Source: Terriglobia bacterium
Lineage (GTDB): Bacteria; Acidobacteriota; Terriglobia; 2-12-FULL-54-10
Length of the DNA: 64,000 bases
Reading direction: 5' to 3'
Assembly (NCBI GenBank): GCA_963666975.2
Contig: CAXVYR010000002.1
Span: forward strand, 267,436-331,435
Shown here: positions 1-64,000 of the stretch, one piece after another
Numbering within the stretch: position 1 is the first letter of the stretch
How the letters are laid out: every line of letters begins with the position of its first letter
Notes under the pieces: model-generated
What the model was told of the DNA's origin: nothing
Seen by the model: the letters and a program-made list of their open reading frames with translations, nothing else
Databases searched by the model: none
Made by a program: the position numbers and the translations under genes

Positions 1-13
1 AAACTTTCGGGAT

Positions 14-141
14 GTCATACCAAGGGTCTGCCCTGAGTTTGCCGAAGGGGCCGATGCTTTTCGGCCCGAAGAATCTGCTCGTCCGAGTGGCTTCCACTCC
101 AAACGAAAGACAAGCAGATCCTTCGCGTTGCTCAGGATGAC
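14..141. repeat. Palindromic REP/MITE-like intergenic element (gtcat...atgac ends)
   Basis: The ends gtcat (14) and atgac (141) are inverted. The internal strings 'gcgttgctcaggat' and, as reverse complement, 'gcagattcttcgggccg' are shared with the core of the 15136..15346 element. No coding capacity. Confidence 0.4.
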
Positions 142-332
142 AGCAAAAGCGGCGCTTGCCTCTCCCGCTCCGGGTACGGTCTACGGAAACCATAAAACAG
201 GTATAGCTTCAGGCTTCAATGTGCAGTAAGGGGATGAAGAAGAAAATGAGGCGCTGACGGACCGATAGGCATGGGAAGTCGGCTATCGCGCAGCAGCCCG
301 TCAGCGCCTCCATAAAATGAAGCTTGCCCCGC

Positions 333-2177
333 TTATCGAAACTTCACATAGAATTCCTTGGAGTTGGTCTTTCCCCACGCAGGAGCGCGATGGACTACGC
401 GAACCAGGGAGGTTCCAACCGATTTCACCAGATTGGCGGGCACGGTGGCCCGCAGCTCGGTGGAACTCACCAACTCGGTCCGCAACTGGGTGTCCTCGAA
501 TTGGATGATGGAACTGGAGACGAACTCCTTGCCCCTGACGGTCAGCGTGAAATCATCGCTGCCCTCGACAATAACTTGAGGCGCGATCGAGGTGATGTGG
601 GTCGGCAACTCGCTGATCACCCAATCTCCGAAAGTGAGCGCGTATTCCCATCGTGTGGGAATCGGGTTGGTAAAATCGTAATGGTAGCCGGTCTGCATTT
701 CCTTGCCGTCTTTCATCACGGCCTCAAGCGAATTTTTGAAGGCGAGAATATCCCTCAGGGGATCTTGTCCGAGGATCAGAAGGTCGGCCAGCTTGCCTGC
801 CTCGAGCGTTCCCAAGTCCTCGTCTTGCTGGAGAAGCTCCGCCGCCCATAGGGTGGCTGCCTGGATGGCCTGCATGTTCGTCAGCCCGGCATCCACCAGG
901 ATTTGCATCTCCCGCCGGACGCCCATGCCGGGGAACATGGTGGCATGATAGGGCGAGGTCGTGTCCATCCCGGTGGAAATCTTGCCGCCAGCATCGACGA
1001 ACGTTTTGGTAAACCACAGGTAGTTTTGGTAGCCCTTTTTCATCAAAGCCAGCTCGTCGGGCGTGAACTGGTCCAGGAGCGTGTAATCCAGGATGTTCAT
1101 GCGAAAACGATCGGGGATGTAGTGCAGGTTGGGGTTGTTGAACAACTCCAGGTCCTCCGCCCGCCATTCCTCCATATGGTCGTTGACCTGCCGGAACATA
1201 TATCCAATGCAGGATTCAATGAAGACCTCTTCCCGAACCAAAAGGTCGATCAGGTCGCGGGCCAGGTCCCGGTCCATCAACCCGAACGACATAATCCGTC
1301 GCGGGTCCTCGATGGCGAGAGGATATTCGTTGAAATCGGGATTGGGACCCCATAGCTCTGTCTTGCTGTTCCAGGGGCGCCCGCTCTCCGGAAAAGCGAC
1401 CCGCAACCTGCCGGTATCAAAGATTCGCATATCGGGTATTTTTGCCAGGTCTGCGGGCTTGAGCATGTCCGGGACAGGCAACCCGGTGGCGTGCGCCAGG
1501 TTGTCGATGCCTGCCAAGGCTGCTTCCTTGGCGCTCATTCCGATGTGCCCGGAAACAAACAATCCCCGCTGGTGAGCACGGCGAGTGATGGCGGCCAGAA
1601 CCTGCGGAGTAACGCTTGTATATACCTTAATGATCTTGGAGCCTCTGTCCGCCAGCCCGTCCACCTGCCTCATGGCTTCTTCCGGGTCGTGGACCTGGTC
1701 GTTGGCGCCCATGTAGATGCCGCCGATGGTTCCCTGGCTGAGGAAAAACCGCGGGCCATAGATCTTGCCGCTGTTGATGCCCTCCATCTGCGCGTTCAGC
1801 CAGGGGCCGCCTCCGTAGCCCAGTACCGAGGTCACGCCGTTGGTGATGAGCAGTTCCGGAAACCAGTTGCGGTAATGCGTGTGGGTGTCCCAGAGCCCGG
1901 GGGTGATGTATTTTCCGCGGGCATTAATCACTCTTGCGCCAGCCGGAGGTGTTCCCCCCTGGGAAATCGACCGGATTCGGTTGCCGTCGATCACGATCAA
2001 GGAATTTGTGAGGGGAGCGCCGCCATTGCCGTCTATGAGGGTTCCTCCTTGGATAGCCGTCACATTTTGCTGGGCCATAACCGCAGGCCCTCCCTGCGCG
2101 GCAAAAACGCAAACAGCTAGAATCAGGCTCCATTGCAAAACCGCTCTGGACGGAGCAAGTAATCGGATGGCTTTCAT
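333..2177 (-). CDS. Secreted amidohydrolase-family metallohydrolase with C-terminal Ig-like (IPT/TIG-type) domain
   Basis: 614-aa ORF. SD GGAGGG lies upstream of the ATG. Signal peptide ...AVMAQQ. HxH motif 'GLWDTHTHY', with later 'SGHIGMS' and 'GMDTTSP'. About 90 extra C-terminal residues are beta-rich ('ITSIAPQVIVEGSDDFTLTVRGKEF...'). Confidence 0.8.
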   Translation of the reverse strand: MKAIRLLAPSRAVLQWSLILAVCVFAAQGGPAVMAQQNVTAIQGGTLIDGNGGAPLTNSLIVIDGNRIRSISQGGTPPAGARVINARGKYITPGLWDTHTHYRNWFPELLITNGVTSVLGYGGGPWLNAQMEGINSGKIYGPRFFLSQGTIGGIYMGANDQVHDPEEAMRQVDGLADRGSKIIKVYTSVTPQVLAAITRRAHQRGLFVSGHIGMSAKEAALAGIDNLAHATGLPVPDMLKPADLAKIPDMRIFDTGRLRVAFPESGRPWNSKTELWGPNPDFNEYPLAIEDPRRIMSFGLMDRDLARDLIDLLVREEVFIESCIGYMFRQVNDHMEEWRAEDLELFNNPNLHYIPDRFRMNILDYTLLDQFTPDELALMKKGYQNYLWFTKTFVDAGGKISTGMDTTSPYHATMFPGMGVRREMQILVDAGLTNMQAIQAATLWAAELLQQDEDLGTLEAGKLADLLILGQDPLRDILAFKNSLEAVMKDGKEMQTGYHYDFTNPIPTRWEYALTFGDWVISELPTHITSIAPQVIVEGSDDFTLTVRGKEFVSSSIIQFEDTQLRTELVSSTELRATVPANLVKSVGTSLVRVVHRAPAWGKTNSKEFYVKFR

Positions 2178-2235
2178 TAGTTTTCCCTCCCCATTTATCT
2201 GGCCCCTTTTATGGTTGCCCTTTCTATTTATCTCA

Positions 2236-4119
2236 CTACCAACCGGCGGGAATCTTCTCCGTCCAGGTCGTCGCGCCCACGGCCTCCATTCCGGCCTCGC
2301 CGGCCAGCGAGGAAGTCAGGTGGACCACCTTGCCGCCCACCGAGGTCATCAGCACTTGAATGTCTGGAATCTGATCCTCCGGGATGGTCAGGAAATCCTT
2401 GTCCAGCACGATGAAGTCTGCAAACTTGCCGGGCTCCAGCGTTCCCATGCGGTCCTCGCGCAGCACGTAGTACGCCCCCCAGCGTGTGAGCGCCTTCAAC
2501 TGAATGATCCGGTCCGTCCTTTGATCCGGCCCGTAGACGCGCTTGTCAAAGTCGTGGTACCGGTTGATTCCCTTCAGGACAAAGAAAAAGATTTTTTGCG
2601 GCAGAGGACGGTCGATCTCGAAGCTGGTCCGGACGCCCGCATCGGTCAAAGCCTTGCGCGGCACCACCCAACTGGTGTACTCCACACCGTACTGTTTGGC
2701 GATGAGCGAGGCCCCGCGGTGGGGCTCCCACAGATTGGTGTTGATCTCGCTCGCCATCATCCCCAGCCGCTTCATGCGGGGAATCTGGTCCGGCCGCGGC
2801 GCGCCTTCGCCGTGGTCAAAGGCGTGGCGTTTGGCGCGGATTTGCTCCAGGGTAAAGCCCGCTCTGCGGCTCGCTTCTTCAATGGCGTCCATGTAATAGT
2901 CAATGTCCTTGTCTCCGCCCGTATGCATGGTGGCGACTCGCATGCCGTTTTCGATGATCCGCTCCAGGGTCTCTCTTCCTGGCGAGCCGGGAGCGAAATT
3001 GCAGCGGGCGGGGCCTCCATAGGTGTATTGCTTCTGGAGTTGTTCCCACTCCGCCCGCACGGGAATGCTCATGCAACGGCTTCCGACCGCCCCCCACGCT
3101 CCCACCAGCCAGAGATGGTCGGTGCCGTGTCCCACCATGCCGGACAGGTACCGCAAGATATCGGTGCTCCAGTCGGGCCCCGTGTAGCCCCATGCGAAAC
3201 GAGCAGGCATCTCTCCCCTCTTGTCCAGGTAATCCAGGGCCTGAAAGTTGTGATAGGCGTAAGGGGACGACCCGAAGGTCGTGATCCCGTAGCGCGCCCA
3301 CAACTCCATTTCAGCCTTGAGAATCGCTGCCAGCAGCGGTGTCTTCCCCTTGAACATCGCATCCGGTTCCATCGGCCGGCTGAAGCCGCCGCCCGCTTGC
3401 AAAAATTGTTCGGCACTCTGTTCACCTGCGTTGCCCGTCATCACGGAAAGCGTGGGATGGACCGAGCGCAGCTCGTCAATGGCTTTCTGGTTTACCACGG
3501 AGGTGATAAACCCGTTTTTCACCTTCACCGGGTTGTCGGGAGCCAACTGATCGAGATATTCCTTTCTGATGCTGTCGCGAAACAGCGCTCCCATCTCTAG
3601 CGCCCACTCATATTCGAGCCCCCAGTTGAAGCTGATCAGAATCCATTGTCCCGGCTTCGCCTTGGCCACCGCCTCCTGCATCACGGTCTCAAAACGCGCC
3701 AGCTGTTCTTTCGGCGGAATGCTCGGCAGCCAGCGGTGGATCACCATGTCGTCGTTCGGCAGGACGTGCGTGATGGCCCGGGGCTCCTGAAACATCCAGT
3801 CGGTGGGATGTTCGTGCGTCAGGATCAGGCTTGGAAGAACGGTTCTCCCCTTGAGGTCAATGGATCGGGTCTCGGGTCCGGCCAGAGGCCGGATAGCGTC
3901 GTTGCTTCCCGTGGCCAGAATTTTCCCGTCCCGAACCGCCATCGCCTGGGTGATGGTCCCTACGCGGGACTCGAAGGAGTCATCATCCATCGACACAATT
4001 TTTCCGTTGTGGAGGATCATCTGGGGATAACCCAGCTTGGAGGCAATGTCCGCCTGCTGGGCCCACCCCGCCTGCAACCCGAGAACAAGCGTCAAAACTG
4101 CGGTTAAAGCCTTTTTCAT
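2236..4119 (-). CDS. Secreted Amidohydro_3 (YtcJ/NfdA-like) metal-dependent hydrolase; same family as the 39-53 kb array
   Basis: Start taken at the internal MKKALTAV (ATG 4119, SD AAGGGG), not the ORF-track 4212. Signal peptide ...GWAQQ. Motifs 'LTHEHPTDW', 'MHTGGDKDIDY', 'KRHAFDHGEG', 'GSLEPGKFADFIVLDKDFLTIP'. Confidence 0.85.
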   Translation of the reverse strand: MKKALTAVLTLVLGLQAGWAQQADIASKLGYPQMILHNGKIVSMDDDSFESRVGTITQAMAVRDGKILATGSNDAIRPLAGPETRSIDLKGRTVLPSLILTHEHPTDWMFQEPRAITHVLPNDDMVIHRWLPSIPPKEQLARFETVMQEAVAKAKPGQWILISFNWGLEYEWALEMGALFRDSIRKEYLDQLAPDNPVKVKNGFITSVVNQKAIDELRSVHPTLSVMTGNAGEQSAEQFLQAGGGFSRPMEPDAMFKGKTPLLAAILKAEMELWARYGITTFGSSPYAYHNFQALDYLDKRGEMPARFAWGYTGPDWSTDILRYLSGMVGHGTDHLWLVGAWGAVGSRCMSIPVRAEWEQLQKQYTYGGPARCNFAPGSPGRETLERIIENGMRVATMHTGGDKDIDYYMDAIEEASRRAGFTLEQIRAKRHAFDHGEGAPRPDQIPRMKRLGMMASEINTNLWEPHRGASLIAKQYGVEYTSWVVPRKALTDAGVRTSFEIDRPLPQKIFFFVLKGINRYHDFDKRVYGPDQRTDRIIQLKALTRWGAYYVLREDRMGTLEPGKFADFIVLDKDFLTIPEDQIPDIQVLMTSVGGKVVHLTSSLAGEAGMEAVGATTWTEKIPAGW

Positions 4120-4708
4120 AAAACGTAACCCCTTAATGTTGAAATTGACGGGCCGGCCAAGTTTTGAAAAAGCCATTACCCAATCCCCAGAAATCCTTCC
4201 AGGGTAGCGCATGTCTTTGTCTGATGCCGATGAGCTATCCGCAGAGACTAAGTCCTATGCTTCCTCTTTGTCAAGCTCTCTCTACTCATGCTGAAAAGCC
4301 TTTGCGCGGACTCCAAATTTAAGCACTATTTAAGCGATGCCGCTTCCTGGAATGCCCTGGCCGTTGCCTGTTTTCTGCTTCTGCCCTCCGGGGTGCAAGC
4401 GGGATTCGGCAGGCTGGAGCAGGCCGCAAAAAAACCCAGAGTAGTGAAACCCTTCAGGAAGAGGTATGATATTGTCCTCTTTCCAATTAGACGCAAAAAG
4501 GGGAGAAGTCATGTCACCGAGAATAGCGCCGGGCACGGTGGAGGTAGCCCGCTCGCAGCTTCTGCAGAGAGACGAAGCGGACGAGGCTGTGCGGATCACT
4601 GCGCGGAAAATTAGGGATTGAGTAATCTCCCTGTGCTGGGCAATAATAAGCGGCATCCCCAATTCCATCGAAGCGCTGCGCCGAAGCAAAAAATGGAAGG
4701 GTGGAACC

Positions 4709-5305
4709 GTGACAGAGACAAAGATGACCGAAGATGCGCGAATATATGTTGTGAGAACTATCGGACTTGCCGGCCTGCTGCTTTGCCTCAGTGGATTCCT
4801 CCGCGCACAGTCTGATCCTAATGCCTTGCCGGAAGGCGATGGCAAAGAGTTGGTGGCGGTGGCCTGCACGCAATGCCATAGCCTGAGCCCCATCCGCATG
4901 CTGCGGGACGGCCGCGAAGGCTGGAAAGAGATGGTCCATGAGATGGTCCTCCGTGGAGCGCAGCTCGGACCGGAAGAAGCCGATACCGTCATTCGTTATC
5001 TCGCGCGGAACTTCGGCCCCGGTTTGAGCCCGATGCAGACCGGAACCCTGCCTCCGGAGACGGCGCTGGGCAGCGGGAGCGGAGCGGAGTCAGGGGACAC
5101 GGTGTCGCTGCCTCCCGGCGAGGGCAAGGACATGGTCGAGGCGCGCTGCCAGCTTTGCCATGATCTCGGAAGGGTCGTCACGGCCCGAAGAAGCAGGGCG
5201 GAGTGGGAGCAGATCACGAAGAACATGGTGGGGCGGGGGCCGACGGCCACGCCGGAACAGATACAGACGATGGTCTCTTATCTGAGCGCGCAGTTTGGCA
5301 AATAG
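4709..5305 (+). CDS. Secreted di-haem c-type cytochrome (two repeated ~60-aa CxxCH modules)
   Basis: Signal peptide ...LRAQS. Two haem motifs, 'CTQCHS' and 'CQLCHD', each sit within a similar module. The start is either GTG 4709 or ATG 4724. Confidence 0.75.
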   Translation: MTETKMTEDARIYVVRTIGLAGLLLCLSGFLRAQSDPNALPEGDGKELVAVACTQCHSLSPIRMLRDGREGWKEMVHEMVLRGAQLGPEEADTVIRYLARNFGPGLSPMQTGTLPPETALGSGSGAESGDTVSLPPGEGKDMVEARCQLCHDLGRVVTARRSRAEWEQITKNMVGRGPTATPEQIQTMVSYLSAQFGK

Positions 5306-5535
5306 GCGGGCCTAAATCGCGGGGTTTCCGGAAAGGGATTGGCCTGAGGCTCAAACCTCGGGAATGAGGACCTGAATGCATAGTTCCCAATCGGTTGAAT
5401 TCGGCATTGCACGGGGCAACCTTTGGGCCAAAAAGTGAATCAGAAGACAATCGAGCGGGGAATACATTCTTCCGCCTTCCGCAGCACGTTCCTGAATCCA
5501 GTATGAGTCCTATGTCGGAAGTAAATGGCAAATAT

Positions 5536-6297
5536 ATGATTGAGGCCCAAGGCCTCAGCAAGTTTTACGGCAGCTTCGCGGCGATCCGCGATGTATCGTT
5601 CGCAGTGCCCCGCGCCCAGGTAGCGGCTTTCCTCGGACCCAACGGGGCCGGCAAATCCACCACCTTAAAGATTCTCACCGGTTTCCTGACGCCCAGCGAC
5701 GGCACGGCCCGCATCGCCGGTTTGGACGTGGCTGCCCACCGCATTGAAGCTGCCTCGCGGGTCGGATACTTGCCGGAAAACGGACCGCTCTATCCTGAGA
5801 TGACGCCGCTCGAGCTGCTGGAATTCTTCGGCGAGGCTCGCGGGCTGCCCAGCGGCCGGTTGAAGAGCCGCATCGAGGCCGTTGTCCAGCAGTGCCAGTT
5901 GCAGGCGGTGATTGAGAAGAGCATCTTCAAATTGTCGAGAGGATACCGCCAGCGAGTCGGAATGGCGCAGGCCTTGCTGCATGAACCCGACATTCTCATC
6001 ATGGACGAGCCGACCAGCGGCCTCGATCCCAACCAGATTCGCGAAGTCAGGGAACTGATCCGCCGTCTCGCGGCCAGCAAAACGATCCTTATTTCCACGC
6101 ATATTCTGCGAGAGGTTGAAGCCGTGGCCAGCCACGTGATTCTGGTCGATGAAGGACGCGTGGTTTTTGACGGAACACCGGCTGAGATGGCTGCGGGGCA
6201 GAGTCTCGATGAAGCCTTCTACCGGCTGACCGGCAAGGTTTCCGGTTCCGCGCCCAGCCGTACCCCGGCCCAGGCTGCCCCGGAGGTTCAAAGATGA
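5536..6297 (+). CDS. ABC transporter ATP-binding protein (ABC-2 / GldA-like)
   Basis: Walker A 'GPNGAGKST', signature 'LSRGYRQRV', Walker B 'ILIMDEPTSGLD', H-loop 'ISTHIL'. The start is uncertain (ATG 5536 'MIEAQGL' or ATG 5503). The ORF-track start at 5395 is unlikely. Confidence 0.9.
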   Translation: MIEAQGLSKFYGSFAAIRDVSFAVPRAQVAAFLGPNGAGKSTTLKILTGFLTPSDGTARIAGLDVAAHRIEAASRVGYLPENGPLYPEMTPLELLEFFGEARGLPSGRLKSRIEAVVQQCQLQAVIEKSIFKLSRGYRQRVGMAQALLHEPDILIMDEPTSGLDPNQIREVRELIRRLAASKTILISTHILREVEAVASHVILVDEGRVVFDGTPAEMAAGQSLDEAFYRLTGKVSGSAPSRTPAQAAPEVQR

Positions 6298-9032
6298 ACG
6301 ACCGCTGGCGAATTCCCAAAGCGATCGTGAAACGCGAGCTGACCAGCTACTTCAGCAGTCCCACAGGCTACGTTTTCATTACGCTGTTCGTCTTTCTGAG
6401 CGCGGTAGCCGCCTTTTGGCAGGAGGCGTTTTTCAATAATAATCTGGCCAACCTCGGTTCCCTGAACAGCGTTTTTCCCTACCTGCTTCTTTTTCTGATC
6501 CCGGCCATCACAATGAACTTGTGGGCCGAAGAGAAACGCAACGGGACCGATGAGTTGTTGCTGACCCTTCCGGCTACCGACCTGGAGATTGTCGCCGGCA
6601 AGTACATGGCGGCCCTGGCGATCTATTCGGTGGCCCTGGTGTTCTCGCTGAGTCATCTGATCGTGCTCTGGTGGCTGGGAAGCCCCGACGTAGGCCTGAT
6701 GTTCTCCACCTATTTCGGGTATTGGCTGATGGGCGCGGCGCTGATGGCCGTGGGCATGCTGGCCTCTCTTCTAACGGCCAATCTCACCGTTGCCTTTATT
6801 CTGGGATCGGTATTCTGCGCAGTGCCGGTATTTATCATTCATGCCGGCGCCATCTTGAGCGGAGGGCCGCGGCGGCTGGTCGAGGGGCTGTCGTTTACCG
6901 AACAGTTCCGCGATCTCTCCAACGGAGTGATTTCGTTGTCCTCGGTGATCTACTTTGTTACCTTCGCTCTGGCGATGCTGTATCTCAATGTTGCCCTGCT
7001 GGGGCGGCGTCACTGGCCGAGCCGCAAAGGCTCCGAGCCGCTCGGGCGCCATACCCTGGTTCGGGGCGCGGCGTTGCTTGTGATCGTCGCCAGCATCACC
7101 ATTCTGGCGGTGCGGCTGGGTGGACGCATCGACTCCACCGCCGAGCGGCTCCATTCGCTCTCCGTGGAAACCGAGAAGCTCATCGACGGGCTCAATTCCG
7201 ATCTCCCGGTATTTATTCAAGCCTATCTGAGTCCGGTTGTGCCCCGCCGCTATTTGCAAACCCGGAACAACATTATCAGCGTGCTGCGGGAGCTGGATGC
7301 CATGGGAGGCAACCGCATCCACGTCCAAATCCTTGAGACAGAAAAATACAGCCCCGCAGCGCGCGAAGCGCAAGACCTTTACGGCATCCGGCCGCGGCCC
7401 ATTGCAGTGTGGGAGCAAACCGCCGGAAGCGACGCCGAGATTTACATGGGAATCGCATTTCGTTCCGGAGGCGAGGAGTTCGTGATTCCGTTTTTCGATC
7501 CGGGCCTGGCCGCCGAGTACGAACTGATGCGTTCCATCCGGTTGGTTGCTCACGCCGAGCGCAAGAAGGTGGGGATTCTGAAAACCAAAGCCGAGATCTT
7601 CGGCGGTTTTGACTTCCAGACCCGTGTGCCGACGCCCGACTGGTCCATAGTCGAGGAGTTGCGCAAGCAATACGAAGTGGTGCAGGCTCGTGCCGGGGCG
7701 GACTACCCAGAGGACATCGACGTACTGATTGCGGTCCTGCCGCATACGCTGGAGGTGCCAGAGTTGGATCGGTTAACCAGTTACGTTCGCGAGGGACATC
7801 CCTTGCTGCTGCTGGTCGATCCGTTGCCGGCCTTCAATATGGAGCTTTCGCCGCAGCCGGCTCCGTCCAGCCCCTTTCCTTTTAACCGGCCCCCTCCCCC
7901 CCAGCCGACCGACATCACGCCTTTGATGGACGCGCTGGGAGTTGCGTGGTCCAAGGAGGAGGTTGCCTGGGATCAATACAATCCACATCCGCAGTTCGGC
8001 GCCATGCCGGAAGAGGTGATTTTTGTCGCGGCGGGCAACGAAGCGGCTGAGGGGGCCTTCAACAGCGACGAGCCGGTTTCTGCGGGCTTGCAGGAGATGG
8101 TGCTGCTCTATCCGGGCCGTTTGCAGCCTGCTGCAGAAGCGGCTGAGGACCAGGCGACTGCGGGTGAAACGCCAGAGGTTGAAACGACAGAAGAAGGTGC
8201 GGGTGAGGGCGAAGCAACGGATGAACCGGCGGAAAAGGAGACGTTTGAGTTTGTCTCTTTGCTTGAAACGGGCAGAGACTCCGGCGTTGTCCCCTGGCAG
8301 TACGTGGTGCAGCCTTCGCTGTTTGGGATGCAGATCAATCCGAACCCTCCGCATGAGGCGGATGCGGAAGCCCACATCCTGGCTGCGCGGGTGACCGGCT
8401 CCGCAGCGGAGAACCCGGTCCGCGCCATTGTCATCGCCGATGTCGATATGATGAGCGAGCAGTTTTTTGAGCTGCGCCGTCAGGGTATTGCGAACCTGAA
8501 CTTTGATAACGTCACATTCTTGCTGAACGCAGTGGACCAACTGGCCGGGGACGAGTCCTTTATCGCTCTGCGCAAGCGCCGGCCGCGGCACAGGACGCTC
8601 GAGGCCGTCGAGGCCCGCACGCGGGTGTACGAGCAGCGCCGTCTGGAGGAGACCCAGCAGGCCGAGGCAAACGCGGAGGAACGACTGCTGGAAGCGCAAA
8701 TCCGGCTGGAGGGCGCCGTGGAAGCGTTGCGCCAGCGCAGCGACCTGGACCGGCAGACCAAACAGATCATGGTCGCCAATCTGGAGCAGGTAGAGAACCG
8801 CCGCCTGGCCGTCGCCCGCGGCAACATCGCGGACCGGAGGCAGCAGCAGATTGAGCGCAGCCGGGCCGACATGGAAACCTCCATTCGCGGTATTCGGAGT
8901 ACGATCCAATTGCTGGCCGTTGTGCTGCCGCCCATTCCGGCCTTGGTGCTTTTTGTGTTTGTTTCCCTCCGGCGGCTCCGGCGGGAAAAGATCGGCATTT
9001 CACCTGACCGTTTGGTCCAGGACCGGAGATAG
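6294..9032 (+). CDS. Fusion protein: ABC-2 permease (GldF-like, N-terminal ~240 aa) + GldG-like ABC auxiliary domain with C-terminal TM anchor
   Basis: ATGA overlap with the upstream ATPase gene. The N-terminus has multiple hydrophobic helices. A large soluble domain follows, then a coiled-coil-like stretch and the TM helix 'LLAVVLPPIPALVLFVFVSL'. Acidic low-complexity insert 'EDQATAGETPEVETTEEGAGEGEATDEPAEKE'. Confidence 0.75.
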   Translation: MNDRWRIPKAIVKRELTSYFSSPTGYVFITLFVFLSAVAAFWQEAFFNNNLANLGSLNSVFPYLLLFLIPAITMNLWAEEKRNGTDELLLTLPATDLEIVAGKYMAALAIYSVALVFSLSHLIVLWWLGSPDVGLMFSTYFGYWLMGAALMAVGMLASLLTANLTVAFILGSVFCAVPVFIIHAGAILSGGPRRLVEGLSFTEQFRDLSNGVISLSSVIYFVTFALAMLYLNVALLGRRHWPSRKGSEPLGRHTLVRGAALLVIVASITILAVRLGGRIDSTAERLHSLSVETEKLIDGLNSDLPVFIQAYLSPVVPRRYLQTRNNIISVLRELDAMGGNRIHVQILETEKYSPAAREAQDLYGIRPRPIAVWEQTAGSDAEIYMGIAFRSGGEEFVIPFFDPGLAAEYELMRSIRLVAHAERKKVGILKTKAEIFGGFDFQTRVPTPDWSIVEELRKQYEVVQARAGADYPEDIDVLIAVLPHTLEVPELDRLTSYVREGHPLLLLVDPLPAFNMELSPQPAPSSPFPFNRPPPPQPTDITPLMDALGVAWSKEEVAWDQYNPHPQFGAMPEEVIFVAAGNEAAEGAFNSDEPVSAGLQEMVLLYPGRLQPAAEAAEDQATAGETPEVETTEEGAGEGEATDEPAEKETFEFVSLLETGRDSGVVPWQYVVQPSLFGMQINPNPPHEADAEAHILAARVTGSAAENPVRAIVIADVDMMSEQFFELRRQGIANLNFDNVTFLLNAVDQLAGDESFIALRKRRPRHRTLEAVEARTRVYEQRRLEETQQAEANAEERLLEAQIRLEGAVEALRQRSDLDRQTKQIMVANLEQVENRRLAVARGNIADRRQQQIERSRADMETSIRGIRSTIQLLAVVLPPIPALVLFVFVSLRRLRREKIGISPDRLVQDRR

Positions 9033-9086
9033 CCTTGCCAGCCTTGATCTTGTAGGCAAGGGAACGTCTGCGGAGAGAGCATACCG

Positions 9087-10400
9087 ATGACGGAACTGAA
9101 AAAAACGGGGATATTTTGTCTGGCCGCGCTCCTTTTGGCGGTTGCCGCCTTGGTGTTCGACACGGGAGGAGTCACTCCGGAGATTTTCAGCGACCAGGGT
9201 GATCCTTTTTATCCGGATTTCACCGATCCCCAGGCTCCCAAGGCCATTGAAGTGATTGACTACGACGAAGCCACGGCAACCGCGCATCCGCTCAAGGTGG
9301 AGTTCCGGGACAACCAGTGGAGCATTCCCTCGCATTACAGCTACCCGGCCGACGCCCAGGACCGCCTGCCCAAAACGGCCGCCGCCCTGATGGAGTTGCG
9401 GAAAGACGCCATTGTCTCCGATAGCGTCGAGGACCACAGCGTCTATGGAGTCGTCGATCCTATAGACCCGGCTGCCACAACGCTCACGGGACGGGGCAAA
9501 CGAATCACTCTGCGGAATGAAAACGGAGATGTGCTGGCCGATTTCGTCGTGGGCAATGCTGTGGAGGACAAACCCGGCTATCGTTACCTGCGGGTTCCAG
9601 GCCAGAGGCGTACCTACGCCGTCCAGACCGATGCCGATGTCTCCGCCAGTTTTGTTGATTGGATTGAGACGGATTTGCTAAAGCTTTCCGTCGGGTATAT
9701 CCAAAAGATCGCCGTCAACAGCTACTCGATCAATGAGACCTTCGGGAGGATCGAAAACGTGGAGCGGCTGACGCTCGTCAAAGCGGAAGACAAGTGGACG
9801 CTCAGCGGCGGCGGCGATCCCAACGATGACAAAATGAGGGCTCTCACCGACGCGCTGGACAATCTCCGGATCGTTGACGTGCAGCCGAAGCCGCCCAACC
9901 TGACGCGCGACCTCAAGACCCGCGAGGGCATTCAGTTGTCCGTGGATTCAGTGATGTCCCTACAGCAGAAGGGATTTTTTGTCACCCAAAACGGCCAGTT
10001 GTTTTCCAATGAGGGCGAGGTTGTTGTCGATACGGTCAACGGGTTGCAGTACACGCTCCGCTTCGGAGAGATTGCTTCCGGCGGGCCGTCTGCACCGGAG
10101 GAAACCAGCGGTGAATCGGCGGAGCAAACCGAGAGTGCCGGTGAAACAGAGGAGCGTCGATACCTGTTCATCACCGTGAACTACAGCGAAGCCCGTGCCC
10201 GGCAGTACTCCGGCGGCGAGGACTCCAGCGAAGAGGCCGAAGTTGACGACGCGGGCGAAGAGCTGGCGACGGAACTGCAAAACCGCTTCGCCGACTGGTA
10301 CTACGTCATCACCGGCGCTGATTTCAACATCCTGAGGCCGCGGCGGCAGTATCTGTTGAGGGCCACTCCTGCCTCTCCCTCTGTCGCCTCCAGCTTGTGA
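9087..10400 (+). CDS. DUF4340-like membrane-anchored protein, the usual partner of GldG-type ABC systems
   Basis: 437-aa ORF directly after the GldG-like gene, with an N-terminal TM helix. The family assignment comes from position and overall look, not from a search. Confidence 0.55.
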   Translation: MTELKKTGIFCLAALLLAVAALVFDTGGVTPEIFSDQGDPFYPDFTDPQAPKAIEVIDYDEATATAHPLKVEFRDNQWSIPSHYSYPADAQDRLPKTAAALMELRKDAIVSDSVEDHSVYGVVDPIDPAATTLTGRGKRITLRNENGDVLADFVVGNAVEDKPGYRYLRVPGQRRTYAVQTDADVSASFVDWIETDLLKLSVGYIQKIAVNSYSINETFGRIENVERLTLVKAEDKWTLSGGGDPNDDKMRALTDALDNLRIVDVQPKPPNLTRDLKTREGIQLSVDSVMSLQQKGFFVTQNGQLFSNEGEVVVDTVNGLQYTLRFGEIASGGPSAPEETSGESAEQTESAGETEERRYLFITVNYSEARARQYSGGEDSSEEAEVDDAGEELATELQNRFADWYYVITGADFNILRPRRQYLLRATPASPSVASSL

Positions 10401-10433
10401 GCGGGCAAATCTTGCCTGCCGTGCTTTAATCAG

Positions 10434-10510
10434 TTTCACAGTTCCTACATAGTCCGAGCCGCGACCGTGAGGGAGCGGGTAAAATGGCGTTTTTCAACAA
10501 CCTGCTGGAG
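10434..10510 (+). repeat. Dispersed intergenic repeat, copy 1 (TTTCACAGTTC...TCCGAGCCGCG...GAGGGAGCGGGTAAA...TTTTTCAACAACC)
   Basis: Aligns by eye with 12661..12735 and with the reverse complement of 43223..43316. Confidence 0.7.
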
Positions 10511-10746
10511 CATTTCACCAATTGGTGTAGTCTGGCTAATCCTTGGCAACCACGGCGAACGCTGTCATCCCGAGCGAAGTCGAGGGAAAAGCGCTCGTCG
10601 TGGCTACCAGCGCCCGATTTACACCAAGGAGAGAAATGCTTTAGAAATTTTTGTTAGCGGAACCGCTGGAACGCCCTTCCTTACCTGCGACCGACGCACG
10701 GAAAGAACTCCCTCAAGCTTTCTTGCGGCTCACCGCACTTATACTC

Positions 10747-12489
10747 TTACCGAACCTGCACTTTCACCATCTTCGATGGCGGACGGTAAGCGGGGATCCA
10801 CAGCGTGGGCCGGTCGGCGGTCCGGTCGACCGTTAGATCGCGGACCTCATACGGCAAGGGCATAAAGAATTCCGTAGTCTTCTCAGTTCTCATATCGAGA
10901 CGGAAGATTCGGCTGTTATTGAAGTCCGTTGCCCAAACCCACTGATTCTTATTGTCGACCGACATAGAGTAGGGCGCGGGAAACGGGGAGCCGAAAGGCT
11001 TCGAGCCGGGAACGAGCGGAAATTCTTTGACTTCGCCTTTGTTCGCATCGAACATGCCGATCCTGCCGGCAAAGTAGAGGCCGACCCAGAGGCGGTCTTG
11101 CGCGTCCATCTCCCCGCGCCGGGGACCGGATTGCGGCGTAGGAGTGGGAAAGTCGGCGTACTCTTCCGTTCTGGGATCAAACATTCCGATTTTGCCGTTG
11201 CGCCATACGTTCAGGATGGACCTGCCTTGCGAATCCACTTCCATATCATAGGTGCCGTCATTCGGAGGAATCGTGTACTCCTGCACTGCTCCGCTCTCCA
11301 TGTCGACCTTGTAAAGGGCGCCCTCGTCGTCGGTGTGCCAAACGTTGCCTGCCGGGTCGATTCCAAACATGTTGGAGCCTGAAGTCCGGGGCGTGAATTG
11401 TTCCGTCTGGGGATTGAAGCTGATAGTAGCTTCGCGCAAACCGAACACCACATTCCCTTGGGGATCAAAAGTGATGTCGTGCGAGCCTCCGGCTGGATTG
11501 CCTGCACGCGCCTGCCCCGCAGGTTCGCTGACCCTTCCGCTCCCAGAAGGTATTGGATACGGAAATTCCTTCACTTCACCGGTCTTCTTGTCGAGCCTGC
11601 CCAGAACATAGGAGAAGTGGTCCGTGTACCATCCGTAATTTGCATCTACGATAATATCGTGGGGCCAAGCAAACCGCCGGTCCCCGCGAAGCATATAAAG
11701 TTCCCGGCTCCCGCCCCGGGGAATGTCGTACTCGGTCACTACAATGCCCGTGGAAGCCTCGCCCGTTGGCCGGGGGCGCAGTTGGAACGGAAGCTGGTCG
11801 GAAGAGCCTGGCCCCCGAATCGAAGCCAGGTAGTCAGCCAGCGGTTCCAGGAACCTCTTTTGGCCATAAGCGCTGGTTCCGGGAGCGTCCCGCGAGACGC
11901 GTCTTTCCCCTGCCATTCGGCTGATGATCTGAACCCACTCCTGCTTCGTATGCGGGTTTCTGAGGGCCCACTGCAACGAGTGGCAGTTGCTGCACTGTGT
12001 CAGCAAAAACTTCATGTCATCGCTGCCGGGCAGCGCAACCGCAATTTCTGCGGCAGTCGCTTCACTGAGCAACGGTTGCCGGGGTCGCAAGGTGAAGTTC
12101 AACTCCGCCGTTTTCCCGGCAGTAAGCAGAACGGCTTCCCGGTTGACATGCTCAAAGTCAGGAAGCTGGATGGCTACGTTATAGGAACCCGGAGCCACGT
12201 CCGACCACTCCGGAAATGAGTACTCACCCCGGCGGTTGGTGTAGACACTGACCGTCATGTTGCTGTTCTGACGATGGGCTCGAACCGGAATGCCCGCCAG
12301 CGGCACTCCGCTGGAAGAAGCAACACGGCCGTTGAGAAGCGGCGCTTCCGCGGCGAAGGATGCGGCCGGCGACACGCAAGCGGCCGCCCAAACGGCCATC
12401 AGGATTGCTGCCCGCGTATAGCTCTGAGTATAACTATGGATATTGAGTCTAGGGATAGTGAGCCTTGGCAATATTGTGGCATTCATCAT
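10747..12489 (-). CDS. Secreted CarboxypepD_reg domain + mono-haem (CxxCH) module + beta-propeller (streptogramin-lyase/Vgb-like) protein
   Basis: Start taken at the MM codons (12489; SD GGAGAAAGG). Signal peptide ...ASFAAEA. Ig-like 'GRVASSSGVPLAGIPVRA...GSYNVAIQ'. The haem motif 'CSNCHS' sits in a module resembling those of 4709..5305. The C-terminal half is repeat-rich with W/D/G blades. Confidence 0.65.
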   Translation of the reverse strand: MMNATILPRLTIPRLNIHSYTQSYTRAAILMAVWAAACVSPAASFAAEAPLLNGRVASSSGVPLAGIPVRAHRQNSNMTVSVYTNRRGEYSFPEWSDVAPGSYNVAIQLPDFEHVNREAVLLTAGKTAELNFTLRPRQPLLSEATAAEIAVALPGSDDMKFLLTQCSNCHSLQWALRNPHTKQEWVQIISRMAGERRVSRDAPGTSAYGQKRFLEPLADYLASIRGPGSSDQLPFQLRPRPTGEASTGIVVTEYDIPRGGSRELYMLRGDRRFAWPHDIIVDANYGWYTDHFSYVLGRLDKKTGEVKEFPYPIPSGSGRVSEPAGQARAGNPAGGSHDITFDPQGNVVFGLREATISFNPQTEQFTPRTSGSNMFGIDPAGNVWHTDDEGALYKVDMESGAVQEYTIPPNDGTYDMEVDSQGRSILNVWRNGKIGMFDPRTEEYADFPTPTPQSGPRRGEMDAQDRLWVGLYFAGRIGMFDANKGEVKEFPLVPGSKPFGSPFPAPYSMSVDNKNQWVWATDFNNSRIFRLDMRTEKTTEFFMPLPYEVRDLTVDRTADRPTLWIPAYRPPSKMVKVQVR

Positions 12490-12660
12490 ATAGCTGACCT
12501 TTCTCCAGATTTCTTGGAACTCCGCCGGAATACTCGAATACAACCTTATCGGAGAAGTCTGTCTGTCTGTCCGGGATTCTACGCCAGTTACCCTTGCAGG
12601 TCGAATCGGAAATTCACATAGCTTCCTAGGTGATATCACGGCTTGTTTTGGCTAAGCCCG

Positions 12661-12735
12661 TTTCACAGTTCGTGTATAGTCCGAGCCGCGCGTGTTAGCA
12701 AGCGGACCCATACACCAGTTTTTCAACAACCCCTT
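12661..12735 (+). repeat. Dispersed intergenic repeat, copy 2
   Basis: 'tttcacagttcgtgtatagtccgagccgcg...tttttcaacaacc' is shared with 10434..10510 and with 43223..43316 (rc). Confidence 0.7.
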
Positions 12736-12775
12736 AGACCGTCTGATACATGAGGGGCGGGCCGGCTCCTGGTTT

Positions 12776-12813
12776 CACTGATCATAGTTGCACTGATCAT
12801 AGTTGCACTGATC
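12776..12813. repeat. 15-bp tandem repeat 'cactgatcatagttg' x2.5
   Basis: Read directly from the sequence: 12776..12790, 12791..12805, and a partial copy at 12806..12813. Confidence 0.9.
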
Positions 12814-12817
12814 CTTG

Positions 12818-12872
12818 ATGCATTATGGATGCATTATGGATGCACTCTGGATGCACTATGGATGCACTATGG
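12818..12872. repeat. 11-bp tandem repeat 'atgca(t/c)t(a/c)tgg' x5
   Basis: Five head-to-tail units: atgcattatgg x2, atgcactctgg, atgcactatgg x2. The last unit overlaps the stop codon of the 12867..13724 gene. Confidence 0.9.
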
Positions 12873-13724
12873 AACCGGCAGAAGCGGCTTCTGGTCTGGC
12901 GACAGTTGCTGATCGAACGTAGTCAGCAACACGGCGGTGCTCGCATAGTTGCCCATCAAGGAAACCATGTCGACGAGAGTCTTGTTTCCAAACAGCTGCA
13001 AGGCGCGCGCGAAAGTATCCGGGCTGAGCCGGTGGTTCCTGAAGACTTCGCGGCCGAGCCGGATGATGGACGCCTCTTTTTCGCCCAGTCCCGTAAGGGG
13101 CTTGCGGAGCCTGACGACGTCAATGATCGCAGGTTCCAGGCCTTCCTGTAGTGCCACGCCTTCGCGGCCGAGCCGGATGATGGACGCCTCTTTTTCGCCC
13201 AGTCCCGTAAGGGGCTTGCGGAGCCTGACGACGTCAATGATCGCAGGTTCCAGGCCTTCCTGTAGTGCCACGCCTTCGTGAACCGTCCACTCAAACTGCT
13301 GGTCCATTTCGCGGGCCGTCACCAGGATAGCCAGTTCCGTCAGCCGGCGTCCGAGGTCGGATTCGTACCGGAGATATTCGCTTTCCCTCGCGCGCAGGCT
13401 GTGGAGCCGTATCCCCGCCGGTCCCTGCAGCCCGGCGAGCGAGCGGGGGTTGCTGACGGCGGAGTCGTAGGCCTTTTTTCCCTGCTCGTCCATGTCCTCT
13501 CGTTGGATCAGGGGAAGGCGGTTGCGTGAGTCGGGATAGACATCATCGGGAAACTCTGCCGCGGATGTTTGAGAAGATGCTTGCGACGATGTTTGAGAAG
13601 ATGCTTGCGGGGCGCCACCGACAGGCGATGCGGGTTGTTGCGATACGCTGTTCTGCCCGCACCCCACGGCGGCCCATGTTCCAGCGACCAGCAAAAAAGC
13701 TCCCAGGGTTTGAAACAGTCTCAT
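12867..13724 (-). CDS. Carboxymuconolactone-decarboxylase (CMD/AhpD-like) family lipoprotein with internal 38-aa duplication
   Basis: SD AGGAGGTGA. Signal peptide with a lipobox-like 'AAVGC'. S/Q-rich linker 'SSQTSSQASSQTS'. CMD-like core '...REMDQQFEWTVHEGVALQEG...MGNYASTAVLLTTFD'. The segment 'GVALQEGLEPAIIDVVRLRKPLTGLGEKEASIIRLGRE' occurs twice in tandem. Confidence 0.65.
   Translation of the reverse strand: MRLFQTLGAFLLVAGTWAAVGCGQNSVSQQPASPVGGAPQASSQTSSQASSQTSAAEFPDDVYPDSRNRLPLIQREDMDEQGKKAYDSAVSNPRSLAGLQGPAGIRLHSLRARESEYLRYESDLGRRLTELAILVTAREMDQQFEWTVHEGVALQEGLEPAIIDVVRLRKPLTGLGEKEASIIRLGREGVALQEGLEPAIIDVVRLRKPLTGLGEKEASIIRLGREVFRNHRLSPDTFARALQLFGNKTLVDMVSLMGNYASTAVLLTTFDQQLSPDQKPLLPVP
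13046..13273. repeat. Perfect 114-bp x2 tandem duplication inside the CMD-family CDS
   Basis: 13046..13159 and 13160..13273 are identical base for base. The 5-bp string 'cttcg' starts both copies and occurs again immediately after copy 2. Confidence 0.95.
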
Positions 13725-13964
13725 TTCCTTTCACCTCCTGCGGGAGAAATTATGATTTTGTCCGAAATTTCCGATGTCGAGCTTCTCTTCGTCCTAAAGC
13801 ATACGCAAGCCGGCGTGCCGACTCAAGCCTGCCGGGCAGTATCGTTTTCGGCCAATTCCGCTTGCCCATTCCCCGCTTCGCAGCGGCCTCTCAACAATTG
13901 CTTTACCCTATGACCTCGTGTACCCTTTTCCTAAGTATTCCTATTCAAGAGGGAGGCGGGGCAC

Positions 13965-14795
13965 ATGCGGTATTGGGGATTAATATTGCTCCTCGGTGCG
14001 GGGCTGCTGATTGCGCTCACACTAGGCGTGCGGGATATCCGCCGGGCTCAATCCGAATTGGGGCAGCCGGTCGGCAGCGGCTCCGCAACGGACATCCCAA
14101 CCATACGGTTCGTGAAGAACCCCTCTCCTGTGCCGGAATTTACCTATGAAGACCTGGAAGGACGAAGCCAGGGCACGCGTGACTGGCTGGGCAAAGTGGT
14201 TCTGTTGAATTTCTGGGCCACATGGTGCCCGCCTTGCCGGGCGGAGATTCCCGACCTGATCCGGCTGCAGACCGAGTATGCGGACCGTTTGCTGATTGTC
14301 GGGCTCTCGACCGACGCTGAGGGAAAAGAAATAGTGCAGTCATTTGTGGAAGAGGCGGGGATCAACTACCGGGTAGGCATGTCCACACCGGAGGTGGAAG
14401 CAAAATTCGGGGGTGTTTTGGGCCTCCCGACAACTTTCTTGGTGGATACCAGGGGACGAGTCGTACAAAAGCATATCGGTTTTGCGAACCCGGAGCTTTA
14501 CGAAATGGAGATTCGCGCCTTGCTGGATCTCCCCGTCAATGCGAACGTGGAAATGTTTGAGGACGAGGGACAAGTCTTCCTCTCAAACGCCGCCAATGCA
14601 ACCGAGTTGCCTGGAGTGGACCTCTCCCAGCTTACTCCGGAACAACGGAAAGCCGCCCTCCGGCAGCTCAACGAGCAGACATGCACCTGCGGATGCAATT
14701 TGACGCTGGCGCAGTGCCGGATCAACGACACCACTTGCGTTGTGAGCACGGAGCTCGCCAATCAAGTGGTGGAGGAAATTATAGCCTCTCAGTAG
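13965..14795 (+). CDS. Membrane-anchored TlpA/ResA-like thiol:disulfide oxidoreductase with Cys-rich C-terminal extension
   Basis: SD GGGAGG. N-terminal TM helix. Thioredoxin motif 'FWATWCPPCRAEIP'. C-terminal 'CTCGCNLTLAQCRINDTTC'. Confidence 0.8.
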   Translation: MRYWGLILLLGAGLLIALTLGVRDIRRAQSELGQPVGSGSATDIPTIRFVKNPSPVPEFTYEDLEGRSQGTRDWLGKVVLLNFWATWCPPCRAEIPDLIRLQTEYADRLLIVGLSTDAEGKEIVQSFVEEAGINYRVGMSTPEVEAKFGGVLGLPTTFLVDTRGRVVQKHIGFANPELYEMEIRALLDLPVNANVEMFEDEGQVFLSNAANATELPGVDLSQLTPEQRKAALRQLNEQTCTCGCNLTLAQCRINDTTCVVSTELANQVVEEIIASQ

Positions 14796-15135
14796 AAATC
14801 CGAGGCCGCCACCAATCAGCAACGCAGATTTAGGGCACTGCCGTCTCCTACTCTCAATTGATTTAGCTTCTTTCCTCGTGTAATCTTTCCCCAGCATTTC
14901 CAATCAGGCGGGAGTAAAAACGCGGCGGTTTCACCCGAACACCCGAATTTGTTATGCGCCGCGTTATGCGTCGCGATGTCACCCAAACAAACAGGGGGGA
15001 GTTTGAGCTTGAGGGAACAGGGCGGTTAGCATATGCTTTTGGATTCACTAGATGCTCGAACCGGATATTCCCGATCATTGCACAAGGCTTCTGCATCATA
15101 CTGAGAGATGCTGTTGCGTGAAATGCTGAACTAGA

Positions 15136-15346
15136 GCGTTTTCACAGTTGGTGTAAACCACAACGCATTGTCATTCCGAGCCCTTTGGCGTTGCTCAGGA
15201 TAAACTCCGCGAGGAAGCTCGCTTTTCACAATAACAGCCTGTGGAACAAGCAGATTCCTCGGGCCGACCACAAACCTCGGCCCTCGGAATGACATTCTAA
15301 AAAGGTTTTGGAGCAAATCCACGAGCTACACCAACTGTGAAAACGC
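15136..15346. mobile_element. Non-coding MITE-like element, 211 bp, with perfect 20-bp terminal inverted repeats
   Basis: The TIRs are GCGTTTTCACAGTTGGTGTA (15136..15155) and TACACCAACTGTGAAAACGC (15327..15346). Internal palindrome gtcattccgag...ctcggaatgac. No ORF. Confidence 0.75.
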
Positions 15347-15393
15347 CTTAGAACTATATAGCAGCGGTTCCAGACCATTACCTAAGGGGACTT

Positions 15394-16830
15394 ATGACGA
15401 ACAGGAAGATTGCGACGGGGGCGAAGCGGCGACAGAACCTCGTACTGGCAGCCATCCTAACATTGCTCGGAGTGGGTGCTGGATTTTTGCTATCCGGGGG
15501 AAATGATATTGAGGCGCGCTCTGCCTTGGGCCGCAAACCCACCGGATTTCCCCAGCTAGTCTCGGTAGAACCCTTGCCGATGATGGACGGGGAGATGTGC
15601 CAGTGGATGCCCGCCAGCGCATCCGGCAACCTTCGCGCGTCACTCTTCCAGACGGGCGCATCCGGTCGCGCCGCCTCGGCGGAAGACCCGAACCGCGAGG
15701 AGGTTCGGCGGCGGCCCCCCCTGCGAACCATCAAAGACCCCTATGCTTCGTTCAGCGCCATCGCGGTGGACCCCGTTCGCGATGAAGTGATCATGACCGA
15801 TGAAAGTCTCTTCCAGATTCTCGTCTATGACCGATTGACCAACACTCCTCCCACGGCCCAATTTTCCGAGCCGAAGCGGTCCATCGGCGGTTTAGATACG
15901 AAGGTGGATTATGTCTGCGGGCTCTACATCGATCCGGCAAGCGGCGACATCTACGCCATCAACAACGACACGGTGGACACGCTGGTCATCTTCAACCGCC
16001 AGGCCAAGGGCAACATTCCGCCGACGCGGGAACTCTACACCCCGCACGGCACCTACGGGATTGCGGTGGATGAGGGAGCCGAGGAGCTGTTTCTCACCAT
16101 TGAGCACGACAGCGCCGTGGTGGTCTTCAACAAGTGGGCGGAGAAGGATGCGGAGCCGCTGCGATCCTTGCAGGGAGAACGGACGCGTCTGGCCGACCCG
16201 CACGGCATCGCCCTGGACGCGGAGCGGAATGTGATGTACGTCGCCAACTTCGGCTCGTCCCAATCCCACGATCCCAACCTCGACAACAAGTCCCGGCCGA
16301 TGTACAGCCGGGGCGAAGGAAAAGCCAACTGGCCTCTGACGCGCAACAGCGTCATTCCGGGCAGCGGACGTTTCACCGATCCGTCCATCACCGTGTATGC
16401 GAAGGACGCGCGAGGAAACACGGCTCCCCTCCGTGTCATCCAGGGCCCGAAGGCGAGGCTGAACTGGCCCACAGGACTGGCCCTTGACCCGGTAACCCAT
16501 GAACTTTTTGTCACCAACGACATGAATGACGAGGTGCTGGTCTTCGACGGGGACGCCGAGGGAGACGTGGCGCCGAAACGCATTCTCGGCGGGCCGAAGA
16601 CGATGATCAAAAACCCCACCGGCGTCTGGGTGGACCGGGAAAATGAAGAGTTGTGGGTCGCCAGTTTCGGCAACTACACAGCGACCGTTTTTCCGTTGGG
16701 CGCATCCGGCGACACGGCCCCGCGACGGGTGATTCGCAGCGGCCCCCTGGGAAAACCCGCGCTCATGATCGGGAACCCGCACCCAGTGGCCTATGACAGC
16801 AAGCGCGAGCAGATTCTGGTCCCCAACTGA
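15394..16830 (+). CDS. Membrane-anchored beta-propeller repeat protein, N-terminal part (ends at in-frame TGA)
   Basis: SD AAGGGG. TM helix 'LVLAAILTLLGVGAGFLL'. Repeated ~42-aa blades of the form 'P.G.A.D...E..V.......VF...A.G..AP.R.I.G'. Confidence 0.7.
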   Translation: MTNRKIATGAKRRQNLVLAAILTLLGVGAGFLLSGGNDIEARSALGRKPTGFPQLVSVEPLPMMDGEMCQWMPASASGNLRASLFQTGASGRAASAEDPNREEVRRRPPLRTIKDPYASFSAIAVDPVRDEVIMTDESLFQILVYDRLTNTPPTAQFSEPKRSIGGLDTKVDYVCGLYIDPASGDIYAINNDTVDTLVIFNRQAKGNIPPTRELYTPHGTYGIAVDEGAEELFLTIEHDSAVVVFNKWAEKDAEPLRSLQGERTRLADPHGIALDAERNVMYVANFGSSQSHDPNLDNKSRPMYSRGEGKANWPLTRNSVIPGSGRFTDPSITVYAKDARGNTAPLRVIQGPKARLNWPTGLALDPVTHELFVTNDMNDEVLVFDGDAEGDVAPKRILGGPKTMIKNPTGVWVDRENEELWVASFGNYTATVFPLGASGDTAPRRVIRSGPLGKPALMIGNPHPVAYDSKREQILVPN

Positions 16831-17646
16831 GTGGCTCATCCGCAGATTGCGGTATTCGCCAGGACGGCGGATGGAAGCGACTCTCCCGTACGGAAAATCG
16901 AGGGCCAGAAAACCAAGCTGGGGCGCACCATGCACTCTATCATTTACGACCCGATCCATGATGAGATCAGCGTGCCGCAGGACTTCGCCCACGCCATTCT
17001 GACGTTCCGCGCGGATGCCAGCGGCGAGCAGCCTCCGATGCGGATTCTGCAAGGTCCCGACACTCGTTTGAATGGACCGGAACGGCACACGGTGGACCCG
17101 GTAAACAACGAGATTTATGTGCCTCAAGGCGACGAGATTCTGGTCTTTGACCGCGAAGCGGCGGGCAACGTGGCTCCGAAACGCATTCATAAGGGGCCGG
17201 ACACGAAATTAGGCGCGGGCGCTGTGGCCGTGGACCCGGTGCGCAACCTCCTGGTTGTTGTGGGAACGCATGAAACTGAAGGGCTGAAAATCCGCATCTA
17301 CCCGCGAACGGCGGAGGGCAACACCCCGCCGCTGCGGCAGATCGGAGGGCCGAACAGCATGATCACGAGGATGGGCGGCCCGTTCGCGCTGTACCCGCCC
17401 TCGGGCAAGATCGTTCTCACGATGCGTCCCCGGAAGGCCGGTGTTCTGGGCGGGGATGACAGTTTCACCGGCGTCTGGAACATTACAGACAACGGCGATG
17501 TTCCGCCCCAATGGACGATCGGGGGGCCGAAAGGCGCTCTAGTGATGCCGCGCGGCGTTGCGCTGGATGTGAAGAACAAGAGCATCATCGTGACCGACAA
17601 GCGGCTCAACGCGATCCTCACTTACTATTTCCCGGAAATTTTCTAG
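16831..17646 (+). CDS. Beta-propeller repeat protein, C-terminal part (same frame, begins at the GTG directly after the TGA)
   Basis: Same reading frame as 15394..16830. The blade repeat continues across the stop without a register change. Confidence 0.6.
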   Translation: MAHPQIAVFARTADGSDSPVRKIEGQKTKLGRTMHSIIYDPIHDEISVPQDFAHAILTFRADASGEQPPMRILQGPDTRLNGPERHTVDPVNNEIYVPQGDEILVFDREAAGNVAPKRIHKGPDTKLGAGAVAVDPVRNLLVVVGTHETEGLKIRIYPRTAEGNTPPLRQIGGPNSMITRMGGPFALYPPSGKIVLTMRPRKAGVLGGDDSFTGVWNITDNGDVPPQWTIGGPKGALVMPRGVALDVKNKSIIVTDKRLNAILTYYFPEIF

Positions 17647-17899
17647 CCGGTTGCTGGAAAACCGCTGGCCGTCGTGCCGAAACGCTCTCCAGCCATGTGC
17701 GCTTCAGCGCCTGAGGCGAGTCTTGCACTCTGCGTGTTCCAGCAATTCAACCCCGACCTCAGCGGCTGAAGCCGTTGTCGTGATCCGGGTAGCGGCAGTT
17801 AAAGACACCCCAGCACGCTGACAGCGGCGTGCTGGGGGGGCCGTCAAACCGTGCCCTGACAAGAGCGTAATACTGGGATACACGAACCGTGAAACAGAT

Positions 17900-20800
17900 C
17901 TAAAAAGAGAAGCGCAAGGCGAATTGAATCTGGCGTGATGTGGTCGCCGTCCTGGAAATCCTTCCTGCCGTACTGGTTCGGTTGCCGGACCGGCCCGAGA
18001 AAACGACAGCGGAAGGGCTTGTTAAATTGGGATGGTTGGGAAGATTGAACAGGTCGGCTCGGAATTGCAATCGCCGTTTGGAGTCGAGTAAAAATTCCCT
18101 CCGGAGCGATACGTCCATGTTGAACACGCTAGGGGAGATGAGCGTGTTGCGGCCCGCGTTGCCGAGGGTTCCCGGCGGAGGCGCCGAAAAAGCACAGGGA
18201 TCGAAATACAGCTCCGGGGTGCCCAGGGTTTGGCCTGCGCTAATGCGGCCGCAACCAGCCGAAACACCCTCCACCAGATTGTTGCTCGCGCCGCCGGCCA
18301 GATTCGGCCTGCTGGCCGCAAACAGGTAGCCTTCGGCGCGGGCTTTGGACTCGGCGGAGAAGGGGGTCCCTTTACGTAAGTTCATGATCCCGCCCAGCCG
18401 CCAGCCGCCCAAGAGCTTGGAAAGGGGGCCTGAATTCCACCAGCGCTGCCCGCTCCCGAAGGGACTATTATAGAAGTAGCTGAACACGAGGCGATGCCGA
18501 ATATCGAAGTCCGACAAGCCGCGGTCGAGCGTCCGCATCAGGGGATACTGGCCGGTGTTGGATTGCTGCCCGACGGAGGAATCATCCACCGATTTGCTGA
18601 ACGAATAGCTGGCCTGCAGGGATAGACCGGAGCTAAGCGACTTATTGGCGGAAACCTGCAGCGCGTTGTAAAAGGATTGCGCGTCCGTATTGATGATGGT
18701 GATCGAACCAAAGTTCGGATTGGTCGGTCCCGCGTTGGGCTGGCAGAGGTCTGAAGGATTGGGTGAACTGCAATCATCCGGGAAGAAGAGCGCCCCATCC
18801 TGCTGAACGACGGGAACCGGATACTGGTTCGCCTCGAAACGGCGCAACAGGTGGTTGCCTCGGGAACCGACGTAGGAAGCCTGCGTGCGCCAGCCGCCCG
18901 GCAGCTGCTGCTGCAGCGTTACGTGGTAACGGAACACCATCCCCGAGTTCATAGCCTGATGATCCATGACCTGAACCAGGAAGGGCACGTCGACGGCGCC
19001 TTCCAGCGCGTTGGGGAAAAATGCGGAGGTGTCCAGATTGGGGCTGACCGCGATGTTGTAAAACGGAGCCGAGCTTCTTCGCGAATTGGCCACGTATCCC
19101 AGAACGGGGTCGTAGTAGATGCCGACGCCGCTTCTCACCACTGTTTCCCGGCCCTCCCAGGGAGTCCACGTAAGACCCAGGCGGGGCGCGAAATTCAAAA
19201 GAGAAGAATTGCTCTCAAAGAAATCCCCGTACTCCACCTCCGTGCTCCGCACGACGTCCCGAAGAAACACGGTCTTGTTCAGCCGGTCGCTGATTTTGGT
19301 AACCATTTCATAGCGAAGACCCATGCTCACCTGAAGGCGAGGATGGAGCCGGTATTCATCTTGAGCGTAAAGGCCCACCAAAGTCTGCCGAAAGTCGCGC
19401 TGGTTGTCCGAGCCGGGCAATGCAACGGCCAGACCTGTTCCCACCGGTCCGGCCTGCAAAAACCCCTCCAGGCTGTTAAACGACCACACCGCACCCTTCT
19501 GCCAGTCGCTGAAGATGTCCCATCGGTAGCGATGCACGTCCACTCCAAACTTCAACGCATGAGGCCCTCGCTGCACAATGAGCTGCCCCCCGAACTGAAG
19601 GGATTTCGCGTTATCGGCCCGGGGGATATTCGACCTAGGGCCGAAGGCGCTTAGACCCGGCATCTGGATTACGCCGAACCTCGGAGCCTCGGGCAGGAAG
19701 AACAACGAAGGCGGGATTTCAATCAGGGAACGCGTGGCGGAAGAGTCAATCATTCGCGTATAACCAAAGCGGAACGCCGCCAGCGCCTGCAGATTGAGGA
19801 TGTGGGTTCCCACCACCGTGAGGTATTGCTGGCGGGTCTCTTTGACGGTCTGGAACAAGTGTGTGCCCTGCGACTCCTCGCCGGTGGCGTCGTCAAAGGT
19901 GTAGCGGGCGAAGAAGCTGTCCTTGTCCGAGATTTTTTGGTCCACGCGAAAGGTAAAAAAGTTTTCGTTCACCGGCAGAAATTGGGGAGCCACGTTGCGT
20001 CCTACGCCGCGTCCCAGCCCGATATCGTTCGGTACGGGAATCAGCTCCAGGTAGGGCTGCACGCTGGGCGCGATGGGGACGGTGGGCGTGCCGGAGGAGT
20101 CCGGAAATCCGCTCCGAGCCTCTCCGTCCGGGAAGAAGCTCACATTGGTCTCGGTCAAACGGTCGCGCAGTCCCTCATAGCTGAACAAGAAAAAGGCCCG
20201 GTCCTTTTGTAACGGGCCCGTCAGCGTAAATCCGAACTGGTTCCGCTTAAAGGGAGGCGGCTCAGAATCGCGGTCAAAAAAGTTGCGTGCATCCAGCTTG
20301 CTGTTGCGGAAAAACTCAAACAGGGTTCCATGAAATTCGCCGGTTCCGGAGCGGGTGATCGAATTCAAAACCCCTCCGCTGCTGCGGCCATACTCGGCTC
20401 CATAACCGGCGCTGAGCACCTGCACCTGGAAAACCGTATCGGACCCCAGTTGCACCCCGGCGGCGCTTCGGGGAACTTGATTTCGCGCATTCATGATGCT
20501 GGTTCCGTCCAGCAGGAAGTGGTTGGAGGTGGCGCGGCTGCCGGAAACCGACAAGCTGCCGCCGCCTACTCCCCTGGAGGCGGAACTGGAGGAGGAATCG
20601 CTGACTCCAGCCTGCAAGGTGGCCAGCTGGCTGTAGCTGCGGCCGTTCAGCGGAAGGCCCAGCAGCTGGCTTTCATTGATCGTATTTTCTGACGCTTCAG
20701 AGGAAGACTCTTCCGCCGTGCTCACAGGGGCCGCCTCTTTTTGTTCTTCTTCTGCCTGCTCTTGTTCCGCAGCTTGCCGGGCTTCGGATTCCAGGGCAAA

Positions 20801-21160
20801 CAGAAGAGCAAGCAATTGACCTGCGCTCAAGTCTAAACTTTCCCGAGCCTGAGGCACAAACCCGGCACGCGAAGCTTGAACGGAATAAGCGCCGGGAGAA
20901 AGCAGTTGAATTTCAAAGTTTCCCTGGGTATTGCTTTGAGCTGACAAGACCTGCCCGGTAGCTAGGTTTCTGGCGACGACCGTCGTCCCGGAAAGGGGCT
21001 CACCCTTTGCGCCTGTGGCCGTCCCGTTCAGCGTTGTCAACCGGCTAGGCTGGGCCACACGGGCCCGCTGGGACACCCCTGCTGACGGAAAGAAAAACGC
21101 CAGCATGAGCACAATAGCCGGGACAAGCCACCCGATTCTGATCACGCGGCGATCTTGCAT
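17900..21160 (-). CDS. TonB-dependent outer-membrane receptor with N-terminal CarboxypepD_reg domain
   Basis: Signal peptide. Ig-like 'GTATGAKGEPLSGTTVVARN...GAYSVQA'. Acidic linker. Plug-like 'NESQLLGLPLNGRSYSQLATLQAGV'. Long beta-rich barrel with terminal '...QFALRFSF'. Confidence 0.85.
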   Translation of the reverse strand: MQDRRVIRIGWLVPAIVLMLAFFFPSAGVSQRARVAQPSRLTTLNGTATGAKGEPLSGTTVVARNLATGQVLSAQSNTQGNFEIQLLSPGAYSVQASRAGFVPQARESLDLSAGQLLALLFALESEARQAAEQEQAEEEQKEAAPVSTAEESSSEASENTINESQLLGLPLNGRSYSQLATLQAGVSDSSSSSASRGVGGGSLSVSGSRATSNHFLLDGTSIMNARNQVPRSAAGVQLGSDTVFQVQVLSAGYGAEYGRSSGGVLNSITRSGTGEFHGTLFEFFRNSKLDARNFFDRDSEPPPFKRNQFGFTLTGPLQKDRAFFLFSYEGLRDRLTETNVSFFPDGEARSGFPDSSGTPTVPIAPSVQPYLELIPVPNDIGLGRGVGRNVAPQFLPVNENFFTFRVDQKISDKDSFFARYTFDDATGEESQGTHLFQTVKETRQQYLTVVGTHILNLQALAAFRFGYTRMIDSSATRSLIEIPPSLFFLPEAPRFGVIQMPGLSAFGPRSNIPRADNAKSLQFGGQLIVQRGPHALKFGVDVHRYRWDIFSDWQKGAVWSFNSLEGFLQAGPVGTGLAVALPGSDNQRDFRQTLVGLYAQDEYRLHPRLQVSMGLRYEMVTKISDRLNKTVFLRDVVRSTEVEYGDFFESNSSLLNFAPRLGLTWTPWEGRETVVRSGVGIYYDPVLGYVANSRRSSAPFYNIAVSPNLDTSAFFPNALEGAVDVPFLVQVMDHQAMNSGMVFRYHVTLQQQLPGGWRTQASYVGSRGNHLLRRFEANQYPVPVVQQDGALFFPDDCSSPNPSDLCQPNAGPTNPNFGSITIINTDAQSFYNALQVSANKSLSSGLSLQASYSFSKSVDDSSVGQQSNTGQYPLMRTLDRGLSDFDIRHRLVFSYFYNSPFGSGQRWWNSGPLSKLLGGWRLGGIMNLRKGTPFSAESKARAEGYLFAASRPNLAGGASNNLVEGVSAGCGRISAGQTLGTPELYFDPCAFSAPPPGTLGNAGRNTLISPSVFNMDVSLRREFLLDSKRRLQFRADLFNLPNHPNLTSPSAVVFSGRSGNRTSTAGRISRTATTSRQIQFALRFSF

Positions 21161-21169
21161 ATTTTTCTA

Positions 21170-21890
21170 GGGGCTGTCCTAGCTAAGCAGATTGCTTAGG
21201 GATAGGATGGCGATATGTACGAACGGCGTAGTCGGCTGAGCAAGGCGAAGCGGGATCGGTTGGTGGAGCACTTCGTTGCCGGGACGACGGCACGGGCGGC
21301 GGCTGAGCTTGTCGGGGTTCATCGGAACACGGCCGCTTCGTTCTATACACGGATTCGCACGGTGATTGCCGAGGAGACCCAGAAAGCCTCTTCGGTTTGC
21401 GGCGAAATCGAAGTGGACGAGAGTTACTTCGGTGGTCGCCGCAAGGGCAAACGCGGTCGTGGTGCTGGCGGGAAAGTCCCGGTTTTCGGGCTTTTGAAGC
21501 GTGGAGGAAGGGTCTACACGGTGATGATCCCCAATGCCCGTACGGACACGTTGATGCCGATCATGGAGCGCCTGATCCAGCCCGACAGCATCGTCTACAC
21601 GGATGGCTTTTCGAGCTACGATGCTCTGGATGTGTCGGACTTCCACCATGTTCGGATCAACCACTCGGAACGGTTCGTCGACGAACGGAACCACATCAAT
21701 GGGATCGAGAACTTCTGGAACCAGGCAAAGCGGCATCTTCGGCGCTTCAACGGGGTGCCCAAACAGAGTTTTCACCTCTTCCTGAAGGAGTGCGAATGGC
21801 GCTTCAATGGCGGTAACCACCGGACACTGCTTAACCAATTGAAGACATGGATCAAATCGAGACAGAATCACCCTTAGCTAGGACAGCCCC
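21170..21890 (+). mobile_element. IS1595-family insertion sequence (small, IS1016-group size), intact
   Basis: Perfect 19-bp inverted repeats: ggggctgtcctagctaagc at 21170 and its complement ending at 21890. These are flanked by the 8-bp direct repeat TTTTTCTA (21162..21169 and 21891..21898). Carries a single transposase ORF. Confidence 0.9.
21215..21877 (+). CDS. IS1595-family (ISXO2-like DDE) transposase
   Basis: 220 aa. An N-terminal HTH-like segment, then 'EIEVDESYFGG', 'YTDGFSSYDAL' and 'NGIENFWNQAKRHLRRFNG'. Confidence 0.85.
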   Translation: MYERRSRLSKAKRDRLVEHFVAGTTARAAAELVGVHRNTAASFYTRIRTVIAEETQKASSVCGEIEVDESYFGGRRKGKRGRGAGGKVPVFGLLKRGGRVYTVMIPNARTDTLMPIMERLIQPDSIVYTDGFSSYDALDVSDFHHVRINHSERFVDERNHINGIENFWNQAKRHLRRFNGVPKQSFHLFLKECEWRFNGGNHRTLLNQLKTWIKSRQNHP

Positions 21891-22181
21891 TTTTTCTATT
21901 GTCTCACAGGTGTTTCACCGGCAGAGGGTCTTAAAGTTTCTGAATGAGGCGAGCATGTGCGACGCTTCGCCGTCTTGAGCAACCCCGAGGCGCTGAAGCG
22001 CACCGGTAAAATCAGGCGGCAGGAACAAACACGGCCGTCAGCGCAACGCCAGCCGGCTTCTACTGGAGAAAGCCGATACCGCGAGCATCTGAAAATATCC
22101 TGATATAAGACAGGCCCCGCCAGGAGATGTTAGTACTTAATCTTCCAGTCGCCGTTCGCATCCCTCTCACGGTGCGCGCTG

Positions 22182-22648
22182 TGACCGGCCCCCGGTTTTT
22201 TGATCCATTATGAAAGTGAGTTTTGCGGCAGAATCTAATACCAAAAGAAGGGGGACAAGCCGTGAAACAGAAGCGATTCAGCGTGGAGTAGATTGTAGGA
22301 GTGTTGAAGCAGGCAGAGGTGGGGGTGCCGGTAGGGGAGCTGGTCCGGAAGGTAGGGATCTCGGAGCAGACGTTCCGGGAGGAGTGCCTGAATGTACATT
22401 GCTTCACAACACTGGGAGAAGCCAGGCAGTTCATCGAGGCTTGGCGGAGGGAGTACAATGAGAGTCGTCCTCACAGGGCCCTGGGGGAGAGGACGCCGAA
22501 CGAGTTCGCCTTTCCGATTGCAGATCACTGCAATCTGAAAGGCCTGGAAACAGCCCAAAACTCACCCTGAAACTGGTACAAAAATCCGGGGCCCCTCAAG
22601 TGATGTAGACTCTCTCACTGAGACTGGCACAAAAAATCGGTCTGGTCA
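22182..22648 (+). mobile_element. Internally deleted IS3-family remnant (pseudogene fragments of OrfA and OrfB between TG...CA ends)
   Basis: Left end 'tgaccggcccccggttttttga', right end '...aaaaaatcggtctggtca'. The OrfA-like fragment 'VGVLKQAEVGVPVGELVRKVGISEQTF' has a preceding in-frame stop and is fused to an OrfB C-terminus 'GEARQFIEAWRREYNESRPHRALGERTPNEFA'. Confidence 0.7.
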
Positions 22649-22702
22649 TTCTACCGGCCGGGGAGGTCAAAATGATGGTAATTCCGGTTAGAGGCACATA
22701 GG

Positions 22703-23704
22703 ATGCAAATTGGTTTCCACTTGACGCCGTTTTGGAGCCCCACGGATCGCACGCCCACACAGATCATCGACGAAGCCATCGAGGTCGTGCGCGCTGCCTC
22801 CACCATGGGCTTCGCCTGGGTTTCCATGGGGCAACATTGGCTTTCCCACCCCACCGTCTGGCCCCAACCGTACCCCCTTGTCGCCCGTCTGGCTCCCGAG
22901 ACGGGGTCCATGCAGATCAAGACGTCTGTGCTCCTGCTACCTCTGCTGAACCCAGTGGAGGTTGCGGAAAACGTCGCCACGCTGGACCACATCACCCACG
23001 GCCGCCTGCTGTTGGGTGTGGCCATCGGCTACCGCGAGAAGGAGTTGGAGACCATCGGACTCAGCCGGAAGGACCGCGTCCCGAAGCTGGAGGAATCCAT
23101 CCAGCTCATGAAGCGGCTTTGGTCAGGCGAGGAGGTGACGTTCCACGGGCGATATGTGAAGGTAACGGAGGGTCGCATGGGGTTCGCTCCCTATCAGAAT
23201 CCTCACCCTCCCATCGAGATGGGGGCGCAGAGCGAAGGGGCTACTCAGCGGGCCGCCCGGATCGCCGATAGCGTCTTCTTCGGACCGCAGGTGCCCTGGA
23301 GAGACGTCCAGAAGCTGGCGGGCGTCTACCGCCAAGCCCGGCAGGATGCTGGCCATGCTGCAAGGGGGATCATCGGCGCCTCCCGCAGCCTCATGGTGGG
23401 CAAGAGCAGGGAGGATGCCGTCCAGACCGCCCGCCAGTATCTCGAGAAGACCTTTCGCATGTACCGCACGTGGGAGATGCAGGAATCGGCCATGGTTCCG
23501 CTGCAACTCGGGTTTGATCGACCCCTTGACGACTGGACTGTCCACGGTTCGCCCAAGGACTGCGTGGAGATCCTGCTCCGCGCCCGGGACGAGATGGGGT
23601 TGGAACGGATCGGCTTCACCATCTACAATCTCCCCCGCGCGCCCCAGGCACGGATCGAATATCTGCAGATGATCGCCGAGGAGATCGTCCGGAAGGTGGC
23701 TTAA
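22703..23704 (+). CDS. LLM-class (luciferase-like) flavin/F420-dependent oxidoreductase
   Basis: 333 aa. 'MQIGFHLTPFW...', 'LLLGVAIGYREKE', and a TIM-barrel LLM-like overall pattern. Confidence 0.7.
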   Translation: MQIGFHLTPFWSPTDRTPTQIIDEAIEVVRAASTMGFAWVSMGQHWLSHPTVWPQPYPLVARLAPETGSMQIKTSVLLLPLLNPVEVAENVATLDHITHGRLLLGVAIGYREKELETIGLSRKDRVPKLEESIQLMKRLWSGEEVTFHGRYVKVTEGRMGFAPYQNPHPPIEMGAQSEGATQRAARIADSVFFGPQVPWRDVQKLAGVYRQARQDAGHAARGIIGASRSLMVGKSREDAVQTARQYLEKTFRMYRTWEMQESAMVPLQLGFDRPLDDWTVHGSPKDCVEILLRARDEMGLERIGFTIYNLPRAPQARIEYLQMIAEEIVRKVA

Positions 23705-23740
23705 TGGAAACGGAGGTCTCCCGTCTTCGTCGGTTCATCT

Positions 23741-25114
23741 CTAGTTTACGATGGGTCGCAGCATGCGGCCGATCGGCTTACCAACCGGCTCTCCATCCTG
23801 CATCTGTACATGGCCGCGGACGATCGTACAGACAGGCATTCCTTTGACCTTCCAGCCGTGCCAGGGCGTTGGTTTGTTCTTGCTGTGCAGTTTGTTTGCA
23901 TCAATGACTCCCTCCTTGGCCATGTCTACGATCGTCACGTCGCCGTCCGAGCCGAGCCGAATGGCGCCCTTTTGGGGATAAAGCTGCCAAACCTTTGCCG
24001 GGTTCTCACTAGCAACCTTTACGTACTGATTCAAAGTCAGGCGTCCCTTATTGACCTCTGTCAGTATCAGAGGTACCCCGGTTTCGACGCCGCAAAAACC
24101 GGAAAGGCAATCCCAAATCACCGGCTTCAGCAGCTTCCCTGTAATGTCAGTTCCCTTCTCTTCCATGCTATGAGGAGAATGATCCGTCGCTATCATGTCA
24201 ACATACCCTTGGAGGAGACCGTCCCAGAGGACTTCGGCATGGTCTTTGGAGCGCACGGGAGGATTCATTTTCAAAAGGGGCCCCACCTCGGCCATGTCCT
24301 TGTACTCGCGCAGCAGATAGTGCGGTCCGGTTTCAGCGGTTACTCTTAGGCCCCGCGCCTTGGCGTCCTTCACCATGAGCGCGGCCTGTTTGGAACTCAT
24401 GTGAAGGACGTGCAGCTTGGTGCCAAAGGTCTCCGCAAAAAACAGGGCATGGGCGACAGATTCGGCCTCGCAAATATCCGGCCTCGACGATTCCCAGTAT
24501 ATGGGGTCGTTCTTCCCTTCGGCCTTGAGCTTGTTTGTGCAATAGTTCATAATCTGGCGGTTCTCGGCGTGGATACCCAAGGGAAGCTTAGATTGGGCGA
24601 TAAAAGAAAAGGCCTCCATGCACATCCCGTCATCGGGGCAAGGAAGGTTGCCGATGGTTTCGCCGAAAAAGATTTTATAACCCACGACGCCCGCTTCAGC
24701 CATTGGAAGGATCTGGGCCGTGTTGGTCTGGACAACAACTCCCAGTATGCCAAAGTCTGCCAGCGATTTCTCTTCCGCCAAGCGCCGTTTTTCTTCTACC
24801 TTGTCCGCGTCCGCCGTGGGGGGGACCACGTTCGGCATATCGATAACCGTCGTCACGCCACCGCAGACTGCTGCGGTTGATCCTGTTCCAAAATCTTCCT
24901 TGTAGGTAAGCCCCGGTTCTCTGAAGTGGACGTGGCCATCGATAATTCCTGGAAGAATGTGTTTCCCCCTCGCATCGATCACCTCCTTGCCTTCGGGCAG
25001 GAAATCATCTGCCCCGATGGCAACAAACTTCTCCTCCCTGATCGCAACGCCTCCTGGGAAGGTTTGTTCCGGTGTAACCACCCAACCGTTCTTAATGACA
25101 AGGTCTGCTTTCAT
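23741..25114 (-). CDS. Cyclic amidohydrolase (dihydroorotase / allantoinase / hydantoinase-like)
   Basis: 'DGHVHFREPG', 'GGVTTVIDMPN', carbamylatable Lys context 'GYKIFFGE', 'IHAEN', 'HVLHMSS', 'ATDHSPH'. Confidence 0.85.
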   Translation of the reverse strand: MKADLVIKNGWVVTPEQTFPGGVAIREEKFVAIGADDFLPEGKEVIDARGKHILPGIIDGHVHFREPGLTYKEDFGTGSTAAVCGGVTTVIDMPNVVPPTADADKVEEKRRLAEEKSLADFGILGVVVQTNTAQILPMAEAGVVGYKIFFGETIGNLPCPDDGMCMEAFSFIAQSKLPLGIHAENRQIMNYCTNKLKAEGKNDPIYWESSRPDICEAESVAHALFFAETFGTKLHVLHMSSKQAALMVKDAKARGLRVTAETGPHYLLREYKDMAEVGPLLKMNPPVRSKDHAEVLWDGLLQGYVDMIATDHSPHSMEEKGTDITGKLLKPVIWDCLSGFCGVETGVPLILTEVNKGRLTLNQYVKVASENPAKVWQLYPQKGAIRLGSDGDVTIVDMAKEGVIDANKLHSKNKPTPWHGWKVKGMPVCTIVRGHVQMQDGEPVGKPIGRMLRPIVN

Positions 25115-25626
25115 AATTCCTGCGGGGAAAATCTGTCAGATTGACTGAACGAGTAAACTCGAAGGCTCATTATACCGAATTGTGTAAAAGGCGCGAATTT
25201 CTTTCCGCTGCTTCACTTCTTAACCGCAAATGCTGCGCGGCGCGGTCGCTACCGGCGGGCTAGAGTCGGTGACTGGCAGGAGGAAACTCGGCGACGATTG
25301 AAGGTGGCGGACGGAGAGGCAAGAACTAGCGGAGAAAGCGGATAATGTGAGGTTGTGGATCACCATACAAAAGGTGGCTCAAATTCCCCCCAATTATGCT
25401 CTTGACAAAGGCAAACCGGACGCCATACTACCTGCTGACCCGCCAGGGTCTTGACTCATTGCCAAGTCCGATTTTTTTGCTTGAGGCTGGTATTCGGTTA
25501 TGGCATACAATGCGCTCTCCCTTTCAGGTACGGAGCGCGAGTATGCTTGCCGCGGATGGGAGAAGAGACGTGCCCGACAGAGGGCCGGACCGCGGGGGAG
25601 TACCTTGCATCGTTTGAGAGCGTGCC

Positions 25627-26115
25627 ATGAAAATCGAGGAGACCTTCCAGGTTCCCACTTCCGTCGACCGAGTTTGGGACTTTATTACCGACCCCAACAA
25701 GATTGCTTCCTGTCTTCCTGCCGTGCAGTCGGTGCAGATCCTGGATGATCGCCATTATGAGGTTGTCGTCAAACAAAGGGTCGGCTTTATCTCGGCCACC
25801 TTCAAGATCCATACGGAGGTTTTGGAGAAAGAGGCCCCATTTCGAATGGTGCTTTCGAACAAGGGTAAGACCATCGCAGGAGCCCGCGGGACGTTGAAAT
25901 CCACCGATACGATTGTCTTGAAAGCCGCGCCCGATCAATCCACCGAGGTTCACGTTGTTTCGGAGGTGACATTGGGCGGACAACTGGCAATCCTAGGAGC
26001 CAAGCTGATTGAAGCAAAGTCGAAGGAATTATTCGTGGAGGCTACCGCGAATCTCAAAGAGAAACTGGGGGGGCGTTCCGCGCCGCCTGCTTCAGCACCC
26101 GTACAGATGCACTAG
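25627..26115 (+). CDS. CoxG-like SRPBCC-family protein
   Basis: 'MKIEETFQVPTSVDRVWDFITDPNKIASCLPAVQS...'. Located directly upstream of the molybdoenzyme subunit genes. Confidence 0.75.
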   Translation: MKIEETFQVPTSVDRVWDFITDPNKIASCLPAVQSVQILDDRHYEVVVKQRVGFISATFKIHTEVLEKEAPFRMVLSNKGKTIAGARGTLKSTDTIVLKAAPDQSTEVHVVSEVTLGGQLAILGAKLIEAKSKELFVEATANLKEKLGGRSAPPASAPVQMH

Positions 26116-26214
26116 GGCAAGGCCATTGCGTTTTTGCGACCGCTGCTCCAGAGTTTGAAAGGCCTGTTCTCCCGCAAATGGATGGTGAAGCCGGAGTGAT
26201 CCGAGAAAACGTTC

Positions 26215-27096
26215 ATGGGACTGAGAAATTTCGAGTACATTGAGCCTTCCAGCGTTCATGAGGCCAGCCGGTTTATAGCCGGTCATCCAGAGGAGGCACG
26301 CATCTACGCGGGGGGGACTTCCTTGCTTCTTCTCATGAAGCAGGGTATTGTCCGCCCAGCCTACCTTGTGAATATCAAAAAGATTCCCGGCCTGCGATAC
26401 ATCGAAAACGGGAATTCTACGATTCGGATCGGCAGCCTCACTACCCATCACGACCTGGAGGTTTCGCCCCTCATCAAACGGTTCGTGCCAGCAATCGCTG
26501 AGGTCGAGCCGGAGGTGGCGAACATTCGTGTGCGCAGCACCGGAACAGTGGGCGGAAATCTCGGATTCGGAGAGCCTCTCACGGATCTTCCCCCGATCCT
26601 CATCGCTCTCGATGCCCGAATCAAAGTTGCAGATCAAAACGAAGACCGTGTTATCCCATTGGAACAGCTGTTTGCCGGCTACTATGAAACCACCCTAAAG
26701 CCGAACGAACTCATTACCGAAGTCCAGGTAGATCGCATGGCGCCACACTTTGGCCTCAAGTACATGAGGTTCTCGGTCGGGTCTGATAAGCCGGCCGTCG
26801 GCTGCGCGATCGGAGTGCGGTTGGATCCGCGCACCGGGACGTGCGTGGATGCGCGTTGTGTTTTGGGGTGTGTTGCTCCGACACCCCTTCGGGTCCGGGA
26901 GGCGGAAGAAGTGCTGAAGGGTAAACCGTTTCGCGCTGATCTGGCCGAACAGGCGGCTCGTCTCGCTTCACAGGCCTGCTCCCCTTTGAGTGATCTGCGC
27001 GGATCGGAGCAGTACAAGCGCACCATCGTGGGTGTGCTAATGAGGAGAGCTGTGGGGGAGGCTTTCCGGAGGGCTGAGAGTCAAAGCGCTGACTAG
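26215..27096 (+). CDS. FAD-binding medium subunit of a xanthine-dehydrogenase-family molybdoenzyme (CoxM-like)
   Basis: 'FEYIEPSSVHEA', 'IYAGGTSLLLLMKQG', 'GTVGGNL', C-terminal 'LRGSEQYKR'. Confidence 0.85.
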   Translation: MGLRNFEYIEPSSVHEASRFIAGHPEEARIYAGGTSLLLLMKQGIVRPAYLVNIKKIPGLRYIENGNSTIRIGSLTTHHDLEVSPLIKRFVPAIAEVEPEVANIRVRSTGTVGGNLGFGEPLTDLPPILIALDARIKVADQNEDRVIPLEQLFAGYYETTLKPNELITEVQVDRMAPHFGLKYMRFSVGSDKPAVGCAIGVRLDPRTGTCVDARCVLGCVAPTPLRVREAEEVLKGKPFRADLAEQAARLASQACSPLSDLRGSEQYKRTIVGVLMRRAVGEAFRRAESQSAD

Positions 27097-27103
27097 GTGA
27101 ACG

Positions 27104-27586
27104 ATGAAGCGAGCCATCCAAGTTACCGTCAACGGTGGAGTCCACGAGTTGAGCGTAGAACCGCGGGAGACTCTTTTGGAGATCCTTCGAGGGCCGGTGG
27201 GCTTGACCGGCACCAAATTGGGATGCGATCAGCAAGTGTGTGGATCGTGTACGGTCTTGATGAACGGCCTGCCGGTCAGTTCCTGCTCCGTTCTGGGAGT
27301 GGACGCGGCCGGCAACGAGGTCCTGACCATCGAGGGGTTGGCGACCGATGGAGAATTACACCCCATTCAGAAGGCGTTTATCGAACACGGGGCTTTCCAA
27401 TGCGCATACTGCACTTCCGGTCTGATCCTGGCCGTGAAGGCGCTTCTGGATCAGCTCCCTGCACCGGAGGAAGGCCAAATTCGCCACTTCTTGGCCGGCA
27501 ACATCTGCCGTTGCGGATGTCATTTGGAAATTCTGCAAGCCGTGCGGTCGCTGCTTCAACAGTCGCAGCAGCGGAAGGAGGCTTGA
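27104..27586 (+). CDS. [2Fe-2S] small subunit (CoxS-like)
   Basis: SD AGGTGA. Two cluster motifs: 'CDQQVCGSCTV' and 'CAYCTSG...CRCGC'. Confidence 0.9.
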   Translation: MKRAIQVTVNGGVHELSVEPRETLLEILRGPVGLTGTKLGCDQQVCGSCTVLMNGLPVSSCSVLGVDAAGNEVLTIEGLATDGELHPIQKAFIEHGAFQCAYCTSGLILAVKALLDQLPAPEEGQIRHFLAGNICRCGCHLEILQAVRSLLQQSQQRKEA

Positions 27587-29934
27587 TGGGCAAGTTTTCC
27601 GTGATTGGCCAGTCGGTTCCCCGACTGGAGAGCGAGGAGAAAGTAACCGGCCAGTTGAAATTTCTAGACGATCTCAAGCTTCCCGGACTGCTGTACGGAA
27701 AGATTCTTCGGAGTCCCCATGCCCATGCCAAGATTCTGCATATTGATGCCGGGCAGGCAACAAAGCTTCCCGGGGTCGTTGCCGTTTTGACTCGGGACGA
27801 CGTCATCGGCAATCAGGCCTATGACTCCCATTACGGGCCGATCCTGAAGGACCAGACCATTGTAGCTCTTGACAAGGTCCGTTACGTAGGGGATCCAGTG
27901 GCGGCGGTAGCGGCAACGAGTCCGTACGTGGCTGAGGAAGCTATGGAACTGATCGAAGTCGACTACGACGAATTGCCGGCTGTCTTGGATTCGGAAGAGG
28001 CGCTCGCCGAGAATGCACCGCTCCTTCACGAGAAGATTCAGAAGCCCCGCCAGGGTTTTGCGGATCTGTCCGATGTCGGGCACGTCGAAGGAACCAATAT
28101 CTGCAACCATTTTCACTTGAGCAAGGGAGATGTCGAAAAAGGATTCCGGGAATCGGACCACATTTTTGAGCATGTCTTTACCTCGCCTGCCGCTCAGCAC
28201 GCGGCCCTGGAATCTTTCTCGGCGGTCGCCAGCTTTGACTCGTCTGGACGACTGACCATCTGGTCCACCGTACAAAATCCGTTTGTGATTCGGGACCAGA
28301 TTGCCGAGCTGTTCCATCGGCCACTCTCGAAAGTGCGGGTCATTGCTCTTCACTTAGGCGGGGGCTATGGCTCCAAGCTTTACCCTAAACTGGAGCCTTT
28401 GGTGGCGGCCCTGGCGCACAAGGCAAAACGTCCGGTAGGCGTTACACTGACCCGGGAAGAGGTCTTTCTTACCATTACAAAGCACGCGGCGAAGATCTAC
28501 GTGAAGACAGGAGTATCCAAAAACGGCAGGATCCTGGCCCGTGAGTGCCGGGTTGACCTGGACACAGGGGCGTACGCGGAGATCGGTCCCAGAGTATCGA
28601 AAAAGTCCGGATACACGGCAGCGGGCCCGTATGAAATCCCGAACGTCCTGATTGACTCCTACTTGCTCTATACCAACAAAGTGCCGGCCGGCGCATTTCG
28701 GGGATTCGGAGTGTCACAGTCCAACTGGGCTCATGAATCGCAAATGGACATTATCGCGCGTGCTCTGAAGATGGACCCTCTGGAGTTGAGGCGAAAGAAT
28801 CTGCTGGATGAGGGCGGAGAGTTCGTTACGGGCGAACGTGTTCACAGCGCGGCTATGATGGAATGCCTGAACAAAGCCGCGGCTGCTGTCCGGTGGGGAA
28901 CGCGGTCCGAGCCCGCAAGCAAATCGGCGGCTCGCGGCAAAGGTCTTGCCTGTCTCATTAAAGCAACCATTACTCCTTCCATCTCCTCGGCCCTGGTCCG
29001 CCTGAACGAGGACGGAAGCGCCACCGTCTATGTGGGAACCACCGACATGGGTCAGGGCTCCGACACGGTGATGGCCCAAATCGCGAGCGAAGAGCTGCGC
29101 ATCCCTCTGGATCAAATTGGGGTTGTCCACTCAGATACCGATCTCACTCCATACGATCTGACGACTTCCTCCAGTCGCTCCACGTTCCACATGGGACGAG
29201 CTGTTCAGATGGCCGCCCGAGATGTCAGTGTACAGCTTGCTTGCATGGCGGCCCGGCTGTTCAATGTCGGCCCGGAGGAAGTAGTCTGCGAGAATCAGGG
29301 AGTCAGACCGGGAGACAATAGCGCTCCGAGCCTGAGTTACAATGCCCTCCTCCTCAAAAACTTCGGAATCAAAGGGGCTAATCTGATAGGAAAAGGGACC
29401 GTGAAGACTCGCTCAACGTTGGACAACGGAGAGCATGTAACGTCCGCTTTTTGGTTCGCTGGGGCCGCCGCCGCTGAGGTGGAGGTGGATCGCGACACTG
29501 GGCAGGTCCGTGTAGTGCGGTATGCGATTGCAGCGGATGTCGGGAAAGCACTCAACCCGTTGTTTTGTGAACAACAACTCCGCGGGGGCACAATCACCGG
29601 AATTGGACTGGCTTTAATGGAACAACTTGTTTACCAGGGGGGGTTACTGATCAACCCTAATTTCCTCGATTACAATCTGCCCCGCTTTCTGGATGTTCCG
29701 GAAGAGATTATCCCCATTCTGGTAGAACGGGCTCATCCGGAGGGACCTTTTGGCGCGAAGGGATTAGGCGAAACAGCGCTCATTCCCGCTGCTCCAGCGA
29801 TTGCCAATGCCGTTGAAGATGCCGTAGGCGTCAGGATCACTGAATTGCCGATAACGCCGGAAAGAGTTTTGTCGGCCTTGCAGCAGAAGCAAGAGGAAAA
29901 AGTAAAGAAGTCGACTCTTTCCAGGGTATCGTGA
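27586..29934 (+). CDS. Molybdopterin-binding large subunit, xanthine dehydrogenase / aldehyde oxidase type (not form-I CODH)
   Basis: The start ATG overlaps the small-subunit TGA (tgATG). 'MGKFSVIGQSVPRLESEEKVTG', 'GAFRGFGVSQ', 'GAKGLGETAL'. The ORF-track N-terminal extension from 27097 is rejected. Confidence 0.85.
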   Translation: MGKFSVIGQSVPRLESEEKVTGQLKFLDDLKLPGLLYGKILRSPHAHAKILHIDAGQATKLPGVVAVLTRDDVIGNQAYDSHYGPILKDQTIVALDKVRYVGDPVAAVAATSPYVAEEAMELIEVDYDELPAVLDSEEALAENAPLLHEKIQKPRQGFADLSDVGHVEGTNICNHFHLSKGDVEKGFRESDHIFEHVFTSPAAQHAALESFSAVASFDSSGRLTIWSTVQNPFVIRDQIAELFHRPLSKVRVIALHLGGGYGSKLYPKLEPLVAALAHKAKRPVGVTLTREEVFLTITKHAAKIYVKTGVSKNGRILARECRVDLDTGAYAEIGPRVSKKSGYTAAGPYEIPNVLIDSYLLYTNKVPAGAFRGFGVSQSNWAHESQMDIIARALKMDPLELRRKNLLDEGGEFVTGERVHSAAMMECLNKAAAAVRWGTRSEPASKSAARGKGLACLIKATITPSISSALVRLNEDGSATVYVGTTDMGQGSDTVMAQIASEELRIPLDQIGVVHSDTDLTPYDLTTSSSRSTFHMGRAVQMAARDVSVQLACMAARLFNVGPEEVVCENQGVRPGDNSAPSLSYNALLLKNFGIKGANLIGKGTVKTRSTLDNGEHVTSAFWFAGAAAAEVEVDRDTGQVRVVRYAIAADVGKALNPLFCEQQLRGGTITGIGLALMEQLVYQGGLLINPNFLDYNLPRFLDVPEEIIPILVERAHPEGPFGAKGLGETALIPAAPAIANAVEDAVGVRITELPITPERVLSALQQKQEEKVKKSTLSRVS

Positions 29935-30329
29935 ATAGTGGAAAACGGCGGAAGCAGAAGAGGACTTTTTCTTTCTCAGTATAGACTAGCTTTTTTGCAT
30001 CCTAAGATTGTCCGAACAGAGCCAACAAACCGTTATACTTTGCGGCGCATGTAAGGGTTCCTGGGGCGGTCGGGTCTAACAAATATCCTTATGTCATTTC
30101 CGGTTATTGCCGTGTCAGCCAAAGTAGATGGGGGCCTGGGCACTGCAGATCGCCCTGCCGATCCGGCTCCCCAGAACCGACTCCAATCAGCCCGGCAACA
30201 GGCGCGTCGTGTCAGCACAGCATCAGATTCGGAACACTCTTAAAGCATTATTAGCATCGTGGGAAGGCTTGGCACGGCCGGGCACGCAAGCGGAAAGGGC
30301 GACTCCTCAGGAACGTTACAGGAGAATTT

Positions 30330-31544
30330 ATGGGGCTGGTCAGCGTAAAGTGCTCGGGTAAGGCATTTGAGATTGGAAGAACACACGGACAGTTCCTCAA
30401 GGGTGCGGTTCGCTTCAACACCTCGAATTTCTTGGGAGCATGTTCCAACGCGGGCCTGGACAGGCCCACGCTGATGCGATCGGCGAAACGGCTTGCTCAG
30501 GACTATAGTGACCCGATGCTTGAGGAGGTCCGAGGAATCGCAGAGGGAGCTGATGTGGATGGGGATGAGCTTTTGGCGTTCAACCTCTGCCACAGTTGGG
30601 TCTTTGCGGATGAGTGCACAGTGCTGTTCGCCATGGGTGATGCCACTGCATCCGGCAAGGTTCTTTTTCTCAAGAACAGTGACAAAATCGGCTCCTCCTC
30701 GATGGTGGGTCCGAACTTTTACCAGAACAAAGAAATTAATGTTGTGCTGGTCATCGATCCGAAGGATGGCCCCGGCATCATCGGGGTATCCTCTGCAGGA
30801 TCAGCAGGCCTGAAGATGGGAGTCAGCGACCTGGGCGTTGCGGCCGGAACGAACATTGTCCGCACAAGAGAACTCGGCAAGCGCAAAGTGGATACCACAC
30901 AAATGAGAGCCCTGGACCGTGTCCAGTTGGCACGCGAGGGGCTCCTGAAGTCGAGCGCAATGGAGGCGGCAAACTATGTTGCCGGACGTGTCTCCGAGAG
31001 CCCAACCGCCACACCGGGGAATATTGAATTCGTGGATTCCACAGCCGGAGCCATAGTGGAAGGGTCTTACGATCGAGTGGCTCTTCACGTCGTCAAATCA
31101 GGGATCGCCTCTCGGTCCAACTCATTTGTCGTATTGCGGGAATTGAACGATCCTACCGATGTTTCCAGTTACTGCCGGTACGTTCGGACCCAGCAACTTC
31201 TCTCAGACCGCATCGGCAAGTTAACTCCTGATCTGATGAAGCAGTTCTCTCAAGACCACGCCAATGGTCCGGGTCCCAACTCCATTTGCCGCCACGGAAA
31301 GCACTATGAAGAGGAAACTTCGCAATCGGCCATGGTTGCGGAGTTGGACCGAGAACATCCGCAGCGAACTCGCTTTTGGATCGCGATGGGAAAGCCTTGT
31401 CATGCCTGGCAACGGCCTGCCGGCAGCTTGGAAGGGAAAATGGATCAACTGGACCGAATTCCAGAAGGCTTTCTTAACGGCGACACCTGGAAGCGCTTCC
31501 GATCCGAAGAACCGAATCTTGAGGTAGAACTCCTCAAGGCATGA
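30330..31544 (+). CDS. Peptidase C45 / acyl-CoA:6-APA acyltransferase-like Ntn-hydrolase
   Basis: SD AGGAG. 404 aa. 'GRTHGQ' near the N-terminus. The candidate nucleophile context 'DECTVLFAMGDATASGKVLFLKNSD' resembles the family. Confidence 0.5.
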   Translation: MGLVSVKCSGKAFEIGRTHGQFLKGAVRFNTSNFLGACSNAGLDRPTLMRSAKRLAQDYSDPMLEEVRGIAEGADVDGDELLAFNLCHSWVFADECTVLFAMGDATASGKVLFLKNSDKIGSSSMVGPNFYQNKEINVVLVIDPKDGPGIIGVSSAGSAGLKMGVSDLGVAAGTNIVRTRELGKRKVDTTQMRALDRVQLAREGLLKSSAMEAANYVAGRVSESPTATPGNIEFVDSTAGAIVEGSYDRVALHVVKSGIASRSNSFVVLRELNDPTDVSSYCRYVRTQQLLSDRIGKLTPDLMKQFSQDHANGPGPNSICRHGKHYEEETSQSAMVAELDREHPQRTRFWIAMGKPCHAWQRPAGSLEGKMDQLDRIPEGFLNGDTWKRFRSEEPNLEVELLKA

Positions 31545-31606
31545 AGCTATAACGGCAGCGGTTTTCCTCTACCACCACTCGAGATTGCCAAAGCTTGGGA
31601 GGTCCC

Positions 31607-32887
31607 ATGAACCAGAACACCGAAAGGTCTAAGAAGTTTCTTACCATCGGCCTTCTGTGGAATGCCATGGTGTTCTCCTACATGATTCGGTATGCCCTGG
31701 GCATCGTGGCCCCCACTCTCATGACGCAGTACGACTTTTCGCCGAGCACCATGGGGTTCATTCTCTCCGGATGGAACTGGACGTACGCGGGCGCCCAGTT
31801 GTTGGTAGGACCTCTCGTCGACCGTTTTGGCGTATGGATCGTTATGGGCGTGGGGTCGGGGATCTGGGGACTCTCTACCGTTGCTCTACCGGTCGCCACG
31901 ACGGCTGTTTCTCTGTTCGTAATGCGGGCGATATTCGGCTTGGGGCAGAGCATGCTCATTCCCGCAAACGCGGCTGCGATCTCTCGGCGGTTTGATGTCA
32001 AAGAGCGTGCGAGGGCTATTGCTGTTTCCTTCTCCGGAACCCCGATGGGTCCGGCCATCGGCGCCCCCATCGCCGCGTTTATCCTGGCCGGGTGGGGCTG
32101 GCAAGCCGTGTTCTACTGTCTGGGGGGGGGCAGTTTGCTGCTGACTCTGGCTTGGCTTTGTTTCTATCCGGACAAGCAGGTCGGAAGACAATCGGCGCCG
32201 CTGCCGGATCGCACAAAGGATCGCAGCGAGCAACGCATTCCGTGGATTTCACTGTTCCGGTATCGTTCTACCTGGGGCATGGCTTTCGGCCAGATGGGGT
32301 ATCTCTACGCGTTTTTCTTCTTCGTGAGCTGGCTTCCGGGATATTTGGTCCTGGAGCGAGGGATGACCGTGCTGAGGACCGGAATCGTTGCTTCCCTGCC
32401 GTTCTGGGCCGGGATACTGGGCACACTAGGTGGCGGCTGGCTGGGAGACTATCTGATCCGGCGTGGCTTCAGCGTCACGGCGTCCCGAAAGACCATGATC
32501 GGCAGTGGAATGGTAGCGGCGACGGTCCTGGTGATTACGGCGGCGTTCGTTGAACAGACTTGGCTGGCCGTTACACTTCTCACATTCTCGGTAGGCTGCC
32601 TGCGGCTGACGACCGGTTCGGTGAATTCGATTGCGATTGACCTGGCGCCCCGATCAATGGTTGGCTCGCTTACATCGGTCCAGAATTTCTTTGGGAACAC
32701 CGGAGGTCTCCTGGCGCCCATCGTCACAGGTTTCATAGTGGAGGCGACCGGGTCGTTTGTGGGAGCCCTGGTTGCTGCCGGTGGAATGGCATTATTCAGC
32801 GGCATCTGCTACGTCTTTGTCCTGGGGAAGGTAGAGACTCTTCAGGGGAGGTTCACGACCTCCACTCCGGAGGTCCAATCCGCATAG
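31607..32887 (+). CDS. MFS transporter (anion:cation symporter-like)
   Basis: Start at ATG 31607 (SD GGGAGG). About 12 hydrophobic helices. 'LVGPLVDRFG' is an MFS loop 2-3 type motif. Confidence 0.85.
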   Translation: MNQNTERSKKFLTIGLLWNAMVFSYMIRYALGIVAPTLMTQYDFSPSTMGFILSGWNWTYAGAQLLVGPLVDRFGVWIVMGVGSGIWGLSTVALPVATTAVSLFVMRAIFGLGQSMLIPANAAAISRRFDVKERARAIAVSFSGTPMGPAIGAPIAAFILAGWGWQAVFYCLGGGSLLLTLAWLCFYPDKQVGRQSAPLPDRTKDRSEQRIPWISLFRYRSTWGMAFGQMGYLYAFFFFVSWLPGYLVLERGMTVLRTGIVASLPFWAGILGTLGGGWLGDYLIRRGFSVTASRKTMIGSGMVAATVLVITAAFVEQTWLAVTLLTFSVGCLRLTTGSVNSIAIDLAPRSMVGSLTSVQNFFGNTGGLLAPIVTGFIVEATGSFVGALVAAGGMALFSGICYVFVLGKVETLQGRFTTSTPEVQSA

Positions 32888-33012
32888 TCTCTGTAGAAAA
32901 GCATAGCGAAGAACGGCTTGGAGCCAGCTTCCCTCGGGTGAAGAACTCTCCCAAACTCCGATGTCTGTCTGGAAATGGATACAGGAAGGGTTAATTAACG
33001 AACTGCCAGACC

Positions 33013-34374
33013 CTAGACGTAATCGACCGCTTCTACTCCGGGAACTCGAACCTTGGCGAACTTCTCATTGTTCCGCAAGGGTTTTGTTGCATCGATCCCC
33101 CAGCAGGCCGACGTCCGCGGCTCTGGAACCGACGGATCCAAGGTCGAACACGTCAGCCGCGAAACAATAATAATGTCCCGGTCCGGTTGCATTCGAGTAC
33201 TCAAGGCCCACTCCACTTCCACTGGGCTGCGCACGTTGATGTCGTCGTCCACTACAATGACATGCTTTATTCCGATCCCGCTGGCTAGTAAGGCGAGGAT
33301 GATATTACGCGCTTCCGCTTCGTGTCGTTTCCGGAAAGAAACCACGACGTGATGGCGGAAACTGCCTCCCGGCGTAACATAAACATCACGAACCTCCGGC
33401 GCCACCCTTTGTACATCCTGCCGAATCCGAGTCGTGTTGGGAAGTTCAATGAGGACATGATTTTCGGTGACGGGAAATCCGGTCAAGCACGTATGGTAAA
33501 TCGGGTCGAGCCGCATGGTGATTGCCGTGACCTCAAGCACCGGGGCCTGCTTCGCTTCACTGTAGCAGCCCGGGTATTCCGCGAAGGGCCCGTCTCCGAC
33601 CCGCTCTCCCGGAACCGTGACACCCTCGATGACGATTTCCGCGTCTGCCGGCACCCACAAAGGAATCGTCTTGCAAGCCACCAGAGCAATCGGCTCTCCC
33701 TTCATGCCCCCCGCAATGTGCATTTCATCGATGCCGTACGGCGCCTTCACCTGCGATGCGATCACGATTCGCGGATCCGCGCCGATGATCGTGGCGATTG
33801 GAAGGCCGTGCCCCTGTTCCTCGGCCTTCAGGATCATGCGTCCCAGGTGGTGATCGGGAGGAGCCCAAACCGTCAGGCGCTGCTTGTCCAAGACCAGCAT
33901 GCGATGGATGCTAACGTTTCCTGACCCATCGTCGGGATCAGCCGCAGTTTGTACACCAATCGTGATGTAGGCTCCAGCGTCCAGTTCAGAGTGGACAACG
34001 ATTGGGAGCTGATGCAAGTCCACGTTGTCACCGGTCTTGACTACTTCTTGAACGGCGCCGCCGGAAACCCGCTCAGGCGGAATGAGCTTTTGCTCAAGAC
34101 GTTCATAGTGGTCCAACATCTCTTTTTCAGAGACGCTCAGGGCCAGCGCCAGCAATTTGCGAGTGGCAAACACGCCCGCTGCTACGCGCCAGCCAGGGTA
34201 ATTCCGGATGTTCTCGTACAGGAGAGCAGGGCCATCGATGTCAGACACCTTGCGGATACCCGCCGCTATTTCGAAACGAGTGTCAATTTCCCTTTGAACC
34301 CGCACCAACTTGCCATTCTTCTCGAGTAAATTCAGAAAATCACGAAAATCCCGATACATGGTTGTCTCTATCAT
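33013..34374 (-). CDS. UbiD-family (prFMN-dependent) decarboxylase
   Basis: SD GAGGAG. 'YRDFRDFLNLLEKNGKLVRVQREID', 453 aa, UbiD-like throughout. Confidence 0.85.
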   Translation of the reverse strand: MIETTMYRDFRDFLNLLEKNGKLVRVQREIDTRFEIAAGIRKVSDIDGPALLYENIRNYPGWRVAAGVFATRKLLALALSVSEKEMLDHYERLEQKLIPPERVSGGAVQEVVKTGDNVDLHQLPIVVHSELDAGAYITIGVQTAADPDDGSGNVSIHRMLVLDKQRLTVWAPPDHHLGRMILKAEEQGHGLPIATIIGADPRIVIASQVKAPYGIDEMHIAGGMKGEPIALVACKTIPLWVPADAEIVIEGVTVPGERVGDGPFAEYPGCYSEAKQAPVLEVTAITMRLDPIYHTCLTGFPVTENHVLIELPNTTRIRQDVQRVAPEVRDVYVTPGGSFRHHVVVSFRKRHEAEARNIILALLASGIGIKHVIVVDDDINVRSPVEVEWALSTRMQPDRDIIIVSRLTCSTLDPSVPEPRTSACWGIDATKPLRNNEKFAKVRVPGVEAVDYV

Positions 34375-34595
34375 AGCTCCTCAGCGAGGTTGCAGGCTAA
34401 CACCGTTGGTTAAAACCCCTCGTCAGGCAGTCGGCATAACGAGAATTCCCAATGGGGTATTTCCAAAGCAAAATTGCTCACTGACTTTCATCTGAGCGGG
34501 TACGAACCATATCCCTCATCCCGCACAATCAATTAGCGTTGAACGAAGATGGATGAGTATATCCCGGAATACCGGGCAGTATATAGAATTTAAGC

Positions 34596-34901
34596 ATGAA
34601 AATGTCATTCCAGTTCGGACGGATCCGCTACGCCTGGGTGGTTGTGGCTGCCGTGACTGTGGTCTTGATGTTCGGATCGGGCATCCGGGCATCTTTGGGC
34701 GTCTTCATCAAACCGATTGAGGAGGAATTTGGTTGGGATCGGGTCTCGTTGTCAACGGTTGCTGCGCTTTCCTTGTTTCTACATGGAGCGGTTGGCCCTC
34801 TGGTGGGGCGGCTGGCGGATCGGTGGGGACCCGGAGGAGTCTTCCTGGCGGCGATCCTTTTGGGCCCGGGGACTCTAGCCGTCATCACTAGACCTGCCTG
34901 A
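34596..34901 (+). pseudogene. N-terminal ~100-aa fragment of an MFS (oxalate/formate antiporter-like) transporter
   Basis: 'GIRASLGVFIKPIEEEFGW...LVGRLADRWGP', then a premature end after about 3 helices. No continuation in any frame. Confidence 0.6.
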
Positions 34902-34971
34902 ACCAATTGCTTTCCCCTCTCCCCTCGTGTAATCTTTTCACATTATTTTCAATTATTGGCGGGAGTAATCC

Positions 34972-35049
34972 GTGCCCATATCCCCAGGTGCCCGTTTTGG
35001 CTCGTACGAGGTCCTCGGCCCGTTAGGTGCGGGTGGCATGGGAGAGGTG
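34972..35049 (+). pseudogene. N-terminal 26-codon remnant of a Ser/Thr protein kinase
   Basis: 'VPISPGARFGSYEVLGPLGAGGMGEV' is the typical kinase start plus the Gly-rich loop. Homology stops right after GEV. Confidence 0.5.
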
Positions 35050-35154
35050 CCGGTCGCATTAACCGGTCTGCGGGTCCTATTACCGCCCATCGAACGACAA
35101 CGCCAATTGCTGAAACGTTGCCCAGGCTCATGGGGCCTTCGGAGAGGTGCATCA

Positions 35155-37002
35155 ATGAGAATTGCTTTGTTTTGCTTCTGGATGTTCTCAACCGCGTGTG
35201 TGGTGCTGGCACAGGATGGCGCTGCTCTTTACAACAAGCATTGCGCTTCTTGTCATGATTCCAGTGGCGCGACGCAAGCGCCGAATCGAAGCGCCCTGAG
35301 GCAACTGTCCCCGGAGCGGATCGCCGTGGTTCTGGAGGAAGGAGTCATGAGAGACCAGGGCCTTGAGCGCACTCCTACCGAGAGGCGCGCTATCGCAGAA
35401 TTCCTCTCCGATAAGCCCTACGGAAGCGAGCCCGCCGACACAATGGCTGCCGAGGCTGCTTGCCAGGGAGCTCCCGCGAGCTTCGCAGACCCTCTGGCAG
35501 GTCCAAACTGGAACGGTTGGGGCGCAAACCTCTCCAACACTCGCTTTCAGACTCCCGATATGGCAGGTCTCAGCGCCGGACAGGTGCCCCGGTTAAAGCT
35601 GAAATGGGCATTTGGATTCCCCGGAGACATCAGGGCTTACGCGCAGCCCACAATCGCAGGCGGACGTGTCTTCGTCGGCAGCGCCGGGCGCCGAGTGTAT
35701 TCGCTGGATGCCGCAACAGGGTGCGTTTATTGGGTGGTCAAAACGGACTCTCCCGTACGAACAGCAATTAGTATCGGTCCTTTAGCCCAGCGCGGGACAA
35801 GGCAGTATGCAGCTTATTGGGGCGACTCGCAGGCGAACGTGTACGCGGCGGATGTCGCGAATGGCAAGCTCTTGTGGAAGACGCAAGTGGACGACCATAC
35901 AGCCGCCCGCATCACGGGTGCCCCGCAGTTGCACGCTGGACGTCTGTACGTTCCAGTCTCTTCCTTGGAAGAGCTCAGCGCCGGTGCCCCCACCTACGAA
36001 TGCTGCACATTCCGGGGTAGTGTGGTGGCGCTCGACGCCGAAAGCGGCGAACAGATATGGAAGACCTATACCATTGCGCAGACTCCGAGGTCTACCGGAA
36101 AAAATAAGGTCGGAGTCCAGCTCTGGGGACCGTCGGGAGCGGCCATCTGGTCCGCACCGACTCTGGACCTACAGCGCGATGTGATCTATGTGGCGACAGG
36201 AGATAACTACTCGGACCCGCCCACAGCCATCAGTGACGCCATTCTGGCCCTGGATATGGATTCCGGCAAGATACTGTGGTTTCGTCAAATGACGGCGGGC
36301 GACGCCTGGAACCTGGCGTGCCGGGAAGACCGCGACGAAGCAAATTGTCCCGAATCCGACGGCCCGGATTTCGATTTCGGCTCCTCGCCCATTCTAGTGG
36401 AATTGTCGGGAGGCCGCCGGGCACTGGTTATCGGGCAGAAATCAGGCATTGTTCATGCCCTGGATCCGGATCGGGAAGGTGAGATTCTGTGGCAGAGGCG
36501 TGTCGGAAAGGGTGGAACTCTGGGGGGGATCCAGTGGGGTTCAGCCGCTGACGAACAGAAAGTTTACGTCGCTCTATCGGACATCGCTTTCCGTTGGAGC
36601 GGAAGTACACGAGAGCCAGATCCAAAAGTTGGTGGCGGTCTGTTCGCGCTGCGGCTGGCAACCGGAGAACAGGAGTGGTACAGCCCACCTCCTGCCTGCC
36701 CTGAGAACATCTCTTGCAGCCCCGCCCAATCGGCAGCGGTCACAGCCATCCCGGGCGTGGTCTTCTCCGGGTCGATCGACGGACATCTTCGAGCCTATTC
36801 CATGAAGGATGGAAAGATCCTTTGGGATTTTGACACCCTGCGAAGATATGAAACGGTAAACAGAGTGGAGGCCCAGGGTGGATCTCTGAACGGTCCTGGC
36901 GCTACAGTCGCAGGTGGAATGTTGTTCATCAATTCAGGTTACGGTGGTTTTGGTGGGAAGCCGGGAAACGTGTTACTGGCTTTCTCAGTGGGTGACGAGT
37001 AA
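35155..37002 (+). CDS. Quinohaemoprotein: N-terminal cytochrome c domain + PQQ beta-propeller dehydrogenase (polyvinyl-alcohol-dehydrogenase-like architecture)
   Basis: Start at ATG 35155 (SD GGAGAGG). Signal peptide. Haem motif 'CASCHD'. Seven PQQ-type 'A.D...G..LW' repeats. Vicinal cysteines 'YECCTFRGS'. Confidence 0.75.
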   Translation: MRIALFCFWMFSTACVVLAQDGAALYNKHCASCHDSSGATQAPNRSALRQLSPERIAVVLEEGVMRDQGLERTPTERRAIAEFLSDKPYGSEPADTMAAEAACQGAPASFADPLAGPNWNGWGANLSNTRFQTPDMAGLSAGQVPRLKLKWAFGFPGDIRAYAQPTIAGGRVFVGSAGRRVYSLDAATGCVYWVVKTDSPVRTAISIGPLAQRGTRQYAAYWGDSQANVYAADVANGKLLWKTQVDDHTAARITGAPQLHAGRLYVPVSSLEELSAGAPTYECCTFRGSVVALDAESGEQIWKTYTIAQTPRSTGKNKVGVQLWGPSGAAIWSAPTLDLQRDVIYVATGDNYSDPPTAISDAILALDMDSGKILWFRQMTAGDAWNLACREDRDEANCPESDGPDFDFGSSPILVELSGGRRALVIGQKSGIVHALDPDREGEILWQRRVGKGGTLGGIQWGSAADEQKVYVALSDIAFRWSGSTREPDPKVGGGLFALRLATGEQEWYSPPPACPENISCSPAQSAAVTAIPGVVFSGSIDGHLRAYSMKDGKILWDFDTLRRYETVNRVEAQGGSLNGPGATVAGGMLFINSGYGGFGGKPGNVLLAFSVGDE

Positions 37003-37494
37003 AGGGAAGAAACGGCGACGTACACGCGGGGCTTGAGTCCCTCGATGCGCACGGCGATCTTGAGGAAGGCGCGGCGGATGGTTTCGAACGTCGCCTTGCG
37101 CCACAGCGAGCGGCGCGGCCTGGCGAAGCTGACGCAACAGCCAATCAGCGCCGCTGTGCAGGAACAGCCGGAACTGGTTAGCTTCCCAGCGGTGGCACGA
37201 CGTGCGGTCGGACCGGGGGTAGAGCTTGTGCTCCTTGATCATGTTTTCCATTCTGACGCGGGTGCAATAGACCTCCTCGTAGAGCGCCTTGGCCTTGCCG
37301 CTCAGGTTGGTGACGATAAAACGGATGTCGGTTAATCCCCGCCGTGTAGGCAGCGCGGAGTAGTCCTGCACTCCCACAGCTTCTGCGTGTGGCGCACATG
37401 ACGCTTGTGGGTAAGTTGTGCAACCACCAGGCATGGGGCGGCTCTCAGGAAGGTCCGGTACAACCATGCGCGTAGCAGCGCGTATAATCCGCAA
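37003..37494 (-). pseudogene. C-terminal remnant of an IS1380-family transposase (frameshifted, N-terminal two thirds missing)
   Basis: 'YCTRVRMENMIKEHKLYPRSDRTSCHRWEANQFRLFLHSGADWLL'. It continues in another frame as 'WRKATFETIRRAFLKIAVRIEGLKPRV'. It abuts the stop of the quinohaemoprotein gene. Confidence 0.55.
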
Positions 37495-37566
37495 GTAGTT
37501 GTGGGATCATGGCCGAAATAGAGAATAGTCCTAGTGAGATGAGAATTCCGGGTTCGCTTTAGCTTG

Positions 37567-37690
37567 TGACCGGCCCCCGGTTTTTTGAGCCAAGTTGAAA
37601 GTGAGTTTTGCGGCAGATGAGGGGCCCTGGATTTTTGTACCAGTTTCAGGGTGAGTTTTGGGCTGTTTCCAGGCCTTTCAGATTGCAGCT
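37567..37690. mobile_element. Two juxtaposed IS3-like terminal segments, near-identical to ends present at 22182..22648
   Basis: 37567..37617 matches 22182..22232, beginning 'tgaccggcccccggttttttga'. 37618..37690 is the reverse complement of 22526..22598, with only about 1-2 mismatches by eye. Confidence 0.7.
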
Positions 37691-37726
37691 AGACCAATTT
37701 CACCGTTAGTGTATAGCATATCCACA

Positions 37727-38704
37727 GTGGCTGAGTTGTCTTTGCGTTTCGACGCGCTCTACGCTCGGCGGGGACGGCCGTCGAAGCCTCCGGAGCAGTT
37801 GATCCGGGCGCTGCTGTTGCAAGTGCTGTATGCGATCCGCAGCGAGCGGCAACTGATGGAGCGGATCAAGTATGATCTGCTGTTCCGCTGGTTCGTGGGC
37901 TTAGGAATCGATGAGCAGGAATGGGACGCCACGGTATTCACCAAGAATCGGGACCGGTTGCTGGGCGGCGCGGTCTCGCAACGGTTGCTGGAAGCGGTGC
38001 TGGAGCAGGCCCGGAGCCAGGACTTGTTGAGCGAGGAGCATTTCACGGTGGACGGGACGATCCTGGAAGCCTGGGCCAGCCGGAACAGCTTTGTGCCCAA
38101 AGACCCAGCCACGGTGGTGGGGACGGGAGCGCGGGGGAGGAAGTGTTTGCGGGACACGCATGAGTCGAAGACCGACCCGCAAGCACGCTTATATAAGAAG
38201 AGCATGGCGGGCGAAGCCAGACCGAGCTACCTGGGGCATGTGCTGATCGAGAATCGCAAGGGGCTGGTGGTAGCCGCCTGTGCCACGCAGTCCAGCACGA
38301 CGGCGGAGCGGGAGGCGGCCCTGGCGATGCTGGACGAGATGGGTCTGCGGCCAGAGAAGATTCCGCGAACCGGCCGGCGCATCACGCTGGGGGCGGACAA
38401 GTTGTATCAGGAGCGGAAGTTTATCGAAGGGCTGCGGCGACGCCAGGTGGTCCCGCATGTGGCCGAGTACGAGCCCTCGGCGTACTGGCCGAATTTTCTG
38501 ACCGAGGCGGAACGGAACGCTCCGGGGTTTGCACTCAGCCAGAAGAAACGCAAATTGGTGGAGAGAGTGTTCGGTTGGGGCAAGCTGGACAGCGTCATGC
38601 GCAAAATCAAGTTGCACGGACTGGCTCGGGTGGACTGGTTCTTTCGTTTCCTAGCCACCGCCCACGATCTGGTGCGGATGGTGAAGTTGGTTCCGGCGCA
38701 GTAA
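37727..38704 (+). CDS. IS5-family transposase (InsH-like: DUF772 N-terminus + DDE domain)
   Basis: 'GRPSKPPEQLIRALLLQVLYAIRSERQLMERIKYDLLFRWFVGL'. C-terminal 'KRKLVERVFGWGK...KLHGLARV...LATAHDLVRM'. Start taken at GTG 37727, because the first 23 ORF-track codons belong to the IS3-like end. The element termini are not resolved. Confidence 0.75.
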   Translation: MAELSLRFDALYARRGRPSKPPEQLIRALLLQVLYAIRSERQLMERIKYDLLFRWFVGLGIDEQEWDATVFTKNRDRLLGGAVSQRLLEAVLEQARSQDLLSEEHFTVDGTILEAWASRNSFVPKDPATVVGTGARGRKCLRDTHESKTDPQARLYKKSMAGEARPSYLGHVLIENRKGLVVAACATQSSTTAEREAALAMLDEMGLRPEKIPRTGRRITLGADKLYQERKFIEGLRRRQVVPHVAEYEPSAYWPNFLTEAERNAPGFALSQKKRKLVERVFGWGKLDSVMRKIKLHGLARVDWFFRFLATAHDLVRMVKLVPAQ

Positions 38705-38874
38705 GCGCAGGGAGTAGTGTCTCTGCACGGAGGAAATAGGCCCGTGCCGAGGTGGAAATCCTATGCAGAACTGCGGCAAAACCCGAAGAAAGTGACCACT
38801 GAAAAAATCCACAGCCAACGCGAGCGATTTTTTCAGCAGCCTGTTTAGCCGCTGAGGTTCATATGTTTCTATCG

Positions 38875-38950
38875 GGTCCCGTCAGGGGTTAAAACCCCTG
38901 ACGGCTGGCCTCGTTGCGGCACGACTGAAGTCGTGCCCTGACGAACCCCT
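38875..38950. repeat. Hairpin-rich intergenic repeat
   Basis: Perfect stems cgtcagggg/cccctgacg and ggcacgac/gtcgtgcc. The related 'gtgccctgac' unit also occurs near 17851. Confidence 0.5.
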
Positions 38951-39202
38951 ATACATCAATCCGTAAAATGCTGTAGATTTTTAATGGTTGTGGCCTGCTC
39001 GTTGCCGCTCCGCCCGACAAACCATGCATAAGCGAAAAGGAATCGCTACGGGCTCCATTCAGAGCGAATGCAGGCCCCACCAAACATTAATTTATAGCTT
39101 CCTTGGTGAACTAGGCCGAAGCCTGCCCGGTGTATCAGTCTAAATTGAGATGGCAGGCTGGGAGAAAACAAAGCCTCTTCCCTTTGCCAACGAGAAGCCC
39201 TC

Positions 39203-41095
39203 TCACCATTGCGCGGCCTGCCCACCAAGCTCTACCTGGGCTCCGGTCGGCTCCATGTTCCACTCGCGTGCCAAAGAGGGAACCAGGTGTACCAGCTTGC
39301 CACCCACCATCGTCATCAAAACCCGCAGCTTGGGGATGTCATCCACCGGAACCGTCAGGTAGTCCCTATTGAGTACTGCCAAGTCCGCCCATTTACCCGG
39401 CTCGAGCGACCCCAGCACATCTTCCCGCAGCGTCCCGTAAGCCGCCCAGAGCGTCGCCGACTTCAACATCGCTTCCCGGCTGATTGCCTGCTGAGGAGCT
39501 ATGACGTTCCCGTTCATATCCTTTCGGGTTATGCCGGAATAGAGAACCTGGAAGTAGGTTAGGTCCGTGTATCCAATCGGCCGGTCAATTTCCACACTAT
39601 TCATGATCCCGGCATCATAGAGAGCTTTGCGCGGAACTACTTGGTTGGCTCCTCGCTCCCCATAATCGTCCATGATCTTCTTTCCGCTTCCTTCCCAAAT
39701 GTAGAAGTCCCAACCACTGCCCATAATGCCCAGCTTCTGGTAGCGCGGAATCTGGTCCGGGCGGGGATACATTGCCATATGCTCAGTGACGTGGCGCTTG
39801 GCGCGGATCTCATCCAGTGTCATGCCAGCATCTTTGCTGGCCTTTTCGATGATGTCGAGGATGAGATCAATTTCCCCGTCGGCCATGATGTGATCCCCGG
39901 CCAGCCGTCCGCCAGCTTTTATATATTCATAAAGCGCTCGCGAAACATCGGGGTTGGTATATTGACACTTTCTTTCGCGCTGCTTCACTTTCGGCGAAGT
40001 GCCGGGGAGCTTGCTGCAATTCATGCCCATGTTCGGAACCATTCCTGTCGTCCAGAAGTAGTCCGAGCCATGTCCGAGCCGGCTGGCTTGAGCCCGGACA
40101 AAGTATGGATCGAAAAAGAAATCATTTCGGTACGGCCAAAACCAAGCCCACGCAAACCGGATAGACATCTGGCCCTGACGGGACAGCGAGTCATAAGCTT
40201 GAATCGCACCTCCCGTATAGAGCGCCGTGGCATTGAGGGTCTGCCCGTAACCCGCCATCCAGGACAGTCCCAGCCGATAAATTTCCTTCAGAACCTCGGG
40301 GGGGTAAAGAACATCTTGTTCGGGATAGCGATAGCAGACGGCACAGTAACCAGTTTTTTCAACGCTTCCTTCCCCCGCGCGGGAACCCACCAAGTCATCC
40401 AGAGTTCCTGCCTCCGGCTCTGGAAGAAAATAATTTATTTGATCTCCATAGAATTTCTTGGTTTCTTCCAGCGCCCTCTGGTTCAACACCGCCCCGACAA
40501 AACCACCGCGCACAATCACCGGATTATCGGGAGCAGCCAGATCCAGGTGCTCCTTGGTGATCTGCTGCCCTAAAATACCCATAATCTGGTCTCGCCACTG
40601 ATATTGTTTCCCATACAGCATACTGATCCGAATCCACTGGCCGGGCTTGGCCTTGAGGACCGCCTCCTCCAAAACACGCGGAAATTTTTGCAACTGCTCG
40701 TCGGGTGGATCTTCCAAGAACCGCTCGATGTGTATATCGTCGGTGACCACTTTTTTGATTATATACGGATTCAGCAGGTCCCAGTCCTGCGGGTGATCGT
40801 GCGTCGCCCCGAAGCCCGGAGTTACCGTCCTCCCCTTCAGGTCAATGGATCGGGTGCCGCTGCCCGCCAGGCGGCGAACCTCGGCGTTGCTTCCCACCGC
40901 GACGATTTTTCCATCCCGAATTGCAATCGCCTGAGCAATGGTCCCTATGTTCGCATTGACCTCATGGTTGTCCACCGTCACGATCTTTCCATTGTGCAGA
41001 ATCGTATCCGGCGCCTGCTGGGCCCAAACGGGGCTCTGTGCAGCCCAGACAACACACACCAATATCGCCATTCCCCAAAAGAGTGGACTCTTCAT
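39203..41095 (-). CDS. Secreted Amidohydro_3 hydrolase, array paralogue 1
   Basis: SD AAGGTGGTG. Signal peptide ...VWAQQ. 'ATHDHPQDW', 'AGDHIMADGEID', 'KRHVTEHMAMYP', 'GWDFYIWEG'. Tail 'GAQVELGGQAAQW'. Confidence 0.9.
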   Translation of the reverse strand: MKSPLFWGMAILVCVVWAAQSPVWAQQAPDTILHNGKIVTVDNHEVNANIGTIAQAIAIRDGKIVAVGSNAEVRRLAGSGTRSIDLKGRTVTPGFGATHDHPQDWDLLNPYIIKKVVTDDIHIERFLEDPPDEQLQKFPRVLEEAVLKAKPGQWIRISMLYGKQYQWRDQIMGILGQQITKEHLDLAAPDNPVIVRGGFVGAVLNQRALEETKKFYGDQINYFLPEPEAGTLDDLVGSRAGEGSVEKTGYCAVCYRYPEQDVLYPPEVLKEIYRLGLSWMAGYGQTLNATALYTGGAIQAYDSLSRQGQMSIRFAWAWFWPYRNDFFFDPYFVRAQASRLGHGSDYFWTTGMVPNMGMNCSKLPGTSPKVKQRERKCQYTNPDVSRALYEYIKAGGRLAGDHIMADGEIDLILDIIEKASKDAGMTLDEIRAKRHVTEHMAMYPRPDQIPRYQKLGIMGSGWDFYIWEGSGKKIMDDYGERGANQVVPRKALYDAGIMNSVEIDRPIGYTDLTYFQVLYSGITRKDMNGNVIAPQQAISREAMLKSATLWAAYGTLREDVLGSLEPGKWADLAVLNRDYLTVPVDDIPKLRVLMTMVGGKLVHLVPSLAREWNMEPTGAQVELGGQAAQW

Positions 41096-41123
41096 AATTC
41101 ACCACCTTAAATTTAAGCAGTTT

Positions 41124-41167
41124 GCTAAAAAAGACAGGCCGGACGGAATGCCGCTTCCGTCCGCCTG
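41124..41167 (-). terminator. Intrinsic-terminator-like hairpin between paralogues 2 and 1
   Basis: On the minus strand, the stem caggcggacggaa / ttccgtccggcctg (one bulge, loop gcggca) is followed by tcttttttagc. It lies about 70 nt after the paralogue 2 stop and only about 30 nt before the paralogue 1 start. Confidence 0.55.
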
Positions 41168-41237
41168 CGGACCCGTACCCTCAAACCCCGAAATCCAACT
41201 GATCACTGCCCCGACTACCTCGTTCTACCAGGAAAAC

Positions 41238-43109
41238 CTACCATTGCGCAGCGAGTCCGCCAAGCTCCACTTGGGCTCCGGTCGGCTCCATGTTCAACTC
41301 GCGGGCCAGAGAGGGAACCAGATGTATCGTTTTGCCACCCACCATGGTCATCAAAACCCGCAGCTTGGGGACCTCCTCTACCGGAACCGTCAGGTAGTCC
41401 TTGTCGAGCACCACCAGGTCCGCCCATTTACCCGGCTCCAGCGACCCGAGCACATCTTCCCGCTTCACCCCATAGGCCGCCCAGAGCGTCGCCGACTTCA
41501 ACATCGCCTGCCGGTCCACCGCCTGTTGCGGCGCGGTTACCTTCCCGTTCTGATCCTTCCGGGTAATACCGGAATAGAGAACCTGGAAGTAGGTCAGGTT
41601 GGTATATCCGATGGGCCGGTCAATCTCAACACTGTTCATGATCCCAGCCTCATAGAGACTCTTGCGAGGCACCACCTGCATCGCGCCCCGCTCGCCGTAA
41701 TCCCGCAGGACCTGCTGCGCGCTTCCTTCCCAGATGTAGAAGTCCCAGCCGCTGGTCATCATGCCCAACTCTTGATACCGGGGGATTTGGTCCGGTCGCG
41801 GATACATAGCCATATGTTCGGTGATATGGCGCTTAGCCCGAATCTCCTCCGGCGTCATGCCGCCATCTCGGCTCGCCCTCTCGATGGTGTCCAAGACCAG
41901 ATCAATTTCTCCATCTCCCATTTGATGATCTCCGAACAGCCGTCCGCCCGCCTTGATGTATTCATAAAGAGCTTTCACCATTTTAGGATTGGCGAACCGG
42001 CATTTGGCTTCCCGCTGCTTGACCTCCGGGGAAGTGCCGGGCAGCTTGCTGCAGCCGCCGCCCATCATCGAAGTCATGCCGGCCACCCAGAAATGATCCG
42101 TGCCCGTGTCCTCCCGGCTGACGGCGGCTTGCACAAAATAAGGATCAGAGAACAAGTCATTTCGAAACGGCCAGAACCAGCCCCAGGGAAGCCGAATGGC
42201 CATCTGATCCCGGCGATCCAGGCTGCTGTAGGCGCGAATCGCGCCTCCCGTGTACAGCGCCGTCGCATTGAGGGTGACCCCATACCCCCCCATCCAGGAC
42301 AACCCCAGGCGGTAGATATCCTGCAATACCTTGGACGGGTAGAGCACGTCCTGTTCGACATACCGATAGCAGGTGGAACAAACCCCCGATTGATCGAAGT
42401 CCGTCGGGGCGCCCCCGAGATCCCCCAGCGGCGAGTAGAGAAACTTGTCCCATTCCCCCGCATAGAACTTTTTCGTCTCCTCAATCGCTCTCTGGTTCAT
42501 CAAAAGTCCGACAAACCCCCCGCGCACAATCACTGGATTCTGAGGAGCCGCCAAGTCCAGCATCTGTTTGTTAATCTGCCGGCCTAAAAACGCTGAAACC
42601 TCCTCTCTCCACCTGTATTCCTCTCCGTACAGCATACTAATCCGAATCCATTGGCCGGGCCTGGCCTTCTGGACTGCCTCCTCCAAAACCCGCGGAAATT
42701 GTTGCAACTGTTGCTGAGGAGGATCGTTCAAGAAACGCTCGATGTGCATATCGTCGGTGACTACTTTCTTGACGATATACGGGTTCAGGGGGTCCCAGTC
42801 CGCCGGATGGTCGTGCGTCGCGCCAAAGCCCGGAGCCACCATCCTCCCTTTCAGATCCAGGGACTGCGTGTTGCTGCCCGCCAGGCGGCGAATCTCGGCG
42901 TTGCTGCCCACCGCGACGATTCTTCCATCCCGGATTGCAATCGCCTGAGCAATGGTCCCCAAATTGGAATCGACTTCATGGTTGTCCACCGTCACGATCT
43001 TTCCATTGTGCAGAATCGTATCCGGCGCCTGCTGGGCCCAAACGGAGCTCTGTGCAGCCCAGATAACACAAACAAGTATCGCAACTCCAAAAAGACGTGT
43101 GCTTTTCAT
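41238..43109 (-). CDS. Secreted Amidohydro_3 hydrolase, array paralogue 2
   Basis: SD AAGGTGGT. Same motifs ('ATHDHPADW', 'FGDHQMGDGEID', 'KRHITEHMAMYP'). Tail 'GAQVELGGLAAQW'. Confidence 0.9.
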   Translation of the reverse strand: MKSTRLFGVAILVCVIWAAQSSVWAQQAPDTILHNGKIVTVDNHEVDSNLGTIAQAIAIRDGRIVAVGSNAEIRRLAGSNTQSLDLKGRMVAPGFGATHDHPADWDPLNPYIVKKVVTDDMHIERFLNDPPQQQLQQFPRVLEEAVQKARPGQWIRISMLYGEEYRWREEVSAFLGRQINKQMLDLAAPQNPVIVRGGFVGLLMNQRAIEETKKFYAGEWDKFLYSPLGDLGGAPTDFDQSGVCSTCYRYVEQDVLYPSKVLQDIYRLGLSWMGGYGVTLNATALYTGGAIRAYSSLDRRDQMAIRLPWGWFWPFRNDLFSDPYFVQAAVSREDTGTDHFWVAGMTSMMGGGCSKLPGTSPEVKQREAKCRFANPKMVKALYEYIKAGGRLFGDHQMGDGEIDLVLDTIERASRDGGMTPEEIRAKRHITEHMAMYPRPDQIPRYQELGMMTSGWDFYIWEGSAQQVLRDYGERGAMQVVPRKSLYEAGIMNSVEIDRPIGYTNLTYFQVLYSGITRKDQNGKVTAPQQAVDRQAMLKSATLWAAYGVKREDVLGSLEPGKWADLVVLDKDYLTVPVEEVPKLRVLMTMVGGKTIHLVPSLARELNMEPTGAQVELGGLAAQW

Positions 43110-43222
43110 AAATTACCACCTTGAATTATAAGCAGTTTGCTAAGAAAGCCAGGCCGAACGGAATGTCCGCTTCCGCTTGGCAGTTTGTGACTTCAAACCT
43201 CCGAGAGCCAACTAACCTTTAG

Positions 43223-43316
43223 TAGGTTGTTGAAAAACACCATTTACCCGCTCCCTCACCCCTCGGCTTCGCTCGGGGCAGGTTTCGCGGCCCGGACTAT
43301 ACACGAACTGTGAAAG
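43223..43316 (-). repeat. Dispersed intergenic repeat, copy 3, inserted in the paralogue 3/2 spacer
   Basis: The reverse complement reads 'tttcacagttcgtgtatagtccgggccgcg...gtgagggagcgggtaaatggtgtttttcaacaacc'. It is absent from the homologous spacers 41096..41237 and 45235..45388. Confidence 0.7.
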
Positions 43317-43353
43317 TGCTTTAATTACTCGTTCCAATTCCTCGCCGGAAAAC

Positions 43354-45234
43354 TTACCATTGCGCTGCTGCCCCCCCCAGTTCTACCTGGGCTCCGGTCG
43401 GCTCCATACCCCATTCGCGGGCAAGGGATGGAACTAGATGGATCGGTTTGCCGCCCACCAGGGTCAGCAGCACGCGCAGTTTGGCAATCTCTTCCACTGG
43501 AACCGTCAGGTAGTCCTTGTCGAGCACCACCAGGTCCGCCCATTTGCCCGGCTCCAGCGACCCTAGCACATCTTCCCGCATCACCCCGTAGGCCCCCCAG
43601 AGAGTCGCCGACTTCAACATCGCCCGCCGGTCCACCGCCTGTTGCGGCGCGGTTACCTTCCCGTTCTGATCCTTCCGGGTGATGCCGGAATAGAGAACCT
43701 GGAAGTACGTCAGGTCGGTGTATCCGATGGGCCGGTCAATCTCGACACTGTTCATGATCCCAGCCTCATAGAGAGCCTTGCGAGGCACCACCTGCATCGC
43801 GCCCCGCTCGCCGTAATCCCGCAGGACCTGCTGCGCGCTTCCTTCCCAAATATAGAAGTCCCAGCCGCTGGTCATTATGCCCAGCTTTTTGTATCGCGGG
43901 ATCTGGTCCGGCCTCGGATACATGGCCATGTGCTCGGTGACATGGCGCTTGGAATGAATCTCTTCCAGCGTCATGCCGGCATCTTCGCTGGCCTTCTCGA
44001 TGATGTCCAGGATGAGATCAATTTCCCCATCCGCCATCACGTGATCTCCGGCCAGCCGTCCGCCCGCCTTGATGTATTCATAAAGAGCCTTCGAAACTGT
44101 CGGGTCGGCAAATCCGCACTCCATTTCCCGCTCCTTGACCTCCGGGGAAGTGCCGGGCAGCTTGCTGCAGTCCATCCCCATGTGAGAAGTCATTCCACTC
44201 GACCAGAAATAGTCCGAGCCCGTGCCCACGCGGCTGACTTCAGCTTGAAGAAAGTAGGGGTCCGAAAAGAAGTCGTTTCGATAAGGCCAGAACCAGCCCC
44301 AGGCAAAGCGAATGGCCATCTGCTCCCGGCGATCCAGGCTGTTGTAGGCGCGAATCGCGCCACCTGTGTACAGCGACGTCGCGTTGAGGGTAACCCCGTA
44401 CCCCCCCATCCAGGTCAGCCCCGCACGGTAGATTTCCCGCAACACCTCGGGCGGGTAGAGCACATCCTGTTCCACCTGCCGGTAGCAGACGACACAGGTT
44501 CCTGTTTTCTCAAAGCTTTCCAGCGTTACACCCATACCCACAAGGTCTTCCAGCGGATGGTAAGAAAACTTCTTCGCCTCCCCTGCATAAAACTCTTTTA
44601 CCAAGTCAATGGCTTTTTGGTTCAACAAAGCTCCGACAAATCCGCCTCGGACCAGCACCGGATTGTTGGGAGCAGCCAGATCCAGCATCTGTTTGTTAAT
44701 CTGCCGCCCCAGAAAGCCTGAGATTTCATTTCCCCACCGGTATTCTTTCCCATAAAGCAGACTAATTCGGATCCATTGGCCGGGCTTGGCCTTGCGGACT
44801 GCCTCCTCTAATACCCTCGGAAATTGTTGCAACTGTTGATCGGGCGGATCGTTCAAAAACCGCTCAATGTGCATATCATCGGTGACCACTTTTCCTACGA
44901 TATGCGGGTTCAGCGGGTCCCAGTCCTGCGGGTGATCGTGCGTGGCCCCAAAGCCCGGAGCCACCATCCTCCCTTTCAGATCCAGGGACTGCGTGTTGCT
45001 GCCCGCCAAGCGGCGAATCTCGGCGTTGCTGCCCACCGCGACGATTTTCCCATCCCGGATTGCAATCGCCTGAGCAATGGTCCCCAAATTGGAATCGACT
45101 TCATGGTTGTCCACCGTCACGATCTTTCCATTGTGAAGAATTGTATCCGGCGCCTGCTGGGCCCGAACGGTGCTCTGTGCAGTCCAGATGACACACACTA
45201 ATACCGCAACTCCCCAAAAATGTAGGCTCTTCAT
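43354..45234 (-). CDS. Secreted Amidohydro_3 hydrolase, array paralogue 3
   Basis: SD GAGGTGGTG. 'ATHDHPQDW', 'AGDHVMADGEID', 'KRHVTEHMAMYP'. Tail 'GAQVELGGAAAQW'. Confidence 0.9.
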   Translation of the reverse strand: MKSLHFWGVAVLVCVIWTAQSTVRAQQAPDTILHNGKIVTVDNHEVDSNLGTIAQAIAIRDGKIVAVGSNAEIRRLAGSNTQSLDLKGRMVAPGFGATHDHPQDWDPLNPHIVGKVVTDDMHIERFLNDPPDQQLQQFPRVLEEAVRKAKPGQWIRISLLYGKEYRWGNEISGFLGRQINKQMLDLAAPNNPVLVRGGFVGALLNQKAIDLVKEFYAGEAKKFSYHPLEDLVGMGVTLESFEKTGTCVVCYRQVEQDVLYPPEVLREIYRAGLTWMGGYGVTLNATSLYTGGAIRAYNSLDRREQMAIRFAWGWFWPYRNDFFSDPYFLQAEVSRVGTGSDYFWSSGMTSHMGMDCSKLPGTSPEVKEREMECGFADPTVSKALYEYIKAGGRLAGDHVMADGEIDLILDIIEKASEDAGMTLEEIHSKRHVTEHMAMYPRPDQIPRYKKLGIMTSGWDFYIWEGSAQQVLRDYGERGAMQVVPRKALYEAGIMNSVEIDRPIGYTDLTYFQVLYSGITRKDQNGKVTAPQQAVDRRAMLKSATLWGAYGVMREDVLGSLEPGKWADLVVLDKDYLTVPVEEIAKLRVLLTLVGGKPIHLVPSLAREWGMEPTGAQVELGGAAAQW

Positions 45235-45388
45235 AATTCACCACCTCGAATTGTAAGCAGTTCGCTAAGAAAGTCAGACCAAACGGAATGCCGCTTCCGT
45301 CCGCCTGCAGACCGTGCTTTCAAACCTCGAAATCCAACGGATTTCTGGCCCGGCTATCTCGGTTCTACCAGGGTTCTACCAGGAAAAC

Positions 45389-47266
45389 CTACCATTGCGC
45401 AGCCGGTCCGCCGAGTTCTACCTGAGCCCCCGTGGGTTGCATGCCTAACTCGCGGGCCAGGGATGGAACCAAATGGACCACTTTGCCGCCCACCATAGTC
45501 ATCAGGACCCGAACATTCAGAATGTCATCCACGGGAATGGTCAGGTAGTCTCTGTCCAATATCACCAGGTCTGCCCATTTATTGGGCTCCAGGGAGCCCA
45601 TGCGATCCTCGCGCATAGCATAATAAGCTCCCCAAATCGTCGCCGACTTGAGTATGGTTTCGCGGTTCACCGCCTGATTGGGGGCCGTTATATTGCCATC
45701 CTGATCCTTCCGGGTAATCCCTGCATAGAGGACTGTGAAGAAAGTCAGGTCGGTGTATCCAATGGGCCGGTCAATTTCGATGCTTGTCCTCACGCCGGCA
45801 TCGAGCAGACTCTTCCGCGGGATCACCCATTGTGCCGCCTCCTCTCCATAGTCCCTCAATACCTCCTGCCCTCTTCCTTCCCAAATGAACAGGTCCCAGC
45901 CGCCCGTCTGTATACCCAGGTTCTTGATCCGAGGGATCTGGTCGGGACGAGGATTCATCCCCATATGGTCATAGGTGTGCCGCTTCGCCCGAATCTCCTC
46001 TATTGTCATGCCCGCGTCTTTGCTGGCCTGCTCAATAATATCCAGAACGTGATCGATCTCCTTGTCGCCGACCATATGCGCTCCGGCGTAGCGGCCGCCG
46101 TCCTTGATGTATGCATACAAGATATCCCGATTCTCCTTGCCGCTGGGAGTATCCGGATCAAACTTGCAACTACCTTCCCGCTGTTTCACTTCGGGGGAGG
46201 TGCCCGGAAGCGTGCTGCAATTTCTGCCGTAGTCGGATGGGATGGCTCCGTTCAGCCAGAAGTAATCTGATCCTCTGCCCTTCATGGTGATTATAAGCCT
46301 GCGAAGATAGGGGTCGAAGAGGATATTCTTCCGTTCCGGCCAGAAGTAAGTCCAGGGAAGCCGGAGCGACATCTCTCCGCTGCGGTCCAGCGCATCGTAG
46401 GCCGCAATCGCCCCGGCCGTATACATATTCGATGCGTTCATGGTGACTCCATAGCCTGCCCACCAGGATGTCCCCAAACGGTAGATTTCCTGCAACACAT
46501 CCGGCGGGTAGAGCACGTCCTGTTCAAACTCCCGGTAACAGACCGCGCAGGTTCCGGTTTCCTCCATGCGCGCGTTCACCGGCCTGTCGATCATGTCAAA
46601 CTTTTCCCATTCCGCACCGTAATACTTCTTTACTTCGTCAATGGCATTCTGGTTTGCCACCATCCCGACAAAGCCCGCACGAACGATCACCGGATTATTG
46701 GGAGCAGCCAGATCCAGCATTTGCTTGGTTATCTGGCGCCCGAGATACCCGGAGATCCTCGTCCTCCCCCGATACTCTTTCCCGAACAGCATGCTGATCC
46801 GAATCCATTGGCCGGGCCGGGCCTTCCGGACTGCCTCCTCGAGAACTCGCGGAAACCTCTGGAGTTGCTGCTCGGGGGAATCTTCCAGGAACCGCTCCAG
46901 GTGCAGATCGTCTGTGACCACCTTTTTTACGATGTAGGGATTCAACGGGTCCCAGTCGGTGGGGTGATCGTGTGTGGCTGCCATGCCCGGCAGCACCGTC
47001 CGCCCCTTCAGGTCAATGCTCCGGGTATTGGGGCCCGCCAAGGCCCGAACCTGAGCGTTGGTTCCCACGGCCAGGATCGCATCTCCCCGGACAGCCAAAG
47101 CCTGAACGATGGCGCCTATGTTTGCATTGACCTCATGGTTGTCCACCGTCACGATCTTTCCGTTGTAGAGAATGGTATCCGGCGCTTGCTGGGCCCGGAG
47201 GGGACTCTGCACAGCGCAAAGGACACACATTGTTACCCCAACCCGCCAAATCCATCGACTTATCAT
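45389..47266 (-). CDS. Secreted Amidohydro_3 hydrolase, array paralogue 4
   Basis: Start taken at MISRWIW (ATG 47266, SD AAAGG). 'ATHDHPTDW', 'GAHMVGDKEIDH', 'KRHTYDHMGMNP'. Tail 'GAQVELGGPAAQW'. Confidence 0.85.
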   Translation of the reverse strand: MISRWIWRVGVTMCVLCAVQSPLRAQQAPDTILYNGKIVTVDNHEVNANIGAIVQALAVRGDAILAVGTNAQVRALAGPNTRSIDLKGRTVLPGMAATHDHPTDWDPLNPYIVKKVVTDDLHLERFLEDSPEQQLQRFPRVLEEAVRKARPGQWIRISMLFGKEYRGRTRISGYLGRQITKQMLDLAAPNNPVIVRAGFVGMVANQNAIDEVKKYYGAEWEKFDMIDRPVNARMEETGTCAVCYREFEQDVLYPPDVLQEIYRLGTSWWAGYGVTMNASNMYTAGAIAAYDALDRSGEMSLRLPWTYFWPERKNILFDPYLRRLIITMKGRGSDYFWLNGAIPSDYGRNCSTLPGTSPEVKQREGSCKFDPDTPSGKENRDILYAYIKDGGRYAGAHMVGDKEIDHVLDIIEQASKDAGMTIEEIRAKRHTYDHMGMNPRPDQIPRIKNLGIQTGGWDLFIWEGRGQEVLRDYGEEAAQWVIPRKSLLDAGVRTSIEIDRPIGYTDLTFFTVLYAGITRKDQDGNITAPNQAVNRETILKSATIWGAYYAMREDRMGSLEPNKWADLVILDRDYLTIPVDDILNVRVLMTMVGGKVVHLVPSLARELGMQPTGAQVELGGPAAQW

Positions 47267-47435
47267 AACTTTTAACCTTTCAGCTATTGTGGGCAGCCTA
47301 CTAAGAAAACCAGGCTGGCAGGATGCCGTTCCCACCAGCCTGGCGAATTGTGACTTCAAAGCTCCCCGGCTAACTCCCGGCTAACTCGATTGTTAATCTC
47401 TCGGTTAATTTCTTGCTACCGTCCTCAGGGGAAAC

Positions 47436-49301
47436 TTACCATTGCGCGGCCAACCCGCCAAGTTCCACCTGGGCCCCCGCAGGCTGCATGCCCAACTCAC
47501 GGGCCAGGGAGGGAACCAAGTGTACCACCTTGCCGCCGACCATGGTCATCAAAACACGGAGGTTGAGAATGTCATCCTCCGGAACCGTCATGTAGTCCTT
47601 GTCGAGCACGATCAAGTCCGCCCATTTGCCTGGCTCCAGGGAGCCAAGCTGATCCTCTCGCATGGCGTAGTAAGCCCCCCAAAGCGTGGCGGACTTTAAC
47701 ATGGCTTGCCGGCTCAACGCCTGCTGCGGTGACGTAATAGCGCCGTTTTGATCCTTTCGGGAAATTCCTGCATAGAGGACCGTGAAGAAGGTCAGGTCGG
47801 TGTATCCAAGGGGCCGGTCAATTTCGACACTCGTCCTGACTCCGCCATCGAGCAGGCTTTTTCGCGGGACGACCCATTGAGCCGCCTCCTCTCCGTAGTC
47901 CCTTAACACCTCTTGTCCTCTCCCTTCCCAGATGTAAAAGTCCCAGCCGCCTGTTTGCATGCCCAGATTCTTGAGCAGCGGGATCTGGTCCGGACGAGGA
48001 TTAATTGCCATGTGGTCATAGGCGTGCCGCTTGGCCCGAATCTCCTCCAGTGTCATCCCCGCATCCTTGCTGGCTCGCTGGATGATCTCCAGAACGTAAT
48101 CGATGTCCTTGTCGCCGCCGGTGTGCATCCCGGTAAATCGGCCGCCTGACTTGACGAGGTTATATAAGGCCCGCTCAGCTGCGCTGCCTGGCACAAAACT
48201 GCATTCGGGTTCCTGCGCTTTTACCTCCGGGGAAGTGCCCGGCAAGGTGGTGCAGTCGGTGCCGATCCCAGCCGGCCAGACTCCACCCATCCAGAGGTGA
48301 TCCGATCCTATTCCCTGCATGAGGTTCATGGTAGCTCGAAAATAGGGGTCGGCAAAGTGGTCCGTTCCGTTCGACCCGAGCCAGGTCCAGGGAATTCGAA
48401 TCACGATTTCGTCATTCCGGTCCAGGGTGCTGTAAGCGTTTAGGGCAGCGGCCGTGTAGATGGCCGATGCGTTTAAGGTCACCCCATAGCCAGCCCACCA
48501 GGAGGTCCCAATGCGGTAAATCTCCCGCAAAACATCATTCGGGTAGAGCACGTCCTGTTCTACACCGCGGAAGCTGACGCTACCGAGTCCGTTTTGCTCA
48601 ACCTCCGGCCCCAGAGGCCCCCAATGAGGCATGTTATCGCCCCCGTTCTCTTTGTACCACTGATTGGTCAGCTCATACGCCATTTGGTTGACCACCATTC
48701 CGACGAAGCCAGCGCGCACCAACACCGGGTTATCAGGAGCCGCCAGATCCAGTTGCTGCTTGGTAATCTGCCGCCCCAGGAACCCTGTATTCTCTCTCAT
48801 CCCTCGATATTCTCTGCCATGAAGCAGGCTGATCCGAATCCATTGGCCGGGCTTGGCCGCCCGAACCGCCTCCTCCAAAACACGCGGGAATTGTTGGAGG
48901 TTCTGAGCCGGTGCTTCATTCAAGAAGCGCTCAATGTGCATATCATCGGTGACCACCTTCTTGACAATGTAGGGATTCAGTTGGTCCCAGTCCATCGGGT
49001 GGTCGTGGGTGGCGGCAAAGCCCGGCAGCACGGTCCGACCTTTCAGGTCATGGGACTGGGTGTTACTGCCTGCCATGCGGCGAATCTGTGTGTTGCTTCC
49101 CACGGCAACGATATCTCCATCCCGGATCGCAATCGCCTGTGCGATGGTGCCTACGTCTGCATTGACCTCATGGTCGTCCACTGTTACGATCTTCCCGTTG
49201 TAAAGAATGGTATCCGGCGCTTGCTGGGCCCAGAGGAGGCTCTGTCCGGCCCAGAGTACACTTACCATTACTGCAAATTGCAAAATCCATACCCGTCTCA
49301 T
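47436..49301 (-). CDS. Secreted Amidohydro_3 hydrolase, array paralogue 5
   Basis: 'ATHDHPMDW', 'GMHTGGDKDIDY', 'KRHAYDHMAINP'. Tail 'GAQVELGGLAAQW'. Confidence 0.9.
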   Translation of the reverse strand: MRRVWILQFAVMVSVLWAGQSLLWAQQAPDTILYNGKIVTVDDHEVNADVGTIAQAIAIRDGDIVAVGSNTQIRRMAGSNTQSHDLKGRTVLPGFAATHDHPMDWDQLNPYIVKKVVTDDMHIERFLNEAPAQNLQQFPRVLEEAVRAAKPGQWIRISLLHGREYRGMRENTGFLGRQITKQQLDLAAPDNPVLVRAGFVGMVVNQMAYELTNQWYKENGGDNMPHWGPLGPEVEQNGLGSVSFRGVEQDVLYPNDVLREIYRIGTSWWAGYGVTLNASAIYTAAALNAYSTLDRNDEIVIRIPWTWLGSNGTDHFADPYFRATMNLMQGIGSDHLWMGGVWPAGIGTDCTTLPGTSPEVKAQEPECSFVPGSAAERALYNLVKSGGRFTGMHTGGDKDIDYVLEIIQRASKDAGMTLEEIRAKRHAYDHMAINPRPDQIPLLKNLGMQTGGWDFYIWEGRGQEVLRDYGEEAAQWVVPRKSLLDGGVRTSVEIDRPLGYTDLTFFTVLYAGISRKDQNGAITSPQQALSRQAMLKSATLWGAYYAMREDQLGSLEPGKWADLIVLDKDYMTVPEDDILNLRVLMTMVGGKVVHLVPSLARELGMQPAGAQVELGGLAAQW

Positions 49302-49475
49302 AAATTTACCTCATCCTTTCATGTCGCAGCCTTTTAAAAATATGCGAGAAGTCGTGGACATCTTTATCCTTGTCCTTAGATTGGCAAGAGGCCCCCGCAT
49401 AGGGAGTACGTGGAAGAGTTGGAGAATGCGGAGACGTATCGTTCCCTTATCTGAGAGACCTCTAGCCGAAGCGTT

Positions 49476-49509
49476 GGAAAAGTGTAGGAGGAAGCCGAAG
49501 CTTCCTCCT
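49476..49509 (-). terminator. Rho-independent terminator after paralogue 6
   Basis: Perfect 10-bp stem aggaggaagc/gcttcctcct with a tetraloop. On the minus strand it is followed by acacttttcc. It lies 25 nt downstream of the stop at 49534. Confidence 0.65.
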
Positions 49510-49533
49510 TGCAAAACACCCTACTTACCATAG

Positions 49534-51396
49534 CTACCATTTGGAAGGTAATCCGCCGAGCTCCACCTGTGCCCCCATGGGCTGCACCCCGATCTCGCGT
49601 GCCATCGAGGGAACCAAGTGCACGATCTTGCCTCCTGTCATGGTCATCAACACCCGCAGCTTCGGAATGTCATCCACGGGGATGGTCAAGTAATCTTTGT
49701 CTAAAACGATCAGGTCTGCCAACTTGCCGGGCTCCAACGAGCCGAGGTCATCTTCCCTGAATACATAATAGGAACCCCAGGTTGTGGATACCTTCAGCAT
49801 CGTTTCCCGGTCCACCCGCTGCTCGGGAGCAATCACATTTCCGTTCATGTCCCGGCGGGTAATTCCGGTGTGAAGGACCTGGAACATGTTCAGGTCGGTG
49901 TAACCCAAAGGCCGGTCCAACTCCAGCGTATTCATAATCTGGTTGGTAAGCAACCTCTTCCGGGGTGTCACCCATCCCGCAGCTTTTTCCCCGTACTCGC
50001 GCAGGATTCTCTCCCCGTTGCCTTCCCAGAGATAGAAGTCCCAGTTGCCCACCATCATACCCAGATTCTTGATGCGCACCGCCTGATCATCCCTGGGAGA
50101 CATCTGTCCATGATCGTAAGCATGCCGTTTGTCCCGAATCTGCGCCAGCGTCATCCCGGCGTCCTTGCTCCCCTGCTCGATGACATCCAGCAGGTGATCA
50201 ATGTCCTTGTCCCCGCCGGTGTGGATGAGCGCGATCCGTCCGCCTGCCTTGACAAAGTTGTAAGTCCATTTGCGCATATCCGAACCGGGGGCGAGGGTGC
50301 AACCCGGCTCTCTTGCCTTCACATCCGGGGAAGTGCCCGGCAAGGTGGAGCAGTCAAAGGTCATCATGGGAGAGGCGCCGACAAACCAGAAGTAATCCGT
50401 GCCTTCTCCCTGGCGAGTCGCGATATCAGCCAAAAAGTAGGGATCTTCGAAAGCTTTGTTAAAGGGCGGCCAGAAATATCCCCAGGGCAGGCGTATGGGC
50501 ATTCTGTCTTCCCTTTGCAAGGTCCGGTAGCCGCGGATCTGCGCCGGGGCGTACAACATAGTGCCGTCGGTGGTGACGCCGTAGCCAGCCAGCCAAGACA
50601 GGCCATACTCGTTCATCTTCGTCCATACTTCGGGGTGATCCTTGTAGTAGATGATGTCCGGCTCGATGAAGCGATAGATGACAGAGCCAGTGCCTGTCTC
50701 CTCGAAATTCCGTTCGGTGGCGAAAATATCCCCGACCCCGTCTCCCCAGAATTTTCTCATCTCCTCCAGGGCCCGTTCGTTGACCACCGCTCCCACAAAG
50801 CCGGCGCGGACCAGCACCGGATTATTCGGAGCCGCCAAGTCCAGATGCTGCTTGGTAATCTGGTTCCCCAACAGCGCTGTAATCTCTGCCCTATACCGAT
50901 ACTGTCTTCCAAAGGTCAGCGTAATGCGAACCCATTGACCCGGCTTGGCCGCACGGACCGCCTCCTCCAAAACACGCGGGAACTTCTGCAACGTCTCATC
51001 AGGAGGATCCTCCAAAAACCGTTCAATGTGGATATCGTCGGTCACCACTGCTTTTACAATGTATGGATTCAGCGGGTCCCAGTCCTGCGGGTGATCATGC
51101 GTATTGATGATGCCCGGCATAACCATCCGCCCTTTTAGGTCAATCACCTTCGTGCCCGATCCCGCCATGGCTCGAATCCGGGTATTGTTGCCCACGTGCA
51201 AGATTTTTCCATCCTTGATATGGATGGCTTGCGCAATGGTGCCCAGGTTCGAGGTGAACGATACGTTATCCACTGTCACAATTTTCCCGTTGTAAAGAAT
51301 CGTATCCGAGCTTTGTTGGGCGCTCACCGGGCTACCTAGAAACGGTAACCAGACGCTGATCCACAACACAAAAGCAGATAACTTATTTATACTCAT
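49534..51396 (-). CDS. Secreted Amidohydro_3 hydrolase, array paralogue 6
   Basis: 'NTHDHPQDW', 'LIHTGGDKDIDH', 'KRHAYDHGQMSP'. Tail 'GAQVELGGLPSKW'. Confidence 0.9.
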   Translation of the reverse strand: MSINKLSAFVLWISVWLPFLGSPVSAQQSSDTILYNGKIVTVDNVSFTSNLGTIAQAIHIKDGKILHVGNNTRIRAMAGSGTKVIDLKGRMVMPGIINTHDHPQDWDPLNPYIVKAVVTDDIHIERFLEDPPDETLQKFPRVLEEAVRAAKPGQWVRITLTFGRQYRYRAEITALLGNQITKQHLDLAAPNNPVLVRAGFVGAVVNERALEEMRKFWGDGVGDIFATERNFEETGTGSVIYRFIEPDIIYYKDHPEVWTKMNEYGLSWLAGYGVTTDGTMLYAPAQIRGYRTLQREDRMPIRLPWGYFWPPFNKAFEDPYFLADIATRQGEGTDYFWFVGASPMMTFDCSTLPGTSPDVKAREPGCTLAPGSDMRKWTYNFVKAGGRIALIHTGGDKDIDHLLDVIEQGSKDAGMTLAQIRDKRHAYDHGQMSPRDDQAVRIKNLGMMVGNWDFYLWEGNGERILREYGEKAAGWVTPRKRLLTNQIMNTLELDRPLGYTDLNMFQVLHTGITRRDMNGNVIAPEQRVDRETMLKVSTTWGSYYVFREDDLGSLEPGKLADLIVLDKDYLTIPVDDIPKLRVLMTMTGGKIVHLVPSMAREIGVQPMGAQVELGGLPSKW

Positions 51397-51669
51397 TGCT
51401 TCAGTACCTTTCCTAAACTAAGCTGCAGGTTGTTCGCCGCCTTGCAGAAAAATCGCCGGGCAATCGGAGAGATTTGCCCGTAGCCGGACTAAAGGACGCT
51501 CAGAAAGTATACCACTAATCCATGTCTTTTAGCGCATTAGGGCAGAGGAGATTTCTTCCCCGATCCCCGCTTGGATAGATGCCGAAATTCCTGTCTGCTT
51601 CGCCGGCGTATTGGAAGAGGCTGCTCAAGCACAAACCGAGGCCGGCACATTAAGGAAAGAATTTTTCAT

Positions 51670-53550
51670 TTACCACTGAGCAGCAGGACCAAGTAAAGCT
51701 TGGGCACCGGTCGGTTGCATGCCAATTTCCCGAGCCACCGACGGAACCAAGTGAACGGCTTTGCCTCCCACCACGGTCATGAGCACTCGGATGTTCTCAA
51801 TGTCGTTTTCGGGTATTGTCAAGTAATCCCGATCGAGCACGATGAAATCGGCCCACTTCCCGGGTTCAAGCGAACCCAGTTCGTTCTCTTTCAGGATGTA
51901 ATACGCACCCCAGGTCGTCGCCGTTTTCAGGGCGAGTTCCCGGCTGATCTTTTGATTCTGCCCGTAGACTTTGCCATCCCACGCCTTCCGATTGATCACA
52001 CGCGCCAATGTCCAGAAGATGGTCAGATTGGTTGTGGACAATGCCCGATCGACTTCAAAGCCGCTGGGGATTTGGGCCTCGATCAACGACTTTTTCGGAA
52101 CCACCCACTCCAGCGCTTTTTCCCCATAGGTTTCCAATATGCCAGGAGAGGCCTGATAGATTTCAAAAGCATCTCCCCCCAGGACCAGACCCAATTCCTT
52201 AATGAGCGGCAGCTGATCCGGCCGGGGGGACATCACATTGTGGTCGAACGTGTGTCTTTTGGCGCGGATCTGTTCTGGTGTGAAACCAGCCTCCTTGCTG
52301 GCTTTTGAAATAATATCGATTATGTTGTCGATGTCTCTGTCACCCACAGTATGGGTTACCGCGTACCGGCCACCCATTTTCACCCACTGATACAGCATTT
52401 CGTAGTTTCTGGTTCCGGGATCATAAGCGCATGTTCGACGGCGTTGGGCTGCTTGCTCCGACAAGTCCACACGGGGCACCAAAGTGGTGCATCCAGCACC
52501 TACGGTTTGGGCGCCCCGGGAGCCGCTGTGCCAAAAATAGTCATTCCCGTTGCCGTTCATGGAAATCAGCGCACTCACGTAGTACTCGTCATTATTGAAA
52601 AAGTCTTCGCGCCAATTCCAGGCCCACATGTTCCGGACCGGCATCTGCCCGCTTCGGGACAGGTCGTCAAACACCCTCAGGTTGGCCGGATCGTATGCCT
52701 GCGAGGCAAAGGCGGTCATTCCATAGCCCGCCCACCAAGTCAGGCCCAGGCGCTGGACCTCCTTCAACTCTTTATAGTGGTCCCGCATGACCACATCACT
52801 GAACATCCAGCGCATGGGGTTTGCCCCACCGGCCCCAGTCTCATGATCAATTTGACTGGCTACATCCTCCGGGAATGTCCGGTCAGCTATTTCCAGCGCC
52901 TTGGAATTCAAAACGAAACGAGTAAAAGCGTCCCGCAACAGGACCGGATTGTTGGCAGCCACGGCATCCAGTTGTGCTTTTGTGATCTTGAGAGGGGTAC
53001 CGAACAAGCTATCGTCGAACTGGCCGAATCCGCCATTCCCTCCCGTGCTGTACTCATAGTTCTTACCCAAGGGGAAGACCAGGTAAACCCACTGTCCCGG
53101 CTTGGCCTTGCCGAGAGCTTCCCGCAAGATTGCGGGATACGCCTGGAGTTGTTCCTGGGGACTGCCCTCCAGAACCCGTGTAACTACAATATCGTCCGTG
53201 AGGACATGCCGGATGACGTAGGGATTGACGGGGCTCCAATCAAAAGGGTGTTCGTGAACGCTGATCAGTCCGGGCAGAACCGTGCGGCCCTTCAGGTCAA
53301 TCACCCGTGTGTTGGGCCCGGCCATAGCCCGAATCTCGGCGTTGTTGCCCACATGCAGGATCGTATCCCCTCTGACGTGCATGGCCTGCGCAATGGTTCC
53401 GAGGGAAGAGGTGTAGCTCGTGTCGTCCACCGTGACAATTTTCGCGTTGAAGTAAATCGTGTCGGAATCTTGTTGTGCCTGGCTGACGCGCCCAGACAAC
53501 AGCAAGATACTCAGCAGAAGCAAAAAACACCCGCTCCTTCTGTTACGCAT
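51670..53550 (-). CDS. Secreted Amidohydro_3 hydrolase, array paralogue 7 (most divergent)
   Basis: Start taken at MRNRRSG (ATG 53550, SD AAGGAAG). 'SVHEHPFDW', 'VTHTVGDRDIDN', 'KRHTFDHNVMSP'. Tail 'GAQALLGPAAQW'. Confidence 0.85.
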   Translation of the reverse strand: MRNRRSGCFLLLLSILLLSGRVSQAQQDSDTIYFNAKIVTVDDTSYTSSLGTIAQAMHVRGDTILHVGNNAEIRAMAGPNTRVIDLKGRTVLPGLISVHEHPFDWSPVNPYVIRHVLTDDIVVTRVLEGSPQEQLQAYPAILREALGKAKPGQWVYLVFPLGKNYEYSTGGNGGFGQFDDSLFGTPLKITKAQLDAVAANNPVLLRDAFTRFVLNSKALEIADRTFPEDVASQIDHETGAGGANPMRWMFSDVVMRDHYKELKEVQRLGLTWWAGYGMTAFASQAYDPANLRVFDDLSRSGQMPVRNMWAWNWREDFFNNDEYYVSALISMNGNGNDYFWHSGSRGAQTVGAGCTTLVPRVDLSEQAAQRRRTCAYDPGTRNYEMLYQWVKMGGRYAVTHTVGDRDIDNIIDIISKASKEAGFTPEQIRAKRHTFDHNVMSPRPDQLPLIKELGLVLGGDAFEIYQASPGILETYGEKALEWVVPKKSLIEAQIPSGFEVDRALSTTNLTIFWTLARVINRKAWDGKVYGQNQKISRELALKTATTWGAYYILKENELGSLEPGKWADFIVLDRDYLTIPENDIENIRVLMTVVGGKAVHLVPSVAREIGMQPTGAQALLGPAAQW

Positions 53551-53607
53551 GGTCACTTCCTTAAACTTCAGATGTAATGAACGGAGTTTGTAAACCGATT
53601 CTCTGTG

Positions 53608-53649
53608 CAAAAAAGGTGGGCAAAGATTTGGCTAACCAAATCTTTGCCC
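53608..53649 (-). terminator. Rho-independent terminator after the TonB-dependent receptor gene
   Basis: Perfect 14-bp stem gggcaaagatttgg/ccaaatctttgccc with a 4-nt loop. On the minus strand it is followed by accttttttg. It lies 19 nt after the stop at 53668. Confidence 0.75.
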
Positions 53650-53667
53650 AAGCAAGGCCCAATCCAA

Positions 53668-56600
53668 TCAGAAGGCGAACTTCAACCCGAACTGGATCTG
53701 CCGTGTCGGCAGGCCGGGGAGGGTTTGTGAGATCACTCCGGCGCCACCCCGATCAATTTGCGCAAACGGGGGTCGGAAGTGGGCAGTGTTGGTGAGGTTG
53801 AAGAACTCCGCCCGAAACTCAAAGTTTCGTTCCTCGCCAAAGGGGAAATTTTTGACTATCGACAAGTCTAAGTTACGGAGTCCCGGACCGATGAGCGTGT
53901 TTCTGCCCGTGGTCCCGTAGAATCCCGTCGTTTGCGGTACGAAGGAACTGGGGTCAAAGTACTGATCGATACTTCCCCCCGTCGGGTTATTGTCGGCCCC
54001 CTGTACGAGATCCGGGCGGGTGCTGTGAATGATCGCGCCATTATTGGATCGGTTGGTACCCATTCTTACCGTAAACGGGTTGCCCGGCGATAGCTTCACG
54101 ATTCCATTTAATCGCCAGCCGTTAATCAATCCTCTGGCGAATAGGTTATCGAAGTCGCCGGTGGGAAACTCGTAACCAAAACTGGTCACAAAGTTGTGTC
54201 CGATGTGATAACTAGCCAAGCTGCGATCGTTCTTGTGGTCATCCGGGTCCTGAGAGCCACCGACCCCATTGGTAGCGGACGATATTGTATCCCATCGATC
54301 AAAACTCTCATCGATAGTCTTGGACCAGGTATAAGCGACCGCCACTTGAATTCCCGACTGGAAGCGGCGATTCAAATTCACTTGTAACGAGTTGTAAAAC
54401 GACTGCGCCCAACTGGATTGCCGTGCATCCCAAATAACGCTGGAATTTCGACGGACTGTGGTGCCGCCGGCGCACCCATCCATTGGTTGAAAGCACCTGC
54501 GGCCATCAGAAAACGTCCCCGGTTCCTTAGTGTTGGCAGCTCTCAGAAAGTCCAGGTGATTTCCTCTGGACCCTGCGTAAGCCACTGTCAATGAAGTGCC
54601 CGGTATTAGCTCGCGCTGCAGCGTCAGGTTGTACTGCATGAGGTAGGCGTGGTCGCGGTCATAATCCATTGTCTGAACTCCCGGCCTTCCGGCAGCGCGA
54701 GGGTCTATCCCTCGGAAGACTCCCAAGAAGGTCGGGTTAGTGACGTTCCCAATGGTGTAAATGGGAGGTTGGCGAACCGCCGTGATGAACCAAGTGTTGG
54801 AAAGCATATGCATTCGGAAGGTTCCGAACCCCCCGCGCAGAGCGGTCTTGCCGTCTCCTTTCAAATCCCAGGCGAAGCCGACGCGCGGCTGAATATTGAT
54901 GGCCTGCGAGGCGTTCTTATAGTACGGTCCGATGGTGGGCTCTAGAGCCCGTACGTGCCGAAAGTTTGCTAAACGGTTATGATTTTCTGTTGGAACCGTG
55001 GACATCTCCCATCGCACGCCCAAGTTCAAAGTGAAGCCCGGTTTCACTTGCCAACTATCATCGATAAACGTCCCAATCATCCACTGGCGCATACTCCGGA
55101 CCGCGGCGCCCCTGGGGTCTCCACTCCCCAAGGCACCCTGCCATAGATCCGGCATGCCTTGCAAGAACGCCACCACATTGGGAAATCGGTAGGCTCCTCC
55201 CAAATTCTGGGGTGCGGCGAGATTGCTCTGATATCGCTTGAGGAGCGCTCCAAATTTAAGCTGGTGTGACCCTTGGGTGGTAGTCAGGTCGTCCTGGTAA
55301 TGGAAGTTGTTTGCTATGTAGATCTTCGGCAAGTTGGTAGCAGTCCCAATAGACGTCAGAGCGCCACCCAGGAAACCGATGCCGGCACTTTGGCCAAAGG
55401 GGAGCCCGGTGGGCGGATTAAAGGAAGGCAGGCCCTCCGCGAAAAGCGGTTCGTCGTCCACATTGTAGTTCATGCGGGTGAAGCCAACCCTAGCCGTATT
55501 GATCCATGTGGGAGAGAAGATGTGGTTCCACTCCGCCGTAGCGTACTGCCATCTGTTTCTTCCCAAGCCCTCGGCTATAGCGATGTTATTACTCGGAAAT
55601 TTCTGGGTGGAGTGGTCAAAGGTGTAGCGGACAAAGAAATTATCGGAATCCGAGAAGCGGTGATCCACGCGGGCCATCCAATAAAATTGATCGATCGGCT
55701 CGCTAAAAGAGCTTACAAACTGTGCTGTGCCATCCCCAAAATTTCTCCCATTCGCCTGCGGCGTGAGAGCGATGAACGGCGCGATATCCGGAGCGACACC
55801 GACATTCCCACCTGCCGAATCCGGAAGGATACCCATCCGGGCGTTGGCATCCAGGACTCTCCCTATGACGGCTTCGCCCCTGCGTTGCCGCAAAAGTTCA
55901 ACCGTCGAAAAGAAGAACGTCCGGTCTTGGATAACGGGCCCTCCCACAGCGCCCCCGAACTGGTTGCGCTTAAACCCTGGCCTTTCCTTGCCGGCGGCAT
56001 TGAGGAAATAGTCGTTGGCATCCAACTGGCTGTTGCGGTGAAATTCGAACAACGAGCCGTGAATCGAATTGGTGCCGGACATCGTGACCGAATTGACTAC
56101 CGCTCCGCCCTGGCTGGGGTGGGCGGCGCTGTAGCTATTGGTCAACAGAGAAAACTCTCGAACAGCTTCGATGCCCAATCCGCCGCCCGTCACTGCTCCT
56201 GGGGTTTGACGGTGAACATCCATGACCTCCGTTCCATCCACCAAGTACAGATTGGCGCTCACCCTGGCCCCGCTTACGGAAATTCTTTTTCCGGAACCGG
56301 TGCCGGTGTTTTGCCGAGTCGTACCTCCCGTGCTCAATGCCTGATTCGCGCCCGTTTGCAGGAGCACAAGCTGGGTAAAATCGCGGCCATTCAAGGGCAA
56401 ATTGCGAATCTGTTCATCGTCAACCAGAGCCGAAAGAGTGGAGGTTGTGGTCGCCACCACGGGAGCTTCTCCTGTTACCTCCACACTCTCCGTGACCGCC
56501 CCTACGCGGAGCGAGATATTGACGGTCGCTTCCAGGCCAACCGTTAATCTGATCCCTGGCCGAACAGCAGCTTGAAATCCCTGCAGTTCCACTCTCAGTT

Positions 56601-56847
56601 CATAGGTTCCAACCGAAAGCAGCGGCAGGTGATAGACACCTCTGGCGTCTGTCTCCGCGCTGCGCGTGGCCCCGGTGTTTTCATTTGTGGTGGTCACAGC
56701 CGCCCCAGGAATGACTGCCCCGGTGCCGTCGGTAACCGTGCCGGAAAGCGTTGCGCTGGTTACTTGGGCATGCCCGATAGAGAAGGGGAGCACCAAAAGA
56801 AGCGTCAACAGAATCGGAGTGAAACGCAAAATCCGCCGAGTAGACAT
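53668..56847 (-). CDS. TonB-dependent outer-membrane receptor with N-terminal CarboxypepD_reg domain
   Basis: Start taken at MSTRRILRF (ATG 56847, SD GGAGGT). 'ATLSGTVTDGTGAVIPGAAVTTTN...GTYELRV'. Plug-like 'VDDEQIRNLPLNGRDFTQLVLLQTGA'. Terminal '...QFGLKFAF'. Confidence 0.85.
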   Translation of the reverse strand: MSTRRILRFTPILLTLLLVLPFSIGHAQVTSATLSGTVTDGTGAVIPGAAVTTTNENTGATRSAETDARGVYHLPLLSVGTYELRVELQGFQAAVRPGIRLTVGLEATVNISLRVGAVTESVEVTGEAPVVATTTSTLSALVDDEQIRNLPLNGRDFTQLVLLQTGANQALSTGGTTRQNTGTGSGKRISVSGARVSANLYLVDGTEVMDVHRQTPGAVTGGGLGIEAVREFSLLTNSYSAAHPSQGGAVVNSVTMSGTNSIHGSLFEFHRNSQLDANDYFLNAAGKERPGFKRNQFGGAVGGPVIQDRTFFFSTVELLRQRRGEAVIGRVLDANARMGILPDSAGGNVGVAPDIAPFIALTPQANGRNFGDGTAQFVSSFSEPIDQFYWMARVDHRFSDSDNFFVRYTFDHSTQKFPSNNIAIAEGLGRNRWQYATAEWNHIFSPTWINTARVGFTRMNYNVDDEPLFAEGLPSFNPPTGLPFGQSAGIGFLGGALTSIGTATNLPKIYIANNFHYQDDLTTTQGSHQLKFGALLKRYQSNLAAPQNLGGAYRFPNVVAFLQGMPDLWQGALGSGDPRGAAVRSMRQWMIGTFIDDSWQVKPGFTLNLGVRWEMSTVPTENHNRLANFRHVRALEPTIGPYYKNASQAINIQPRVGFAWDLKGDGKTALRGGFGTFRMHMLSNTWFITAVRQPPIYTIGNVTNPTFLGVFRGIDPRAAGRPGVQTMDYDRDHAYLMQYNLTLQRELIPGTSLTVAYAGSRGNHLDFLRAANTKEPGTFSDGRRCFQPMDGCAGGTTVRRNSSVIWDARQSSWAQSFYNSLQVNLNRRFQSGIQVAVAYTWSKTIDESFDRWDTISSATNGVGGSQDPDDHKNDRSLASYHIGHNFVTSFGYEFPTGDFDNLFARGLINGWRLNGIVKLSPGNPFTVRMGTNRSNNGAIIHSTRPDLVQGADNNPTGGSIDQYFDPSSFVPQTTGFYGTTGRNTLIGPGLRNLDLSIVKNFPFGEERNFEFRAEFFNLTNTAHFRPPFAQIDRGGAGVISQTLPGLPTRQIQFGLKFAF

Positions 56848-57105
56848 AGACTGACCTCCAACATTAGATAAGATTTTCAATGCTTTTACCAATTATACAT
56901 ATAAAATGTCAAGCTCTTTATCCTCATTTGTCGTTAGCATATGATATGTCCGGTGGAAATAGCAAGTGAAGTGTCCGCTTGGAAGGCGGTCTGGGGTAAG
57001 AGCATCTATCCAGGAGGTGGAGATGGAGTCATACCCGAGGGCCGCGATGGAGCGGGCAATGAAGATACAAGAAGTAATCTTTTCGTCCCTCCAGAGGGCA
57101 ATATC

Positions 57106-58822
57106 ATGAATACCTTTCAGTTTGCCGACGATGTAGTGCTCCAGAAGGGAGCCCACGCGCTGAAGTTTGGATTGGAAATTCATCGCTATCGCTGGCACGT
57201 GTTCTCGAACTGGGCCAGAGCGGCTCAATGGTCATTCAACAGCCTGGACAGCTTTCTCCAGGGAGGTTTGCCGACGATGTAGTGCTCCAGAAGGGAGCCC
57301 ACGCCTGGAAATTCATCGCTATCGCTGGCACGTGTTCTCGAACTGGGCCAGAGGGACCCGCTTGACGGTGGCGTTACCGGGCTCGGACAACAGATAAAAT
57401 TACCGGCAAACTCTGATGGGTTTCTATTTCCAGGATGCCTATGCAATGAGTCCGCGCCTGAAACTCAATTTGGGCCTGCGCTACGAGTTCACCACGCTCC
57501 TACACGACAAATTCGGCAAGAGCATTTTTCTTCCTGACCCGGTGCGGGATTCCAATGTACAGATTGGGCCTCTCCTGGAGGGCAATCCTTCGCTACGCAA
57601 CTTTTCACCCCTCCTGGGCATTAGCTGGTCCCCGGGGAGCAGCGGCAACACAGTGCTCAGCGCTGGTTTTGGCGTTTACTACGATCAACTGCTGGAGTAT
57701 GTGGTAGACCAGCTGAAAAGTACGGTCCCATTTTATAGCGTGGTGGTCAGAAACAACTTTGATTCCTCCACGACGTTTCCCGACGCGGTCGCGGCTGCGG
57801 CCGGAACACCGTTCCAGGCTCAGGGCCTGGATTACCGAAACACGACTACCCCGATGGTGTTGCGCTACAACTTTGCGGTTCAACAGCAGCTTCCGGGTGG
57901 CTGGCGTCTGCGGACATCTTATGTGGGAGCCAGGGGCAACCATTTGTTTCGCAACTATGAAGCGAACCTCTTCCCGGTTCCCATCACCGAAGCCGACGGC
58001 TCGCTTTTCTTCCCACCCAATGAAGGCCCGGTAAATCCTGCTTTCGGAGGAATTAGAATTACCAGCAGTGATGCGCAATCTCTCTACAATTCGCTTCAGC
58101 TTTCTGTGAACAGGCGCCTCAGCCAAGGGATTTCTTTTCAAGCCGGCTACACTTACAGCAAGTCCGTGGATGACGCTTCTTCCTCCGGGCCTGAAACGGA
58201 CGCTTCCCAGTACGGGTTGTTACGAACTCAGGACCGAAGCCTTTCGGATTTCGACATTCGCCATCGTCTCGTGATCAACTACTTCTACACCCCTCCCCTG
58301 GGAGCCGGGCGGGGACGGTGGGGTTCCGGCGTCTTTTCGCACATATTGGGAGGCTGGACTTTGGGAGGGATCACGTCGCTTCGCACCGGGGTTCCTTTTA
58401 CTCCGCTGGTCCAAGTCCGTACGCCGGGATTCTTATTCTCAGCCCGCCGGCCCAACTTGCTTCCCGAACGGAAAACAAATCCCGTCCTCGGCGAACCCGA
58501 TCAATATTTCGATCCCTTCGCCTATAGCTTGCCTCCGCCGGGAACCCTCGGCAATGCTGGGCGTAACACTCTGATCGCGCCGACCGTCTTCAATATGGAT
58601 GTTTCCCTCCAGAGGGAATTTTCCCTGGATGCGAAAAGGCGGCTCCAATTCCGGGCAGAATTTTTCAATTTGCTGAACCACACCAACTTTGCTCGTATTT
58701 CTGGGGGTTCGAACAACATCTTTGTGGGTGCTTCTGGCCGCCGCAATCCCACTGCCGGAAGACTGCACAGCACTGCCACCACCGCGCGCCAGATCCAGTT
58801 TGCCCTGCGGTTTTCCTTCTAA
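57106..58822 (+). pseudogene. 5'-truncated, internally duplicated and stop-interrupted paralogue of the TonB-dependent receptor genes
   Basis: Only the C-terminal barrel is present. 'FADDVVLQKGAHALKFGLEIHRYRWHVFSNW...SFNSLDSFLQGG' aligns with the 17900..21160 protein at 'LIVQRGPHALKFGVDVHRYRWDIFSDW...SFNSLEGFLQAG'. The segment 57121..57220 is repeated at 57267..57353 with a 13-nt net deletion. There is an in-frame TAA in 'LPGSDNR*NYRQTLMGFYFQD'. The terminus '...QFALRFSF' is intact. Confidence 0.75.
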
Positions 58823-58915
58823 ACAAACGAAGCCATTGCTAAGCGGCGGCTTATTCTTCCGGAAGCAAGCTGCTTCGGCAAAGTATTGAAAGCCGCAGAA
58901 GCTCCCGTTCTCCGG

Positions 58916-59338
58916 TTACTTTTCTCCCTCAATCTCTACCGCATACCCGTCGGGATCCTGAAGGGAAAATGCCCATCCCCAGGGATGTTGTTCGGGAGGA
59001 TGGGGAATGTTCACGCCCCGCCGTTTCATCGTTTGGTAAGCGGCGTCGACAGAATCCGCGTGAATCCCGATAGTGATCGAGTTCGTCTGGATGGGCTCGG
59101 AAAATCTAGCTTTCCCGAACCATAGACCGCCCCCTTCGAATTCCACAGACTGTTCTGCACTTTCGGAGGTCACCTTGAGACCCAGCTTGTCGCGGTAGAA
59201 AGCTGTGGTTCGGCTTATATCCTTCACCCAGATGTGAATGTGCCGCACCTTCAGTTGCGTCGAGCCGGTTTGAGGGCTGGCAACGGTTGCCAGCATCGGA
59301 ATCAGGAAACTTGCCAGAATTGCTGATCGAACAAACAT
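58916..59338 (-). CDS. Secreted VOC (glyoxalase/bleomycin-resistance/dioxygenase) family protein
   Basis: Signal peptide. 'VRHIHIWVKDISRTTAFYRDKLGLKV', then a second half 'ITIGIHADSVDAAYQTMKRRGV...DPDGYAVEI'. Confidence 0.75.
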   Translation of the reverse strand: MFVRSAILASFLIPMLATVASPQTGSTQLKVRHIHIWVKDISRTTAFYRDKLGLKVTSESAEQSVEFEGGGLWFGKARFSEPIQTNSITIGIHADSVDAAYQTMKRRGVNIPHPPEQHPWGWAFSLQDPDGYAVEIEGEK

Positions 59339-59533
59339 GCTATTTACCTCCTTTTTGAAATTCCGAAGGCCCGGGAAACGCTACATAATTCCCATCGGCC
59401 ACCCATGAAAGCATCCTCTCCAAACAGGCGGAAACCAACTATTGTCAGTTGAGTGGCTACAAGCTGGAAATGCCCGCGCTGAGAAAGGTGTCAGTGATCT
59501 TTGGGTCCTTCCTGAAGACAACAATGCAGGGCC

Positions 59534-61387
59534 TCATTTTTCTCTTGAGGCCACTATTCTATCCATCTCCCTCGTAGGACCCACCACCTCCGCGGCAAAG
59601 CTGACCAACTCCACCGCCAGTATGTCGTCGACAAGCCCAATGGAAGGTTGACCGATGCCCTCCATGTAGCCGATGGGGCAGCAGTGCGCGCGGTCCATGA
59701 TCTCGACCAGCCGGGCCTGCAAACCCCGCTTCATAAACTCGCTATAGAACCGATGGGCCTGCTCGGGAAGAAGATAGAGGTCATGGTCGGTATAAGTGAT
59801 CAGAAACGGCGGGGCGTCCGCCCTCAAATAGCGGATGGGCGAGGCTTCCGCCAGCGCTTCCCGTTCCGTGCCAAAGCCTTGCTCCCTGCCGGTCGGCACC
59901 TGTCCTGGCTCGGGCCAAGCCGCGAGATCATAGATTCCGCTGGTTGGGATTACCCCCTTGACGGCGCCCGGCGGCACCCCTTCCTGTTCCAAGTACTTCG
60001 TATTTAACCCCAACAAGGCCACCAAGTGTCCGCCAGCTGAGCTGCCGGTGATGACCATCCGATCACGGTCGATGCTGTAGCGGGAGGCGTTTTTGTAGAT
60101 CCATGCAAAGGCGCGAGCTACATCCTGAATGTGGGCCGGGTGCTTCACCGCCGGGGAGAGCCTGTAATTGGTGGACACGATCCCCCATCCCAGCCGACCG
60201 AACAGGTTGACCAAGGTCTCCAGATTGCCTTTGTCCCCGACTCTCCAGCGGCCCCCGTGCACAAAGAAAAGGACGGGGAAGTTCGTCTTTCCTTCCGGCA
60301 GGTAAAGGTCCAAAGCATGGAGCTTCGGGTCAGCGCCCGGCCCGTCGTAATACTGCACATCCCGGACGACCTTCATCGCTGGAGCAGACATCTTGGGCAC
60401 TGCCCTCGGCCCGCCCTCGGGCCACACCGCGTGGAAGCTGCTTGCAAACGAGCCGTCCTGCACTGTATTCACAAAGCGCGCCAGCGCCGGCCCCAGTAAA
60501 TCTTCCACCGGGACAATCGGCATGCCGTTGATGTCATTTATAGTCACTTGCTTCCCGATTTCGGAAATCACATCAAAATGGTTGCGTGCCGGGATTTTAA
60601 CCAAGTGCGCCGGAAGGTTGTTGTGCAGAAACTGCGAATAGAACGTCTTGGCCTGCTCGGCAAGACCAAACAGATCGTTGTCGGTGTAGGTGATCAGGAA
60701 CGGAGGCGTAGCAGGGCCAGCGGCGCCCACTTTCAAGGATGGCGAAGCATCCCGGAGAATCTCCTGTTCGGTCCCAAACCCCTGCTCCATCCGGCTCGGC
60801 ACGACACCGGGCTCATAAAAATCCGCCAGGTCGTACACGCCGCTGCTCGAAACCACCCCTTTGATCGCTTCCGGAGACAATCCTTCCTGTTTGAGATACT
60901 TTGGTTCGAGCGCCAGCAAGGCAACCAAGTGGCCGCCTGCCGAATGCCCCGCGACAAAAATGTTATCGGCGTCCACGCCGTATTGAGCGGCGTTGTTGCG
61001 TATCCATGCAAAGGCACGCGCTACGTCCTGGATGTGCGCCGGGTGCTTAACAGCCGGCGAGAGCCGATAGTTCACAGAGGCAACCGCCATCCCATGACGG
61101 AGGAACAGATCGATAAACGTCCCCAGCCCCTCCGGGGACTTGTCTCCAACTCTCCATCCGCCCCCGTGCACAAAAAACATCAGAGGGACGCTGGATTTTC
61201 CCTCCGGTAAATACAGATCCAGGGAGTGAAATTTCGGATTGGCCGCCGGACCCCTGAAATACGGGACATCCCGCACAACCCGCATCGCGAACTGAGATGG
61301 GAGGTCTTGCGCTGCAGCCAGACCCCAGAAAGCGCCTGCAACTACAATGGCAAATGCTTGCAAGAGCCATTTTCTCGGTTGCCTCAT
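59534..61387 (-). CDS. Secreted tandem double alpha/beta-hydrolase (two esterase/formamidase-like domains in one polypeptide)
   Basis: Start at MRQPRKW (ATG 61387, SD AAGGAGG). Domain 1: 'FFVHGGGWRVGDK', 'AGHSAGGH', 'TDNDLF', 'ARNHFD'. Domain 2: 'FFVHGGRWRVGDK', 'TGSSAGGH', 'TDHDLY', 'DRAHCC'. Confidence 0.8.
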   Translation of the reverse strand: MRQPRKWLLQAFAIVVAGAFWGLAAAQDLPSQFAMRVVRDVPYFRGPAANPKFHSLDLYLPEGKSSVPLMFFVHGGGWRVGDKSPEGLGTFIDLFLRHGMAVASVNYRLSPAVKHPAHIQDVARAFAWIRNNAAQYGVDADNIFVAGHSAGGHLVALLALEPKYLKQEGLSPEAIKGVVSSSGVYDLADFYEPGVVPSRMEQGFGTEQEILRDASPSLKVGAAGPATPPFLITYTDNDLFGLAEQAKTFYSQFLHNNLPAHLVKIPARNHFDVISEIGKQVTINDINGMPIVPVEDLLGPALARFVNTVQDGSFASSFHAVWPEGGPRAVPKMSAPAMKVVRDVQYYDGPGADPKLHALDLYLPEGKTNFPVLFFVHGGRWRVGDKGNLETLVNLFGRLGWGIVSTNYRLSPAVKHPAHIQDVARAFAWIYKNASRYSIDRDRMVITGSSAGGHLVALLGLNTKYLEQEGVPPGAVKGVIPTSGIYDLAAWPEPGQVPTGREQGFGTEREALAEASPIRYLRADAPPFLITYTDHDLYLLPEQAHRFYSEFMKRGLQARLVEIMDRAHCCPIGYMEGIGQPSIGLVDDILAVELVSFAAEVVGPTREMDRIVASREK

Positions 61388-61560
61388 GCCAAAATCCTCC
61401 TTCTTTCGTTTTGGGCAGGCCCCGAGGCGTGGCCTGCCCAAAACAAAGCGATACGCGCACCGTTCACGCGGAAGCAAAAGACCGGCACGCGCGACACGCA
61501 GTATCTGCTGCGGCTACTGGTCGAGAAGCGGTTCCCTCTAATCCAGGAGCCCATCCAGAT

Positions 61561-63492
61561 TTAATAGCCTGGGGCCTTGTACACTGTCTTCCCGCCCACA
61601 GAGGTTAACAGAGTCTTGATGGTGCCGATCTGGTCCGCGGGAATTGCAAAATAATCCTTGTCAATCACGATAAAGTCAGCCAGCTTCCCCAACTCCAGCG
61701 AGCCGATATTTTCCTCGTTCATCGCCTGCTCGGCTCCCCAAATGGTAGCCGCTTTCATCAGCGTCACCTTATCCAACATCTCGCTCCGGTTGTAGGTGAT
61801 TCCGTCGTGAGGCATCACGCGGGTGGCGAAGAACTCCATAAAACCCCAGATGTTCCCGTCCCACTGCGACGGGTAGTCCATGTCCTTCGATTCGGGAAGC
61901 ACCTTGTGCAAGTGCGCGTCGGTGTTGAACACCACCTTCACGCCGGCATCCGCCAGAGTCTTCATCGGGGTCATCCAGGGCATATATTGCTCGCCGTAGG
62001 CCTTCAGGAAAGCTCCGCCCTTGATGTCGCCCTGAACCTGGTAGCCGTTGAAACCGGGCATGACCCCGTACAGGGCCATCTTCGCAGCCTGGTCGGGGCG
62101 AAGCATCGGATTGTGTTCCGTGCTGATCCGCGCGGCGCGTACTTGCTCCAGTGTCATTTTGCCCTCGGCGATCGACTGCTCAATCAGGTGCAATAGAGCA
62201 TCCATCGATCCATCGCTGTAGACGTGCAGATATCCGATCCGAAGACCGGCTTCCAGCGCCGCCTTCACATTCCGATAGCCGCCGTACTGCTCGTAGCTAG
62301 CCTTTGGATCCGAACAGGACATGAAAAGTTCCACCGGGTTAGCGGGGTTCGGCTCGGCGGCGGTGCAAGTGCCTATACCGCCTTCACCCTGAGGTCCCCA
62401 TTCCCAACCTTCATCGGCCACCCCGGCGTTCCAAATGTAGTCGTTCCCAATTCTTTGGAAGTTTCCCAAATTACGATACGTGAGACTGAGATCGTAATCG
62501 CTGCTCCAACCCTGTCCGCCGCCGCCCATGTACCAAGCCCACCGGACGGGCAGTTCACCCCGTTGGTAGAGCAAATTATAGGTCTCCATGATGGAGGGGG
62601 AGCCGTAGTAATGGTTCCCGAAGGTGGTGATTCCCTGGGCCGCTATACATTCGAGCAGCTCCCGCTTGAGGAAGTCCATCTTCTCCTCGGTTCGCCCCTG
62701 GAAAAGAATGTCGTAGGTGACCGAAGTGCGCGCGTACAACCCTACTCTTTCCATACCCAGAATCCTCAGCATCTCCTCCCTGGCTCTGGTGTTGTTGGCG
62801 CCGGGCCCGATGGCCTCTCCAACCATCACCATGAGGGGGTTGTTCGGGGCCAGCGTATCCAGGAATTCCCGGGTCAGGGGCGCGCTCGCACCACCCTGCT
62901 CATAGCGAGGATCCAAATTCGGAAAGAGAGCGTAGACAATCTTTCTCGACTCGACCAAGCTGTTCCCCCCAAACAAGCTGACCCAAATCCACTTGCCGGG
63001 GCCCAACAGACTGGTCCGCTCCCGAACAATCCGCTCCAGCTCCCGTAGCACCGTAGCCTGGTCATTGCCCTTGGCATAGAAGATCTGCAGTTGGGGATCG
63101 TTGTACCTCTTGGCCGCAAAATCCCCTTCCGAACCGAGCCAGTGCTCCACAGCCCAGAGGTGCGGATGGGTGTGACCGTCAATCAGACCCGGCAACACTC
63201 TCCGTCCTTTTGCGTCCAACACCTCTGTGTTGGGACCGGCCAGAAACCGTATCTGGTCATTGGTTCCCATCTCCAGAATCCGGTTGTTCTTCACCGCCAT
63301 AGCCTCGACCTCGGTCAGCCGCTCATCCATGGTGGAGATCTTGCCATTGACAACGATGATCTCCGGATAGGCCTGAAGTCTTTCCAGCTTGCTCCTCAAA
63401 TCGCCTGCGCTTTGCCCTTGCGCCCTCCCCGGCACCAAAAGAAAAACCAGAGCCAGCAAAATCGCGTAGCTCGAAGAAGTAGTTCTTTTCAT
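61561..63492 (-). CDS. Secreted Amidohydro_3 hydrolase (distant member of the array family)
   Basis: SD GGAGG. Signal peptide ...RAQGQS. 'IDGHTHPHLW', 'HVYSDGSMDALL', 'RISTEHNPML', 'GSLELGKLADFIVIDKDYFAIP'. Confidence 0.85.
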   Translation of the reverse strand: MKRTTSSSYAILLALVFLLVPGRAQGQSAGDLRSKLERLQAYPEIIVVNGKISTMDERLTEVEAMAVKNNRILEMGTNDQIRFLAGPNTEVLDAKGRRVLPGLIDGHTHPHLWAVEHWLGSEGDFAAKRYNDPQLQIFYAKGNDQATVLRELERIVRERTSLLGPGKWIWVSLFGGNSLVESRKIVYALFPNLDPRYEQGGASAPLTREFLDTLAPNNPLMVMVGEAIGPGANNTRAREEMLRILGMERVGLYARTSVTYDILFQGRTEEKMDFLKRELLECIAAQGITTFGNHYYGSPSIMETYNLLYQRGELPVRWAWYMGGGGQGWSSDYDLSLTYRNLGNFQRIGNDYIWNAGVADEGWEWGPQGEGGIGTCTAAEPNPANPVELFMSCSDPKASYEQYGGYRNVKAALEAGLRIGYLHVYSDGSMDALLHLIEQSIAEGKMTLEQVRAARISTEHNPMLRPDQAAKMALYGVMPGFNGYQVQGDIKGGAFLKAYGEQYMPWMTPMKTLADAGVKVVFNTDAHLHKVLPESKDMDYPSQWDGNIWGFMEFFATRVMPHDGITYNRSEMLDKVTLMKAATIWGAEQAMNEENIGSLELGKLADFIVIDKDYFAIPADQIGTIKTLLTSVGGKTVYKAPGY

Positions 63493-64000
63493 TAGTTTTT
63501 TCCTCCCCTCTCAGATCTTCATCGTGCGAAATAGTATATTGACTCGACAGATTGTTGAAAGAATGGTCTCATGAATCGCTTGATAACGCGCGTGGCTTGG
63601 TGAATGCCGAAATATCAATCCTCCCATTCCGAGCCGCGACCGGAGTGGGATCCCCAGCGCGCCGCTTTCAGCGCGTTGGGGTGCTCGTAAGGGAGCGGTT
63701 TTCCGGGGTTCCTCAGCAAGCTGCCAAGAAACACTTGCCCACTCTAGAGTCTTCCGTGCAGTTGCAAGCAGAATTCCCTACTCTCAATTTTCGTCTTGGT
63801 AGATAATGATACACTCAGTTTCTCAGCTGTCCTAAAGGTTTTTCTTGCCTTCATCCCCCTCCGAGTTTGCCAGGCAACTGGCAAGGGCTTCTGCAAGAAG
63901 GCAGCAACATGAATCCCAAGGGACAAACTCCTGACCAAGCGCCTGCTAAGGTTTCCCAGTCTGCTTAGTCTCGCAATGGTGGCAGGGTCTTGGTGATCCA

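Follow-up and report, generated by a model that had tools for sequence, protein, structure and literature searches.

The 64,000-nucleotide stretch of Terriglobia DNA analysed here (the window) carries two open reading frames on its forward strand, 15394..16830 (478 aa) and 16831..17646 (271 aa), that lie in a common frame. Re-reading the sequence bore out what a preliminary description had said of them: the TGA at 16828-16830 is their sole separator, a GTG follows it directly, and neither half carries a further lesion, translation through the TGA giving 750 residues. We propose that 15394..17646 is a single selenoprotein gene of this length, starting at the ATG at 15394, 4 nt downstream of a Shine-Dalgarno-like AAGGGG (15384..15389, found by inspection), and ending at a true stop, the TAG at 17644-17646. 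The codon at 16828..16830 would encode selenocysteine (Sec) as residue 479, within the motif ILVPN-U-VAHPQIA, an assignment that draws on the Cys of homologues, on the conservation of the TGA, and on the presence of selA, selB, selC and selD in the genome. In public records, gene callers have split this gene, like its relatives, into two ORFs labelled 'hypothetical' or 'YncE'.

Architecture of the encoded protein

The AF2 model of the read-through product (mean pLDDT 89.4, pTM 0.85) begins with a hydrophobic N-terminal helix (residues 11-33; 15424..15492), which we interpret as a signal-anchor or membrane anchor. After the helix comes a linker modelled with low confidence (residues 34-110, with pLDDT below 50 at 34-56, 67-79 and 85-95). 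This flexible segment holds Cys69 (GEMCQWMPA, codon at 15598..15600), the only other broadly conserved cysteine, which is Cys in 86/97 Sec forms and 100/104 Cys forms and nearly invariant in alignment A1. Residues 111-750 (15724..17643) are predicted to form twelve four-stranded NHL-like blades, read from AF2, Foldseek and Pfam as a tandem (double) beta-propeller. As noted before, the blade repeat continues across the TGA, and in the model residue 479 falls in the loop joining strand 473-478 to strand 484-489, in the seventh of the 12 blades. Whether the sister blades have D, G or M at this position, as compared earlier, has no bearing, since Cys is almost invariant there in orthologues.

Profile searches point to the same fold at low scores. 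Pfam returned weak matches to NHL, Lactonase and SGL; for NHL (PF01436), the N-terminal half reached 25.1 bits against a gathering cut-off of 20, no single stretch being significant alone. Together with the modelled four-stranded blades, this score above the gathering cut-off would class the protein as an NHL-repeat beta-propeller. A profile search of the PDB gave weak blade matches only, to NHL, LRP6 and PON1 (NHL proteins at 1e-3 to 1e-6), and the best Foldseek matches in the PDB were generic WD40/YWTD double propellers (TM ~0.3), which therefore provide no functional lead. YncE and the seven-bladed lactonase-type propellers share the same broad superfold. The name that JGI gives to Cys homologues, 'DNA-binding YncE', is unsupported (18.5 bits where NCBIfam NF052280 requires 400), and 6-phosphogluconolactonase (NF008258) was rejected likewise (21.5 bits against 370).

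Another residue, Cys175, was considered as a partner of Sec. Cys occupies this position in 95% of Sec forms vs 17% of Cys forms, yet the association fails the phylogenetic control: of 12 phylogenetically independent contrasts, 2-3 show the residue changing together with Sec and ~10 show no change (p ~0.5). We do not claim the partnership for this reason.

Cysteine correspondence and conservation of the TGA

The preliminary description had named two checks in orthologues: which residue stands at the TGA, and whether they are single proteins. When 121 proteins were aligned with MAFFT, this column held Cys in 106 of 107 full-length homologues and Trp, encoded by TGG, in the other, the motif across homologues being ILVPN-[U/C]-VAHPQIA. 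The full-length Cys homologues are unsplit proteins of 725-770 aa that align over 93-100% of the read-through product. Every one of the 12 nearest homologues (61-99% identity) terminates at ...LVPN.

Across Acidobacteriota MAGs and soil metagenomes, TGA occupies the column in 154 distinct contexts vs 18 with TGC, Cys forms thus being recovered at the DNA level too. The codon is TGA in 104/105 contexts from species genomes, and the metagenomes hold 57 TGA contexts vs 20 TGC. TGA contexts come from many independent assemblies and reach down to ~50% protein identity. The genome of the window has 10 copies, all with ...VPN*VAHPQIA, where the asterisk is the TGA; related genomes have as many as 32 TGA-bearing copies each, and in 12 of 14 same-family genomes nearly all of the more than 150 matches listed show exactly '1 TGA'. 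The recurrence of the identical TGA column in 154 distinct contexts, at other loci and in other genomes, puts the feature far outside what chance would give. Global reassignment of TGA was rejected, since the true stops of family genes are TGA in 47 cases out of 103 (TAG in 41, TAA in 15) and the genome has no UCA-anticodon tRNA other than tRNA-Sec.

Seen in one sequence, a lone in-frame stop in an otherwise intact ORF looks like a fresh lesion or an error. We nevertheless give virtually no credence to a recent nonsense mutation (pseudogene) or to an assembly or sequencing error at 16828. The spread of the TGA over 154 contexts and down to ~50% identity speaks against both; the frame downstream is intact in 99/99 copies with both ends on the locus (258-291 open codons 3' of the TGA), and an 85%-identical ENA contig (locus L037) has the identical 478 + 271 split. 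Sequencing error, in particular, is untenable because the TGA is kept across independent assemblies.

A genuinely split gene is another candidate explanation: translation would stop at the UGA and restart at the adjacent GTG, yielding a two-piece propeller of 478 + 271 residues. A GTG does follow the TGA in the window and in 137/154 copies, and gene callers do annotate two ORFs. Yet in the other 17/154 the Val codon is GTC or GTA, neither of them a start codon, and several of these copies have no in-frame start within 25 codons. A Shine-Dalgarno-like motif precedes the restart site in 0/161 copies, and the unsplit Cys forms have the same Val codon after their Cys. The split would also sever one blade of the AF2 model between two strands, and it leaves unexplained a covarying hairpin specific to TGA forms (see below). 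We thus see a very small chance of a split gene. In sum, the conserved TGA, its match to Cys, the non-start GTC/GTA codons and the missing Shine-Dalgarno-like motifs contradict the fresh nonsense mutation, the termination-reinitiation and the sequencing error listed in the preliminary description, and the reading it had named first, Sec or readthrough, is strongly supported.

RNA structure and the selenocysteine machinery

We identified a putative SECIS, hairpin 2, at 16853..16873 from RNAalifold consensus, covariation and folding energy. It consists of a 5' arm, UAUUCGCC (16853-16860), an apical loop, AGGAC (16861-16865), and a 3' arm, GGCGGAUG (16866-16873). The apex is of the A-GGN-U type with a closing A-U in most copies, replaced in the window copy by an A-C mismatch. 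Over 103 copies, 93.9% of the cells of hairpin 2 are paired, and 57 cells show double changes vs 18.4 in shuffles, none of 500 shuffles reaching 57. Pair 33-51 varies widely (AU27/GC18/UA15/CG13), and pair 36-48 is CG100/UA3. The window copy satisfies all four constraints used here for bacterial SECIS elements (PMC13188914), with an 8-bp stem, a 5-nt loop with G at position 2, a 30-nt spacing and an energy of -9.3 kcal/mol for hairpin 2 alone. From UGA to loop, distances of 16-37 nt are expected (PMC13188914); the 30 nt found here are towards the upper limit and exceed the spacing of selD in the same genome by ~10 nt. An Rfam scan of 16600-17100 gave only noise matches to snoRNA families.

The spacer between UGA and hairpin 2 contains mini-hairpin 1 (16840..16852; CCGC at 16840-16843, loop AGAUU, GCGG at 16849-16852). 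Sec forms have 93-94% of its cells paired, Cys forms 78%, and a compensatory change from C-G to A-U occurs in 2/103 copies, or 3/154 in the larger set.

A different SECIS stem had been suggested at first, CAUCCGC (16837-16843) with GCGGAUG (16867-16873). Both 7-mers exist and the 3' arm is real, but the 5' arm was misassigned, the true partner being 16853-16860. We rejected this stem as the conserved structure, since over the 103 copies it shows 77.8% pairing and no covariation at all, and three of the seven pairs are broken in 35-66% of copies. When the window copy is folded as a single 75-nt sequence, the minimum free energy structure does take the 16837-16843/16867-16873 stem and not hairpin 2. 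Energies over the same segment are -8.7 kcal/mol for that stem, -13.6 with its best inner structure, and -15.1 for the two-hairpin fold.

The comparison of Sec and Cys forms suggests that selection at the RNA level acts on hairpin 2 only in the former. At least eight of its nine pairs are present in 143/154 Sec forms vs 3/18 Cys forms; the Arg codon is AGG in 141/154 Sec forms vs 1/18 Cys forms, 11 of which use CGC. Hairpin 2 and the otherwise unexplained choice of AGG, GCC and GCG codons are missing from 15/18 Cys (TGC) forms. The three exceptions with a SECIS-like hairpin (L196, L197 and L201) are nearly alike to TGA copies such as L195 and L173 in the 51 nt shown 3' of the codon. With 154 Sec and 18 Cys contexts, the family has undergone an estimated minimum of at least 14 Sec/Cys switches. 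These switches and the three hairpin-bearing Cys forms indicate that it records Sec/Cys exchange as well as the birth and decay of SECIS elements.

The genome search named as a check in the preliminary description found the whole Sec machinery: selA (563.5 bits), selB (371.8 bits), selD (349.5 bits) and tRNA-Sec (selC; 72.8 bits, anticodon UCA) all exceed curated cut-offs. Among the 48 tRNAs of the genome, tRNA-Sec is the sole reader of UGA. The selD gene itself encodes Sec, with an in-frame TGA inside its GUASK motif, and its SECIS apex, A-GGU-U, is of the same type as the A-GGN-U of the propeller gene.

In the mechanism that we propose, SelB with Sec-tRNA(Sec) would dock on the mRNA hairpin within the ORF (16853-16873), whose apical A-GGN-U loop begins 30 nt 3' of the UGA, so that the ribosome would insert Sec instead of terminating. 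Mini-hairpin 1 (16840-16852) fills the spacer and may reduce the effective distance from UGA to SECIS to ~20 nt, as in selD.

E. coli fdhF is the prototype of bacterial selenoprotein genes whose SECIS lies in the coding region and is recognised by SelB. The window gene is like such genes in its UGA facing Cys in homologues, its hairpin within the ORF, its small GG loop and the selABCD of its genome. It is unlike fdhF in its spacing at the long end (30 nt), the conserved mini-hairpin in its spacer, and its unrelated fold and family. With selD of its own genome it shares SelB and the type of apex, which in selD is A-GGU-U on a 7-bp stem, whereas the selD loop lies ~20 nt past the UGA with no mini-hairpin between, and selD is cytoplasmic and single-copy.

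UGA might also be read through without selenium, a near-cognate or suppressor tRNA inserting Trp, Cys or Arg, with a hairpin that does no more than stimulate the event. One homologue has Trp (TGG) at the column, and the inserted residue is not identifiable from sequence alone. We nonetheless give this a slim chance: tRNA-Sec is the only UCA-anticodon tRNA, the selABCD set is complete, and selD itself depends on Sec decoding. Moreover, Cys in 106/107 sense-codon homologues is the classic Sec/Cys signature, and the hairpin apex agrees with that of the selD SECIS and with the bSECIS consensus. We consider it almost certain that the "stop" at 16828 encodes selenocysteine. It is very probable that 15394..17646 is one gene, that its UGA is decoded as Sec by the standard bacterial route, and that its product is a membrane-anchored double beta-propeller.

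Genomic context, novelty and possible role

Upstream of the propeller gene, 13965..14795 (+ strand) encodes a membrane-anchored TlpA/ResA-like thiol:disulfide oxidoreductase with a WCPPC motif and a Cys-rich C-terminal tail (NCBIfam ResA, TlpA and DsbE matches at 1e-18 to 1e-23, all under curated cut-offs). The TlpA-like neighbour recurs at the 85%-identical locus L037, and is found at just 3 of ~105 paralogue loci, those of the window's orthologues. We regard it as a candidate reductant for this paralogue, in which Sec might be recycled via a selenylsulfide. The ~105 loci compared have no conserved operon partner common to the paralogues. Family copies adjoin TonB-dependent receptors, amidohydrolases, DASS transporters, UbiD decarboxylases and small dihaem cytochromes c, and these varied neighbours suggest a diversified periplasmic processing of imported organic substrates. 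We infer that the protein could be an extracytoplasmic redox enzyme, with Sec479, on the loop of blade 7, as its catalytic residue.

Trx-like and propeller modules also meet in other proteins: NHLRC2 and plant SOQ1 each join a Trx-like domain and an NHL propeller. The window protein has weak profile matches to their NHL blades (1e-3 to 1e-6, limited to one or two blades). Unlike in these proteins, its two modules are not fused: they are neighbouring separate genes, paired at three paralogue loci only, and the propeller has 12 blades vs 6 in NHLRC2 and SOQ1. To our knowledge, neither Sec nor a catalytic Cys has been reported for the propellers of the latter.

The propeller family is large in soil Acidobacteria and is not in the catalogues checked. 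A 2026 list gives 119 prokaryotic selenoprotein families (Table 1 of PMC13188914), and the whole table has no entry for beta-propeller, NHL, YncE or lactonase; the same four terms are absent from the main texts of the PMC13188914 review, deep-Sep and BSepDB. NCBIfam release 20 has no specific model for the propeller family, and a literature search, whose scope left aside a groundwater-MAG selenoprotein survey, found no description of it. The selenoprotein-rich clades named in PMC13188914 are mainly anaerobic (Thermodesulfobacteriota, Synergistota, Clostridia); the Acidobacteriota that host the family are not among them.

These elements may tentatively be assembled into a broader picture, which we consider possible and rather doubtful as a whole. 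The family would be undescribed and comprise the first beta-propeller selenoproteins, extracytoplasmic and membrane-tethered, and in Acidobacteriota of soil and groundwater it would have expanded to 10-32 Sec paralogues per genome. Its members would perform a new periplasmic Sec chemistry on imported organics, tied to small cytochromes c or to TlpA-type reductases.

Correct annotation would turn pairs of ORFs into single Sec-containing proteins of ~750 residues, exported and with a fold new to selenoproteins. The family also provides a natural experiment on Sec/Cys exchange. If the broader picture is true, this family would dominate the selenoproteins of a major soil phylum, and its hosts would come near the largest known bacterial selenoproteomes, of 57-63 genes (PMC13188914). 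The presence of 10-32 predicted Sec paralogues per genome changes the picture of selenium use and points to a heavy demand for this element in soil Acidobacteriota.

The in-frame TGA and its conservation

The propeller gene (15394..17646, +) starts at an ATG at 15394, with AAGGGG upstream, and has its real stop at a TAG at 17644. Around the internal TGA (16828-16830) the sequence at 16816-16842 reads ...CTG GTC CCC AAC TGA GTG GCT CAT CCG.... The preliminary description rightly placed the two ORFs (15394..16830, +, 478 aa, ending in this TGA; 16831..17646, +, 271 aa) in one frame with the TGA as sole separator, and neither half carries another lesion, the read-through product being 750 residues, otherwise uninterrupted. 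A 432-aa ORF antisense to the gene (15892-17190, -), with similar antisense ORFs at 41 paralogue loci, looks like a high-GC shadow ORF and not a gene.

Our comparisons make it very probable that this TGA is a selenocysteine codon, in a new and highly expanded family of beta-propeller selenoproteins. The organism's own 4.23-Mb genome has 10 paralogues detected by tblastn, each with ...VPN*VAHPQIA. Two Sec-propeller genes lie there in tandem, about 300 bp apart (C3:768183-772937), and two further ones within 12 kb (C4:2151747 and C4:2163880). A six-frame search of the same taxonomic family found 2-32 copies per genome in 12 of 14 genomes, with exactly one TGA in nearly all of the more than 150 matches listed and none in two; no match at E <=1e-50 turned up in 27 genomes belonging to other families of that class. 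Scanning species-representative genomes yielded 79 loci, from uncultured Acidobacteriota MAGs labelled Terriglobia, 'Solibacteraceae', Bryobacteraceae, Ca. Sulfopaludibacter, RIFCSPLOWO2 and groundwater bins, and in a few cases from Binatia, Verrucomicrobiia and Luteitalea. The critical codon is TGA in 104 of 105 distinct contexts from these genomes and TGC in the other, and a scan of metagenomes, with Cys forms as seeds, contributed a further 57 TGA and 20 TGC contexts. All copies with both ends on the locus (99/99) have 258-291 open codons past the TGA. Conservation on this scale, across genomes and metagenomes, excludes a lesion or sequencing error at 16828, two alternatives raised earlier. 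The true stops of the propeller genes are TGA (47), TAG (41) and TAA (15); TGA therefore retains its function as a stop in these organisms.

Homologues drawn from a search of 5.8 billion proteins, all 121 of which were aligned with MAFFT, are of two kinds. Short relatives (about 465-480 aa, 61-99% identity) cover only the first 64% of the read-through product, and all 12 terminate at ...LVPN. Full-length relatives are single proteins of 725-770 aa (45-56% identity) covering nearly the entire product; the alignment proposed in the preliminary description shows Cys in the TGA column in 106 of 107 of them, within the motif ILVPN-C-VAHPQIA, and Trp in one. Cys opposite TGA is the standard signature of a Sec/Cys pair, and a FastTree phylogeny of 97 Sec and 104 Cys forms requires at least 14 changes between the two states. 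The Trp homologue (P0113, from a JGI metagenome) reads NWVAHPQ at this position, and TGG is one substitution from TGA; read-through of UGA without selenium is improbable, with no support in the sequences beyond this single TGG homologue. Termination followed by reinitiation at the GTG after the TGA, as a conserved mechanism, is unlikely, because this codon is GTC or GTA in 17/154 copies, a Shine-Dalgarno-like motif lies upstream in 0/161, and the unsplit homologues have the same Val after their Cys.

An RNA hairpin associated with the TGA

Nucleotides 3' of the TGA are conserved far above the requirement of the protein, with the consensus TGA GTG GCN CAY CCG CAG ATY GCG NNN TTC GCC AGG NTG GCG RAN. 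The RNAalifold consensus has two adjacent hairpins, a mini-hairpin (CCGC 16840-16843 / GCGG 16849-16852, +) and the candidate SECIS hairpin (arms UAUUCGCC 16853-16860 / GGCGGAUG 16866-16873, apical loop 16861-16865, +). Across 103 distinct copies, pairing in this structure is 93.9% and double-change cells number 57, where column shuffles give 18.4 (0/500 as high); sliding the 3' partners by 1-3 columns lowers pairing to 34-56%. Pair 33-51, made of two codon third positions, occurs as AU (27), GC (18), UA (15) and CG (13); pair 36-48 is CG in 100 copies and UA in 3, with zero mismatches. One copy has exchanged G-C for C-G through two amino-acid changes, and in the mini-hairpin C-G has become A-U in 2 copies.

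A different stem had been proposed as a possible SECIS, pairing 16837-16843 with 16867-16873. These 7-mers are complementary and do pair in a 75-nt single-sequence fold of the window copy, but as a conserved structure the stem fails: it is 77.8% paired with zero covariation, and three of its pairs are broken in 35-66% of copies. Over the same 37 nt of the window copy, the two-hairpin fold reaches -15.1 kcal/mol, against -8.7 for that stem (-13.6 when its best interior is included). Of the two arms of that stem, only the 3' one is part of the conserved hairpin; the predicted SECIS is 16853-16873. The published bSECIS model, in the form quoted in PMC13188914, sets four constraints, and this hairpin lies within each of them, with an 8-bp stem, a 5-nt loop (AGGAC, G second), 30 nt from UGA to loop and -9.3 kcal/mol.

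Comparison of 154 distinct Sec contexts with 18 Cys contexts indicates that the hairpin goes with the TGA and not with the protein. The stem has at least 8 of its 9 pairs in 143/154 Sec but 3/18 Cys contexts; the loop Arg codon is AGG in 141/154 against 1/18 (CGC in 11), the preceding Ala codon GCC in 147/154 against 8/18, and the following Ala codon GCG in 149/154 against 8/18. Three metagenomic TGC forms keep the hairpin (L196:1344, L197:1915 and L201:2761). Over the 51 nt past the codon they are close to TGA copies (L195 and L173, for example), and AGG is already AGA in two of them; we read them as recent Sec-to-Cys conversions in which the SECIS is decaying.

Decoding machinery

The search for selA, selB, selC and selD suggested earlier found all four in the genome: a tRNA-Sec (72.8 bits, anticodon UCA) that is the sole UGA reader among 48 tRNAs, selB (371.8 bits, cut-off 242), selA (563.5, cut-off 268) and selD (349.5, cut-off 125). 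Decoding is predicted to follow the ordinary bacterial mechanism. The selD gene (C4:1360322-1361257, locus L039, outside the window) itself encodes a selenoprotein, with an in-frame TGA in MATKTNLTATVKAAG-U-ASKL... (motif ...AAG-U-ASKL) and a SECIS hairpin, GUCCAAA-GGU-UUUGGAC, starting 14 nt past its UGA. The selD apex, A-GGU-U, matches in type the A-GGN-U of the propeller genes, whereas the UGA-to-loop distance in selD is about 20 nt instead of 30 nt, a difference that the 13-nt mini-hairpin in the propeller spacer would offset if it is folded.

Protein architecture, neighbourhood and putative function

An AF2 model built on a 60-sequence alignment (pLDDT 89.4, pTM 0.85) has a helix at residues 11-33, interpreted as a membrane or signal anchor, then a linker of low confidence (34-110) and twelve four-stranded blades (111-750). 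Residue 479, encoded by the TGA, lies in blade 7, on the loop that joins strands 2 and 3. The top Foldseek PDB matches are the tandem propellers Pwp2, Aip1 and LRP6, with TM only about 0.3. Sequence profiles match weakly the NHL blades of TRIM2/3, Brat, NHLRC2, SOQ1 and PON1, Pfam matches are limited to NHL, Lactonase and SGL, all near threshold, and the NCBIfam YncE and lactonase models score far under cut-off. NCBIfam has no model for the family, which is absent from the 119-family table of the 2026 review PMC13188914 (a groundwater-MAG survey cited there might mention it) and unnamed in the main texts of deep-Sep and BSepDB.

Among cysteines at positions other than 479, only Cys69, in the linker, is widely conserved (86/97 Sec and 100/104 Cys forms). 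Position 175 (codon 15916-15918) shows the strongest association with the Sec state, being Cys in 92/97 Sec forms (95%) and 17% of Cys forms, and Ser in 82/104 Cys forms; this association is not significant in 12 independent contrasts and may be phylogenetic.

Upstream of the propeller gene lies a TlpA/ResA-like membrane-anchored thiol:disulfide oxidoreductase (WCPPC; 13965..14795, +), whose unassigned C-terminal extension of about 90 residues ends in a Cys-rich motif, CTCGCNLTLAQCRINDTTC, covered by no NCBIfam model. Downstream, on the opposite strand, is a TonB-dependent receptor (17900..21160). At locus L037 (85% identical), too, a Trx-like gene lies upstream, and TonB-dependent receptors are found in the vicinity. 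None of the neighbours is constant over about 105 paralogue loci; those that recur are TonB-dependent receptors (24 loci), amidohydrolases (21 and 7), an unannotated protein (about 300 aa) lacking any Pfam match (10), DASS transporters (9), small dihaem cytochromes c (9) and UbiD-type decarboxylases (7). The cytochrome-like protein adjoining the propeller gene at 9 loci (cluster c6, about 155 aa; at L089, -1901..-1433 relative to the TGA) has two CxxCH motifs, CGGCH and CTVCH, which hints at electron transfer.

Our best guess, a tentative one, is that the family comprises putative redox enzymes of the periplasm whose substrates are imported organic compounds. Selenocysteine would be their catalytic residue; in the window paralogue the TlpA-like protein would recycle it, possibly via a selenylsulfide with Cys69.

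Follow-up and report, generated by a model that had tools for sequence, protein, structure and literature searches.

Loci in which a TonB-dependent transporter (TBDT) is encoded beside hydrolases are an established design. FusA/FusC import and cleave ferredoxin, and PfeA/PfeE and IroN/IroE import siderophores and process them by esterolysis; each links a TBDT gene to that of a periplasmic enzyme acting on the imported cargo. The polysaccharide utilization loci (PULs) of Bacteroidota combine SusC/SusD and glycoside hydrolases, such that a CarboxypepD_reg-like TBDT is accompanied by exported hydrolases that diversify by duplication. BwBSH1/2 of Bilophila wadsworthia are secreted metallo bile-salt hydrolases with a Sec signal, which cleave N-acyl amides and are found only in gut Desulfovibrionaceae (PMC13081902, 2026 preprint). 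Oar of Myxococcus xanthus is a CarboxypepD_reg-type TBDT required for export of the PopC protease (PMC6434023).

We analyzed a 64,000-nucleotide stretch of DNA (the window) from a genome of soil-type Acidobacteria. On its minus strand a TBDT gene is followed by seven Amidohydro_3 paralogues, A7 to A1, spanning 39203-53550:

53668..56847, minus strand: Oar-type TBDT, 1059 aa (Pfam CarboxypepD_reg and OMP_b-brl_4)
51670..53550, minus strand: A7, exported Amidohydro_3 paralogue of an old subfamily, 626 aa (Pfam E 1e-37)
49534..51396, minus strand: A6, exported Amidohydro_3 paralogue, 620 aa, the modeled copy (Pfam E 7.5e-38)
47436..49301, minus strand: A5, exported Amidohydro_3 paralogue, 621 aa (Pfam E 3.5e-30)
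45389..47266, minus strand: A4, exported Amidohydro_3 paralogue, 625 aa (Pfam E 9e-34)
43354..45234, minus strand: A3, exported Amidohydro_3 paralogue of a recent clade, 626 aa (Pfam E 3e-32)
41238..43109, minus strand: A2, exported Amidohydro_3 paralogue of the recent clade, 623 aa (Pfam E 1e-27)
39203..41095, minus strand: A1, exported Amidohydro_3 paralogue at the distal array end, 630 aa (Pfam E 6e-31)

All eight open reading frames of the original prediction are present at these coordinates on the one shared strand, with spacers of 117-273 bp. The ATG starts assigned there give homologous N-termini across the paralogues, and a purine-rich Shine-Dalgarno (SD)-like stretch precedes every start by 5-12 nt, as had been proposed for each gene. 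Tandem paralogues are a known assembly hazard, and in Bilophila three tandem copies were missed in an assembly and revealed by resequencing (PMC13081902), raising the concern that the seven copies are a mis-assembly of one or two genes. However, the copies differ by 17-56% in protein with dS of at least 0.49, 1:1 orthologues occur in the same order in a relative, and the identical array recurs on three long metagenome contigs that are independent of one another (439 kb, 237 kb and 4.5 Mb). Because these contigs have the same array, we conclude that it is not an assembly artefact, an explanation that is effectively refuted.

The original prediction also held that no system of this form had been described, which does not stand given the PULs, FusA/FusC, PfeA/PfeE and the tandem Amidohydro_3 genes of Bilophila (PMC13081902). 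Compared with PULs, the locus has no SusD-like lipoprotein, CAZymes or hybrid two-component/ECF regulator between 37.6 and 63.5 kb, and no lipobox was found in the paralogues; the expectation that the block holds no regulator, SusD-like gene or inner-membrane transporter was borne out over the same interval. FusA/FusC- and PfeA/PfeE-type pairs have a single enzyme of another fold (M16 protease, esterase), whereas the loci described here carry between one and eight YtcJ-like amidohydrolases and show no connection to iron. The BwBSHs are exported Amidohydro_3/YtcJ-like enzymes encoded as two or three co-located tandem paralogues, but they are ~945 aa long with an extra C-terminal domain and adjoin a T2SS instead of a TBDT, and they are likened to the window enzymes by family, not by orthology (PMC13081902).

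The transporter had been called a CarboxypepD_reg-type TonB-dependent receptor, and Pfam, AF2 modeling and Foldseek agree in predicting a genuine TBDT fold. The protein consists of a signal peptide, a CarboxypepD_reg (PF13620) N-terminal extension at residues 33-113 (E 1e-21), a TonB-box-like motif, a putative plug and a barrel of ~22 strands that matches Pfam OMP_b-brl_4 (E 5e-175); the AF2 model (pLDDT 82.5) has about 22 long strands. Top Foldseek matches were FusA, YddB, PirA, Cir and PfeA (E down to 4e-34), with a probability of 1.0 for these as well as BtuB and SusC, and the alignments cover whole TBDT chains. The Pfam Plug match is sub-threshold (E 0.002, 19 bits vs 23.9) at the position expected, and a precomputed Plug match is present in many homologues of 36-50% identity. 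The TonB-box-like sequence ESVEVTGEAP (residues 120-129) recurs in the consensus of the family, and the model gives low confidence to the surrounding stretch, which is likely flexible. NCBIfam SusC/RagA models did not match the transporter.

This order of CarboxypepD_reg extension, TonB-box-like motif, putative plug and barrel of ~22 strands likens the transporter to Oar by architecture (PMC6434023), and it could accordingly be an outer-membrane gate that releases the Sec-exported amidohydrolases to the medium, where they would act extracellularly. The enzymes have signal peptides without a lipobox, T2SS genes are not found nearby, the number of enzyme genes per transporter gene ranges from one to eight, with both gene orders occurring, and the C-terminal tail, which is specific to the clade, highly conserved and ends in Trp (...AAQW), could serve as a recognition element. 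However, the single experimental precedent concerns PopC, which has no signal peptide and whose gene is not described as adjacent to that of Oar, whereas the window transporter adjoins amidohydrolase genes (PMC6434023). Furthermore, almost all characterized TBDTs import, the tail packs on the enzyme body with high confidence in the AF2 model of A6, and the many Oar-like genes in Acidobacteriota, of which the window holds two intact copies and one fragment, fit nutrient uptake better. We therefore consider export quite unlikely, and to the same degree a TBDT-dependent protein secretion system with a linked, expandable cargo array and the ...AAQW tail as its signal.

In other Acidobacteriota genomes, 13 of 16 Oar-like transporter genes near homologues are directly adjacent to and co-oriented with amidohydrolases, where a conservative null would give 5.2 (P about 4e-5). 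The synteny search suggested in the original prediction thus shows a conserved and statistically non-random pairing, with amidohydrolase copy numbers from 1 to at least 8. The linkage holds as transporter identity falls from 82% to 41%, with one genome contributing a paralogous pair, and relatives at 58-60% and 41% also have these amidohydrolases as flanking genes. One 52% transporter relative has no amidohydrolase beside it, and many homologues adjoin no transporter gene, for example L067, L009 and the clade of B1 (below). Sequence elements around the transporter gene and in the array spacers bear on whether these genes are transcribed together:

56883..56912, minus strand: promoter-like element, TTGACA-N18-TAAAAG, 65 nt ahead of the ATG of the transporter gene
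53617..53650, minus strand: terminator-like hairpin with a 15-bp stem and T-run between the transporter gene and A7 (scan, folding)
47309..47344, minus strand: hairpin and T-run in the A5-A4 spacer (dG -29.2 kcal/mol, z -6.5)
41140..41163, minus strand: hairpin and T-run in the A2-A1 spacer (dG -24.8 kcal/mol)

The hairpin behind the transporter gene (dG -24.5 kcal/mol, z -5.4) has a counterpart in the relative L085 (-19.1 kcal/mol) in which a 1-nt deletion in one arm is compensated by one in the other. Hairpins are present in most intergenic spacers of the array, and a hairpin/SD module, to which the A2-A1 hairpin belongs, is common to the spacers upstream of A1-A4. The promoter-like block and 5′ leader are shared between the window and L085, with unrelated sequence farther upstream, and TTGACA-N18-TAAAAG probably functions as a promoter. 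With a conserved hairpin splitting the transporter gene from A7 and further hairpins behind most copies, co-transcription of transporter and enzymes as a single operon appears doubtful.

These elements would suit a looser arrangement, a shared general scavenging regulon in which porins admit the small amides or peptides that the enzymes act on, and the transporter carries an unrelated substrate. Consistent with such a regulon, the transporter gene has its own promoter-like element directly upstream and a conserved terminator-like hairpin after it, many family members have no transporter gene next to them, and both gene orders occur. However, adjacency is far above the conservative random expectation, and linkage that persists between 82% and 41% transporter identity, including a same-genome paralogous pair, is hard to explain without functional coupling. 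We regard this arrangement as rather unlikely.

Two further members of the enzyme family lie outside the array:

2236..4119, minus strand: B1, same family, third subfamily, in a separate tree clade (Pfam E 6e-36)
61561..63492, minus strand: B2, distant subfamily member (Pfam E 4e-34)

All nine paralogues match Pfam Amidohydro_3 (PF07969) with E 1e-27 to 1e-38 and score 98-132 bits against a gathering cut-off of 29.7 bits, confirming by HMM search the predicted nine members in 64 kb. The two additional amidohydrolase-superfamily genes that had been noted, 333-2177 and 23741-25114, are both Amidohydro_1. The AF2 model of A6 (pLDDT 95, pTM 0.92) has a (beta/alpha)8 barrel plus a composite beta-sandwich, and its best PDB matches in Foldseek are the Pyrococcus proteins 3icj (E 8e-26; TM-score 0.78 on target) and 3igh (E 1e-24), at only ~20% identity. 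These belong to the same YtcJ-like family (PF07969, COG1574, cd01300) and share the HxH, beta-5 His, beta-6 His and beta-8 Asp. The window enzymes differ in being ~130 residues longer, with a signal peptide, an enlarged variable beta-3/beta-4 insertion, two invariant cysteines, the Trp-ended tail and no beta-4 lysine. 3ICJ and 3IGH are themselves uncharacterized.

The metal-ligand motifs named in the original prediction (HxH, H..GD, RH..(E/D)H) are kept, as is the beta-8 Asp; what it overlooked is the absence of the beta-4 carboxylated lysine. H100, H102, H392, H429 and D494 are invariant among 53 homologues and present in all seven copies, so that five of the six canonical YtcJ-type ligands remain: HxH on beta-1, His on beta-5 (H..GD), His on beta-6 and Asp on beta-8. 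The sixth, the beta-4 carboxylated lysine that bridges the dinuclear center, is missing in every one of the nine paralogues. The alignment column that corresponds to the canonical G-x-K (A6 position 342) holds V, R, W, A, S and others, never Lys in window paralogues or any acidobacterial-clade homologue, and no conserved Lys occurs between residues 190 and 391 besides helix positions. In contrast, BwBSH1 needs its carboxylated Lys, and K373A is inactive (PMC13081902). With the bridging lysine missing, the chemistry may differ from that of known YtcJ-like enzymes. Judged from these alignments, the clade is an uncharacterized YtcJ-like branch that is strongly conserved despite the loss of its bridging lysine. 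Each paralogue has a signal peptide with an n-region, a hydrophobic h-region and ...A-Q-Q, matching the predicted ...AQQ ending, and those of A1-A7 are Sec-type. The signal peptides and the two invariant cysteines would fit an oxidizing extracytoplasmic compartment.

Pairwise identities bear out the predicted gradient of divergence toward the receptor-proximal copies. A1-A3 are 76-83% identical to one another (A2 vs A3, 83%), A4 and A5 are ~65% identical to A1-A3 and 67% to each other, A6 is at ~58% and A7 at 44-49% to the remaining array copies. Identities to L085 orthologues are 85% for A7, 94% for A6, 93% for A5 and 94% for A4; A7 falls in a separate tree clade with homologues from other genomes, and low-pS tracts in A2/A3 indicate gene conversion. 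A6 and A7 are old paralogues, and A1-A3 are lineage-specific with gene-conversion tracts. In-situ duplication, as originally proposed, does not account for all of the divergence: A7, and B2-type copies in other arrays, represent old subfamilies that predate speciation. A close relative carries an extra array copy, and we conclude that the array evolves by birth and death; the proposed unequal crossover fits both this extra copy and the shared spacer module.

Whole-gene dN/dS is 0.13-0.27, so that the expected diversification of the paralogues is found in one segment against purifying selection overall:

50677..50784, minus strand: hypervariable, indel-rich presumed lid segment, A6 residues 205-240, with an equivalent segment in every copy

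Between paralogues this segment is 20-51% identical with indels, whereas between orthologues it is 81-94% identical without indels; a CxxC within it occurs only in A1-A4. A lid that is variable among paralogues and kept among orthologues points to fixed, distinct specificities.

Our preferred reading, to which we assign a probability of about 0.5, is a nutrient-acquisition module in which an Oar-type TBDT serves a panel of periplasmic YtcJ-like amidohydrolases for amide compounds. It builds on observations: the folds, the signals for export, the catalytic residues that are conserved, the synteny that recurs between genomes and the way the array has evolved. The transporter would carry amide-containing organic molecules inward across the outer membrane, and the Sec-exported enzymes, functionally coupled to it, would cleave their C-N bonds in the periplasm, each combining the common catalytic scaffold with its own fixed variant of the substrate-facing lid. 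Products would enter the cell via unlinked inner-membrane carriers; the array has no linked gene for an inner-membrane transporter, a regulator or a binding protein, which counts against the module. The array would grow by tandem duplication (unequal crossover) and be partly homogenized by gene conversion, and purifying selection would preserve its members as a set of enzymes with distinct specificities. Bilophila provides precedent for secreted YtcJ-like enzymes, N-acyl amide hydrolysis and tandem paralogues (PMC13081902). Uptake coupled to hydrolysis, as originally predicted, is plausible given the TBDT fold, the export signals and the conserved pairing, but import was assumed there although Oar exports a protease (PMC6434023), and co-transcription is doubtful.

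By analogy to PfeA/PfeE and IroN/IroE, the transporter might instead import amide-linked natural products that the enzyme panel dismantles, in piracy or detoxification. Such molecules are typical TBDT substrates, the Foldseek neighbors include siderophore receptors, and other exported ester/lactone-type hydrolases are close by: a BD-FAE double esterase (59534-61477) and a Vgb-lyase-like protein (10747-12639) in the window, and, beside the L006 array, a GDSL lipase together with a protein of beta-lactamase fold. However, these associations rest on few loci, and an iron-regulation signal, siderophore biosynthesis genes and a resistance context were not found. We judge this very unlikely, and its candidate substrates (microbial secondary metabolites such as hydroxamate or peptide siderophores, lipopeptides and depsipeptide antibiotics) equally so; it would refine the module reading at the substrate level and is not a distinct mechanism.

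The Acidobacteriota rank with the most abundant bacteria in soil, and to our knowledge almost no substrates have been assigned to their very large sets of Oar-like transporters. The recurrent pairing suggests a dedicated system for harvesting amide-linked compounds, and the combination of one transporter subfamily and a set of exported amidohydrolases that can expand offers a concrete handle on amide use in this phylum, possibly the harvest of amide-bound organic nitrogen or carbon or the dismantling of other microbes' metabolites. Paralogue-specific lid cassettes on a partly homogenized scaffold would also be a clear example of specificity-panel evolution. Export, if true, would be a new protein-secretion route and would extend the Myxococcus Oar/PopC observation to something widespread in Acidobacteriota.

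The array neighbors include amidohydrolases, an esterase, a glyoxalase-fold protein and transposases, and two further features border the array and the transporter gene:

57416..58822, plus strand: Oar-like transporter pseudogene, truncated to the C-terminal half of the barrel (Pfam OMP_b-brl_4 match confined to positions 369-838)
37658..38704, plus strand: IS5-like transposase bordering the distal array end (Pfam DUF772 and DDE_Tnp_1)

The pseudogene is divergently oriented to the intact transporter gene, and its region contains an internal tandem duplication (57120-57353) and varies among strains, with a transposase-like insertion in L002. B1 is not adjacent to a transporter gene. B2 groups in the tree with the last gene of the L006 array; its orthologues lie beside or within arrays in other genomes, and the B2 block is syntenic in L085 and L087.

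All eight minus-strand open reading frames of the original prediction are present in the window, namely seven tandem amidohydrolase genes (A1 to A7, 39203-53550, with A1 distal and A7 nearest the transporter gene) and the upstream transporter gene (53668-56847). The seven enzymes, together with those encoded by B1 (2236-4119) and B2 (61561-63492), match Pfam Amidohydro_3 well above threshold, and the two other genes that had been placed in the amidohydrolase superfamily (333-2177 and 23741-25114) are Amidohydro_1 members. The upstream gene, proposed to encode a CarboxypepD_reg-type receptor, matches CarboxypepD_reg and OMP_b-brl_4 (E 5e-175). With the ATG starts originally proposed, each enzyme carries a Sec-type signal peptide (basic n-region, hydrophobic core, ending A-Q-Q), and a purine-rich Shine-Dalgarno-like stretch lies 5′ of every start, in keeping with the claim that each gene has its own. 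Lipoprotein anchoring was rejected, as there is no lipobox and the h-region Cys is missing in A5-A7, and Tat export was not supported, the twin-arginine consensus being absent. Three long metagenome contigs that are independent of one another (439 kb, 237 kb and 4.5 Mb) encode the exact A6 protein, and all carry the transporter gene and seven copies. Because the full array is present on these contigs and its copies differ by a dS of at least 0.49, an assembly artefact is excluded for practical purposes.

A6, modelled with AlphaFold2 from 53 homologues, gave a very confident structure prediction (pLDDT 95, pTM 0.92). Its nearest solved structures were 3icj and 3igh, two uncharacterised Pyrococcus YtcJ-like hydrolases with 20 % identity and a Foldseek E of about 1e-25; mononuclear amidohydrolases (HutI, TrzN and molinate hydrolase, for example) came next. 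Neither the amidohydrolases nor the transporter reached the cut-off of any NCBIfam model, PDB sequence searches returned only uncharacterised or very distant relatives, and homologues are named only "amidohydrolase family" or "YtcJ" in databases. We conclude that the enzymes are Amidohydro_3 members with a YtcJ-like predicted fold.

The metal-ligand motifs had been described as retained, and H100, H102, H392, H429 and D494 (A6 numbering) are indeed invariant in 53/53 sequences, as are cysteines C349 and C366. In the canonical site of this family, however, the end of beta-4 supplies a sixth ligand, a carboxylated lysine that the characterised BwBSH1 cannot do without (PMC13081902). Alignment of canonical relatives, which show "G-x-K", places this column at A6 position 342, where all window paralogues and all homologues of the acidobacterial clade have a variable non-lysine residue, so that the enzymes lack one of the features that define the canonical dinuclear YtcJ-type site. 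Whole-gene dN/dS values of 0.13-0.27 indicate purifying selection on the copies, and in our reading, therefore, loss of the lysine reflects a variant metal centre, probably mononuclear, and not dead enzymes. Members of the acidobacterial clade, including all array copies, also share a C-terminal tail of ~27 residues (...GAQVELGGxAAQW-COOH) that canonical YtcJ-like proteins lack; its last residue, Trp, is conserved to at least 90 %, and the tail is modelled at high confidence.

The paralogues had been called diversifying, which holds for one segment and not as gene-wide positive selection. Divergence is sharply focused in an indel-rich segment at A6 residues ~205-240, with a weaker focus at 295-372. 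The segment sits in a long beta-3/beta-4 insertion that we infer to be a lid over the active site. Lid identity between paralogues is 20-51 % with indels, but between the window genes and their orthologues in L085, a close relative, it is 81-94 % and indel-free, like the remaining protein. Ongoing hypervariation was accordingly rejected, and positive selection in the lid was not demonstrable, with pN/pS < 1 and synonymous sites near saturation. Since the lid diverges among paralogues but is kept in orthologues, each paralogue appears to have gained a lid of its own, which it has since retained, a sequence signature of stable, distinct specificities. The lids of A1-A4 (in A1 at about 40300-40420) and their L085 orthologues contain a CxxC that is missing in A5-A7 and might form an additional disulfide or bind a metal.

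The identity matrix reproduced the predicted gradient of divergence from distal to transporter-proximal copies: A1-A3 share 76-83 % identity with each other, A4 and A5 are ~65 % identical to A1-A3, and A6 and A7 share ~58 % and 44-49 %, respectively, with the remaining copies. In a distance tree A1-A3 form a lineage-specific clade; A4 and A5 are kin to a triplet expanded separately in L006 (a different Terriglobia species), and A6 is basal to that group. A7, in contrast, falls in an older subfamily common to several genomes, so the claim of duplication in situ does not extend to it. B1 and B2 fall into yet other subfamilies, and the L006 array ends with a B2-type gene. In L085 (A6 orthologue 94 % identical), A7, A6, A5 and A4 each have a 1:1 orthologue, in the same order, and one extra copy is inserted after the A4 orthologue, within the A1-A3-like part; thus the proximal half is stable, and copies are gained or lost at the distal end. 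Upstream of A1-A4 the spacers have a common module of hairpin, T-run and Shine-Dalgarno sequence, and the duplicated unit is therefore gene plus spacer, as the proposed repeated unequal crossover predicts. Synonymous divergence between A2 and A3 is 0.10-0.15 in codons 21-100 and 481-580 and about 0.5-0.6 elsewhere, which indicates gene-conversion tracts. The extra L085 copy (16120-17985) has lost the otherwise invariant second cysteine (Cys366 to Arg) and may be decaying or diverging.

The transporter has a signal peptide, a CarboxypepD_reg extension (residues 33-113) and a TonB-box-like motif, ESVEVTGEAP (residues 120-129); its Plug match is sub-threshold, though rightly placed. The AlphaFold2 model (pLDDT 82.5) resembles FusA, YddB, PirA, Cir, PfeA, BtuB and SusC over nearly full lengths. 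Such an architecture is that of the Oar subclass of TonB-dependent transporters (PMC6434023), and by architecture and predicted fold we assign the protein to it. We give a probability of about one half to a mechanism in which this transporter would import amide-containing compounds, which the lid-differentiated amidohydrolase panel would then hydrolyse in the periplasm. What the analysis shows of it are the predicted folds, the signals for export, the retained catalytic residues, the synteny and the pattern of selection; transport direction, compartment, substrate class and coupling are those that we infer. By analogy with PopC, the enzymes might themselves be exported through the Oar-type transporter, which we consider improbable. 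Related and mobile elements in the window are:

17900-21160, minus strand: second intact Oar-like transporter gene, without an adjacent amidohydrolase gene
21215-21877, plus strand: IS1595-like transposase, adjoining the second intact transporter gene
37658-38704, plus strand: IS5-like transposase, at the distal border of the array
57416-58822, plus strand: truncated Oar-like transporter pseudogene, covering barrel profile positions 369-838 only and oriented divergently from the intact gene

The 5′ region of the pseudogene remnant (57120-57353) holds a 133/146-bp tandem duplication. On the L002 strain contig a 423-aa HTH_23/28/32 transposase-like gene is inserted at the pseudogene site, and the fragment is longer (531 aa).

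Both protein families were mapped in 79 loci with enzyme relatives, drawn from one-genome-per-species contigs. The 1.21 Mb from other organisms contained 16 Oar-like genes, 13 of which directly adjoin and are co-oriented with an amidohydrolase gene or array, compared with 5.2 expected under a deliberately conservative null for adjacency (P about 4e-5). Either gene order occurs, with 1 to at least 8 enzyme copies. The transporter gene is followed by seven copies in L006, and by two amidohydrolase genes both at its closest paralogue (58 %, same genome, about 60 kb away) and at a relative from a different genome (60 %); 1.4 kb downstream of a 59 % relative there is a single copy, and at least four amidohydrolase genes precede a 41 % relative. 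A 52 % relative has no adjacent amidohydrolase gene, and numerous members of the family, the B1 clade and L067 among them, lie without an adjacent transporter gene. Given adjacency above the null, persistence over relatives and exceptions without a partner, we conclude that the pairing is recurrent and non-random but facultative. Co-location without direct coupling seems doubtful; coupled import and hydrolysis remains our preferred reading. The locus of the closest paralogue (L086 8001-17163, outside the window) has, between its two amidohydrolase genes, a gene for a 282-aa protein with RNA_pol_A_CTD/Sigma70_r4 matches, possibly a regulator.

A promoter-like element (TTGACA-N18-TAAAAG) and 5′ leader just 5′ of the transporter gene are kept in the window and L085, which are unrelated in sequence further 5′. 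Directly 3′ of the transporter stop codon is a hairpin with a 15-bp stem and T-run (dG -24.5 kcal/mol, z -5.4), which L085 keeps, a deletion in one arm being compensated in the other. Strong hairpins also lie upstream of A4 and A1, and the A7-A6 and A6-A5 spacers are 86-87 % conserved. Generic promoter and terminator scans showed no enrichment over shuffles, and only individually strong, conserved hairpins were retained; these may be terminators, attenuators or stabilisers. Despite the clear co-orientation of transporter and array genes, it is not clear that they form a single operon. Rfam and tRNA scans of the window were empty and so gave no riboswitch hint at the substrate.

The logic of a polysaccharide utilisation locus (PUL) had been proposed, and a TonB-dependent transporter does lie beside exported hydrolases, a design already well known, for example from PULs, but the locus lacks SusD, CAZymes and a regulator and is itself no PUL. 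FusA/FusC and PfeA/PfeE are further precedents. Bilophila provides a very recent example of secreted Amidohydro_3 paralogues in tandem (PMC13081902). The claim that no such system had been described survives for the acidobacterial module itself, which full-text literature searches did not find described and the Solibacter paralogue paper does not mention. As both the design and the tandem enzymes have precedents, the module does not amount to a new category of system. It offers a well-supported lead, amenable to experiment, into acidobacterial Oar-like transporter function and into an uncharacterised enzyme clade.

Further neighbouring features are:

333-2177, minus strand: Amidohydro_1 protein with a C-terminal TIG/CoaZ domain
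10747-12639, minus strand: CarboxypepD_reg plus virginiamycin-B-lyase (Vgb)-like propeller protein
58916-63492 (L085 1-4152; L087 369-4921): block of B2-type amidohydrolase, double BD-FAE esterase and glyoxalase-fold protein, syntenic beside arrays in three related genomes

In L089 (5050-8834) propeller-type and Amidohydro_1-TIG/CoaZ genes are mutually adjacent, beside another transporter-amidohydrolase locus. Downstream of the L006 array (16415-21076) are genes for a GDSL lipase, a beta-lactamase-fold protein and a NamZ exo-N-acetylmuramidase, which hint at cell-wall or ester/amide scavenging; a peptidoglycan recycling link via NamZ was set aside, being based on this single locus. The neighbouring esterase, Vgb-lyase-like, GDSL and beta-lactamase-fold genes also hint at a variant at the substrate level, in which the cargo would be amide-linked natural products (siderophores or lipopeptides, for instance) and which we regard as improbable. 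Several elements at 25627-29934 and 33013-37002 appear unrelated to the array: a CoxG/flavoprotein/molybdopterin-hydroxylase cluster, in which the first ~180 residues of the large-subunit frame have no Pfam match, and, close to it, a UbiD-like decarboxylase and a PQQ-dehydrogenase that carries a cytochrome c domain.
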